Positions 1-64,000 of a stretch of DNA of 64,000 nucleotides are shown here, one piece after another. Below the pieces are notes generated by a model. That model was not told the origin of the DNA and made no database searches. It saw nothing but the letters and a program-made list of their open reading frames with translations. The position numbers and the translations under genes were made by a program. The stretch is from Balanoglossus misakiensis (taxonomy: Eukaryota > Animalia > Hemichordata). The first letter of the stretch is position 1. Every line of letters begins with the position of its first letter. The stretch spans positions 1,860,001 through 1,924,000 of the forward strand of contig CM082598.2 of assembly GCA_040954595.2 (NCBI GenBank). The letters run 5' to 3'.

Positions 1-253
1 TTAAAAGTAATGCATAAGTCATACAGCTTAATACTTTCAAAGGGGAATATTCTTTACACAGTAGAGGATGATAGGAATGCTGTTTTACTGGACAACAAAC
101 ACTCGTTAAGAACAGTCACATCCCCCTCCCAATTGCATGTGACATCTATGCTTGTAGTAGAGATGTTACAATCAGTTGTGAAATGTATATGAGCATTATA
201 TGTAGGAAAATGGCTTTTCTTATAATGAATGATTTTTTATTTTGCTATTTCAG

Positions 254-2712
254 TGCTGAAGGCGACTCAGAAGGCTATCCCAGAGTGCACTTGTCTTATC
301 TGGATGTTCAAGTCTTCAGTGATGGACACATAATCAAGGTGACCCCTGGGATTCTACGCACACCCTGCCTGATGGATATTACCTACTTCCCCGTGGATAG
401 ACAAGAATGCTATTTCGAATTCGGGCTGTGGAAATACTTTGACAGGTTGGTGAAATTGCACACTGGTGCTGACAATGCTCCTTTAGAGAATTACATTGCA
501 AATGTGGAGTGGGATATTCTGAATTCAACAGCTCAAGCTATCGAGAAGACGTTCATGAACATGGAAGGAGGATATGATAGCTTCACAAGTATTATTGTCA
601 CAATCGATATCCAACGAAAACCCCTGTATTATATCCTCAATGTTATACTTCCATGTATCGTGGTGTCCGTCCTGAGCACGGTTAGTTTTTGCCTTCCATC
701 GTCGTCCCCGGAGAAACTGGATCTGAGCATTTCCTTGCTCCTCACCATGTACGTCTTCAACCTGTTGGTGATTGACCTTTTACCCGCGACTTCATCTTCG
801 GTTCCATATTTGACGCGGTATCTACTTTTCAACATGAGTATAATCGGCTGTTCTGTGGCCTCCACCATGTTGGTGTTGAAAGTTCACAAGCGTCAGTCGA
901 ACGACCGCAAAATGCCCCGCTGGGTCCGCAAGGTGTTTCTGGAAAAACTCGCGTGGCTTCTGCTGGTGCACGTGCGAACTCGACCATTCAACAACAGCAA
1001 GAAACTTTTCCACAAAGTGAACCACTTCAACAATGCCAGCGAGGACAACATGCTGTTGAAACCAATTCTGCGCCAAGAGAACGATTCGCCGATTTTCTGT
1101 AGGATCAACAAATTCGAAAAGAATATGGTGACTCCAAGGACATGCTGTGCAACCACAAATTCGGCGTTTAGGTTTCCTACAAAGTTGCAACTATATCGGC
1201 AAAGACAGAGACATTGTCGCTGTCCTTGTTCCCACACAACTGGACATGACAAGAGGCTGTTGAATAATTCTGAAAAGATGGTGGACATATTGGACAGGAT
1301 GGCAAAACATTTTATTCCCAACCGATCAAACGAACACGTAAGTCAAAAATCTACTACACCTTTGAAACAATATGTTGGAATATGTGTTGAAATATAACTA
1401 ACGGTATAGAATGCATAACTTTCTTAAAGTTCCATTAGCTGTTACTTTTCATTATGTTTCCTGTATTTCTGTTGTGTGTGTATCTACTGCAAATTTGCAT
1501 ATTTGACAGTAAACTTATATAGTAGGCCAATCGCGAGACAGTTCTATGGAACACATGTCGATCATTTCGCGGGAATGTGATACATGCGGTATGCCACACA
1601 TAACATGACAGTTCTTTCGAGGAGAAAATTACATCTCCAATTTGACCGAATTTCTCGATTTTCATACACGTATCGATTTTGAGTGATTGGACATAACCGT
1701 TCTGTAGATGGTCCATTTGCCCCTGACAACCACCCAATTTACACGTGAGCAGACCATTTCTAACTCAAATGTGTGCTTCCGCCATCAACCAACGCAGTGA
1801 CGCGACACGTGTGTGTGTGGGTTAATGTTCTGACAGCAGCATGGCGTAGTGATATGCCCTGATAATTTTGTAAATTGGTTATTTCCGGCGGTCGTTTTAC
1901 CAGAACTGTGCATAGCGAATCTTGCACTGACAACGGCCTTTGCAAAAATCAGAACGTGCTGCGAGATTGGTGGCCATTTTGAATTGACCCCTGATTCTTA
2001 TTGTCAATGATCTAAAGTTGCCTTGAGCAAAATGTGAGAGTAGGTTTTAGACTTTTTGAGGCAATTTTAACAGTTCACGGTAGCACACCTTTATAACCAG
2101 TACATTGAAATCTGTGATATTAAAAAGGTCAAACGAATGACCCACAACAAAAGTCAAGACGTGATTGCTTTAGGAGTATCTGCATTTAATGTCTTCATTT
2201 CCCACCGATAATCTGTTTACCCAATGCAAGAGTTAAAACAGAAAATCATCTCGGCGAAATAAGGCGATTATTTGATTATACTCGAAAGGCCTCGGCATGA
2301 TTACAAAATGACATTCATGAATGAAATGTGTGTCCATAGATACTGGAGTTTTTATAGTGTGACGTAGATCTGTTGTAATGCCATTGTTAGAGTACAATGA
2401 CATCGACGGCAGTAAGATTCTTTGCAGACCTTAAGACAAGTAAGCTGTGATCATAGACTAAACACAATATGTTTAAGTCTTTTGGTATTGTACAGAGATA
2501 AAGTGTATAGTAATGCTTTATAAGTCCATTTCTGTACGCAAAGCTATAAATTCACCATTAATTTTAAACCTTATTTCTTCTCTCCTTTTTTTCAGATGTA
2601 CAAGGAATGGGTTGATCTTGCCAATGTTTTGGATCGTCTTTTGCTGGTCGTTTTTGTCATCATTTTCCTCACCGGTGCAGGCATCATTTTACCCAAATTA
2701 ACAGGGATTTGA
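254..2712 (+). CDS. Nicotinic acetylcholine receptor-like Cys-loop ligand-gated ion channel subunit, non-alpha type; 3' part of gene (exons 254-1337 and 2596-2712; 5' exons lie upstream of the window)
   Basis: Acceptor tttcag|254. The exon encodes the Cys-loop CLMDITYFPVDRQEC, pre-M1 RKPLYYILNVILPC, M2 (EKLDLSISLLLTMYVFNLLVIDLLP), M3 and the cytoplasmic loop beginning MPRWVRKVFL. Donor CAC|gtaagt at 1337. Acceptor ttttcag|2596 gives in-frame MYKEWVDLANVLDRLLLVVFVIIFLTGAGIILPKLTGI* (M4, TGA at 2710-2712). There is no vicinal Cys-Cys in loop C. Confidence 0.93.
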
Positions 2713-4587
2713 GAAATTATGCTAATAACTCGACCATTGACAATATTTGTCATGCCATGTAATATGATTCTTCAGTATTTTTGTGTGGTTTCGGACATGG
2801 AAAGTCTTAAGCTGTACCTCAAATTTTGAATTACAATATAATGTTATCAGTGTTTTATTGGATTAGGGCTAAAGTTTGCTTATTAGACACCTTTCTAAGG
2901 CTGGTAAATTTAATTCTAGAAACTATAAATAGTGACTACAATTTGGCTGAACAAAAACTTCATGAAGGCTATATTATTGCTTTTTCACATATCACTGTTC
3001 AACATTTAATGGAGTTCAAACATCCCTGTGAAGATGGTCTCTCAAATTTACGTCTTGAGTAAGTGCGCCATAATTTTCAAGACTGTCGTTTTAATCAGTT
3101 GACCACTCCACAACCCCTACATATTCGGAAAGTAGGTTGGTGTCGTTAGCTCACTACCGTTACATGTATAAACCAAACTTTTGGCATAAGATATTCTAAA
3201 AAAATTAAACAGTTGATGTGTTAAAGAGAACACATGAACATTTAGTTCTCATTTAATGAAGTGGGTACACCGTTTACAGATTCGTCAGTTATTTCTAAAA
3301 TTCTTGCTATAGACTGGATAGGTTAATACTTATTTATAATAGAAATGTGTGATGAAATAATATTTACAAATTTGATGAAAAATATAAAGCGTGTTCTACT
3401 ATCTCTCAGCGGAAGAACACACAAGAACTTTTACATAAAACGATTACTTTTTACAGATGAACTGGAAGTGAGTTTTGGAATTGATTTAAAACTTTGAGGC
3501 AGAACCTTTTGGTCTTAAGACTTTATTTTTGTCTAACCTTTTATTAGCCATTTTATTTCCTTTGTTGCCTTTTTTAATCTCGTCGATTGATTAGCAATCA
3601 TACTAAGGGCTCACAGAGAAGCCCCATTTTGTCTGCCAATAGATGTCTCTGTCTTGTCTGCTCGCGAATGAAATCTCCCCAACGGGCATCCTCATATCAG
3701 GGCCATGTCCGGTTACTTCACTGTTTGCACTGATTACAAAGTTGTCAATTGTTGTCTATCAACTCAGTGACAAACATGAAGCTATACAAGTCATTCTCAT
3801 GTGCATATTATTGAAATCCTGGCATTCGTTTGACGTTGAGGACGATCGTGCTGCAGAATGCATATCCGCTGAAATCAGGTTCAAACGCTCTCACCAGAGG
3901 GCACTGTATTGAACATTGTTGAACATCAAAAATTGGCTTCGAGATATTCTGTTTGTCTTCCTTCTCTGATTTAAACTAGTTTTGTCATTAGATATTGATA
4001 AACATTGATTTTTTTTTTAATTTGCTGAACTTTCGCTGCGATTTCATCATTGTAGACCTTTTTGATATCTGTACTGCATGCTATATTCTGACAAATTTGA
4101 AACAAAAAGGGGGAAACAGTGGTTGGTTAATACCAAAGGCTAGTGGTGTATACAAAAGCAATTGAAAAGTTAGTAAAAAATATGATTTTGTCGGTGCTGG
4201 TACATTATGCACTTAATTTGTTTCACAATGCAGAAACTTCAAATACTTGTTGTAGATCGCTTTGTCAAAGCCAAGGGAAAACATCACCCTTCCTAAGATT
4301 GGCCACATTTGTTTCACAATTCATTTCCTTTCACATAGAGCAAAGTTACAGACTTTACTATAACGTGCACAATATATAGTTAGAGATGAAATGTAACATA
4401 AAGCAGTAATATATGACATTTGCAATATACACTAATTGAAATTTTAAGAGCTCAGCCGGTGCTGGCGCTTTAGGGTAAAATATACACTATGTTATTTCTC
4501 CTTTTTTCAATAAATTTCTATCATTCAATCATTGTAATTCTACAGACTAAGTTTTGTATGTGAATGTTGATGACAAGTGTGTATTAG

Positions 4588-4766
4588 AGGTATACGGTCA
4601 CTTCTAATTTACGGTACATATGCCTATATATTGTCAAAAGTGTGTCTTCAGTGTTCAAAGGGCCATGTTGTGGCGTGTGTGCCACCCACTGAAAATCCGT
4701 GATTGGCTAAACTTAAATTTTCCATGGAAACAGCTGTGCGAAATATTTGAAGGTGACTGTATACTT
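4588..4766. mobile_element. Copy of the Kolobok-like MITE (opposite orientation to 27432-27616)
   Basis: aggtatacggtcac ... gtgactgtatactt|ttaa, with internal ccactgaaaatccgtgattgg (reverse complement of the family motif). Confidence 0.6.
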
Positions 4767-5008
4767 TTAATATTGATGAATAACAGAACTGCACACTAAC
4801 AGCATTTTACTAGGTTTTACTTTTCATTATCTTTATTGGGAACAAAATGAATAAATTTACAATCTGAAAAGTGTCAAGTGACAGGGTAAAATGTTTGCTC
4901 AAACAAATTGAATATTAATAAGAAACTGCCACCATTGATAATCATCTTGTCGTACACAGCAATGAGTACTTGGCTTCCGGGCCAGATGTAATGTAACATA
5001 GCCGTTAT

Positions 5009-7211
5009 TCAAATACTGCTTAACGACCACTTCGTATTTTTCCAATCATCTGAATATGAGGGAAAAAAGATTAAAATTGCTATGAAAATGTCAACAGTAT
5101 ATCCAGTACATTCACTGTCAGGCCCAATGCAAGTATTCCAGTATCTGTGTCTACAACAGTAATGATCATATCACCATAGGATGGTTAGTTATCTTAGACA
5201 TCATATTCAATGCCTCATATTCATGGGATGGTGTGTGTATGTATGTATGTATGCATGCATGTATGTATATGTACAGTATGGTGTATATACAAAATCTCTT
5301 TTTTCAATATATAAGTAAAATCATTGTTCTGTGTTCAGACCTACCTGACCGATAACAGAAGACGCCGTATTCTTCACTCCTGTCCGGCGTACCAAGATCA
5401 ACAACACCTGGTTCATCACCGCAGCCTTCTGATTGGTCCTGTGAGGGAAACCCAACACGCCCACCGTCCAACCAACCCGCTTTGCAGTACTGGAATCCGC
5501 TCTGCCATTCTTCGAGGAGTTGGTCGTAGGTGGCGATAGACGTTCCCTGGCGTTCACATTCGGCGACCGCTTCCTCATACGTCAGCGAGTTAGTGCCGTT
5601 GCAGGATTCCACAAAATACACATTCCGATCTGGAAAAAGGGACACAGCGTACAACACTTTACTTCTGGAACTCATCTCGGCTGTGGCATGTATTACTAGT
5701 ATGCCCTAGTGTGCCTGCCTGTTTCACCAGAGCATTTGCAACGTGGGATGCAAGCATGGACGAAGAAATCATTCAAATTTGCATAGGTAGGCTAATTACA
5801 TGTATGTTAATGTTTAATGTTTTAACTTCAATCACACACCATATGTACACCATTGTTATTGTTGACCACTGAATTTAAGTATTGAATTCTCTTGTCAACA
5901 ATACAATGTACCACATGTACAGGCTATGTCAATCTGATTAAAATCGGATGTACGGTACAGCGACGTCTTTCACTTATGTGGTATGGTATCATTATGTTGT
6001 CGCCTTATACCGTACTGCATATTAAAGGTCGCCATACCCTACATCTGATTATAATCAGAGTGTGGCTATGTTAACAAGAAGAATAGTTGGTTGCTTTGCT
6101 TGCTGTAGCTTGGTGCCCTGCACTGATGCTATAAATACACAAGCAAAGGCCAATTAACTTACCGCTAGGATAGCAGAAAACATCATAGTTCTCGGCCAGA
6201 TCTCTGAATCCGAGGGAAACAAGTCCTGCATATCGTGGTCCTCTTCTGCTGCATCTTTTGCGTCCACGTTGCACGGGGTAACTGACAGTTGCCATGGACA
6301 GCCAGCCGGGGGCGCACTTCTGGTATCCCTGCTGCCACGCGTGGAATAGTTGCATGTAGTTGGCGATGTTGGCGCCGTATCTCAGTTTGCACTCAGCGAT
6401 AGCGTCGCCATAGTTCAGTGTTCTGGAACCGTCGCAGCCTTGCACAGAGAAAACTTTGACATCTGGAAAAGGAAGGTGACAAAAACTACATGTAGTAAAT
6501 TTTGCACATTAATTTTCATTACCTTTTTCTGACAACATAATCCACCTTTGCAGGTGGGTGTAGAATTCATTTCAACAGTTCCTGAACATGGGGAACAATG
6601 CAATGGCGAGTGAGGCTAGGTGCAATTTAAAAACTTACCCCCTTTTACCGGACGAGACCGACGGTTGTTCCGTCTACGTGGTGGCCGAGCTTCAACCAAA
6701 ATCTGAAAATCAGGAAAAAATACATTGTTCATCTCTCTGACTATCCATCTCTGACATTTTAAAGATACCAGCTACAACTTAATTCAATTTCTCTCCACGA
6801 TCGCACATGACGTATGTTCCCCTTTAAACTATCCTCCATCATTGAATATCGCAAAGCACCGAGAACTGAGTGTGAAAAGGGGCGATCATTCAAACAAGTG
6901 GTTTGATCCAAAGTTACCAGTTTGCTAAAATGAAAGTTTGAAAATCAGCTTAGCTATTGATTTTAAATTGTAGTCTTATATCCAGAATTGTGCGTCAGTA
7001 CCTGGTTGAAGTCGCTGCCGATACATTTGCCATTTCAAACTTGCGATTCTACAAAGTAGCCGAAGTTCTTTCTACAGCTTCAAATGTTGATCAAAATTCT
7101 TTATAGTTACTGAGCGCGTCGGTTTTACTGAAAAGTTGAAGAAAGACGACTTACCTGTAAGCAGAAGATTAACACCAGCACAAACAGAACAAGTTCAATT
7201 CGGATGGCCAT
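5009..7211 (-). CDS. Secreted protein with two tandem Link (Xlink, hyaluronan-binding-type) modules, 248 aa; exons 7211-7155, 6702-6639, 6462-6163, 5629-5345, 5049-5009
   Basis: Exon 1 is MAIRIELVLFVLVLIFCLQ (signal peptide, phase-0 gtaagt). Exon 2 is ILVEARPPRRRNNRRSRPVKG. Exons 3 (300 nt) and 4 (285 nt) are phase 1-1 and each has the Link pattern L.Y..A...C...G..IA.Y.QL...W..G.Q.C..GWL....V.(Y/F)P.......C.....G.V..G.......Y.VFCY. The last exon is DDWKNTKWSLSSI*. Total 747 nt in one frame, all junctions GT-AG. AATAAA lies on the - strand at about 4832-4837. Confidence 0.9.
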
Positions 7212-9882
7212 GCTTGACAAAATAACAGCGTTCGTGGTCTTCTTGGTCAGAATGAAGTTTCGGGACGAAAACGTCCCCCTTTTATACATCCCAGCTCGTC
7301 GCAAAAAGACACCCTGGCAGAACTATTACTAAGAATAAACTGAAATCGAATACTTTGAGCAGGAAATAGCAGGAACCGCATATGCCATAAATCACAACTC
7401 GGGGACCTAATTTCGACGTAATAGCCTTTCCAATAGTTCGTAGCGTGGTCACTCTGCTAGGAACAGGGCCACCCATAGAATGACGACTGTAAAGCTGGTT
7501 TTACTCAAACCCAAACGTCTGCTGAGCTCAGAACTTCACTTTTTCCATATTCTGATTGTTGTGATTACTCTTATAAAAACTTTTCTGAAATACATTTGCA
7601 TCCCATTAGCGAAAGGCAAGATTTTCTGTAGAACAACCTCCGAACTGCACGTTTTCTGTTAGTTAGATGGTGAACCAGAACGGCCCATCTTTGGTAAAAA
7701 AATACTGGGGACAGAAATCGCCTTCCCACGCATCTTCTATGAGTGGGAATGTTTACCTCTCCCTAAAGTTTTATTGAAGCTTTGTACTGTTGCAGATCAC
7801 TTGACCCCCACATGGGGTAAACCGCAAGTACACGTTATCAAACGCCCAATTTATATCACATAAAATTTACAAGGTCTTGTGACTCAGATGAATTTGGCTG
7901 CGTTAAGATCCTCGTAATTTTGACCAATATATCCTTGCAAAGGGGTAGCTGCTTTTATATCCCACTAGTCCGGTGTTTTTTTGCGTGGTTTGGACAGTAT
8001 CCAAGTTCAAGCAGATGGCAGGATCACAGTTCAAATCATCTCAGGGTGACGAAACAGAACATCCTTCAGCAAACATATCCAGAATTTCTGTCTTTCCGGG
8101 ACACTTTTTCATAATACAAAGGGCATATCGACATTGGTGAAAGAAAACTTTCCTGTGATCTGATACCCACCTCTCTGTCTCTCTGTCCGTCCGTCTGTCT
8201 GTCTTACCTCATTCCTCCTAGCTCCCCTCCCCTCCCCCCAAAAAGCGCAACATCTACCTTTCCAAAGTTATGAATATAACGTCACCTGTCAAAGTGCGCG
8301 ACCGTGAAGGCCTCTGTCCCCGAAACGTGACTTATCAATCAACAGAGTCAGTTCGCACGCTCTTTCGGCCTATTTTAAAATACTCACTTGATATCATTCT
8401 CAGTCAAGAGCAGAGAATGTGAACGAAGTGAAATATAACCCGTCTTTATTTTTAAAGAGGCTTTTCGTGTTACAACAATGTTATGCTCTTATAGACTCGT
8501 AGAACCCTGTCGTGCATTTTTTGCGTTTAACTACCCTATTAAATAAAGACATTTTCGGCGGAATTATTTTCTCGGCAGCTAATATTTATGATGCGAAAGT
8601 AGGTCAAAACTGAGAACCAAAGGCCCTATTTCGGTGAATTGTGTGTCTAGTTGGCATTGCGTTTACACAAATATATGTATGGTTTCTTGTTCTACTGGAT
8701 AGCTTTACGAAATGTTCAGTCTTTAGCTTCCTGCAACGCCTGTACATGAGTAATGGCAGTTGTTAGTATTGACAAACGAATTCAAATCCGGACTTCGTAA
8801 TAATTTACTCCTATCTCACGAACACGAGAAACATAATGTAGGTCAACACAAGAACGTCAGTTTTGTAGGCGACAAATGTTGGTTCTGCTGTAAAATACGG
8901 ACACTTTACTGGTATTTAATCTTATCGTGAACTCGCGGTTTCAGTTAAAAATGAATCGTGGAAATAGGGCAAAAGTTTCCCCTGGTCTAAACTTTCCCCG
9001 ACCTTTATGTTATATGAGGAAACGATTGAAAAATATGTGCTACACACGTTGTGTAGGCGGAAATTGGACATGGTGTGATGTCGTAAACGGATTAGGACAT
9101 GTACAGAAAAATGACTGATGATATAATTCTCTGAATTCAGTAATTCTAATTTACATTACTGCCAGATGTTTTCACAGAAAGGAACATTCCCAGATTTTGC
9201 ATATATATTTCCGCGTTTCGGTCTAGACATGGAGATAAAAAAATCTTTGAGAGTTAGCTAAGTTTAACAAGCCGGGTATGGGTATATTTTGATGCAGTTG
9301 TGTCTACTAGAGGCAATTGATGATAAAATAAATTTATGCTTGTGGACTTAGTATGCCGGGGAGAGGGGGGCTTCGGGAGGAAATAAGTGTCCCTGGAATG
9401 ATCTTTGGCAGACTTTCACGAAAATGGGAAAAATCATATAAACTCTAATGAAAAAAAACTGTACTGGATAAACCTTGACTAAGTTCCATGTCCCAAGATA
9501 TATGTTCCTGTGACCTTCAGAATCTATTTACGACACTGTATGATTAACTTATATCGCGGTGAGCTCAAAACCCCACACAAAAACCATATTTACCTAACAT
9601 AAGTATAGTTCAATCATAGCCTTATTACTTTAAAATAGTGTGGTTCAATCTATAGTTTAATTACCGATTCACGCTTAGTGTAACTTTCGAGCAAATATAT
9701 TACCATGGCATTTTATGACATGTTTAGTATAATTCTGCTATAATCATACGATTATAAGGCAATTTGGTTCAAGGACATGTATTAATATTGATATAGTTAA
9801 AAGTATTTTATGGACCGAGCAGACGGCATGATTATAACGCCCTATACCCCCATGATTTCCAAAAGGTTTCATTCATCTTTCA

Positions 9883-10227
9883 CTAATTATCGTAATTTCT
9901 CCCTCCGATAACATCAAGGTTCTTAAATACGACTCTAACACGTGGCAGTGGTTCTTAGCAAAAATCGTGGTTCTTACGTTTTATAGCCTTAAAAGTCAAA
10001 AATACTCGAGGTTCTACCTAACAATGTGATATTTTTAGTCGATGCGATGATAAATTCTCATTATTAATTACTAATTATCGTAATTTCCCCCTCCGATATC
10101 ATCAAGGTTCTTAAATACGACTTTAACACGTGGCCGTGGTTCTTAGCAAAAATCGTGGTTCTTATCGTAATTTCTCCCTCCGATATCATCAAGGTTCTTA
10201 AATGAGTTAAGACTTTAATACGTGGCC
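9883..10227. repeat. Three copies of an about 90-bp direct repeat in the divergent intergenic region
   Basis: The unit tcgtaattt(c/t)ccctccgata..atcaaggttcttaaat...aacacgtggc..tggttcttagcaaaaatcgtggttctta occurs at about 9883, 10071 and (truncated) 10164. Confidence 0.8.
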
Positions 10228-12438
10228 GATATTAATGTATATTCTTAACACCATTTCCGTTTGAGAGTAAAATAAATTCTGTAATGTCAGGGGTTGTCGT
10301 TTAATGGCCATCAATTTCTTCGAGGAGTGCTCATAACTGCTTGTAACGCGTTTCTTGTTCTTTCACTGGGTGTGGGCATGTGTTGGTCATCTTTCATGGA
10401 ATGACTCCCGCAGTCGACCCACGGTGTCCCCAGCAGAGACATTTGACCGTTATCTGAGTAAATCATTTGTAATAATTTGTTGTAACGAGATCTTCAAGGT
10501 CCGTGTTCTGCTCGTTCAATTACTGAGCAAACTTTTTTCAGTTTTGAAGTGTCTGCCACAGAGGGTGCTGGATATAGTGGTATACATTCACATACACGTC
10601 CCACAAAGTTATAGTGTTTCGTCAAAGTGACCAGTATTCCAACAATTCCTTGATAAAGTGGACTCCACTCCACGATTTATTAACTCGAGACAAAGTTTGT
10701 TGTAATTTATTTATTCATAATGACACAATTAAGCCAACAGACTCGCGGTAGGTCTATTGAATGGGCCACGGTATATGCACAGTTTTCAGACCAACTACTA
10801 GTATTTCGCTCCAAGGGATCACTTGAAGCGAAAAAAATAGGTGTTGGCGAAAAAAATATTATGCTTGCATTGTATCATCCCCGACAGACATTACATTGCT
10901 TGTGTTTTAGTGATCACGTTTATCTCAGTAATCCACTTTGTCTTAATTTGAGTGCGCATTTATTGGGTATGGGGTTTTGTTATACATGTATATCAATGGA
11001 AGGAAAGGAACAACGCGCTCTGGTTTGTAAATCTACAGGCTACACCTGTTGCACGGATTGTCAGATTAGTCCAGCAAAGAAATCTAAAGAACAAACCAGT
11101 GACAGACAACGCAGTGAGGTTCATGCTGGTTTAATAGGCGGGGCTGTGAAAATAAAATCGCATGAGTCACAGTGCAGACCCGCAAAAAGTGGGGGTCACA
11201 TTTGTGTCATCGCAAAGCTTTGTGTTTTAATAGTCTGGCTGTTTCGAGTCGTTCGTTCACGCTTTAATCTGCTTGAAATCGCGGTGTCGCTTTCTCCATC
11301 CCTGAATTACATTTCACACGTGAATGTACATTTCGCGTTATCTTGTAACACGCGTGTAACTGATACTTATAGTCGTCTTGAGGGCGTTTTGCTGTTTTTA
11401 AATTAACACGTCGTCGCGTCCAGTCGCGTAGACATCTAACGCTATGTGTTGTTGATAAAAACTATAGTTCTATGTGCGGCCCCGTTTTTTCATCGTAGGG
11501 TCTGGCATACTATTCACTGAAACACAACACAATGCCTTATTATGGACAAAAGGTGTTGGGATGCATAACAATAGCCCTTAGCTCACGACCTTTGACGTCC
11601 GGCCGGGTGTGGTCGTCACGTGACCTAGCCTAAAGTCATCTCGGTACCCCCTAGCAGATAGCATGGGCCATGGTGAATTTCTCTCACCCGTTCCTTCGCA
11701 CACCCAATAAAATTACGTTTTCGCAGAAACATGTACCGTGATCCAAGCAACAGAATGACAGAGACTTTGACTGGCAAACGTGCCAATAAATTTCGTTGGC
11801 AGCCGAAATTACATAGATCCCCAGAACTTATAAATTAGCGTGATCTGTAATTATGAAGTCGATCATTACAAATCACAGTGGTCCGTGTACAAGCTCACTT
11901 GTATATAAAGTGTGAATGTTTTGGTGTTCATGTCTTTGCGTTGTCGATTTCACGGTTTAATGTAATAGCTCCCGACAAAAGCTAAGATTTTATATAACCA
12001 CGAGATCGCAGCATCGCTGTCGAGTCACACATTCTCTTCTTTGACGTTATGTAACAGCGAAATCCACGACAATGACATTTTGGCGTGGTCCCCTTTTGTG
12101 AGAGAATTTTACTGAGTCACCTAGGGAGCGCTGATGCTATGGTGCGTACATTATCCCAAGGCACTGGTGTTAGACAACTTTCACTAGAAGAGGCTGGCCG
12201 AATCATATCTCTCGATTTGCCAGGTTATCAGAAAACAGGTGCTTTGCAGAGGATGGTAATCGGCGAATCCCAGCGCACACTGAGGGTGATAATTTAAGAC
12301 AGTCGCTGGTCCTTTCAACTCATTCAAAGACAACTATTTGCCACAGGTGATAGTCTGTCGACTCGACTACTGTAAAGCTTTGGGTGGGGTCGCCAGGACT
12401 CCAAGTGTCCCAACACCTACTTTTCACCCGAGAAAAAT

Positions 12439-12495
12439 ATGCAGTGGCAAACTACCTTACTTAACACCTTGGCGACATTTGCGTTACTATGGGCG
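12439..12495 (+). CDS. Signal-peptide exon (exon 1) of the FN3-array gene
   Basis: ATG at 12439, 19 codons with a hydrophobic core (LLNTLATFALLWA), and a consensus donor gtaagt at 12496. Its phase matches the acceptor at 22707, and VTHC|QE is a plausible cleavage site. It is too short to appear in the ORF track. Confidence 0.8.
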
Positions 12496-15400
12496 GTAAG
12501 TAATGTGTTAATTAGATGAAATTTTCTTCTTGGTCGAGCAGAAGGGTTGATATGTTCATAGCGCGTTCACTTTCACACCTGTTGATTTGCATACCGCACA
12601 TACCGAAGTAGATGCTTAAATAGGACATAGTTTGACCTATATCCAAAAGCTTCTGCTACCGTTTGATTTAAGAATTCTGGTGCAGTCGTTTAGTACCTGC
12701 CGGGACGTTGGATTATACGCGGGGGAATTTCACCCACGTTCGGCGAAATTCGCTCACGAATCCCTACCGAAAACCGAATGGTACATTCTTGATGCACTAA
12801 ACCGTCATGGTCGTGCACGCATAATTCCCTACTACAGAGATGGGTTGTTGAAATATTTGAAAGGGCGTATCTGATTTTAGTCTCTTGAATGCTATCCCCC
12901 CCCCCCAAAGTGTTGCTGTATCCCCCCCTTAATTTTAGGCGAAATGAACATATTTGTCTATTGTCTGGGCGTCTTGAGAAAAAAATTGAGAAAAAATGTC
13001 AAAACAACCATGAGCATGAGGGTTCCTTTTTTAAAAGATGACGATAAGTTGACTGTGGAGTTTTTGAGTGGATAGATTTAAAATATTTTAACTGACAAAA
13101 TAAAAAATTGTTTTCAGTTTTAAACAATTAGGGCAGGGCTGAGTTGCATATACTTGGGGTAGGGGGGGGGGGGTTATATCATTGGGTGTTTTGCAATGTA
13201 TCCCACAATGCAACCAAATTGTCCCCAGGTCAATGTTCACTGTACCTTTCAGTGACATTGAATCAGAGTGTCACCTTAATAATTAGCTGTTTGACTTTCA
13301 TATTATTAGACTGGCAATAAAGTTCACATAGGTTCAGTCAGCTTGTCAGATTATTTATAGAATTATTATAATTAAAGTAAACATTTGGTACATTTGTAAC
13401 ATGTGCCAAGCATACATGTACACTGACCTCATATTCAGGTTAATTAATTAACTGGTAAATTTTCGCAAACGATAAATTTTCGCGAACTACCCGAGAGCCA
13501 AAAAAACCATGAAAGTAAAGAGTCGCGTAAAAAATGTTTTGCAGAGATAAAGATACAGTGAAATACAAGAACGCGAAATTAATCGTCGCGTAACAGTTGA
13601 CGCTTTTGCTTTCGTGAAAAATTTCCTGTGGCGAAAACTTCCCGTTTTACAGTATATCTAATATATATGAGCATAGATAAATGTTTGTCATTTTTACCAG
13701 TGAAGGTCTAGGTATTTGCATACGTCTCACGTTATACAACTGTGGCCATTCATTCATTCAAACAGTGAGAGAAGAGACCATTATCTGTACATGTATATTG
13801 TCATTTCAAACTTGGGTGTTACCCAACAAGTGCCAATGCAAATTTGAAAGACAATTGTTCTCTGGTGATGAGTTTGAATATTTGGAAAACCATCACATTC
13901 ACTGTATAAATTACTGTTAACGTGTTACCATAGCAACTTCACTGTGTTAATGAGTTGTAACATGTCTGTCAACGACCATCCAGCATTTATTGTGGTATTT
14001 TTGCAGAGCAGTAACTAAATAATACATTGCCTCTTCTGCCAGATATTTTTTGGCAGCTTGGTTGCAGTCATTAAACAAATTAAACCAAATTATTGACAAA
14101 AATAGAAAATGTTGAATGTGGAAATATGGACTGTACAGTCACAACTTACCCTTTCCAAACAAATATGCCATTGTTATAAAATTGATTTATATGAAACAGC
14201 TGGCGAGGTTAACCTCAGCTCAGTATCCTGATAAAAAGCGGGTGATTATCATGTGCGTTTTATAAAAATCTACTATGAATATATTTAACTAAATATCTCT
14301 CAGCCTTTTGGCTGATATTCACCTTTATTCAACCTTTTTGAAATTTGATTTAAAAATAAATATACTTATCTGATTGCTGTAGTTTACAGAAAATTTGTTG
14401 TTTGCTATTCATATTTTATAAATTTAAAAAAAATATATACGTAATGTGTCCAAAACAGATCATACATTTATAACAGGTCACAGAAGGTGGCATTTTGTTG
14501 TGGTATTGTGACGTCGGGTGTGTTCAAATTCTTTGTTCATCCGAGCTGTGTTTCCGTGTTTTTTAGTTTTACAAAAGTCATGTGAAAGGTATTCAGTGTA
14601 TGTGAAGGTTTGCATGTACGTTTGTTTACCGACAGAGTATCGTATCAGGTGAATGAGTGAAAGTCTACTGAAAGGGTGAATGGCCCTTAAGGGACCTTCT
14701 CAAATTTTCACAGGAGTTCAACAGACATTTTTTATATACATCAACCAACCCCCCCCCCTCCCCTTAAATGTGAAGTGTTGATGTCGTCTTATGACGACTT
14801 ATACCATGATACACCGTAGCTGTGTACTGTTCGTATGGTGGCTGATTAAATGGGTGCGACACCCATTTAATAAACCACTTGATCAAATTGCAACTTATAG
14901 CCACAATCAGACGTCGATGAAATGTTCATGTATACTTGTCAGTACGCTTATGTTGATGGACCAATCTAAGATGAAAAGTAAAATCATGAAAATAATGCAA
15001 AAAGTGGCAGCTCTTTGGAGCTTTAACGTAGGCATTGTGTGACTTTGTTATCTGAAAGCTGTGTACTTGAAGTGGGAAGATAAGTTCAGCTTGTATTTAA
15101 TGAACACTTACTAAGGCTTAGCGCATGTATGATACTCCAGATGAAGTGGCTTTTCGATAACATACTTCAGTTGCCATGGACCATGTGTTGTGTATGAAAA
15201 GTTAGGGTCATCGTTTAGGGGTACTCATAGTCTAGAATCCAGACTTGTATTTTTCGCTGTGTGTGGAGCATATACTAGCGAAAAACACGGGTCTGGGTTA
15301 TAGACTTAGAGTGCTCGAGGTGTTAAAAGTTTCAAAGTATCTGTGAAACTGCAGCTTATAAAATAAGAGCTTGGATTGTGTAGGTGGGTGACATATCTTC

Positions 15401-18400
15401 ATCAACGCCTGGCTGTGTACCGAGGTGGCTGATGTTGCCGTCCATTCGTAGTTTAATTTGATTTATTTGCATGGCATTTGCATGCGCGTATCACGTCTCC
15501 TTGCTCTGCAAAATAGTCGAGATTTTCTGCAAAGGATTCCAGTTTTTTGTTGTATTACTCAAGGAATTGGTTTACGAATGGTCTATGCTTGTCCTGCTGT
15601 GGTCAGAAATTGATGTTCTTTGCTTTTGACAAGGCATTTGGGCCGAATTTTAGTGAACTTCGGTAAGCCATTCACTACTGCTGATAGCGGTTACGTAATT
15701 TGGTGTGGGATCGTGACGTGGCCACTTGTGGTGACTCAGTATGCCTCTGACCTGCGAGGACTGCGGAGAGTGCTCTTCGAGAGTTAGTCTGTGCCAAGGA
15801 GATATGCATCTGTGTAATACTTGCAACAAGAAACGATTTGGTGGCAGTAACGGCTCTACAGCGGATGGAGGAAGTGGACGAAGTAGAATAAGCGACAGTG
15901 GTGTGGTAATTAACGAACTTTTATGTTTTATTGTGAATAAGATGGATGTTCTTACAACAGACCTGCTGGTGAAGTTGTGTTGCGACCAATTTAACGATGG
16001 AGAAGTCGAGACTGCAAAGCGTACTCTTTTTGAACTATGTTGCAATGACCCTGGGAGGATGATAAAACGTCAGGGGCAGAATAAACGATTCAACAATTTG
16101 ATGGATATGGTGAAATTACTCCACGAAGTTGACATTGAAGACCTGCCATGCTTCGTTGCTAAAGATTTGGCAAAACTCCCGCCAATTGATACGTCTCACA
16201 TCGACGTCTCCACATTGATGACAGAACTGAAGTCACTAAGGCGAGAAATGGCACAAATGAAAGACACTGTGGTGCGGTCCGAGGTGACCGATTTTGCAAG
16301 TGAACTCAGTTTGTTGCGGCAAGAAATTTGTGAAGTGAAAAATTGCGTCGATAATTTGCAGAAAGGAGGTGTTGAAAGCGACGTGGTTTCACAGGTGGCA
16401 CAATGTGAGCCGCCAAGACCAGCTGTTTGTGAGCCACTGGATCCCCATTGTTCTCTGAACAAAGACCCTCATACGAGCTCGTATGCAGACATAGTTCAAT
16501 CACGTGTATCAGCGGTGAAAGCCAAGCGTCCAGTTCAGTCGGACCGTCCATCGACAAAGGTATCTGAAATCCAGTCGGGGAATGGAGAAGAAGAGTTTAC
16601 TGTGGTGTCTCGCCGACCTAAACGTCGTCCTCAGGCAGTTTTTGGCACAGCAAAACTCAGTGATGATTCTGCTATCAAATCTGTTCGCCCTAATCCGCCT
16701 TTTAAATTTTTTGTCACTAGATTTGCACCCACAACGACTTCAGATGCTGTTATTTCTTATATTAAAAAACGCAGTCATGTTACCGTTAAATGCGAACAAC
16801 TGAAAACCAAATATGATACTTATTCATCATTTGTGGTTGAAACGACACGTGAGTTCGCCGAGAAAATTCGTGACCCTGCGATGTGGCCTGATGGTATTCT
16901 TATCCGCCGTTACTATTAATTTATTGTATGACACTACGTCTTTCTACATATAACTGTCGTGGCATAAAGTCATCAGTAGACTCTATTATGTCTCTCTGTA
17001 ACGATCATGATGTTATACTCGTTCAAGAACACTGGCTGACGGAAGCGGAACTACCTCTTCTGTCGAGTATTCACAAAGACTTTAATGCATGTGGTATTTC
17101 TGCCATTCAAGATGACTGTGGAATTCGCATCGGGCGTCCATTTGGTGGAGTTGCAATCATGTGGCGTAAATCCTTGGGACAAAACTTTTCAATAAAATAT
17201 TTAGATGATACAAGACTTTTAGGTGCTGATATTGTTACATCTTCTGGAAAACTTTTTATTTTATGTGCGTACCTCCCGACCTGTTCTGGAGAAAATTATG
17301 ACACTTATATGAATTATTTGGCAAAAATTAATTGCATTATTAATGATATTGACACAACGAATGTTATAATTCTTGGCGATTTTAACGCTAACTTTGGTAC
17401 AATATTTGCTAGGGAGCTTGATATTTTTTGTAAAGAACATAATTTGTATATCTCCGATGTTGAAAAGCTTGGTAGATGCAATGATAATTTTACATTCGTT
17501 AGTGATGCACATGGTAGTACTGGTTGGTTGGACCATATTTTGAGCACCCATGCAGTACATAATGCTATTTCTAGTATTGGTATTTTGTATGATTATGTGT
17601 CCTCTGACCATTTTCCTCTTTCTGTAAATATTGATATTGTTGGGTTAGTACATACAGATCCGATTCCACAAAATGTTACCAATGCTCATGCGAAGCCTAA
17701 CTGGAGTAAAGCGACACCCAGGAACTTGTCTGCTTATGAACATATGACGGAGTGCTTACTCCGTAGACTGGATATCCCAAATGTTGCTCTTGTATGTCGA
17801 GATCCTAACTGTAAGAATATAGATCACATTAGCAGTCTAAATTCTTTGTATTCGAATATTGTTACTTCTCTTAAATCAGCTGCGTTGAACTGCATTCCTG
17901 CTTCGAAGGCAGAGGGGTTGGGTTTTAAAACTGTTCCAGGTTGGAATGAACATGTACGTGATTTTCACAATGCCGCTCGTGATGCATTTAAATTATGGGC
18001 TGCTAATGGCAGGCCTAGGTTTGGCCCGCTCTTTGATCTCATGCGCAGAACTCGTGCAAAATTTAAGTCGGTTTTACGGGCGTGTAGAAGAGATGAAAAC
18101 CTAGCCAGGGCCCAGGCTTTGGCCAAAAACTTGACGCAGGGGGGCACACGTAAGTTTTGGCAGTCTGTACATACCACTCGTGGTTGTTTATCTTCGCTTC
18201 CGACCAGTGTAGGTGGCTGCACCGGTCATGAAAATGTTGCCGATATGTGGAAACAACATTATGAAAGTTTATTGAATTCTGTTTCGAACTGTCGTGATAG
18301 AGCATTTGTATTGTCATCGTTAAATGAAACTGGTTCCCACAACAATGCCATGGTTGTTACTGCGATGGAACTAAAAGGGTGTATTGATAAGCTTGAGAAG

Positions 18401-21400
18401 GGAAAGGCATTGGGCTATGATGGTCTTGGTGCCGAACATCTCATGTATGCAAGTCCAATCATTTGCGTTATGTTGAGTTTATGTTTTACTAGTTTTTTTA
18501 CACATGGTTATTTACCCGAGACTTTAATGCACGCCATTATTTGTCCTATTGTGAAGGATAAATCCAAAGATCTTACTTCTGTGGATAATTATAGGCCCAT
18601 TGCAATTGTCACGGCCATCTCGAAAGTTCTGGAACTTTGTATTCTATCTCGTATTGATTCACTCTTAGATACAAGCAATTTACAGTTTGGTTTTAAAAGT
18701 AATCACTCTACCGACATGTGTATCTTTGTTCTCAAAGAAATTGTTGACTTTTATAAGAGGCATAATACGCCAGTTTACCTCTGTTTTATGGATGCTACGA
18801 AAGCTTTTGATAGGGTCAACCACTGGACTTTGTTTAGAAAACTGATTAACTGCAAGATACCTCTTTTTATTATTCGTATTTTACAATATTGGTATAGTAA
18901 TCAATGCTTTTCTGTGCGCTGGGCATCTGTAATTTCTAATTCCTTCAGTGTTATCAACGGTGTACGGCAAGGAAGTATTCTTTCACCCAAACTGTTCGCT
19001 ATATATGTAAATGATTTAAGCGGTCAGCTGCAATCAGCCGGGGTTGGCTGTTTCCTAGCTAATACCATTGTTAACCATTTGTTCTATGCAGACGATTTAG
19101 TCTTGATTTGTCCGTCGGTCAAAGCATTACAGAAACTGAGTAACATTTGTGAACTGTATGGAAATGAGCATGATATTATTTTTCATACTGCAAAGACAGA
19201 GTGTATGGCAATTTTCCCAAAGTCTTGGAAAGCACACAGAATTCCTTGTGTATATTTGTATGGTAAACCTCTTAAGTATGTATGTACAAAAAAGTATCTT
19301 GGCTATATTATGTCCTCTTCGGGTATGGATGATGCTGATATGCAGCGGCAGCTTCGTTGCTTTTATGCTAGAGCTAATTTTATTTTGCGTAATTTTGGCC
19401 ATTGCTCATATAAGGTGAAGTGCACTCTTTTTAAAAGTTTTTTATATAGTGTTTATTGTCTTAACGTGTGGTGTAACTACAGTGTCAAACAAATGTCTAC
19501 TTTAAAAGTTGCGTATAACAATGCCTTAAGATTGATTTTTAATCTGAAACGCGATGTAAGCATAAGTCATAACTTTGTAAGTAGGAATATTTTGAACTTT
19601 ACCTCGCTACATCGAAAATTGGTTTTCTCCTTTTGCCAACGCTTACAAAAAAGCGGTAACCCGGTTATCCGCAGTTGTATACAGACTGACTGTTACTTTT
19701 TATCTACATTCTGGGGGCATTGCAGGGTTGTTCTTCATTAAGTTTTTGGGATTTTTTTTTTCTTTTGTGTCTTTCTTTTATGGAGTTGTTTCTGGGTTTG
19801 TTTTGTATGTTTTTTTTTACAGTATGGGCATACCGCCTGAATTAAAGAATAAATAAAATAAAAAATAATAAAATTATATGGTAGATTAAACATTGTGAAC
19901 TGAATTTTCCGCGGTCAACAGATCCAACAGGTAACTGTAGAGGGGAAAAGGGAATTAGTACAATTGGTTTCAGTTGAGATGAAGTCTTTTATAGCAACAA
20001 AGTTAGCTGCAGGTACTTGCCCCTTGCCTTGTTCAGCCTTGTTGAGAGTGTACAACAAAAGGCTTTGTAGCCAGCAAAGGGCTGTGAACCGAATATAACA
20101 CTTCAAACAGACCCACCAGCTTATAGCTTGTCGGAGAAAAGAAACCATCAGTCAACTGGTTTTAATAGTTTGACACAAGTACATATACTTAGGCCCCTTC
20201 ACTTCAACATACGTTGGATGTGTGTTCTCGCAACTTCTCTTTGCCTAACCCTTTTCACCACAATAAATTGAAAGAGGTGAAAGAGGTGCTAAATTTGTTA
20301 ACCCAGGCTACCTGTGGGTTCGCCCAGAGCTGACCGAGATACAAACTTTGTTCTGATCTGTTCTGTACATCCCTAAATGTTAATAATCAGGGCAGACCAG
20401 AGAAGGTATTTGCAGTATGTGCAATGTTGGTATTTTTCATGCATGAAGTCCTTTACTGGCAAAATAAGTAAACCTTGTTGGTATAAAAGAATTTATCGAC
20501 GATTTGCTATGCATGCCTAACTTCTTTGTATTTGTCGGAGTGGTTACTTTGTCGTGATCACGAAACAAGGATGACGTAGTCTTACTTGGCATTCACCAGG
20601 CCTTGACCTTGGTTTTTAGTCCTTATTTTGTGTGTGATTAAACTTGAATCTTTTTTCTACTCTCAATTGCAGTCCTTGATGTAATGCATTGTGGGTACCC
20701 CAGCTGGATGTTGACTGGGCCCCCATCAACAACCCCAACCCCGTGACACACGCAAAAATCCCTTAAAGTTGCCTTGAGCATGAATTAATGTACTATAATC
20801 TATAAGTTAAAAATGTAATTAGGTGAATAGTGTACCCACATATCGAATCAGAATGTTATCACTCTAGGGTAAATTTGCTTTTAATTTCATCTCATGCAAA
20901 GCCAACAATAACATTAGCGTATAATTCAATTTGTCAATAACGTTATCAACTAAAAGAGAAAGCCAACAAGCCATTGACCAAAATGGTCTGAATTTGTAGA
21001 GTGTGTACGAGTTGTGTCATTAAAGTCCCACTATACTCATTATTTTCCTTTTAAACTGAGATTTGTCCATTAAAGGGACAAAGTCTCGCTGCGAGAGAGA
21101 GACTTTGTCCCTTTAAAAATGGGTACTGATGGAAAGCAGTTATAAAATAAACAGGAGCTGCATCTGTTTATTTAGCCTCCCATTATAAGGATTCAAATTT
21201 GCACTTGGTATTAGACTCTCCAGTAAATCAGTGTGGAGTTGACACTTCTCTCATTTGAGGATATGCGGGTTCACTTGAGGTCAAACGTCACCTACACCAA
21301 TGTGTGTATGTCTTATTTTGGACTTAAATGATGCACATAAAAATCCATTCTATACAGTTGCACACTTACTATGTTGTCTTAATATGTGTGAGCTAAATGA

Positions 21401-24400
21401 AAGTCCCACTAGAATACCAAACAAAAATTAAATGCCAACAGTGTACATTTTGTAGAAATGTTGCAACAAAAATTTCTCATAAATTTCTGTTGTTTGAACT
21501 CTCAGTTTGCCCTTCCGAACAAATAACACAGATTTTGGGAGTTTCCTTTTTATCCGATCTGGGTGGAGTGGGTTGAGTGAAGTGTTCAATTCACGGCATT
21601 GTGTCTGCGAAAACATCAGATTATCTTTCTATTGTACCTTTCATTCAGCGACTAAAGATCCCACAAAGGGCGTTTCCATATGGCATAACATCGCCAAACG
21701 GATCTTTTTGTAGATACCTGTTGGATGTCTGACAACAGTGAATGGTGTTGGCCCACAGGTCAATACAGCACAAATATAATACTGTGCTACTGTAAAACCA
21801 GTCTAAACCGAACACCAAAGGGACTGAAGAAATCGTTTGGTTTGTAGAGCTGTTCGGTTTAAAGAGGTTCAATGTCAAAGGGCAATGTGAGAGACTTTTA
21901 ATTCTATTCTGTTTTTGCTGGAATGTCAATTGAAAGGTTAAAAATGCTAATCATGCTAATGACAATATTCTGTACATCTTGCTGGAAGTTTTTTGCCAAT
22001 GATGAGTAACATATATTTGCACGAAACTCGTAGCAGGTATGCAGATTAACTGATAAGAAAAGCCAAAATGGTTCCATAATTTTTGTTAGTATATACTGAG
22101 TAGATTTTTCGGTGCAAATTTTAAAACATTCAGCTCATGACCTACGGGCCTGGTGTGTTAGAAATCAGTTCATTCATGTTTGGAATGCGCTTGTGTGCTG
22201 TCTTTTTGTTTGCCGCGATTTGCATGTGAAACGTTTCGCATTCAGAGCGCATAGACCCATCCAGAGTCACAAAAGACAAACTTGATTGATTACGAGAGTA
22301 GTGAATCACAGAGTCTATTTTGGACAAGGTATTCGGCCACTCCTAAAAACTCAACTTGTCGCTATCGTCCCTTGATGCACTTTTCACTAATCAACAATAG
22401 TTGGGATGTTGAGTTTTGTTCTTTTCACAACTTTTTACATAACAGAAGACCTCTTTCTGTGTCAATCTTTCCCTTTGTAAACAGCAGATATTAAAACACA
22501 AATCGCTGACAACAATGTCCAGTGTTATGCATGAGTTAAATCATGGCCTGCCTCAGTTGAAGCTGGCCTACATGACCAAGCGATTATAATGCCTGCACAT
22601 GATACAAGCTTAAACAATTAGTAACATAAAATAAATAATTGAACAGAAATTAATTGTGACCATCACAGAGAAATGAAAATGTGACCATTTCTTTTCATTT
22701 GTACAGGTAACTCATTGTCAGGAGACGGTGGAAAACCTTGCTTCCTCAGAAGTCACTTCATCATCTGCCAAATTGACATGGGATCCCCCAACGAGTGGCA
22801 CAGTCTCCCAATACTATATACTCATCGCTCCGAACAGACTCGTAGGTAATTCTTTCGAAACCACGACCAATACAGAGTTAACCATCACAGGTCTGCAAGG
22901 TGGTACAGACTATACTTTTACCGTGAAAGTACAGTTTGCCGGAACAGGTTTTGCAGATGTGGACGTATCTGTGAATGTGACTACAGTTAGTGATTCAGGT
23001 AAGAGATTTATAAGATTTCTAGAGAATGTTTGCTTTGAATGCTTGTTACTTCTTCGGATATCTATAGAATGTTTTGGATATCTATAGAATGTAGCATACG
23101 TATCTGTAAATGTGACTACACTGAGTGATTCAGGTAAGAGATTTAAGATTTGTAGAGAATGTTTGCTTTGAATGCTTGTTACTTCTGTGGATATCTATAG
23201 AATGTAGCATGAATTCTGCAAAATCAACAGAAATGCATGATGAGGGAGTGAAAGTTTGAAGGAGCCAAAAATTTATAAAAGGATGCAAATTGTAAGATTT
23301 TGCTACTGTGGTACATGTAGTTAGAATCTTGCAAATAATATCAACAAATGTTTGTGTTAAAGCCTTCAGTATCACCTTATCAAAATACTGATTTGATGGA
23401 AAAATTTTGGCTTCTTCTGCTGAAGGGAGTTTTCTACACTTGCCATCGTCACATTGACTTGTGCCTAACCTAACCCATCAATGACCATGCACATTTATCA
23501 CTGAAATCATCACATGCCTAATCTCTGCACGTACATATCCATCAATTCACCGCACAACTCTGGGTTGAAAAAATAAATAAATCCACTCCGCAATTTCTTA
23601 CACTCACTGCCAGTTCATTAAGTGTTGTGAGTCTCAAGGAATTGGTGGGAAAAAGTTCGTTTCTGCCCTCAGTAAGATTGTGGGAAATTTATTCACAGCG
23701 ATAAAAATTATTGCTGTCATTCAAATAGTTGTATAAAAGATAACCCATCAATCAGGGACAAGTATGAAGCAATTGGTCATTTGATAGCCAATCAGTGACA
23801 AGTATAAACTAACCAATCATTGGATAGCCAATCAGTGATGAGTATTGTATCAACCTATCAGAGCTGATACTTCAAGGGTTTTCACAACACACTGTTTTTG
23901 TGATATGCAAAACAATCTATTATTTTAAATGAGAGTACTAGATATTTTGTGAAAGCCTCTGAGAGAGATTTTTCAACCCAATCCCTGCTTTGCTGCACTG
24001 CTAACTTGAACCGCACTGCTTTTGTACCATAAAACATTTGCTTGCTTGTTTGCATTTTTGCATGTGCACTGCTTCCGTGGTCATCAGTAAAGGTTGAGGG
24101 GATATTTTGGGCTATTCTGGAGCAATGGAAATAGCATTCCCTAATATAATTGTTTGCAAAACTGCAACCTTGTGGCTATATACAACTTCTGCACTGATTT
24201 CTGCACTGTGTTCCTAATCAAATAACAAAAACCAAAACAATAAAACGTTTTCTGTTGTTCGTGTTGTCATAATTTCGAATTTTGCTTCTCCAAAGGAAAT
24301 AATATCCAGGTGGACACAAAAACCACAAATCTGTTGATCTTAAGCTGGACAGAGCCGGGTGGTACCGTCTTTAATTATGAGCTGACGTATCAGACAGGTT

Positions 24401-27400
24401 CTGGTGCTGCGTCTACAAAAACGACACCCAGTACCACTGATTTTGTCTCGGGCTTGACACCGGGGGCGCTGTACACAATCAGCGTCTCGTATAGAGTCAA
24501 TGATGGTGATGCGCCGACTGTTTTGTACGCGACTACAGTTCGCATGAGTGAGTAAATACATTGACATTAATGGCTTTTGACAAGTATCCAGGGAGATGGG
24601 GGGACTTTCATTCCATTTTTCATTCACCTTCATCGCCGTGATTATCAACTGAAACATGAATGTACAATTATTTCATAGAACACGTATGTGAAATCCAAGT
24701 TTTTACTGATACAGGCGTGGGCAAGTTCAGTACGACACTTGCTACAGAAAGTTGTCACTATTCAGACGAAGTTCTTTTCAAGCTCTGTTTGGTCCAAACT
24801 TCCAGATAATCTTTTTTTTTCAAAATCATAAAAATATCCATTCCAAAGGGAACTTGACACAGTTTTTAAAACACTTTAAAATTGCAATTTTTGTATAAAT
24901 CACTATAATTTGTGCACTGCTATGCTTTGTTGATATTTTTCACCAGAATTATCAATTTAACTGCACAGTTACATTTGCAGGAAAACAAAACACCCTCCAT
25001 GTAGTTATCCTGTCAATTATCAAAGTCATAAAGTACACCCCTAAAAGTGTATATTTTTTAAAGCTCAGATATAATGGAACTCAATTGTGTAATTGAGACT
25101 ACATGTATGTTACGCCGCATACAACACGGCCCACATTACCCTGTCCCATCTAACACAGCCATCATTTCATCTTCCACACAGTACCCAACCCGCCGTCTAG
25201 TTTAACAGTCAGCAGTGTCGATGGCAACAGCATCACTATCGAGTTCACCCCACCTTCATCTGGTCAGTTTGATTCCTACAAACTAACGACAACATCTGGA
25301 GGTGTAGAATCATCCCCCGTGACTATCAACAGTGGCGCGACAACGTACACAATTGAGGGCTTGACGACGAACACAGAGTATACCATCAACTTGTATACTG
25401 TCAGCGGCAGTGGGGATCGGAGAGAAGAAAGTTCTGCTGCCACGACAACAGGAACTCCGGGTAAGTGAATTCTGAATGGAGCCTCGCTTGCAGTATGGAT
25501 CAATGTTTCAATAGCCAATCATAGTGCCAGAGAGTGTTTTATTAGCCAATCATTGCAACAGAGAATGGGTCAGTAGCCAATCGTTGCATCAGAAAGTGTT
25601 TCGGTAGCCAATCATTGCGTCAGAGAATTTTTAAATAGCCAGAGTTTGAAGTTCATATTTTATGTACAACCACTTACATCATTGTTTTCATTTATACCAT
25701 TTAAGTGCGTTTAAGAATATAAAATATATATTGTTGCCATTGTTTTTTTCTCTGCAGTTACATTTCAACTGACAGTTGTGACTGCGATCTCGAATTTACT
25801 GATCGTCGAGTGGGAACAACCACCAGGAACGTTCGACAGCGTTGCGGTAACTTATACCCCCGACCAAGGAACACCGACAGATGCAAGCATCATAACAGGA
25901 ACTAATCAAGCCCTGGCTGGAGATCTCACAGCCGGTACTGCATACGTGTTCAAACTCTACACTGTTGCAGGCGGTATAAGGAGTGAGATAGTCAGCCAGG
26001 TCATCTACACCGGTATGTACAGTTTCCTATTTTACCAATCTAATTTAACATAGCCCAAAGTCTGTCCAAAGTGTGAAATGCGAATGCGTATTTTTCATTT
26101 TCCCATGGTGGTGGCTATATTCCTTTGCGGCAAAGCTTTATTATTTATCTGGTTAAAACTTGCATATGCACTCATACTTAGGGTTTATAATACCTGTATA
26201 AACTTCAGTCCATAAATCTGTATGGGCTAAAATTAATACAGTTTGAAAATAAATTTCATGATAATTTCCCAAAAATTGCAGCTCATGGAGCTAAGAGATG
26301 TTGATCATGGTTTTCTTAAATATATGCATGGCCAATTGAGTGAAATCCTTGTGTTACTGTCACCTAGCAACAGCATCTTTTATAAAGTCATCCCGGTAAT
26401 TTCTTTCAGTTCCTTTGAACCCGACATCTGCGGGGACACCAACAGTCACAGCCAATACCCTCACAACGGCATGGACCACACCCAGTGGCAATCGTGACCA
26501 TTACAGAGTCACCTACTCTCCAGCCAACGGTCTGACTCCGGCCACCAACCAGGTGTCCAGCGATGCGACCCAGTTCACGTTAGAAGGATTGGATCCAGGC
26601 ATCGAATACACAGTTGAGGTCATCGCTGTAGCCGGCGACCAAGAAAGCGATCCTTTATCGTTTACAGCAACGACATGTAAGTTAAACCTCTTTGTGTTTT
26701 GTTGTTACCATAGAAATCAAAAGTGGTCTAGTATAACTTTCATATAAAAATGTTGACAGGCCCATATGAGTATTATTGTGTTTATTATGGAAATTACCAG
26801 CACATCATTTATTCTAACTTTCTTAAAACAAATATAGTTGGCTGAATAATGTCAAATTTTCATATGTCATTGTACTGGTATGCACGTCTAGCTCCTGTTT
26901 GTATTAAAAGCACTTTTCTGGCAAGTAGCTTGGTACACAACTTTTTTCACATTTTATTTTTGTGTGGTACAGCATTACAGTTTGCCCCCAAAACTATTTT
27001 CTGATATGCACTTTCATTTGCTAAACATGGCAGAAATTCTGTATTTTTTGAGCTAATATTATGAATTTTCTATATTTTCCCCTTCAGCACCCGGTCCTCC
27101 CGGTGGTATCAACTTGAAAGAAGTCACAGGGACATCGATCCGAATATCCTTCAATGAGTACCCAGCTGCTTTCTCTTACGTAGTCGCCATTTATCCGGCT
27201 GATGATGCGAGTGTAACTTACTCTACATTCAGTCAGCAACACACGTTTGTGAACTTGACCCAGGGACAGGAGTACACTGTAACCGTGACTGCTCTTGTGT
27301 CCGGGTCAACCCCAGAGTCGTCTATAGTTGTCAGAACAGGTATGTCATCATTGTTTATTGTGTTGTCATTCAGAGAGCATTTTCACTGGCAATAATGTAT

Positions 27401-30400
27401 AAAACAGATAGCCAAAGGTTATAAGAGTTAAAGGTATACGGTCACCTGTGAAAAATTAGCTATAGTTACCATGGCAAATTGAGATCTAACCAATCACAGA
27501 TTTTCAGTGGGTGGCGCATGCGATAAAAAGAGCGCCACTGTATGTTCTTTAGAACGCCCAAATACTCCATTTCAGCCATATATGGGTGTATGTAAATCGG
27601 AGGTGACTGTATACCTTTAACTGGGGCTCGTATACTAAAATGAACCTGATATATTTTCACTCAGAACTGAGTCAGCCCGGACCAATCAATGCCACAGAGA
27701 TAACGCCTAATAGTGTCAGCGTAGAGTGGACGTCTGGAGAAGGAGTCTTTGAGAACTATGAAGTCAGTATTGAACTTCAGGATGGCACTCTTGTGGACAA
27801 CGTCACTTTGAATTCGACGGATGAGATGTCGGCGATGTTCGAGGACCTGCAGCCAGAGACTACGTACACTGTCACTGTCATCGTGACGGCAGGTTCCGGA
27901 AACGACAAAGACGTCAGCCAACCGCAGCAGCTCGAGGTCACCACATGTAAGTACCTTTCACCACCATGGTTCAGTCCAAAACCCATTGTTTTCTATGGTT
28001 AGGTTGGACCTCTACAGAGAGAACTGGGGGTGAAAGGGTTGATTCTAGCATAACACTTCTAACAATACTGTTTGGTCAACTTGTGGATATCACAGCATTA
28101 AATAATCAGAAAAGAACGTACAATTTTTCACCACTGTTGTTTTAAAATACTCCATGCAATTTTTGGGCAGGTGATTACTATGCGGTTTGTTTCTTCCTTG
28201 ATAAGTGACCATTGAATATTTGTGACTTTCAATATAAGAGGCATGTAATAAAGTTTTCTTTCTTCCCTTTTTGCTCCCAGTACCAACTGTTCTGTCTGTA
28301 CAGACCATTGGCGAAGACTTTCTCCTGGTGCAGTGGTCTGCTCAGGGCGGTGATGTTGCCAGCTACAAGCTGACCTACGCACCTGCAGATGGCGACTTGC
28401 CCTCACCAATCAACATTAATTTGGGAACCGAGTTTAAACTCCTCAACGCTCTAACGCCCGGACAGGAATACACCCTGACTTTGTTCACTGTGGCATCGAA
28501 TGGTCAAGAGACAGAGAAAGGGTCGATTATGCAACGGACAAGTGAGTGTGCATGTTCAATGATTCGAACTGCTGAGACAAAAACTATACTGGATATGGAT
28601 TCTCAAGTTCTGGTATTTCTTGGGAATTACTCATATTTCTAATGCAAAACCATTCATATATGAACACATCAACCTTATGGTCCGTGATGATGCTTATAAA
28701 ACTGACTAATCGCTTATTAATTTTTTTCTTCAGAGCCAAAAATACCAGGTGAATTAACCCACCAACAAGGTGCTACTATCACAGAAATATTGATCAGTTG
28801 GACAGCTCAGAGCCAAGCAGGTGTATTCGATGACTATATCGTCAGGTACAGTCCAGCCGATGGACTCACATTGTCGGAAGTCAGAGTGGATCCAAGCACA
28901 ACTGAGCTGCTTTTGGAAGGTCTGACGCCAGCCACCACTTACGATGTGTCTGTCGTGACTATCAGTGGAATGTTAGAAAGTACAGCTGAAACTTTGCAAT
29001 TATCAACAAGTAAGTTTATCTCCCGTTTGAAAATAAAAGAACACTGGATTCCACAATGTGAAGGAAATTGTGAGGAACAGTGTGCCCTCTAAGCTCATAT
29101 GATGCGTCACAGTCTCAACAAACTCACTCGTAACTCAAGAAAATTATCCACAATACATGCAAAGGGCTGACCCAGAGAAAGTTTTAGAAATCCTCAAATT
29201 GACTCAAAGCTTTTTAAAATTAAGTTTGCTAGAGGGCACACAAGTTTGGAGACAAAAGTTACATGGCTTAATTTTAGGGAAAAGAAATATGTTCTTTTGG
29301 AACAAATACTACATTTTCTGAGCATGACTTCATCATTTAAGCAACTTTAATTGCATTATCAATGGCTTGAGTACACAGACACCAGATACATGTTAATTTT
29401 TTTCTTTCTTGTCACCAGTGGCTGCTGGTCAGTTTGAAGCCTATATCATCGAAGTGACCACAACATCTGTGTGGCTGAAGTGGAGCCCAGCACAGGGTAG
29501 CTTCACCAGTTACACAGTTAGGACTCTCGGTGCTGGCTTGATTGAAGATACTGTCTCAGCAAGCACCCGGTCGCACATTGTTGATAACCTAACCCCTGGT
29601 ACCAGATACACGTTTTTCTTGTCTGCTGATGGAGCTACGGACTCCTCCACAAATGTCCAGTATACAAGTAAGTAACCTCCATCAATTTAGGTGGCATGCG
29701 CCCGAAAATCAGTCTTAAACTTTTCTCATTTTGTGCTCAAGGCAACTTTAGATTATTCTATTTTAAAAATTGAGAATTAAAAAAAACAAGGTCACCTTGC
29801 AAAATTTTGAGCAACTTTTGTAATTTTATTTTCTTCAAGGACCCAACGCCCCCGGTAGTGTCACACCAGGAGTGCCATCTGCTAGTGGAGTAACGATCGT
29901 TTGGGCTGAACCAACGGGTAGCTATGACGATTATGAAGTGACCATCACCAAATCAGAGGATGACTCTGTCGTATCCGTGGAAACCGTCCCCAAGGGAACA
30001 ACATCCTTAGTCATTGCGAATTTGCTACCAGAAACAGGGTACACAGCAGAAGTTGTGTCTGTCGTCGGTACGGGCCAGGAGAAGACATTAAGTGATATTG
30101 TTACTGCAACCTTCACTACTGGTGAGTTTGATGCGAAATATGAACATTTTTGACACCACTGGTAATTAAGCGCCTAAGTGTCAGCCAAGAGTATTGTCAA
30201 CAAACCAGCGAAAAATTTGAAAATGTTTTATCGAAAATTTTCATAAATATTTGTTCCACATTAATCCACAGAGTGTCAATCATGAATATCAGTTAGAGAA
30301 AATATTTTCTTTAAAATATTCTGTTGTTCTTTCGCAGATCGATCCAAAGTCAACATCATTGCATACAACGACACATCTCTCTCGCTTGTCTGGGAGTTGC

Positions 30401-32814
30401 CATCACCGGTCCCAGAATCCATCAAAATCACCTTGGATCCAGCAGACGGCATGCCGAGTTCACCAATCACCCTGACCAATAATGAGACATCTGAGAATAT
30501 TGTGGCCTTGACACCTGGTCAAGAGTATACAGCTGTGATCCTGGCTGTGCAGGCAGATTCGTCTGAAGTGGAGATTGGTCGTGCCGTTCAAAGACTATGT
30601 AAGTATTTCTTGGCTGTACTATTGAAGCCACTAAACAATACTGTAAAACATGGGCCATCCCAAGCAGACAGGGGTCTTATGGGAGCGCGATACTTATGAC
30701 CATAAGACCCCTTTATGCTTGGGATGGCCCTCATGTCTTTTTAGCTAGCATGTTATTTAAGCTAATTTAGCTGGGTGTGTGAATTCGCTAATTTAAGATG
30801 CTTCTAATTTAAACTTTTCTCTATATTTACCATGGTTAAGCGTTTTGATCAGTGACCGTTGAACCCTTACAAAAATCATTCTAAAGATGTCTATAGAATT
30901 ATGTAGCATCAAAATCTTTAGAATGCTATAGAACTCTTTTGACCATTTTTTGAAAGGGAAATTATTGTCATATTCGTTAAAAGATGGAAGAATTTCACAG
31001 CGCATTGTTTTCTTGTTTCTTTGTAGTGCCCACTGCTCCGACAAATCTCATGATGACATCAAAGACAACCAGTACAATAGACTTCAGCTGGGATTACAGC
31101 CCTGGGGATGAAGACATCTACGATGGTTTTGAAATTGAATATGCTCCCGTCTATGGGCAGATGGAGTCACCAATCTTCCGGGAAAAATATCTGCCACATA
31201 GTCTTTCATTGACTGGGTTGTACCCGTCGACAACCTATAACATTAGCGTGTATGCTGTTGCTGGACTTGGCGCTCGGCCGAAGAGAAGTGAGGACCTCAC
31301 GATTGAAGTGACCACAGGTAAGAAGAGGGTTTAATATCTCCTTACAAAATCATTCTATAGATATGTATAGCCTACTGAATTTCTATAGAAGTTTATGGAA
31401 TTTTTATGGACATCTGTAGATTTCTCTGCAGTGATGAACCCTTTTTCTATAGAAGCATCAAAATCTATAGAATGCTAAGAATACGAGAGAGCATTTGTAA
31501 GGGAATAGGCCAACTCTGGATTTAAATGACTCACACAGGCTCTAGCTCATTTGCTTTGACTGTCGATAATCTTCCGGTACACACAGTGGACAAAGCACGT
31601 CTGCAAAGCATTTTCGGAACAAATAGCCTTGTGTCTTCGTGACATTGAAGGTACTGTTTTCATCTGGGATTTTTTTGTTATATTGCAGATGCGGCTTCAC
31701 CTGGTGAGCTCATCATCAGAGAAGTGACAATGGACTCCATTCACGTGAACTGGATCGCACACGCCGATGCGCAGGGTTACAACCTGGAAATACTCGAGAC
31801 CGGCTCCGGCAATAGTTTACAGAACATTTTCTATGCAGCGTCCGGCGACAAGGAACACACATTTGTCAACCTTACACCAGGGCAACTGTACACCATAACA
31901 ATTGCCATTTTGGGCACGGGGTTGGAGCCATCAGTAGAGCAAAGAACATGTAAGTATAACCCCTCCATTGATAATAAAGAAAATACAGTCAAACCTTTGT
32001 TAGTGGCCACCTCTATATAGTGGTCACCTCTGGATAGTGGCCACTTTGATACAGTCCCTGTGCAATTCACATGTGCATTAATTAACATCTATATAAAGGC
32101 CACCTGTCTATAAAGGCCAGTTTAGGAAAGTCCCTTGATTGGCCACTATAGACAAGTTCGACTGTACCAAAAGTGGTAATTTGACCCAGTCGGTTCTGAC
32201 CACTTCATAAAAACATTTGTAGACAGATGATGTATATCTACGAATGCAAAATATTATCCATCAACACGAGACAATAAAATGTGGGTAAATTTAATAATTG
32301 CAGATCCGATGAGGCCAGGTATTATCTACGTTGGTGGTATAACCGCGACGTCTATCACCATCGCGTGGGATCCATCTGCAAGTGGCGTCACTGACGGTTA
32401 CGAAGTAGCGTACTATCCCTCAGAGGGGAGTCCCTCATCTCCTGTGTTCTACGCTGCGGATGATGAGCAGCTACTCGTCATGACGATGCTGCGTCCGGAG
32501 ACAACGTTCAACATACTCATTGTGTCTGTCGCTGGAAGTGGTAGCAACCGTATGATCAGTCGGTCACGAGCGACAACTCAGAGAACAGGTACGCGCAATT
32601 ATGCAAATGTGTTGTTTTTAATGACTGCATATATGTATGTATGTTTGAGTATGTATGTATGGCCATTTACTCTCCTGATGAGTGAGTCCAGTGACTCACG
32701 AAACAACGTTGTAGAGATTATACCACCTTTCGTTTCTCCTACTACCCTACTTTATGTATGTATGTACGATGTATGTACGATGTATGTGTGTATGTATGTA
32801 TGTATGTATGTATG

Positions 32815-32847
<33 letters not shown>

Positions 32848-35800
32848 TTACTCTTATGTACGTACCTGTATGTATGTATATGTAAATATTTTCAGAACCA
32901 CTTTTGACTTTCCAGAACACACACAGTTGTACTTACACAATGAACATTGCATTTATTTTCAGGTTCCCTGACTGCTCTGGAGATAATCATCAGAAGGTAC
33001 ACGTCGACCGAAATTGACATCATGTGGGGCCGTGGAGAGGACGATGGAGGCGTCTACTTGGTTGCAATTGAAGAAAACAGTGGCAGCAATGGTCCTGATA
33101 CGCAGCCAATATCACCCAGTGATCCATTGGAGATGTATTTCACTGGTCTCAGACCAGGTGCACTTTACGATATCACAATTACACTGACCGTTGGGGCTTC
33201 GTCGACAGAGGGAACTGTTTCAAGACGAACAAGTGAGTTTAAAAATCTGGCAAATATTTTTTTTAGAGTGACTGGGTGAAGACCAAGTGTTGTGTTGGGC
33301 AACATGTTGCTACTGATAATGATATGTAAATATTACAGTAAAATTAATAAGTGTATGTATGTGACATTAAAAATATTCTCCGGACAATTTGTTTAAGATT
33401 TCTCCCACTGTGTGGTAAAAGTTTAAGTGATACAGTCATCTTAGAAGATGGTCACTATTTTTATCTGGAAGAAGTATGATACATGGTGATTATGGTGGAA
33501 TCGTGTGATTGGTGTAAGAATAATATGTCAGGCTGAATTTTCATTCATATTCTCTTCTTTTTAAGTTCCCCTGGCTCCCGAGTCTGTGATGTCAGCATCT
33601 GAAACAGTGTCAACTCTACTCGTAACCTGGATACCGCCAGAGAACACAACCTTCGACAAGTACATTCTGACCCACAACCCCGCCGATGGTATGATTGCGT
33701 CTCCTATTGAACTGGAGGCAGATCAGACATCACTGGAATTGACAGGACTCTCACCCAATCAGGATTACGATCTGTCTATCTATGTTGAATCAGGCGCAGG
33801 TGATGACCTGACAACTAGCGATGTTGCTACTGGTAACGCCACCACAGGTGAGTCATAATCTGACATTATACACCCATTTAGAATGATGAAATCATGTTCT
33901 TTCAGGTGTTATTGGCCAAGTTTTACATGTTGTCTTTTTCTCATGTTTGTCTGTACATTATACAATTATTTCAGATACATGTATTTAACTGTAAAAATCT
34001 TTACTGAATGATACGTTTCTGATCTTGTAACAATGCAGTCAGCAATGTAAAGTTCAAAGTCAAATTTCTGATTTTTGTTTCATGTTCACAGTTGCTGCGG
34101 ACCCAGGCGAAGTGGTCGTCAAATCACTGGACAGCACGTCCATCGATATCACCTGGGGAGAAGCCGATCCTGGCACGATTTTCTCTGGATTCCTGGTCAG
34201 AATCGAACCGGCTGACGCGGCATCCAGTGTGGTCTGGAAGCTGCCCTCGGATGAGCGAAGAGTTCTCTTCGATACCCTTGTTCCCGGTCAGGGGTACACT
34301 ATATACATCCAACTGCAGGGTGCAAACATTGAAACCAATATAACTCGACATACAGGTAAGAATTACCCTAATTCAGCTGAATTAAAAATTCAGTAATCAG
34401 TGTTTTCCTCAGGAACTTTAAGCATATTGGCCCTGCTACGCTTACACTATACACTAGACTGGTTTATGTTTTTTCTAATTATATTTTCAACTTCCTTTAT
34501 TGAATGAATAAAATGTGTATATTAAAGTATTCAAAATATACATGAATTGCATCTGCCCATCCACTCCTAAAAGTATGCCTGGGCAATTGGTGGATTAACT
34601 GTGAAATATCACACATCACACACTAATCACATATCTTTTGTTTATCATTTTTTTATCTAGTACCCTTACCTGTTGAGAGCTTGACAATCATTACAATAGA
34701 TTCCACCAGCCTACTGGCAAACTGGGCAGCCCCAGAAGGTGTAGTCCAGAGATATGAGGTCTTTTTAGTTGCGGATGATGGTAGCCGGTCGTTAGCAGGA
34801 GCAGCAAACGGCGATGAGAACACATTCACCATCAGTGGTCTGAACCCTGGAACCATGTACACCGTTGATGTGGAAAGTGCTGTTGGTAGAGGGTCAGGGA
34901 AGATGGTTAGTGAGGTCAGGACCGCGACAGGAACAACATGTAAGTACTATAATTATAGTAATCAAGTTTATAGCACTAATTGCAACATTATGCTTAATGA
35001 AATGGCAGTTCAAAAAGTGGACAAATTCTTTATACATCTTAAAGGTGTACTGTCACCTATGGAAAATTAGCTGTAGTTACCATGACAAATTGAGATCTTG
35101 CCAATCACAGATTTTCAGTGGCGGTTCACGTGAAAAAAGAGCGACGCCATATGTTCTTTAGAATGCTCAAATACACCATTACAGCCATACATGGGCATCT
35201 GCAAATTGGAGGTGACTTTATACCTTCAAAGTATTGCCATGCTATGCAGCCCATGCAAGTATAATTTCACGGATCAAGTTTTTGTCTCACCCACACAGCC
35301 GAAGTCGAGTCCGGCATAGTGGTTGTTAAGTCCGTCACCAAGAACACCATTGATATCATCTGGAATACCGACTTGGATTCGGATCCGGATGCGCAGAATT
35401 TCTTCCTGGTGGACTTGACTCCATCCGATGGCAACTCGTATCCACAGGCTGTTGGTGAGCCTGTCAGCAGCTATGTGGAATTCCAATTCCCTGGTCTGAC
35501 ATCAGGTAGACTTTACACGATCACCATCACAGCAGGTGAAAATTCCATCTCTGCGGATGTATACACAAGTAAGTAAGATGCATCTTATTCAACTAATTTC
35601 AACTACCTCGATAGACTTTGCATATATGGGGTTAATATTATGATAGCTGCAATTATTTAGCTTGACTGTGTGATAAGTATCTTTTTTTGGGGGGGGGAGA
35701 AATCTGGGTGTTAATCATCTTGTTTTCATAAAAAAATTACTACTTGAAATTTTCTCCATTAACACAGAGATTGGCAAATCTGAATGTTGTTGTCGTTTGC

Positions 35801-38800
35801 TTTATAGTTCCTGCTGCACCAACATCACTGCAAGCCATCGCCATGACTACCACAACCTTAACTCTGGACTGGACAGCGGCAACGGGAGACAGCGATGGTT
35901 ACATCATTTCCTACACTGACGGCGATAACTCGGAAGTCCAGGCCGGAACTGTTGCCAGTGACACCACAACATTCCTGTTGGAAGGCCTGGAACCCCGGAC
36001 TACCTACACCTACCAGGTCATCACATACGTCGGAAGTAACCCACAAGTTTTGAGCGACGCGGCGTCAAACTCTGCTACCACAGGTTTGTTAGTTTCTGAT
36101 TTCTGTTGTGTTGTGTGAAAGTGCATCCTCCATTTTAAAGAGACAAAGTCTCTCTCCAGCTGCCCCTTTTTCATTAATTATGTTTTATACAAGACACTGT
36201 TTATGTTAATGTACATGTGGATATATAGTGAATCAACGTTCAACCACACAAAACTTCCATCCCACTTGTATGATATGAGAGTAAAAACTCGCCCGAAATG
36301 AATTAATGGTAAAGAACGATTATTCATTTTGGCGATTTTTTTCACTCTCCTGTCTATAGGAGGGATGGAAGTTGTGTGTGGTTGAACGTTCATTCACTAT
36401 ATATCCACATGTAGAATAACAAACGGCGTCTTGTATCAAACATAATTAATGGAAAAAGGCCAGCGAGAGAGAGACCTTGTCCCTTTAAGTTTCATATATA
36501 ATATATGCTCCAAATCTGTACCTAACTTTATTTTCATTTTGCTTCAACAGATCCGGTTCCGTCCGACACTGTGGTCATCCAGTTGGTCAACACAGACACC
36601 ATCGAAATCCTGTGGGCGGAAGTGATCGACCCAACAGCTAACGGCTACTTAGTGTCCCTAGACCCAGCCGATGGTGGAAATCCGTCCGATACCAGACCAG
36701 ACTATATCGCCAAGGACCCATCAAGCACAAGTGTCAAATATACCTTTGATAACTTGATACCGGGAAGACTCTACACCATTCAAGTGCAGATATCTGGACC
36801 AAATACTGTCATAACACAGTCACAGAGAACATGTAAGAGCTACTGACTGTTATTCTGGAGGGGGGGTGGGGTGAAAGCAGTTTGGGACCGTCATTACTGC
36901 AAAATTTATTTGGAGATTTTCATTCAAAAGAGAATCACATGGTTACTGAATATAATAATGTTAAAATACAAATGTCAGATTAACTGAAAGTTACACAGAG
37001 TGTTTTTTCAGGAGTGACATTTTCAATTACCGCAATATCAATGTATGGTGATCATGGTACGTCTCTGAGATTTGCAATAGATGTATAGAAGAAACTGAAG
37101 TTATTTTTTGTTTACTGATGAAAAACCTTCTTGTTTTGACAGCGCCCAACCCGATCGGCAGCTTCTATCCCGGGCAGACCACCGCCACAAGCATCAGTGT
37201 TTTCTGGGACACTGTTAGTTCTGGAGAAATCGACGCTTATCAGGTGACGTACGAACCGGCCGATGGCAGAACTGAGTCGCCCAAAGTGATACCTGTCAAT
37301 GGTGAATTAGGAGGTGTCACCATTGAAGGGCTAAGTCCGGATACGCGGTACACAATCACCGTGGTTACACTCTCTGGGAGTGGCGCCGATGGCACAGTTG
37401 GTGCTTCCAGACAGTACAACCAACGAACTGGTGAGTGTGTTTATTTTTGCATCTGAGCTGCCTATCATGAAAGATTTTGGCACTCAAAAGTTGATCACGG
37501 AGACGATGGACATTATGGGACATTATGTAATTTCAGTGTGATGTATACCTGTAAGGTTGCCTTGTGTCGGCAATGTTTCTTGATTTCTTGGACATTTTTT
37601 AAACAAAAGATGTTTTTTTTTTCAACAGTGGCTGCGGATCCTGCTGAAGTAATCATCAAGACTGTGGATTCTACCAGTTTGACTCTGACCTGGGGCGTCG
37701 TCGCCGACAACCAGGTCGGTTACATCGTACGTATCGACCCAGCGCCGACAAATACGGCTGTGTCACCACAGCAAGTCTTCCGGGCGATCACAGATGAACG
37801 ATTGGTCGGATTCTCCACTCTGGTTCCCGGTCAGCTGTACACACTGACAGTCTCTGTGCAAGGCCAGGACCTTTCGACGACCGCCCAGCAGAGGACAAGT
37901 GAGTCAATTTTGACATCTATGCGCAAAATGCTCTTCTGAGAAAATACATGTACTTTTTATCTTCAATGTCGAATGCTTATTTCAGTTTTGCAGCGATCTA
38001 TTTATGTCCTTGTTATGGTGATTTGTCTCTGCCTTGAAAACAGTAACTGAACTCTAATCATGATTTTTTTTTTGATTGACTGCAGTTCCCACTGCGCCAG
38101 GCAATGTGACTGTGTCTGATACATCTGCTGTGTCTTTGAACGTCACGTGGGAACCAGCGAGTGACATATTTGATCTCTACGAGATTGTCTACACCAGTTC
38201 GTCTGACCAGGAGTTGGTCAGTGCGGGTACCGTGCCTGGCGACCAGCTCTTCCTTCTCATTGACGGACTGAGTCCCAACTCTGAGTACACGTTACAGGTG
38301 TTTACTGTCAGTGGATTGGACGCAACTGCTGAGGAGAGTGAACCCTCTATGGCTGTAGCATCAACAGGTAAAGTTGCCCCTGTGTGGTCATGTGGTTTTG
38401 GTGATACACAACATTGAATGCCAGTGAGAATTTAACCTGGGTGGAAGGTAGTTTTTCAGACTGGCAAATATTTTCTGAATAATAATATCTTTCTGTGCCA
38501 TGGATTAATTTGAGTCACCTCTGCTAATTACAGATGCAATCCCAGCTGACGAACTCCTGATCCAGTCGTACACATCAACTTCCATCGATGTCTTGTGGGC
38601 TGAAAGAACAGGGATCGAAGTTAACGGCTACCTCATCAGCATTGACCCTGCAGACGGAGGAAACCCATCACCAACTAGTCAACAGTTCTTGCAGAAGGAG
38701 GTCTACCGGTATACGTTTGATGATCTCGTAGCGGGAAGAGATTACACCATTAAAGTGGAAGTGATGGGAAGGAGTGAGGAAATTGTAGCCAATCAAAGAA

Positions 38801-41800
38801 CAGGTACTACTATCTTCCCATACAGAAAGATTCTATAGAATTCTGTATATAGCCTACAGAATTTCCATTGTAATTTGCAAAATTTCTATGGGCATCTAAG
38901 AAATTTTCATTGAAATGTACAGAATTTCTATGGGCATCTATGAAATTTTCATTGAAATGTACAGAATTTCTATGGACATCTTTAGAATTGAAGAGAGATT
39001 CAAAAGAATTTTCTTGGTCTACGTTGTGCATGTCCAACTCCAGTGTCATGAAGATGCAGTATATATGTGGCTGCAGAGCCCAGATAGACAATTTTCCTTC
39101 AGTGAATTTAGCACTGAACAATTTTAGACTGATTTGCTGGAGTGGAATCTTTGGATTTACAGAAATGGAATTGTTTTCTCTATATTTTTCACTTCAGTAC
39201 CCCTGGCTCCCGGCACCATTGTGCAAACTGGTGAAAGTCCAACCACGATCACCTTCGCATGGACGCCTGCCGTGGGTGACCTTGACGTATACGAACTTTC
39301 CTATTCTTCCGAGGGGATCAGCGAGACACATATCACATCTGTGGGCAAAGATGATCTGCGGGAGTACACCCTTGAACAGCTGGACCCCTCCACTGAGTAT
39401 ACAGTCTACATCAAAAGTGTCAGCGGGATGTTGGAGAGTTCAAAGACATCACAGACTCTGACAACAGGTACGGCTACAGTACTGACCAAGTGTTCTTTTC
39501 CAATTAACCAACACTGGGCTAACAATAGGCTAACACTGGGCTAATTATCAGTTGTGCAGCCTGTCTATTGTTACCTACAGCCTGAATTAATTAGCTTGAT
39601 TATTAGCTTGTACAATTGTTTAATCAGGGAGCATTAATGAGAGATTCAAAGCATACCATGATATGATCACATTTTTTATATTTAGGGGTTATTACACGGA
39701 TTTTGGTCGATAACGCGTCGTATTCGAGTGTGTCCGTATTTTGACGAGTTGCGCTTCGCAACGAGTCAAAATACGGACATCACGAGAATGCGTCGCGTTA
39801 TCGACCAAAATCCGTGTAATAACCCCTTTATCATACATGCCTACCTATAAAACAGTACGATTTGCGAAAATGCGCCGAGAAAAACAATTTCAAATTTGAA
39901 CCAGGTGCTGGGATCACGGCAGTAGCCATGTTGTGACGTATGACGTGTGGGCCGTAGTATCATTTTAAGGGGGTTGGCAGCTTTCATTACGATGGGCACA
40001 TCCGCATTCTAAATAAACTTGTCTACGTTCTCTTTCAAAATATCATGTTAACAATTATTTCACATTGAGAATTTCGAAGAAGTAAAAATGATACATTCAA
40101 CATGGCAAAACCGCCAGCTTTGAAAACGTTATTTCAGCTTCTAATAACCGAATTTTACAACACCCCTCTCCACTAGCGTCCTATGCCCCGTACGTCGCTC
40201 GCACGCGCAGCGAACTGTCGTGCTGCGCGTTCTCAAAAATTGTTCGAGACGCGGAGTGTAATACCGTAAAATATCGCGCTCAGTGTAATACCGTAAAATA
40301 TCTTCGGGGCGAGAACAATAGAAAGTGCCAAATACAGGCGTTGCATGTATGATAATAATTAATATATGTTAATTCACATTGAGATGTTTCTCTCATTTTT
40401 TGCATCTAATGCCTGATTGTCTGTCTCTTTTCAGCAACTATTCCTGCCGGAACTATCGTTGTCAGTAGTTACACTACCGACACCATTGATATACTGTGGG
40501 GATCTGTTGAAGGTGCTACAGCATACATCCTGTACCTTGACGAAGCTTTTATTAGAGTCATCAGTGCTGGTGAGAGGCTGGAATATGCGTTTTCAGCCTT
40601 AACACCAGGTCAAGACTATGCAATCAAGATACAAATATCAGGAGTGGTTGTCGATGACAGCGTCCTGAATCAAAGAACCAGTAAGTGATTGTTTACTACC
40701 CCTTCATGTCTACATGTGGTTCAAGCCGATACTGTATAGTTTATGCTGGAATAGTTTATTTTTTAGATGGAGTAGGTGTGGGTCGGCATGAGAGAATGTT
40801 CAGCTTCAACAAAGAATGTATGTTTTGGGCAAGTTTCAAAAACGAAATAAGGGTGGATTAACATGTCTTTGCATACTTTGATCACATTCAGACTTGTGAG
40901 GATTTGTTTGAAAAAGTGCAGTAATACTGTCTGGAAAATGTTTTTGTCTTTAAAAATGTAAATTTCTGAGACAGTCATCATTGACACTTTTCGTATCATT
41001 TCAGAACCAAGAGACATTGTACAAATTACACAAGACGTTTCCGCCTCCAGTCCATCAAGGCTTGTCTTCAAATGGAACAGTCCAGGTGGCACGTACAACG
41101 CCTTCCGTCTCACTTACGAACCGTCCGACGGACTGACAGAATCGCCCATTGAGATCCCCGTGGAGACTGAGCAACCTGAGTATCCATTCGTCTTGGATGG
41201 CTTGACCCCGAATACGCAATACTCCATCACCATAGTGACTGTGTCAGGAAGTGGTGAGAGTCAGACTGAAAGCATACCTTTCACCAGTCAAATCACCACA
41301 GGTAAGACATCTGTCTGTCTCATTTGCATATCAGCATGGTACATTATATAGACATCTATGGAATTCTATAGCCTTTAGAATTTGCATGGAAGTTTATAGA
41401 TGGATATCTCTAGATTTCTATGTAGTTTTGTACTCTATTTCAATGTCAAATGGCAAAATCTAAAGAATGTGATAGAATTCTATAAATTTCTATTGAATTT
41501 TATAGAAATGACAAAATCAGTAATTGCTATAATTGAGTATTTTTGTAATCCTGGATACTTCTCACCTGCCATTAAGTTCTAGGGATAGGGTTGGGGTAAG
41601 TGTCATTCATGTTAACCTGCATTCCTCAGATATTAATGAACTTTTGTGAAATATTTTCGTTTCAACAGAGGCGGCTGCTCAAGCAGAGATTATCGTCAAG
41701 CAGAAATCCACCAACAGCATCACCATCATCTGGGGAGAAGCAACAGTGGACTTCCAACTGTACTTGGTATCTTACAGCCCGGCTGATGGAAACCAGGATG

Positions 41801-44800
41801 AGTACATCCCGCTCACAAACCAGGAAAACCTGGATCTGGAGCTGACATTCGACGGATTGACTCCCGGACTTCAGTATACATTCACTGTTGCCATCAAGAA
41901 GGACAACCAGGATGTGGCTTCAGATACTAAACAACAACGAACAAGTAAGTTCTTTGGATCCACTCTCCCTCTGATACATCACCAGTTTGAATTAACCTGA
42001 TCATCCCTCCCCTTCCCTATTCATGGTTTTAACTGTACCATTAAAAGCAATGTGGCTGATACCAAAAAAGCATAAAAAGGGGCACTTTTACACCTCAAAA
42101 ATAAAGCAGTTCTTTCACCTTGAATCAAAGCACACAGCAATCTGATTCTGTTCATAAGTTTAAAATCCAACAAAAAACAGTATTGTAATTCCACAGTTCA
42201 TTACATGTAATTTTTATAATTTAATAAATCAAGATATTTTTAACACTAACATTTCTCTCTTTCCGTAGTTCCCATTGCTCCAGTAACTGTTATTGTGACA
42301 AGCATCCAGTCTACAAGTTTAGATATCACATGGTCCAGTGTCACACAGGGCGACGTAGATAGCTACGAACTATCTTACGCCCCAACTGACAACAGCGAAG
42401 AGGAGACTGTCGCAGGAATGACAGAATCAGCTGCAGATACCACGTTTACAATCACTGGTCTTCAGTCCATAACAGAGTATACTGTGTACGTCCGTAGTGT
42501 GAGTGGTTCGGGATCTTTGCAAGCCAAGAGCGATCCAGTATCAACAACTGGCACTACAAGTATGTTAATGTTATTCTGTTCTATAATACACTTACAGATT
42601 CTCTGTTAAATAACTTTGCTCATGTGGATTGGTTAAACCAAGATTTAACTGAAAGCTTTCATGACGTTTAACCATCTCAGAGTTTCCATACAGTTAGGTC
42701 ACATACACATCTTACACCTGTTTTTATAGTACTTTTCGAAAGTCCAGGTCTTAACTGTGCATTTAGTTTCTCAGAATGGCTTCAAAGTTACTGATTCGGT
42801 TAGATACAAACATTGAAGTCACACTGCTCCTTTTTTTCATACATACCCTAATGATTAAACTGTAAGGTCCACAAAATGTTGAAATGCTTGGAATATTTTT
42901 CATGGCAACAATTTCAATTATTTTTGCATTACAGAGGAGATTATCTTGCGACTTCTAGTCAAGGACACAGCCCTGGTGATCCTGGGCTGGTCAGAGCCAT
43001 CGATCGCTGGTGAATTCACAGAGTATCAAATCGACTACACCCCAGATGGTGGTGAGCCTGCATCAGGAGAGACGTACGCGAAAGGAGCCACGCCCTCGGA
43101 AACCATCCAGGGAACATTCAGTAATCTCACACCGGGTGTGGAGTATACATTCATATTATTCACTCTGAATGCCGGTGTTAAGAGGCAGCTGGACAGTATC
43201 ACTATGCAGACAGGTATGTTCTTTAACCCTTTGAGTTTGACTTCCACATTTTTCTCTGTCAAAATGTGGTACAACATTTTTATCATTTTTGCACATTTTC
43301 CCATATTTTACCCCTTAATTCTAGACCAAATGGACATACTTATCCATTGCCTATTACAGCAAAAACACAGCTTGTTTTGAACCTTGGTTGACTGACTTAA
43401 ACCTTGCAATTTAAACACTACACTGTTCTATACCAATAAGCATACAGGACGATAAAACACAGAAAAGCAAGGATTAGAAACAGTTATTTCAAGACAAGTT
43501 ATTAAAACATTTCCATTGATGTCTATCATGAAAGTAATCATTTATTTCTGTTTTCCTGCAGATCCAATGACGCCTGAAAATCTAGCCCTGACTGTGCTTG
43601 GTCCCAACAGCATCCAGGTGACCTGGGATCTTCCAGCAAGCGGTGTCTACGACAGTTTCGTATTGACCTACACCAATCCTTCAGGCAATGCTGATGGGAC
43701 GCTCAGGTCCCCGATCGTCTTCGACGCTGAAGATGATTTGGAAGTCATCCTGATTGGATTAGAACCCAGTACTGTGTACGATGTTTCTGTTGTAACCATG
43801 GCTGGAAACGCTGAAAGTGACCCAAGTCAGAAATCAGCTCCGACAGGTATGAACTCTCTGATGTGCGGAAAACTCTTTAACATTGATTGGTTAAAACCCA
43901 GATGGTACAGAGCTTTTTGCATGTTTTCCCATTCTGTACTTCCTTTCAGGTTTTCAGTGCAGTAAACTTATAAATATTCATGTGTTTTAGCTCCCTGTTG
44001 ATTTATGAATACACGGATATTAATTGACAAGTTGGTTTACGGGAAACTTCTGGTCATGCTTTGTGTACCCAGTATGGGGTACTGACTGACCGATGTTTAC
44101 TTTATCAACTTAATCTGTGGATGGGGTACTCAGATTAAAATTACTTACTGTCAGCACCTAACTGTGCTTTGACTTTCTAACAACTGTGTCATATGGGACA
44201 CATTCCTTCAAGTTCAGCTGTAGACGGGATGACCCTCCCCTTTAAAATCAAGTGTTTCAAAAAAGACTCATACACCTGTGTTTTTTTTTTCCAACCAGCT
44301 GACGGAGAACCAGGTGGCATCAACGTTAAGGAAGTCACATCCGGCAGCATCCGGATCACCTGGAATGAGCCGTCCGTTGGAATCGCGTACGACGGTTTCA
44401 CAGTGACCTATGACCCTGCTGACGGCACCACCGAATCGCCAGCATCTTTCTCCGACAGCGATGGCCGGAATATCACATTTGAGGGTCTGACCCCAGGAGC
44501 AGAATACACCATCAATGTGACAACCATCATCGAGGGAGGTGACCTTGTGAAAACTGCCTACCAGATCACAGGTAAGAGTATTCAAATTTTCGTGTCATGC
44601 TTTATTAGGGTGACTATCATCTTATGCCCATGTGCCAAACCAGAGACTCTGGTTACAAACATTCCATACAGTCAATGCTCTAAGGAAATATGGAAGGAAG
44701 CGAAGGCAGTCCACTATATGAATGCTTCAACGCAAAGTTTGCAGGATATTTGGATTGGGCGTAATGCTCAAGTACACATGAAATTATGCACATGCTAATT

Positions 44801-47800
44801 CATATCTTCATGATCTAATTTCAAATTTTATTTTATTTTAATTTCAGAGCCATTGGCTATTGAGGGAATCAGCATTGTCAGCATCACACCTAATACCATG
44901 GAATTGTCATGGTCAGTCAGCAGTAATTACACCTCATTTGAAGTGACGTACACCCCGACAGACGGCACCACAGCGTCTCCGTTGAGCGTGACCGAGCCGA
45001 GTGTCGTTTTGGAAGGCTTGTCCTCAAACACAGAGTATGCGGTCACCGTTACTGTCGTCAGCGACAGCGTCAACGCAGAAGAGATGAGAAGTGGCCCATT
45101 CACAGAGACAATTCAGACCGGTAAGATTAATTTTCACGTTCTCTTTATAGATCTCCGAATGACATTCTATTGTACACATTGTTCTTTTGCTACTTTTTAT
45201 TATCATGTTTCTTTGGCTCTCGCAAAGTCGGCAAAAAATTATCGATGCCAAAAATGCCCTGTTTTACAGTATTATTCTTCAGTAATTGCCATCATGTCCA
45301 TGGTGATAATTCTCTTTATAGATCTCCGAATGACATTCTATTGTACACATTGTTGTTTTGCTACTTTTTATTATCATGTTTCTTTGGCTCTCGCAAAGTC
45401 GGCAAAAAATTATCGATGCCAAAAATGCCCTGTTTTACAGTATTATTCTTCAGTAATTGCCATCATGTCCATGGTGATAATTTGCGATTTTCTTCCCACA
45501 GCCAAACCACCAGCTGGTGTCATCAGCATAGGAGACGTCACAGCAACCAGCATCGTCATCACCTGGGGTCCTACCGATGATCCAGCTGCGCTGCTGTACA
45601 GTCTGATTGCAACGACCGCAGACAATCCGACCCCAATTACAGCCAACTTAGCGATCGGCACCGAGACTGTTTACACTTTTAACGATCTCATCCCAGGTAA
45701 ACTGTACAACATCCGAGTCACTATCGAGGGAACTGGAATCTCAAGGGATGCTCAACAGAGAACATGTAAGTAACAATTTCTTTCCTCCCTTTCCAGTTTT
45801 CAGAAACATTTGTAGTTTTTAAGTTATCAGAACATGAGTTTGTTTTATAGATGATATCATTTGGGCCATCCTAAGAAGAAAGGGGTCTTATGGGAGTGCG
45901 ATACTTATGACCATAAGACCCATTTCTACTTGGGATGGCCTATTTCATTCCAAATCTCTCATGATTTTGCTTTTTCTTAGTTTATTTTCATCAAGGAAAT
46001 TGCATATTTTCAACATCCATTTTGATGTACCCGTAGCAAGTTTAGAGTTGGGAAGTTTAAAATAGGATAGGTTAGGTTATGGGAACCATACAAACATATA
46101 ACTTCTGTTTTTGTGTGACTCCATACAGTGCCAACAAGTCCCGGAGCTATCACAGTAACAGATGTGACGCAGACCACAATGAACTTCAGATGGGGCACTG
46201 CAGCGGGAGATTTCGATCACTACGAAGTCTTCATTTCCACGGCCATGGAGTCCGAGATGCTCATTGGCAACGTGGAGAGAGGCGGTAATCCTGAAATGAT
46301 GCTGGACGATTTGGAACCAGAAACTGAGTATACGATTAATGTTTACACTGTCAAAGGAGTTGGTCCTCACATGCAGTTGAGTGTTCCGTCTACTGTGACC
46401 GTCAGCACTGGTAAGCTGAATGTTTGTAAACATTTCAATGGCCCGTGAGCGAGTGATGATTGATTGGTTGGTTGATTGATTGATTGATTGGTGTATTTAT
46501 TGGTTGGTTGGTTGACTGATTGGTTGGTTGGTTGGTTGGTTGTTTTGACTGACTGACTGACTGATTGATTGCTTGATTTGTTGGTTGGTTGACTGATTGG
46601 TTGATCGATTATTTGATTGATAACTACAAAAATAGTACCATCTAACACATAGTCTGCGTCAATTTGATTTGTTCAAATGCCCGCAATCATGAAAAATGGT
46701 ATATTGTTTCTTTTTCAGATGACGAAATTTTCGTCTTCACACAATCGGGCAGCCTCACACTTGTTAGTTGGTTCGTTCAAACTGGTGACTTTGAAGATTA
46801 TGAAATAACCTATGATCCTGCCAATGGTGACCAGGAATCGCCCATAGTTGTCGACAAAGACCAGATAACCCGAGTGGTGATCAGAGACCTTGTGCCTGGA
46901 ACAGTTTATGATTTTACACTGAGCCTTTTGAATGGCAGTGGTGTCAGAACAGAGATAGCAGCTACACCCTACAGTTTGCGTAAGTACAGAAATTTGAAAA
47001 TCAAGTTTATTTTACAGGACGAACACTGACTTACTGCACCAACTCACGTAGCAAGTCCGCTACCACTAGGCTATTATGTTGGAATAGGCATTACATCTAG
47101 AGGTCACTAACAAAATTATTTCTGTTTGGCACTGAGAGACTTCATGCAAAAATTTTGTATATTCTAGATATCACAGAAAGGTCAAAAAGACCCACTTTGT
47201 CCCTTTAAGTTAGTAAATAATTTTTTTTCTTTAAATATAGCACCGTTGGCAGTCGATAATGTGAACATCATAGCAATGGCAACGTCAGTGATCTTTAGCT
47301 GGCCACCGCAAACCGGTGGTAAGTTTGACCACTATGAAGTGATCGTGACCAACCTGGAAGATGAGACTGACCAGAAGACCATGATGGCCGGAATAGACGG
47401 CTGTCCCAGAGCCCATCTCTTTGGCCTATCTCCCAACACATCCTACAATGTCCAAGTTATGACAGTGTCCGACAGATCGGTCAGCGAAGCAAGAAGCAGT
47501 AACTTTACTACTGGTAGGTTTTGAAAGTCAACATAGAAAAAGCAAAATTCTGCCTGTGTATGTGTGTGTTTTTTGTTTTGTTGTGTGAGATATAATTACA
47601 GTGAAATTAGCTGGCATTATAAACAGGGACTTGCAGCCATTTTCATGGAAATCACAACTTTAATGACATTACGATTTTTTGACCGATGTTTGATTTTTCT
47701 GCCTGATCAGGGGCCCTACCAGCTGCCTCTATGTATGTCAGTGTAATCTCCACAGTCAGTCTGGAAGTGAGATGGAGTGAACTGGACGATTCCATTGATT

Positions 47801-50800
47801 ATTTGAATGTGGAAACCAGGGAAGAAGATGGAACACTTGTCGACACCAGTGTCTGGCAAAGTTCTCAAGAAAGAAGATATTCGCTGGATAACTTGACTCC
47901 AGGACACAGCTACAGAATCACATTAAAAGACCTATCTTCTCAGCAAGTGAGCGTAATTGACCTGGCTACAAGTAAGTTCGTGAAAAGCTCTCTCGGTGCA
48001 ACATTTTTACCTTTTTCACATATTTTTCCTGATTTTTTCCACTAATTTTAGACCAAGTGGACATAATTATCCATTTTCTGCAGGTCTTGATCAAAAGTTT
48101 AAAATAAAAAATATGACAAATGAAATTATATCAAATTTTGTGAAAAATGATTACAAGTTGACTATCATGTTGAACGGGTTTTTATTTTTCTTCTCTACAG
48201 GGCCTCTCCCTCCTGGAGACATTAGTTTTACTGAATCCTCCAATACAACTGTCAACATCACATGGTTCCATGCAGAAGGCAAGTTTGATGGCTACAAAGT
48301 CTGCTTTGGACCTCCAGCCGGAATTTCCGAGGTCATTCTTGACTCTGATAGCAATGAAGTCGAACTGACTGGCCTGGACACAGATGAAGAATACATAGTC
48401 AGTGTTTCCAGCTTCAAAACTGTTGGAGAGATGAGAGTGTACAGTGACAAAAAGACCACATATATCCAACTGAGTAAGTTTTTTTTTACATGAAAAATTT
48501 AGGAAATTTCTGTTTGTATTAAAGAGACATTAGCTGTAACTTTTGGCTTTATTTTCAGTATTTGTTCAGACAGATGCATCAACTAATAATCATGATTTGC
48601 ATTCTAGGTGAGGGTACACCTGGTGACATCACCATTGAAGCCGTCACCAATTCAACCATTACAATATCTTGGATTGGTGGGGCAACCGGGTACGTGGTCA
48701 GTGCGCAGGTCAGTGGTCAAGCATTGCCCACTGTTGTGGACACTGTTGCCAATGGAACTGTGCCTCTGACCTACACTTTCTCTGGACTGGAGTCTGCCAC
48801 CTTGTATCTGGTCAAGGTGTCCTTGGAGGGAACACTGACAGAGAAAAGGGTGTTGCGAAGAACACGTGAGTACATTCCACCTTCTGAAATTCTTTAAACT
48901 TTAATGTATTTTTTTTATTCATTTCCTTGTTGTAAACTGTTAATAAAACCTGGACATTAGTTTGTAGCTGATTTGAAGCAATGTTGTACCAGTAAGGTTG
49001 CGTCTGATTGGTCAATATCGTCGTCAACTCACTCGTAGAACCTATGAGAATAGATGATCTAAAGCCAATCGTGTTAATCGTTTTTATCTTAATGTAGTTC
49101 CTGCCGCACCAGGCTTAATCAGTCGGGTACAGTTCACGGCCATCAGCTTCACTATATCCTGGGAGCCTTCCCCAGGGAACATCGACAACTACGTGATCAC
49201 CTACGCTGACGAGAGTGTTGCGGAGGCTCCAGAGATAACAGCTGACATCGTTGATTCGTCCACCGAGACGCTAACCATCGAGGATTTGAAGCCGGATACG
49301 TCGTATCGAGTCAAAATCTACGCAAGATACGGAAGTGGACGACACGCACTTCTTAGTGAGCCATCGGTGGCATCTGCAAGTACTGGTAAGTTTTGCAGTC
49401 ATGTTTGAGAGTTTTTAAACCAGACTCGGTTAGTGAAACGGTTAATAGAAAGCAAGGAATTCCAGATTGATATCTGGAGTTTGTCCATCCAATGTAGAGT
49501 TGTTTGACACCTAGCAAATCTTTCAAGTTAACCCTCAAGACATTTGAAGCACTTGCAAGTTTAACCACAATCTTCATTTTCTCTTTCAGCCTTTATTCCA
49601 CCCGAATCTATTGTCATCACCGAGGTTACGATGGAAACTATTGATATCGTCTGGGGAGAATTCCCAGGAGCGAATGGGTATTTCATAGATTTCACCCCAG
49701 CGGATGACACCTCAGTCACTTTCCCCCATTTTCTGTCTGGAGATAGCATCGGTTATCAGTTTGTGGGGTTGACATCAGGCAGGCGATACACCATCAATGT
49801 TAGATCAGTCGTAAGCTCTGGAACACCCAGCGACCAAACCGTTGAACTCTACACAAGTAAGTACCCAAGTCAAAAATTCTACAACACTCCTGTTGTCAAA
49901 AAGAAATTTAAACACAACCCTCATTGTCAAATGTACCAGTGATATTGTTGATAATACAGTAAACCTGCTTTTCTTTCATCCATCCCAAACTGACACTGTT
50001 CTCCTCTTTCCAGAACCGCGTTCCCCTGGTGCTGTTACCGTGGACAACAGCACAGCAACTTCTATCACAATCAGTTGGGAGGCGGCAACTGGTGAATTCG
50101 ACGTTTACGAAATATCCAAAATGTCGGCCGAAGATGGGACGGCCGTGTTTGGCATTGTGCCGAAAGATGAAGAGAGACACTTCACGTTTTTGTACCTTGA
50201 CCCAGAAACAGAATACACTGTCTCAGTTTTGACCGTTGTTGGTTTGGGAGATCTGCAGATGAAGAGCGAGGCTTCGGAAGTTGTTGCCTACACAGGTATG
50301 TAGACGTTATTTCCGGTAAAGTGTCAAACTTTAGTTACTTTCTTTTTTAAAATTTGAAATAGTAGAGTGTAGAATATGAGAGCACTTTCTTAAAGTTCCA
50401 TTAGCTGTAACTTTTCACTATGTTTCAGTATTTTGTTTTGTGTATCTACTGCACTGCAGTTTCTTGGTCGAATCCCTCAAACATGATGAAATTTTCAATC
50501 CTCACTCTTGTCTGCAGAGGGACTGAACCCACTGGAAGTCATTGTCATCAACTTCACCACCAATGCCATCACCGTCTTGTGGGGACCGACCAACCGAACG
50601 GACGCCACAGCGTACCTCGTCGATCTGTCGCCTAGTGACGGTGCCCAGTATCCAGTCGCCGTGACGATTGATTCCGAACACCGATATGACTTCACAGATC
50701 TGATACCAGGCAGAGAGTACACCATCACACTGGGAATTTCCCAGTATCCCGATGAAAATTCAATTATACAGAGAACAGGTATTACAATTCGGGTTTATTC

Positions 50801-53800
50801 TGTCCACCCCTGTCCTTACCACCTTAATACTTTCATGGTACACATGATAATCTCTTGTATTTGAAAAATGCTTCAGCGAAACAAACTGGAAAACTCAGTA
50901 CATGCGACGTTCTATAACTGAACACCTCTTCGCACTAGATTGTATAGTCACATCGTAAGACGGGGTCTAGATTAAATGTACTGACCAGTAGAAATTAACC
51001 TTTGCTTTTCTCTTGCAGTTCCAAACCCACCTGAAAATCTGCGACTACAAGAAGCAACCACGACCACAGTAACGGTCGAGTGGGATCCACCAGCAGTTGG
51101 CGATGTGGAAACGTACGTCTTGACCTATGACCCAGCAGACGGCCAGACTGCGTCTCCACTGATCCTCGGCCCAGACACCACACAGCAGGTCATCGAAGGA
51201 CTCACCCCAAGCACCAGTTATGACGTCACTGTCAAGGCCGTCTCCGGCTTTGGACCGGGAAGGACGCAGAGTCATAGAGTGATAACAACCATAAGCACAA
51301 GTAAGTTGAAGAAAATAAATCTTACTTCAGAAGTTTCCTAATTGTGGGCATGATTTCAATTTACTTTTCCCAAGAACAAAACAGTGGTGTATACATACAC
51401 ATGCAGAGACATGCCAATGTGTCATTCATTTGCGGGATACTGAAATTCTGTGTGTTTGAACTGTGATTCTGTTTCCACGTTTTCTCAAGTTCTGTTTTTT
51501 TCTTGCAACTATCAGCTGCTGCGGGCACTGCAGCTGTCATTATCAAGACTGTGACCACCACAAGTATTGAGATCACCTGGGGATCTGTTCCTGAGGGTGT
51601 CACCTTCGACGGTTACGTCATCCGGCATGAACCACCAGATGGCAGCCCCAGCACGTTGCCCGTACCTGCAAATGGCAACAGACGTGTCACTTTCACTGGT
51701 CTGGTCCCTGGCAAGTTGTACACGATCTATGTCAATGTACAAGGTTTGCCTATTGAAGGATCTGTTGAGCAACGAACATGTGAGTAGGATCCACTCAGAT
51801 ATCGCTTGTCACAAATCTTGAAGACTGTGATGTCATTCAATGTTTAGACCATTTGAAACAGTACAGTTTCAGTTGGTGAAATAATGATAATTTGGGGACA
51901 TCATAGTGTGTGTTTTACATAGAAAGGTTATGGCAGTACTTGAACAGTATGTTGGTAAATTTGATATGAAGATTCTGAAAGAGGAAATAATTGAGGAAAT
52001 TGGTTTAATATGTTAATATTATTACTTAATTTTGGCATCATCTGTGTTTGAAATCGGACAAGATTTTGGTCTGTCAGTGAAGAGTTTTACAGATAAGGTG
52101 TGACAACACATTCTCTATTGACCTCTTTCAGTGCCAAATGCGCCTGGTCCCGTTGTCGTCGACAACAGTACGGCGACATCTTTGACATTGTCGTGGATTG
52201 CCACAAGTGGTCTCTTCGATTACTACGAAGTCAGCTATGCAGCGATAGGTGGCCCTACCATTGTTGCCGACAATGTTGACCCCAGCCAGACCACCTACAC
52301 TCTAGAAGGCCTGGACTCTGACACCACATACGACATCTCGGTTGCGTCTGTGGTTGGAAGTGTAGAGAACAAAGAAGTCAGTGCACCCTCTACAAGTCAA
52401 GGCGAAACAGGTGAGGATATTTGTACTTCTGAGTGCTGTTCATACTATTTTTGTATCTGTTCCTAATTATGGATTTGTCATCAATATCATAATATATGGC
52501 CTATTTGCGACAGCGAATTTGACCCTTTTCATCCATTTTTATTAGGAACAATGTGTAGATACTGTTTGAGAGATTTTTTCACAAAAAATTATTTAAAAGT
52601 GTAAATCATTGGTTCCTAAATTTGTCCACTCCACTCTGCTTGTTGTACGAAAGATGTAAAGCAACCAACAATAGTTCAGGTTGTTGCAGTTGGACATATA
52701 TTTAGCCAAAAAAACACAGCAATTTTTCCACATGCTTAAGTTATTAGTTTTTAGTGAAAGAGGCAAGCACTGACATCTTGTGTATTTTTTTCTAGACGCC
52801 ATCCCACCAGAAGAGATCCTTATTTTAGATGTGACAACTGACAGCATCACTGTTGAGTGGGGAGAGAGTGAGAATGAATTGGCCACCAACTATGCAATCC
52901 TGGCCACTCCACTGACCGGCGGAAACACCTTGAGTCATGTGGTTCCTGTTGGCGATAACACCAAATACACATTTGAGGGCTTGCGGACTGGTACTGAATA
53001 CAGAATCAAGTTACAAGTTGTGGTATCTGCTGGACAGGACTCGGAAACAACTGTTTACCAGTTTACAAGTAAGTTTGTGTGTCTCTCTGAGAGTATGTCT
53101 TTGTGTGTTCATTCTTTTCATTGCTGGCATGTGACCCACGGCATTGTCATTTCTAAGTGACAGGCAAACAATATTTTGGCATCCAGTGAAAGGTTTCCGA
53201 GGTATGTTTATACTTCAGAACCGACAGACACTTAACATGTATCAGGCATGGTGCTTGCCCATCAGCCTCATGGCGTTTCGTCTGCACAGTCTTTGTTTGC
53301 ACCACATTACTGAAGTTGCCCATCAGCTGGAAATTGCATACCAATGTAACTGCATCTGAACACATCTGACATGATTTGATATCAAAGAATTAAAACTGAT
53401 TCTACGTCTCGAGTATATACTGTACAGTTATTCTAATGGGGATCATCAAAATTCTAATGCACTGTTCTGTATTATCTCTTATAGAACCCAGCGCCCCTGG
53501 TGCCATCACCGTGGGAACCGCATCACCATCCGTTCTGCCTCTCAGTTGGGAACCTGCCCCAGGCGACTATGAATACATCTATGAAATATCCTATGCTCCT
53601 AATGGTGGTGTTATGTCAGTGGCAGCCACTCTGGACAAGGCAACGACATCGTACAATCTAACCGGACTGGAACCCGACACCTCCTACGACATCATCATCG
53701 TCACCAAAGTCGGCGCTGGTCCGAGTGTGATGAGAAGCGACCCAAGCACCGTAACTGGACAAACAGGTAAGTCTCACACCTCTATTGTCACTGGATTTTT

Positions 53801-56800
53801 GTAAACTGTCAAATTATGTTGTGTGTACTGTAAAGATATGTCTTATTTTCTGTATCAACCTGGACACATTATGAATTACATTTCTATGTATTTTTTATAC
53901 AGCTATCATCGTACCAGGCACAATCATATTTAATTCTGTAACCTTCGACATGATCGACATCACATGGGGAGGTGTTGATGAAGGCACTGGATACTTCATC
54001 TCGCTGTCACCGGCTGACGATGGAAACACGTATCCAACCTTCCTCATCAGGACAACCACAGATTACACTTTCACTGGATTGACTGCTGGCAAAGAGTATA
54101 CAATAACCGTTGATTATACGGATGCACAGTATGAAGATGCTGAAGCTACAGTGAGGACAAGTAAGGACATCAAATTTATCTGCATACATGTACAGTCAGA
54201 CATGTCCAAACTGAACCCTATTTTATCTGGACACCTGTCTATACCGAACACCTTTTCCCACCCATTTGAGTTTGACATAGAAGCACATGTTAAAATAATC
54301 TCTATGTATATTAAAACAACTCTTAACTGAAATACACCCAAACATTTCTGAGTAAAAAATATTATTTAAATGTCAATGTTTAATTTCATCTTAATATTTT
54401 TTGTCAGATCCAAGATCACCTGGAGCGATAACAATCACTGATACAACACCGACTGAGGTAGCCTTCAGTTGGGTGGCCGCTGCAGGAGACTTTGCAAACT
54501 ATGAGATTTCCTACACACCTGATGGTGGTCTGACTGTGCCAGTGGATGTCGTGGAGTCCACAGTGACCTCGTATAGGATTAGTGAATTGAGTCCAAGTAT
54601 GATGTACACTGTAGCAGTGGCGACCACCGTGGGAACTGGAGTGAACTTGCTCAGAAGTGCTCCAAGCACACAGGCTGTCACAACAAGTAAGTTTGATTGG
54701 TTTTTGACGTTAACCAGTAGAAGTAGTGACTGCGTAGTTGTGCCTAATGATCATGATAAAGCCACTGTTGATTTTATCATAACCTGCCAGGCCTTTGACT
54801 GTTCACATCGCTGCCAAAAAGTGCATGATAATGTGCTTTTGGCAAATCACCTGCTCAAACTCTCCTGGATAATTGCAATTTTCACCACAATAAAATTCTG
54901 GAAAATATCTTATTTTTTGCAGCTGCTATTCCGGAAGGTCAAATTGAAGTACACGAAGTCACCACGACCAGCATTCGCATTCTGTGGGGAGTCACGGCCA
55001 ATGAGAGCGCACTAGGCTATCTGCTGGATATTGAACCTTCTGATGGAGGAAGCTATCCTCGTGTTGAGCAGTTGGATCGGTCAGAATACACTTTCCGTGG
55101 TTTAGTCCCTGGCAGGGAATACACCATCAGTTTGACTGTATCTGGTTTGGCGGAAGTTGATGATGAAATCATTCAAGCTACGGGTGAGTACAAGAACTAG
55201 TGTCATGCAAAATCCAACCATCTCTTGGATCTTCAAAAATGACAAAATCTGGAATAAAATTGAATTTGAAAATTGACTGACCCATCACTTGGAATCTGCT
55301 GCTTCACATAGTACCAGCCATATACAAAAACGTTGAATGGTTTATACTATAAATCGAACATACACTCTCTTGCAGAACCCAATCCCCCTAGTACTTTTGA
55401 AGTGAAGAGTTTCACACCAACCACAATCACAGTGGAATGGACTGCACCTGTGGGCGAAGTCAGTTCCTATGTGTTATCCTACACTGACCCTGACGGTCAG
55501 CTGACCACGGCCGACACCATTCCCAGTAGCGTGACAGAGTATGAATTCACTGGTTTAGAGCCTTCCACTGTTTACACGTTCAAGATCAAGTCCAAGGTGG
55601 TGTCTGACAACAACGATGTGTACAGCGAAGAGAGGACTGTTGTTCAAAGTACAAGTAAGTAACTGTACAATTGGTCAGCCTTGCAAAAGACATTCTGTAA
55701 GCATCCATAGCATTCTTTAGAAATTTATAGAACTTCTATGGAAATCCATAGATTTCTATTTACACCTAAAGCAATTGGAAATATGAAGTGCACATCTTAC
55801 AGTGCTGGGTTGGATTTGCATACATTGCATAGCGGTATAGACTTTTGAAAATCCTGAAGTCTCTCAGCAGGATGACTTAATATGTAAATTTCTGAGTAAA
55901 CATTATCCTATTGACAACTTCCAGCAATAATACCACCTGGCGACATCATAGTCGGTGAAGTGACCACATCCAGTGTCAGCCTTCTCTGGGGAGCCAGCAC
56001 AGATGAGCAGGTCACAGGATATCTCCTCACCATCACACCATCAAGTGGTGGAGACATCGTCTTCCTGCAAAAGGAAGTTATCCGGTACACATATGAAGAC
56101 CTAGTTCCCGGACGCGAATACACCATCAAAGTACAGTTGGCTGGTCCAAACACGTTTTCTGAAGTTGTGGTCAGAACGAGTAAGTATTTTTTAGAATTTA
56201 TATATTTTACCACAGAACTTTATTGAAAACAGTTTTTAAGCATCTGTCTATCCAGCCAGAATTTTCAAAGATGTAAACAAAACAACAATTTCTTACCAAT
56301 TTTTAAACTTTCCAGGACCGATGTCTCCCGGACTTATAACCGTGGACACACAGGAAGAAACATCCCTGGATATTTCCTGGCTGGCCGCAGATGGTGATTT
56401 CAGTGTCTACGAAATAACCATTGAATATCCAGACAGCACCATCAGTGGTCTTGGCGTTGTTAACAAGGACAGCCCAAGGACGTTCCATATTGAAAATCTG
56501 CGACCAGGCACATCGTATGTTATCCGAATCGCGACTAGATTTGGAACACCAGGAGATTACGTCAGAAGTGAACCATCGGAGCTAACAACTTCTACGAGTA
56601 GGTTCTGTTTACGATCTGAAATACAGAAACACAAAAAAGATACAAGCACAATACACTATACACATCCTGAGTTTCAAGTACATAGATTCATGAGAGCAGG
56701 AATTTGTACTTCAATGCAATTTTCTTTCTTATTCTCACAGCCACAATACCACCAGGAGATATTGTCGTGGTTGACGTGACTACAGACAGTATTACGATCC

Positions 56801-59800
56801 TCTGGGGTGCCACTGACAACGAGCAGGCCAACGGCTACATTCTCCTCCTGACACCTGCAGAAGGCGGTTCATACCCCACCTACCTGCCACTGGACACTAT
56901 CACGTACACTTTCCCTGGTTTGACGCCGGGAAGGGACTATGCCATTACTGTACAGATAGCCGGACCTAACATCGGCCGAACTATCAACCAGCAAACAAGT
57001 AAGTTCATTCACTGAACAAGGCAGCTTTTACACAAAAGTTTCGCCTGTTGATTGTGCTGAGACCAATGGGAGGATATGACTTCCATAAGAAAGTACACAG
57101 TATTACACACTCATCTAATTTTTCAATTTCATTTGTACACATGTACATATGTGTGGAAAACTGATTATTTCTGCTGTGCAGACAACACGTGAGAATATGG
57201 TAACATTCTGTCCATCACATTATTTTCTATTCTTTAATTCATTTTCCATTTTGCAGAACCAAATCCACCAGGTTTTGTTGCCGTGACGTCGAAGACCCCA
57301 ACTTCTTTGAGCATCATCTGGCAGGCATCGATTGGTGAATTTGACGTTTATGAGATTTTCTACTCTGAGATCGGACGGGAGCGAATGTCGTACGCAATGG
57401 TGGATGGTGATGAGGAGACAGTCGCGACTATCAGGAATCTGATACCGAACACCGAGTATCTCATTGAAGTTGTTTCCAAGAGTGGGACTCAGAATAGTGA
57501 CTTTTCATCTGTGCAAGACACCACAGGTATGTACGCTGGTAATATATAGTTTTCCACACAATGTGAGATCTCGTGAGACTTGGTTTAATACCACAGCAAC
57601 AGGTTGCTAGCCAAGTAATACAAGTCAAGCTTTGTGTGAAACTAGAATACATGTACAGTAAACAAAAGTGACAACTTTTGTACTGTTGAACACGATGGGT
57701 CATGTGTTAATTGCTTGTCCTGTATCACATGAGAATGCCCTCCCATATAAATTGCCTAGAAACGTGAGATCTCGCAGGATCTTGTGAAGTTCTCAAAATG
57801 GTCTATTGATGGAAATCTCACTTTTTTGCAGAAATCATTCCAACTTCGCAGATTGCTTTGGTGGCAGTGACAACTGACGAGATATCCATCATGTGGGGAG
57901 GTGCCCATCCAGATACTGGCGCAACTGGCTACCTCTTGTCTATTAACCCATCACCAAGTGGACCAACTTTTGTCCCACTCAGCACCATCGAATACAGCTT
58001 CACAGGTCTGGAACCAGGTGTTCTCTACTCCATCACACTTGACGTACTAAGTGCTGACTTCAGAGGCAACTTCACTCAAAGAACAGGTACGTATACCCCC
58101 CCCCCCCCTGTGCCTCTTGTAATTGTCAAAAATTAAACCTGTTTTAATGTTTCCGCTGTTTTTCTCAAATTACAATTGAGATCTGAAGACAATGGAAATT
58201 TATGTCCACTTGGTCTAAAATAAAGGAGAAAAATGGATTAAAATGTTAAAATGATGAACCACATTTTGACAGTGAGAGAAAGTTTTAAGGAAATGCGCCT
58301 TTTGTGCATAAAATGAATATGTTCTTATGCAGTTGTATTGATTGCATCTCATTAATTTTTTTCAGAGCCCCTCGCACCAGTGTTAGTGCTAGATTTAGAG
58401 AAGACAGAAACCTCAATACAAATTGTCATAGACGTCCCAGCCACAGGTACCTTTGACAGATATGAAATATTCTATGGACGAGACCCGAATGAAGCCATCT
58501 ATTCGGGATCAATACCTTCATCTTCTGCCAATCTGGAGTATACTATTACTGGACTGGATCCTGATACAGAGTATGATATCCGAGTTCGGACTTCATCTGG
58601 AAGTGGTGATGATGTCATGACAAGCAGTGTGTTCTCCCTTACCGCTTCAACAGGTAAACATTGTTTATGTTGTTGTGTTGTGTTTTTCTGTCTTTGTTGT
58701 TTGTCGTGATAGTGCATGATGATGATGAACATGATGATAATGATGAAACTGATGGTGGTGATATCAAACCGACTAATTTTCATCTGTTTCTTCGCAAACT
58801 TCCAGTCGCTTTGGGAGCTGCAAACATCGTGGTCATCGACGTAACAACCACTTCCATCAACATCGTCTGGGGACCAAGCGATGACGGCGATGGCTACTTT
58901 GCCATTGCTGCTGCGGCGGGTGAGACACCCAAGTATGCCAGCGTGCCACAAGGAGGCTCCCCAAAGCACACATTCACTGACTTAACACCTGGTACAGTGT
59001 ATGCCATCACAGTACAGGTGACAGGAACAGCGGTGTCAAACTCTATCAGCCAGAGAACAAGTAAGTCCCTGTTGAAGGTTCAGACACTTTGCGAAGTTTT
59101 GATGTAATCATTAATAGTCTCTGTGTAAAGGAATGACATTCAGCCACTTTAACCCAGTTATGTAGACTAAGATGAATTCAATGGATCTCTCCCTCACACA
59201 GGACCTGAAGCACCATCAACAATTGCTGTGCTGGACGACCAGACAACAACAACAAGTATCACTGTCGTCTGGGGTCCACCAATCGGGGACTTCGACAACT
59301 ACGAAGTGACGTACACCGACCCAGAAGACGTGGAACATCTGGTTGAGGTTGTCGCCAAGGACATCGTCCAGTCGACGATCGAGGGACTGGCCCATTCCAC
59401 TACCTACACTGTTTCCGTGGTGACAAAGATCGGCTCTGGTGAAAACGAGATCAGGAGTACACCAATCTCTGTCCAAGTCTCCACTGGTAAGCTATAAATC
59501 CTGCAAGATACTTTTGTATGTGTTTACAAAGTCAGGAGAGACTAAATCTTGATGGGTTTTTTTGTACCATCTATGCATACATGCAGTTATGTGCATTGGA
59601 GCTAATTAATTTACATGTTTAACAGTAGACCTGTGGATAACTTGTTATTTGTAATGTTGAAAATCATTCAAAAAATGTCTTTGACATACATGTAAATGCA
59701 CTATTGCATGTGACTATCTCAGCCTAGTTAAACCATCAATTTCTTTCTCAACCTACAGCTGCCATCCAACCAGGAGAAATCATTGTACGGGAAGTCACCA

Positions 59801-62800
59801 CCACCCGGATTTCAATCCAGTGGGGTCCCGCTGCCATTCCGACAGTTGGTTACCTGGTCACACATGATGAAAATGAAACTCCGATCTTCACGTCAGGGAC
59901 TGAATTCATATTCTCAAATCTTGTGCCAGGCGAGGAATATGAAATCTCTGTCACACCGATAGCAGACAACAACCTGCGAACAAGTATTCTACAGCGAACT
60001 AGTAAGTTGAACAGTATCTGTGCTTATACAATTTGGCCTTTCATAAATACAGCTCGCTAGAAACTGTGAACATTATCAACTTGAAAACAGTCTTAGAAGA
60101 CATACAGCGACGAAGTGTTCATAATTTTTTTTCATGTTTTTTCTCCAACAGAACCTGTCAGTCCAGGCGCGGTCAGCGTTGTTCCAAACGACATCACACC
60201 CACAGCCATCCCAATTTCGTGGGTTGCCGCGGATGGTGTCGTCGAGGGATACAGAGTTTCCTACGTCGCCGAGGACAACACAGAAACTGTGTTCGACACT
60301 GTGGCACCCGACGTGCTGTCTGTTACCATGACTGGATTGCAACCAGGAGAAACCTATGAAATAAGAGTCGTCACGGTTGTGGATGGAGTGACCAGCGAAC
60401 CTTCAACAACTGAAGTCTCAACCAGTAATGTCACATACTTCTCTTACAAGAATTCTATACCATTCTATGTTTTTTTGTCATTTCAAAACATGCAATATAA
60501 TTCTATAGCATTCCATAGATTTTGTCATTTCTATAGAATTGCATCTCCTGAGGGAAATCACCACTTATTTTACATGCATCATCAATATGCGTAAATACCA
60601 TTTTCTTCTGGGAATTCCAAACTGAAATGATGCTGTATTTTCAAAATGTGGATTTAAAATTCATGGAAGTAAACTTGTCTTCTTCTTTTCTAAACAGCTG
60701 CTTTGCAACCAGTCGAAATTGCCATCATTGAATTTGACTCTACGTCCATCTCGATAACTTGGGGGCCAACTGACGAGCCATTGGCTGAAAATTACGTCAT
60801 CATCGCGACATCATTTGGTACGGACACCAGGGCGGTGACGCAGGCGGTTGGAGAAACAACTCTGTATGAATTCACCGACCTGATCCCTGGACGGCTGTAC
60901 ACTATTACTGTACAAGTCACCAACAATGAGGGCAACCTTGATGAACAGTCCATCACACAGCGAACTGGTGAGTTTCATTTATATACCCTGCCTTCACGAT
61001 AGTATGGTCTGATTCTGTGCTTCATGTCCTGTATTTGGGCCTCACAACTATAGATTTTGGGGGTGTGAGGTTCAGCTAGGAACTGAATACGAGTCAGATG
61101 CCAAGCGGATGATACGAGATGTGAAAATTCTCTCTCATCTATTTTTTATGATTGACTTTTGTTGTTGCTGTGTTAAACCTCCAGTACCCCTGCCAGTGGA
61201 GATCATCATCTTCTTGTCAGCGACATCAACTAGTATCAATCTGGCCTGGGATCCACCATCCACCAGTTATTACGATGGATTTGAAGTCTATTACTCCACG
61301 GGAGGTGACCCCCCAGCACTTGCTGCAACTCTCGGACAAGACGATGTCACGTACAATGTGGAAAGATTGAGCGAGGCGACAACGTATAGGGTAGATATTG
61401 TCACTATTGCTGGAAGTGGCACTGATCTTTTGAAGAGTTCTCCCAGAAGTACTCAACAGTCTACATGTAAGTTTCTATCACTTAGAAGTCCATTGGCGGT
61501 AGATCAAAGTGGTGTTATGAATTCTTCTTCAATTGATCTAGCTTACTGTGCGGACCAATTCTACTAAGTGCCATGGAACATATATTTTTCTTGGATTCTG
61601 GCACTTTTTAAATAATGTATGATTGATTGATTGATTGATTGACTGATTGACTGACTGACTGACTAACTGACTGACTGACTGACTGACTGATTGGTTGATT
61701 GATTGATTGATTGATCTGAAAAATCTGAATCTCCAATGAATGCAAAATTTCACTGTATAAAGCTTATCCTGGACTCCTTTATTTATTACCAAATATTTTT
61801 CTCCTTACAGTAACAACTATATTACGCGTGATTACATCCACAAGTAACTTCATCTTTGTGCAATGGATAGAGCAGACATTGAACTTCGAGTATTACACTT
61901 TGACTTATGAACCTGGTAACGGTTCCCCGCCATCCCCGATTACCAACATCCCGCCCAGTCAGCTGACTCAGAACATCGTGGGTCTTATGCCGGGCGAGGA
62001 ATACACTTTGACGCTGTCCGTCTTCAATAATGGTGTTGCCACCAGTTTGGACTCTGTGAAACGAAGAACGGGTAAGCCGAATGATATTATTGCTTACTGG
62101 TGAATGAAGAATATTAAGGCTCGTCTTATGTTTATTTGTGTATCTACTACAGTTTCATGATAGCTTATCAACACAGCCTATATGTGTATAGTCAACATTG
62201 TTATTATTAAAAATTTGAATTTGAAATGTAAAATAAACAGTGTGATGCTTTTAGCAGAATTCAAGCAACACAAGTTTCTGGTTGAGATTCTAATAAAAAT
62301 TTATTAAAGTTCTTGAGCTTTGTTCATCTTCAAGTCTCATAATTATTTTCACCTGTGTTTTTGCAGATCCACTGTCACCAGGACCAGTGACTGTTGAAGA
62401 CTTTGGCGCCGACTTCATTGAAGTCAGCTGGGCAGACCCCAGCAGCGAAACGCTGTTTGATCACTACGAAATCACGTACACCCCTGCAGGTGGCAGGACC
62501 CCCCAGCCCCTGCTGAGACCCAGAGTCCTTGACAACAGGGTGAGACTCGAAGGCCTGAATCCAAGTGAGCTGTACACCGTTAGTATCGTCACGGTGAGCG
62601 GTGACAGCGAGTCGGAGAAGAAGAGCACAGTGCCTTCCAGGGCAACGCAGTTGACAGGTAATCGAACTCAAAACCATTCACACTAGTGCTACTACAATCA
62701 GTACTGATATAAAGATCCCTATTTAACGATATTACCATGTCTTACTGCTGTTATTACCACTAGCCTTACATAAAATATTCTATAGATCTTTATAGCATTC

Positions 62801-63985
62801 TATTAATTTTAACACAGTCTGCTATAGAATTCAATAGAAAACTTGTAGAAAACTTCTTTAAATATCTATAGATATTAATAGACATTTTAGAAACTTCACT
62901 AGAAATTCTGTATGAAATTCTATAGATATCTATAGAAAGTTTTTTGTCAGGTTACCACGTCTCTGTCTTTTGAATTCTATAGCATAGTAAACATGTTTGC
63001 TTTTGTATGTTTTAATTCTCAGTTGTGTTATTTTACTTGCTTTTGTAGCTCCTGGAAACGAAGGACAAATCATAGTAAAAGAAGTAACCCACGACACCAT
63101 CCGTATTACTTGGGTACGCGTCAATACAGCAACTTCATACACGGTTGCTCACGGTTTGACGGGCGGGACGGAGACCTCCAGCAACACTGGTGCATTGGAA
63201 ATGACCTTTGAGCAACTGCTTGCTGGAAGAGAATACGCAATCAGTGTTACTAGTAACACTGGTGTTGTCAACAACATCGTTCAAGTTACAAGTAAGTTAT
63301 AAATTTATTAGTTGTAAACTAGAGTTTGACAGCGCTCTATTTGGTACAAAGGCATAAGCTTTCAAAGACATGTATAAGTCTCCTTCATCAGATGCAAGGA
63401 CTACTAACCTTCTGCATGTATCTGATGAAGGAGACAACATGTCTTTGAAAGCTCATGTCTTTGCACCAATTAGTTGAGCTGTCAAACTCTAGTATATGTT
63501 GTATTGAAGATCAGCACGACTGCACTACTATTTGTTAATTGTGACTAAAGTTAAAACTATTTGAAAGTGTTTCTGAGTTGAGATGCTTCAGTGGTATTTT
63601 CAGATGCAATGAAGATGGTATTTCTATTTTATGAGTGCATGAGGAGAAACATCTAAAGATTGTTCAGTGAATAATCATTGCTTGCTACCTTAATTTTCAG
63701 TTCCCTATGCTCCGGAGAATGTAGCAGTGCAGTTCGTCACATCTCGTATCATCCGCCTGGAATGGAGTCCTGTCACCCAGGGCAACTTTGATGCCTATGA
63801 AGTGACGTATTACCCGACCAATGGACAAACAGAGTCGCCCACCTACGTCGTTCCACAGGGAAATCCAGAAACTTCGCTGGAGGGTCTAATGCCAGAGACA
63901 GAGTACACCATATTTGTAGCAACAGTCAGCGGTAGCAGTGGAAACCAAGTCCGCAGTGAAGCCACCATGTTGACAGCAACGACAG
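12439..63985 (+). CDS. Giant secreted or cell-surface fibronectin type III tandem-array protein (signal peptide plus at least 71 FN3 domains, about 6,450 aa in window; 3' end beyond window). Repeats resemble R3 receptor tyrosine phosphatase (PTPRB/Ptp10D-like) or tenascin-type FN3
   Basis: Exon 1 at 12439-12495 (MQWQTTLLNTLATFALLWA|gtaagt) splices in phase 0 to 22707 (VTHCQETVENL...), completing a signal peptide. FN3 exons, all GT-AG with phase-1 3' ends and no stops: 22707-22998, 24296-24547, 25182-25460, 25758-26012, 26410-26676, 27088-27339, 27665-27946, 28281-28541, 28734-29009, 29419-29667, 29840-30121, 30338-30598, 31027-31317, 31689-31949, 32304-32588, 32963-33232, 33566-33847, 34092-34355, 34661-34939, 35299-35568, 35808-36083, 36551-36832, 37143-37430, 37629-37898, 38086-38367, 38534-38803, 39198-39467, 40435-40680, 41005-41301, 41669-41944, 42269-42559, 42935-43213, 43562-43846, 44299-44571, 44848-45120, 45502-45765, 46129-46410, 46719-46979, 47241-47513, 47711-47971, 48201-48473, 48608-48865, 49098-49385, 49590-49856, 50014-50295, 50518-50778, 51019-51300, 51516-51779, 52132-52410, 52796-53068, 53485-53766, 53903-54160, 54408-54686, 54923-55183, 55376-55654, 55925-56179, 56316-56597, 56741-56998, 57257-57526, 57832-58086, 58366-58653, 58806-59060, 59202-59486, 59759-60001, 60152-60424, 60698-60967, 61185-61466, 61811-62071, 62367-62657, 63049-63291, 63701-63985. 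Nearly every exon shows the FN3 hallmarks: a strand-B Trp (Phe in a few), a strand-C Tyr, and the L.P.T/G.Y tyrosine corner. Confidence 0.92.
15229..15306. mobile_element. Short palindromic MITE-like element
   Basis: agtctagaatccagacttgtatttttcgct ... agcgaaaaacacgggtctgggttatagact form imperfect 30-bp inverted arms. Confidence 0.5.
15741..16919 (+). CDS. LINE ORF1 (nucleic-acid-binding, Gag-like) protein, 392 aa
   Basis: It has an N-terminal CxxC...CxxC (CEDC...CNTC), a conserved-looking INELLCFIVNKMD block, and a coiled-coil (LMTELKSLRREMAQMK). The C-terminal RRM-like domain FFVTRFAP...YSSFVV...WPDGILIRRY is typical of CR1/L2-group ORF1. Confidence 0.8.
   Translation: MPLTCEDCGECSSRVSLCQGDMHLCNTCNKKRFGGSNGSTADGGSGRSRISDSGVVINELLCFIVNKMDVLTTDLLVKLCCDQFNDGEVETAKRTLFELCCNDPGRMIKRQGQNKRFNNLMDMVKLLHEVDIEDLPCFVAKDLAKLPPIDTSHIDVSTLMTELKSLRREMAQMKDTVVRSEVTDFASELSLLRQEICEVKNCVDNLQKGGVESDVVSQVAQCEPPRPAVCEPLDPHCSLNKDPHTSSYADIVQSRVSAVKAKRPVQSDRPSTKVSEIQSGNGEEEFTVVSRRPKRRPQAVFGTAKLSDDSAIKSVRPNPPFKFFVTRFAPTTTSDAVISYIKKRSHVTVKCEQLKTKYDTYSSFVVETTREFAEKIRDPAMWPDGILIRRYY
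16928..19741 (+). CDS. LINE ORF2: apurinic-like endonuclease plus reverse transcriptase, 937 aa
   Basis: APE motifs: TYNCRG, VQEHWL, GGVAI, ILGDFNA, LDHIL, SDHFPL. RT motifs: NYRPIA, QFGFK, DATKAFDRV, GVRQGSILSP, HLFYADDLVL, KYLG. No stops or frameshifts. Confidence 0.96.
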   Translation: MTLRLSTYNCRGIKSSVDSIMSLCNDHDVILVQEHWLTEAELPLLSSIHKDFNACGISAIQDDCGIRIGRPFGGVAIMWRKSLGQNFSIKYLDDTRLLGADIVTSSGKLFILCAYLPTCSGENYDTYMNYLAKINCIINDIDTTNVIILGDFNANFGTIFARELDIFCKEHNLYISDVEKLGRCNDNFTFVSDAHGSTGWLDHILSTHAVHNAISSIGILYDYVSSDHFPLSVNIDIVGLVHTDPIPQNVTNAHAKPNWSKATPRNLSAYEHMTECLLRRLDIPNVALVCRDPNCKNIDHISSLNSLYSNIVTSLKSAALNCIPASKAEGLGFKTVPGWNEHVRDFHNAARDAFKLWAANGRPRFGPLFDLMRRTRAKFKSVLRACRRDENLARAQALAKNLTQGGTRKFWQSVHTTRGCLSSLPTSVGGCTGHENVADMWKQHYESLLNSVSNCRDRAFVLSSLNETGSHNNAMVVTAMELKGCIDKLEKGKALGYDGLGAEHLMYASPIICVMLSLCFTSFFTHGYLPETLMHAIICPIVKDKSKDLTSVDNYRPIAIVTAISKVLELCILSRIDSLLDTSNLQFGFKSNHSTDMCIFVLKEIVDFYKRHNTPVYLCFMDATKAFDRVNHWTLFRKLINCKIPLFIIRILQYWYSNQCFSVRWASVISNSFSVINGVRQGSILSPKLFAIYVNDLSGQLQSAGVGCFLANTIVNHLFYADDLVLICPSVKALQKLSNICELYGNEHDIIFHTAKTECMAIFPKSWKAHRIPCVYLYGKPLKYVCTKKYLGYIMSSSGMDDADMQRQLRCFYARANFILRNFGHCSYKVKCTLFKSFLYSVYCLNVWCNYSVKQMSTLKVAYNNALRLIFNLKRDVSISHNFVSRNILNFTSLHRKLVFSFCQRLQKSGNPVIRSCIQTDCYFLSTFWGHCRVVLH
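21074..21112. mobile_element. 39-bp internally deleted derivative of the 36139-36484 MITE family
   Basis: ttaa|agggacaaagtctc-gctgcgagaga-gagactttgtccct|ttaa: perfect 14-bp inverted ends matching the longer copy. Confidence 0.65.
22964..23210 (+). repeat. Tandem duplication of the end of FN3 exon 2, its splice donor and adjacent intron
   Basis: cgtatctgtgaatgtgactacagttagtgattcag|gtaagagattt... is repeated at about 23099 as cgtatctgtaaatgtgactacactgagtgattcag|gtaagagattt... Confidence 0.85.
25511..25640. repeat. About 31-bp minisatellite carrying tagccaatc (4 units); similar ccaatca repeats at about 23745-23860
   Basis: tagccaatcatagtgccagagag / tagccaatcattgcaacagagaa / tagccaatcgttgcatcagaaag / tagccaatcattgcgtcagagaa. 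Confidence 0.7.
27432..27616. mobile_element. MITE with TTAA flanks (Kolobok-like); related copies at 4588-4766 and 35043-35225
   Basis: ttaa|aggtatacggtcacct ... aggtgactgtatacct|ttaa. The copies share the internal motif ccaatcac(a/g)gattttcagtgg. TTAA flanks with RR..YY termini are the known Kolobok pattern. Confidence 0.7.
30652..30730. mobile_element. Short palindromic MITE; second copy at 45863-45940
   Basis: gggccatcccaagca...ggggtcttatgg-(gagcgcgatacttatga)-ccataagacccc...tgcttgggatggccc. A near-identical sequence lies in another intron. Confidence 0.65.
31339..31504. repeat. Dispersed intronic repeat rich in TCTATAGA palindromes with ccttacaaa/tttgtaagg-like ends; relatives near 30864-30958, 38815-39000, 41345-41520, 55680-55760, 60445-60555, 62764-62985
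   Basis: Repeated (t/a)tctatag(a/c) units lie between short inverted ends in many introns. Confidence 0.55.
31986..32164. mobile_element. Tc1/mariner-pogo type MITE
   Basis: TA|CAGTCAAACCT ... AGTTCGACTG|TA with internal (a/t)agtggccac repeats. TA duplication with CAGT ends is the pogo/Tigger pattern. Confidence 0.65.
32630..32882. repeat. (TATG)n microsatellite interrupted by the hammerhead-bearing insert
   Basis: tatgtatg runs at about 32632-32661 and 32753-32882 flank a non-repetitive segment of about 90 bp. Confidence 0.9.
32671..32717 (+). ncRNA. Type I hammerhead ribozyme motif in an intron of the FN3 gene
   Basis: TCTC-CTGATGA-GTGAGTC(CAGT)GACTCAC-GAAA-CAACGTTG-TA^GAGA. The core CUGAUGA/GAAA is complete, stem II is a perfect 7 bp, stem III is the palindrome ACAACGTTGT, the cleavage triplet is GUA (32711-32713), and stem I is TCTC/GAGA. 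Confidence 0.85.
35043..35225. mobile_element. Copy of the Kolobok-like MITE
   Basis: ttaa|aggtgtactgtcacct ... aggtgactttatacct. It is colinear with 27432-27616. Confidence 0.65.
36139..36484. mobile_element. Fold-back MITE with TTAA flanks and about 125-bp imperfect terminal inverted repeats (second Kolobok-like family)
   Basis: ttaa|agagacaaagtctctctc ... gagagagaccttgtccct|ttaa. Inner arms are acatgtggatatatagtgaat...aacttccatccc / gggatggaagtt...attcactatatatccacatgt. Confidence 0.7.
39684..40355. mobile_element. Non-autonomous DNA element with a terminal 144-bp hairpin plus a split 13-bp inverted repeat
   Basis: 39684-39827 folds on itself (aggggttattacacggattttggtcgataacgcg / cgcgttatcgaccaaaatccgtgtaataacccct). 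ttatcatacatgc (39828-39840) is the reverse complement of gcatgtatgataa (40343-40355). An internal direct repeat gtgtaataccgtaaaatatc occurs twice. Confidence 0.7.
45139..45481. repeat. Near-perfect 171-bp tandem duplication inside intron 45121-45501
   Basis: ttctctttatagatctccgaatgacattc...ccatggtgataa starts at 45139 and again at 45310. One mismatch was seen (gttcttttgc vs gttgttttgc). Confidence 0.9.
45863..45940. mobile_element. Second copy of the short palindromic MITE
   Basis: gggccatcctaag...ggggtcttatgggagtgcgatacttatgaccataagaccc...cttgggatggcc. Confidence 0.65.
46455..46620. repeat. Compound tetranucleotide microsatellite (GATT/GGTT/GACT)n
   Basis: Direct reading: gattgattggttggttg...gactgactgactga. 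Confidence 0.9.
61618..61714. repeat. Compound tetranucleotide microsatellite (GATT/GACT)n
   Basis: Direct reading: gattgattgattg...gactgactgact...gattgattga. Confidence 0.9.
63318..63493. mobile_element. Inverted-repeat element made of two oppositely oriented minimal hammerhead motifs; likely Penelope-like or retrozyme-derived
   Basis: The arms actagagtttgacagc...tccttcatcagat and atctgatgaaggagac...gctgtcaaactctagt are near reverse complements. Each reads CTGATGA-A-GGAGAC...GTCTTT-GAAA-GC-T(C/T)-ATG on its own strand. Confidence 0.7.
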
Positions 63986-64000
63986 GTTTGCAACTTTTTT

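Follow-up and report, generated by a model that had tools for sequence, protein, structure and literature searches.

The window, a 64,000-nucleotide stretch of the Balanoglossus misakiensis genome, contains a signal-peptide exon followed by 71 consecutive fibronectin type III (FN3) exons. Together they probably account for the first two-thirds, from the N-terminus, of a receptor tyrosine phosphatase of the R3 group, PTPRB-like and single-pass, with about 9,900 residues and about 102 FN3 domains, which may act by size sorting. The array is real, intact and ancient, and most likely forms the outer stalk of this giant phosphatase, an extreme, conserved and apparently undescribed variant of the known R3 family. 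The family, the fold and precedents of about half the size are already known; this gene is a natural extreme, with about six times the human repeat number, old, and with domain count and order kept across a 373-million-year split. At least six truncated public models are hereby linked into one gene that is absent from the 2017 R3 survey, and so extreme a stalk makes spacer, ruler or tether, and ligand-platform readings distinguishable by experiment.

Organization of the gene in the window

FN3 exons were identified by an automatic search for AG...GT intervals with phase-1 ends, scored by their fit to the splice-site consensus at acceptor and donor and to an FN3 pattern, with three acceptors refined by hand. 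Between 22.7 kb and 63,985 the search yields exactly 71 FN3 exons, none of which overlaps another, and these are listed with the other features of the window:

75-2712, + strand: 3' part of a Cys-loop ligand-gated ion channel subunit gene (Neur_chan_LBD, Neur_chan_memb)
~5300-7211, - strand: small gene in head-to-head orientation to the FN3 gene, with what looks like a signal exon plus two exons encoding one Link (Xlink) domain each (E 2e-21, 2e-24)
12439..12495, + strand: signal-peptide exon, 19 codons, A at -3, phase-0 GT donor; signal peptide judged by eye
15735..19880, + strand: non-LTR retroelement, a passenger in intron 1 and not part of the protein; ORF1 15735-16919, ORF2 16892-19741, A-rich tail
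22707..22998, + strand: exon 1 (end of signal peptide and FN3 repeat 1), phase-0 acceptor at 22707, phase-1 donor
24296..26676, + strand: FN3 exons 2-5 (24296-24547, 25182-25460, 25758-26012, 26410-26676)
27088..45765, + strand: FN3 exons 6-36, given in the next four lines
Exons 6-13, + strand: 27088-27339, 27665-27946, 28281-28541, 28734-29009, 29419-29667, 29840-30121, 30338-30598, 31027-31317
Exons 14-21, + strand: 31689-31949, 32304-32588, 32963-33232, 33566-33847, 34092-34355, 34661-34939, 35299-35568, 35808-36083
Exons 22-29, + strand: 36551-36832, 37143-37430, 37629-37898, 38086-38367, 38534-38803, 39198-39467, 40435-40680, 41005-41301
Exons 30-36, + strand: 41669-41944, 42269-42559, 42935-43213, 43562-43846, 44299-44571, 44848-45120, 45502-45765
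46129..63985, + strand: FN3 exons 37-71, given in the next five lines
Exons 37-44, + strand: 46129-46410, 46719-46979, 47241-47513, 47711-47971, 48201-48473, 48608-48865, 49098-49385, 49590-49856
Exons 45-52, + strand: 50014-50295, 50518-50778, 51019-51300, 51516-51779, 52132-52410, 52796-53068, 53485-53766, 53903-54160
Exons 53-60, + strand: 54408-54686, 54923-55183, 55376-55654, 55925-56179, 56316-56597, 56741-56998, 57257-57526, 57832-58086
Exons 61-68, + strand: 58366-58653, 58806-59060, 59202-59486, 59759-60001, 60152-60424, 60698-60967, 61185-61466, 61811-62071
Exons 69-71, + strand: 62367-62657, 63049-63291, 63701-63985; exon 71 ends on a GT donor and the gene is open at the window end

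All 71 exons have AG acceptors (58 CAG, 10 TAG, 3 AAG) and GT donors (28 GTAAGT, 11 GTGAGT), and 70 are of phase 1:1, exon 1 being 0:1; the signal exon, with its phase-0 end, and exon 1 together give a plausible complete signal peptide as judged by eye. The spliced coding sequence of 19,348 nt translates to 6,449 residues with no stops, in agreement with the original prediction of a signal peptide, 71 consecutive FN3 exons and about 6,450 residues free of stops or frameshifts, with FN3 as the sole domain type in a gene still open at the window end. The product is acidic, Ser/Thr-rich and almost Cys-free, also as predicted (pI 4.07, Thr 13.7%, Ser 9.7%, 3 Cys), with 36 N-glycosylation sequons and no RGD, and its highest 19-residue hydropathy window (1.9) lies within the FN3 array. 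Repeats 39 (47241-47513) and 41 (48201-48473) have one Cys each, at the same place in Ptychodera and Glandiceps, and the remaining Cys is in the signal peptide.

The Pfam fn3 cut-off is passed by all four exons tested, and AlphaFold2 models one odd and one even repeat as seven-stranded sandwiches (pLDDT 97 and 95), the even-repeat model matching FN3 structures. None of the 71 domains has an internal intron. An exon-derived HMM run against all six frames of the window finds no further FN3 exons (5 of 77 matches lie outside the model, all at E of at least 0.16), and a tblastn search for hidden exons with nine relatives gives only two weak matches outside it (E 0.03 and 0.39).

The repeats alternate between two types (A/B, odd/even), the best paralogue being of the same parity for 69 of 71. 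The lag-2 minus lag-1 score is 40.6 vs 0.0 +/- 5.0 in shuffles, a value reached in none of 10,000, and odd and even exons average 281 and 262 nt, respectively. From this period-2 pattern we infer that the outer stalk grew long ago by duplication of a two-exon cassette; in the Glandiceps orthologue the alternation fades over the 30 domains nearest the membrane, where lag scores are 77-94 and show no parity. Pairwise identity among the 71 repeats averages 27% with a maximum of 51%, and the best local DNA alignment score for any exon pair is 17, so both a recent amplification and an assembly collapse are ruled out.

Three features of the introns and flanks are of separate note. The intron-1 retroelement lies on the same strand as the FN3 gene and is probably a recent insertion, intact-looking, with a 394-residue ORF1 that has no Pfam match, a 949-residue ORF2 with endonuclease and reverse transcriptase and no stops, and a tail with AATAAA; no clear target-site duplication was found around the insertion. 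A 110-bp tandem duplication (93% identical; 22963-23072 and 23098-23205) has copied the end of FN3 exon 1 and its GT donor into the intron. A 173-bp near-perfect tandem duplication (45139-45482) lies in the intron that separates repeats 35 and 36 and reaches the exon 36 acceptor.

Acorn-worm orthologues and the predicted C-terminal third

A profile search of 1.84 billion representatives with exon-by-exon comparison identified fragments in Saccoglossus kowalevskii, and a region search then identified Ptychodera flava XP_070577718.1 and Glandiceps talaboti XP_077999957.1. When proteins of 164-2,000 residues were searched by words with the even-repeat alignment, PTPRB and generic FN3 proteins came up but none of the acorn-worm fragments. 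All 65 Ptychodera domains are reciprocal best matches on one diagonal to repeats 6-70 (domains 1-31 to exons 6-36, domains 32-65 to repeats 37 to 70), at a mean identity of 69% (range 37-88%) vs 27.5% off the diagonal. Glandiceps domains 1-35 align with repeats 37-71 at 54% identity, with 34 of 35 reciprocal best; repeat 40 is not reciprocal, and there are two stray off-diagonal matches at 38-43%. In Saccoglossus the array is spread over XP_006815264.1 (19 of 19 domains collinear; repeats 11-23, 26 and 28-32), XP_006815249.2 (7 of 9 domains; repeats 50-56), XP_006815250.1 (14 domains on the diagonal; repeats 58-71) and XP_006815251.2 (12 domains on the diagonal; repeats 60-71). Judged by similarity, the window sequence is closer to Ptychodera than to Glandiceps or Saccoglossus. 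Among the matched acorn-worm models none corresponds to the signal exon and repeats 1-5.

There is no domain gain or loss relative to Ptychodera across 65 repeats or to Glandiceps across 35. Saccoglossus XP_006815264.1 is without repeats 24, 25 and 27, which is either a real loss or a prediction gap, and in XP_006815251.2 41 of 43 domains line up with those of Glandiceps, with a single step of one domain, likewise real or a prediction gap. On these alignments the repeat order is common to acorn-worm lineages that split about 370 million years ago (about 373 Ma for the harrimaniid/ptychoderid split; PMC4729200). At columns that vary among the paralogues (11% identity), orthologue identity is 55-65% in Ptychodera, 36-45% in Glandiceps and 38-50% in Saccoglossus (27 of its domains used); with gains and losses near none, this argues that sequence and position are constrained repeat by repeat. 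The original prediction of an old, maintained array is supported by repeat-for-repeat orthology with Saccoglossus.

Beyond the orthologue of repeat 71 (aa 3,177), Glandiceps XP_077999957.1 continues with 30 more HMM-called FN3 domains, one additional divergent FN3-like stretch recognized by eye, a PTP_tm juxtamembrane domain, an RRKR motif, one helix (at 6,177, hydropathy 3.5) and one PTP domain, with PF18861 and PF00102 precomputed for this model. Its KNRY, WPD, HCSAGVGRSG and Q loop motifs are all intact and there is one active-site motif. Saccoglossus XP_006815251.2 similarly has PTP_tm, a helix (hydropathy 3.2) and a partial PTP domain with three of the four motifs, including WPD, and one active-site motif; the shared PTP half is 83% identical to that of Glandiceps. 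Since both orthologues continue into a phosphatase, the window gene is most likely the N-terminal two-thirds of an R3 phosphatase, and we consider it very probable, judging from these orthologous sequences, that it too continues into about 30 FN3 domains, a juxtamembrane domain, a helix and a PTP domain. The projected protein is 6,449 + 3,430, or about 9,880 residues (about 9,900), with about 102 FN3 domains, so the array size of 71 first proposed is an underestimate. The original prediction noted R3-like motifs and offered two alternatives, a receptor or a secreted filament; the helix and PTP domain of the collinear orthologues in two other acorn worms favor the receptor, with a shed filament still allowed by the furin-type motif. 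Glandiceps sequence past aa 5990 has no match anywhere in the window.

All six matched public models are truncated automatic predictions that start without a signal, and the Ptychodera model stops just past repeat 70. No single model spans signal peptide to PTP among the acorn-worm models examined, and a PTP-region search with a sea-urchin query gave no hemichordate model of 4,072-12,959 residues among 8 matches of 299 candidates. The public models are split in all three species, the link from array to PTP in one transcript rests on overlapping predicted models, and human PTPRJ has a soluble splice form (PMC10815196); the array could on these grounds be two or more genes, or mostly secreted FN3-only isoforms, apart from the phosphatase. 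We regard this as very unlikely and favor one gene, because no internal stop or second signal exon was found within the array in the window, the array introns are short (134-1,297 nt, median 296; the first intron is 10.2 kb), AATAAA occurs in them at chance level (19 vs 18.8 +/- 4.4 in shuffles), and the model break points differ among species and are bridged by the models of other species. The Ptychodera (6-70) and Glandiceps (37-end) models overlap across 34 repeats and bridge array and phosphatase, and two Saccoglossus annotation versions split the gene differently.

Glandiceps also has a paralogue, XP_077984380.1, on another contig, in which the pair of repeats 55 and 56 recurs about 13 times, with repeat 57 added. 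A membrane helix comes next, then a long tail of low complexity that has no PTP motif, and the N-terminal region is different. Its repeats score higher against repeats 55/56 of the window than against those of the giant Glandiceps protein itself.

Relationship to R3 phosphatases and other long FN3 arrays

R3 phosphatases are considered to remove phosphate from receptor tyrosine kinases and to act in tubular organs, and their FN3 domains are mostly on single phase 1:1 exons (PMC5336234). The acorn-worm gene resembles R3 members (PTPRB/VE-PTP, PTPRJ, PTPRO, PTPRH, PTPRQ, Ptp10D) in its FN3-only ectodomain of one-domain phase 1:1 exons, and the window shows these ectodomain features, with a signal exon (by eye) and 71 FN3 domains that continue as FN3 only in the orthologue. 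The orthologues add a long juxtamembrane domain, one helix and one PTP domain, for which PTPRB is the best single-domain match; against single-domain PDB entries the Glandiceps domain scores 356 bits to PTPRB, 347 to Ptp10D, 338 to PTPRO, 314 to PTPRJ, 290 to PTPRH and 284 to PTPRQ, and two-domain LAR-type entries outrank PTPRB by summed score only (PTPRS first domain, 275). The number of FN3 domains differs, at about 102 (predicted) vs 8-18 in human R3 members (PMC10815196 Table 1), or about six times as many. Unlike PTPRB, the array has A/B alternation over its first 71 repeats, and PTPRB has no repeat-level collinearity with it (7 scattered reciprocal matches). The PTPRQ subgroup, which has a WPE loop and FN3 domains with internal introns (PMC5336234), is excluded by the WPD of both orthologues and the absence of internal introns from all 71 domains.

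Of 51 PTP domains found, 42 were kept in a tree after removal of near-duplicates, with the Patiria and Amphiura models omitted as their active-site pattern was unmatched. The acorn worms are placed beside the PTPRB clade with weak support (82/86) in this tree, where the Saccoglossus row, from a model without half the domain, contains non-homologous sequence. Antedon groups with the acorn worms in the 42-row tree (91/96) and not in a 15-row half-domain tree, which leaves the echinoderm placement ambiguous.

Five of the six matched models carry the names of other proteins, with Ptychodera called 'titin-like', Saccoglossus 'tenascin-' or 'fibronectin-like' and Glandiceps uncharacterized, and FN3 profiles match structures of fibronectin, tenascin and titin. 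We give virtually no weight to the reading of the gene as a homologue of any of these, as EGF, FN1/FN2, Ig and fibrinogen domains are all absent from both window and orthologues, a signal exon is present, and the orthologues end in a helix and PTP domain. A tenascin is expected to have EGF repeats and a fibrinogen domain, and only 3 Cys are found in the 6,449 residues; the original prediction that tenascin-type N-terminal EGF repeats are absent holds for both window and orthologues. Titin is cytoplasmic with Ig domains, and fibronectin has FN1/FN2 modules and RGD; both are rejected on the signal exon, the absence of RGD and of Cys-rich modules from the window product, and the absence of any named Ig or FN1/FN2 family from the orthologues. 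Such matches should not be counted as hemichordate tenascin or fibronectin.

Echinoderm R3 genes likewise have long, old arrays. They include the S. purpuratus 'SeaUrchin3' (FN3 numbered to 49; PMC5336234 supplement), Diadema setosum XP_072165291.1, Lytechinus pictus XP_063970020.1, Antedon XP_071943131/2.1 and Anneissia XP_033101451.1, with 40-69 FN3 domains called, followed by a helix and one PTP domain where the model extends far enough. These arrays have no repeat-level collinearity with that of the acorn worms, and their WPD loop is altered to WVD, WTD or WMD, whereas Glandiceps and Saccoglossus keep WPD. The crinoid Antedon models XP_071943132.1 and XP_071943131.1 are adjacent, with common sequence at the ends that face each other, and a single R3 gene of about 75 FN3 domains may have been split between them.

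FN3 arrays of great length also occur in the R3 expansions of amphibians and fish, and several of them have a period of two domains. Pseudophryne has 47 FN3 domains and Leptodactylus 46, both with a helix and a PTP domain that falls in a separate vertebrate clade, and FN3-only partial models of 58-85 domains with no PTP in the model are present in Xenopus, Pelodytes and Discoglossus. The longest frog arrays are young (lag-2 identity 0.74-0.87; 0.74-0.92 for the young two-domain amplifications in frog models), and no repeat-level collinearity with the acorn-worm array was found where this was tested. With about 102 predicted domains, the acorn-worm protein would have the longest R3 ectodomain among the models examined.

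Long R3 stalks are thus on record through the sea-urchin supplement entry (PMC5336234), which is apparently not taken up in the main text. That 2017 survey used two other Saccoglossus genes, and the accessions of the acorn-worm giant are absent from its eight text supplements. A tenascin survey (PMC11401434) concerns a different Saccoglossus protein, and the main text of a hemichordate single-cell paper (PMC13554239) contains no mention of PTPR, phosphatase, tenascin or fibronectin. Searches of the open-access literature recovered the R3 survey or unrelated papers and no description of the giant gene, and its one-to-one orthologues exist only as truncated automatic models, consistent with the earlier suggestion of an uncharacterized protein.

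Possible roles of the long stalk

The purpose of long R3 FN3 stalks is an open question according to a 2024 review (PMC10815196). Precedent comes from CD148, which is excluded by size from close contacts (PMC10815196), and from CD45RABC, which spans 40 nm (PMC6170634). By analogy, we put at about even the chance that the acidic, glycosylated stalk sets where the active phosphatase sits, by size sorting. It would be pushed out of close contacts and kept on open apical or luminal surfaces, where it could hold receptor and Src-family kinase signalling low; exclusion would act where membranes approach, as for CD148, on a much larger length scale.

An FN3 domain is about 3.3-3.5 nm long, and 102 of them would give a stalk of up to about 0.35 micrometre if fully extended; full extension is assumed in this length, and AlphaFold does not predict it for VE-PTP. 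The AlphaFold ectodomains of both VE-PTP and PTPRQ are partly twisted (PMC10815196). Size exclusion needs only tens of nanometres, and is not enough alone to account for about 100 domains or for their individual conservation. That so many domains are unneeded for exclusion is the main weakness of the size-sorting reading.

That domain count and order are conserved points to a need for a given length and register. A more speculative proposal, which we hold with considerable doubt, is a molecular ruler, a phosphatase of about 1.07 MDa kept for more than 370 million years with a stalk of about 102 domains, fixed in length and register and about a third of a micrometre long. If true, it would determine how thick an apical surface layer is or how it is spaced, whether between microvilli or cilia or over a filtration surface, and would couple this geometry or furin-dependent shedding to tyrosine dephosphorylation.

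The same giant receptor could instead use its stalk as a tether or ligand platform. Such a stalk would be a link of set length that joins microvilli, cilia or cells to one another or to apical matrix; single repeats would bind partners, and the phosphatase would signal attachment. PTPRQ is a hair-bundle link. Some R3 members bind ligands via the stalk, as with the ligands of CD148 and the binding of VE-cadherin by VE-PTP through one FN3 domain (PMC10815196). The nearly fixed domain count and order, the orthologue identity of 36-65% vs 11% among paralogues at variable columns, and the single Cys of repeats 39 and 41 conserved in three species are in keeping with such a role. There is, however, no RGD, and domain-specific conservation could also come from the folding constraints of each domain; we consider this role possible, if on the unlikely side.

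The length may also be a relic, in which a two-domain cassette was amplified early and its copies diverged until unequal crossing-over stopped, so that length persists unneeded and selection keeps each domain folded only. This would fit the period-2 pattern and the low DNA similarity among exons, and elsewhere R3 stalk length varies freely, with the young two-domain amplifications of the frog models (lag-2 identity 0.74-0.92) and the roughly 13-fold amplification of the 55-56 pair in the Glandiceps paralogue. Loss of a symmetric phase-1 exon leaves the reading frame intact, and still no indels are seen in 65 repeats relative to Ptychodera or 35 relative to Glandiceps and one among 43 Saccoglossus domains vs Glandiceps, counts whose weight depends on the neutral rate of such deletions. 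On balance a relic seems unlikely.

Under either the size-sorting or the ruler proposal, the stalk could be cut at the furin-type motif beside the membrane, and perhaps released. An R-x-K/R-R motif is found near the membrane in five of the eight models checked (Glandiceps, Saccoglossus, Antedon, Anneissia and Branchiostoma), and its presence in Glandiceps and Saccoglossus distinguishes them from the bat PTPRB model, where it is absent.
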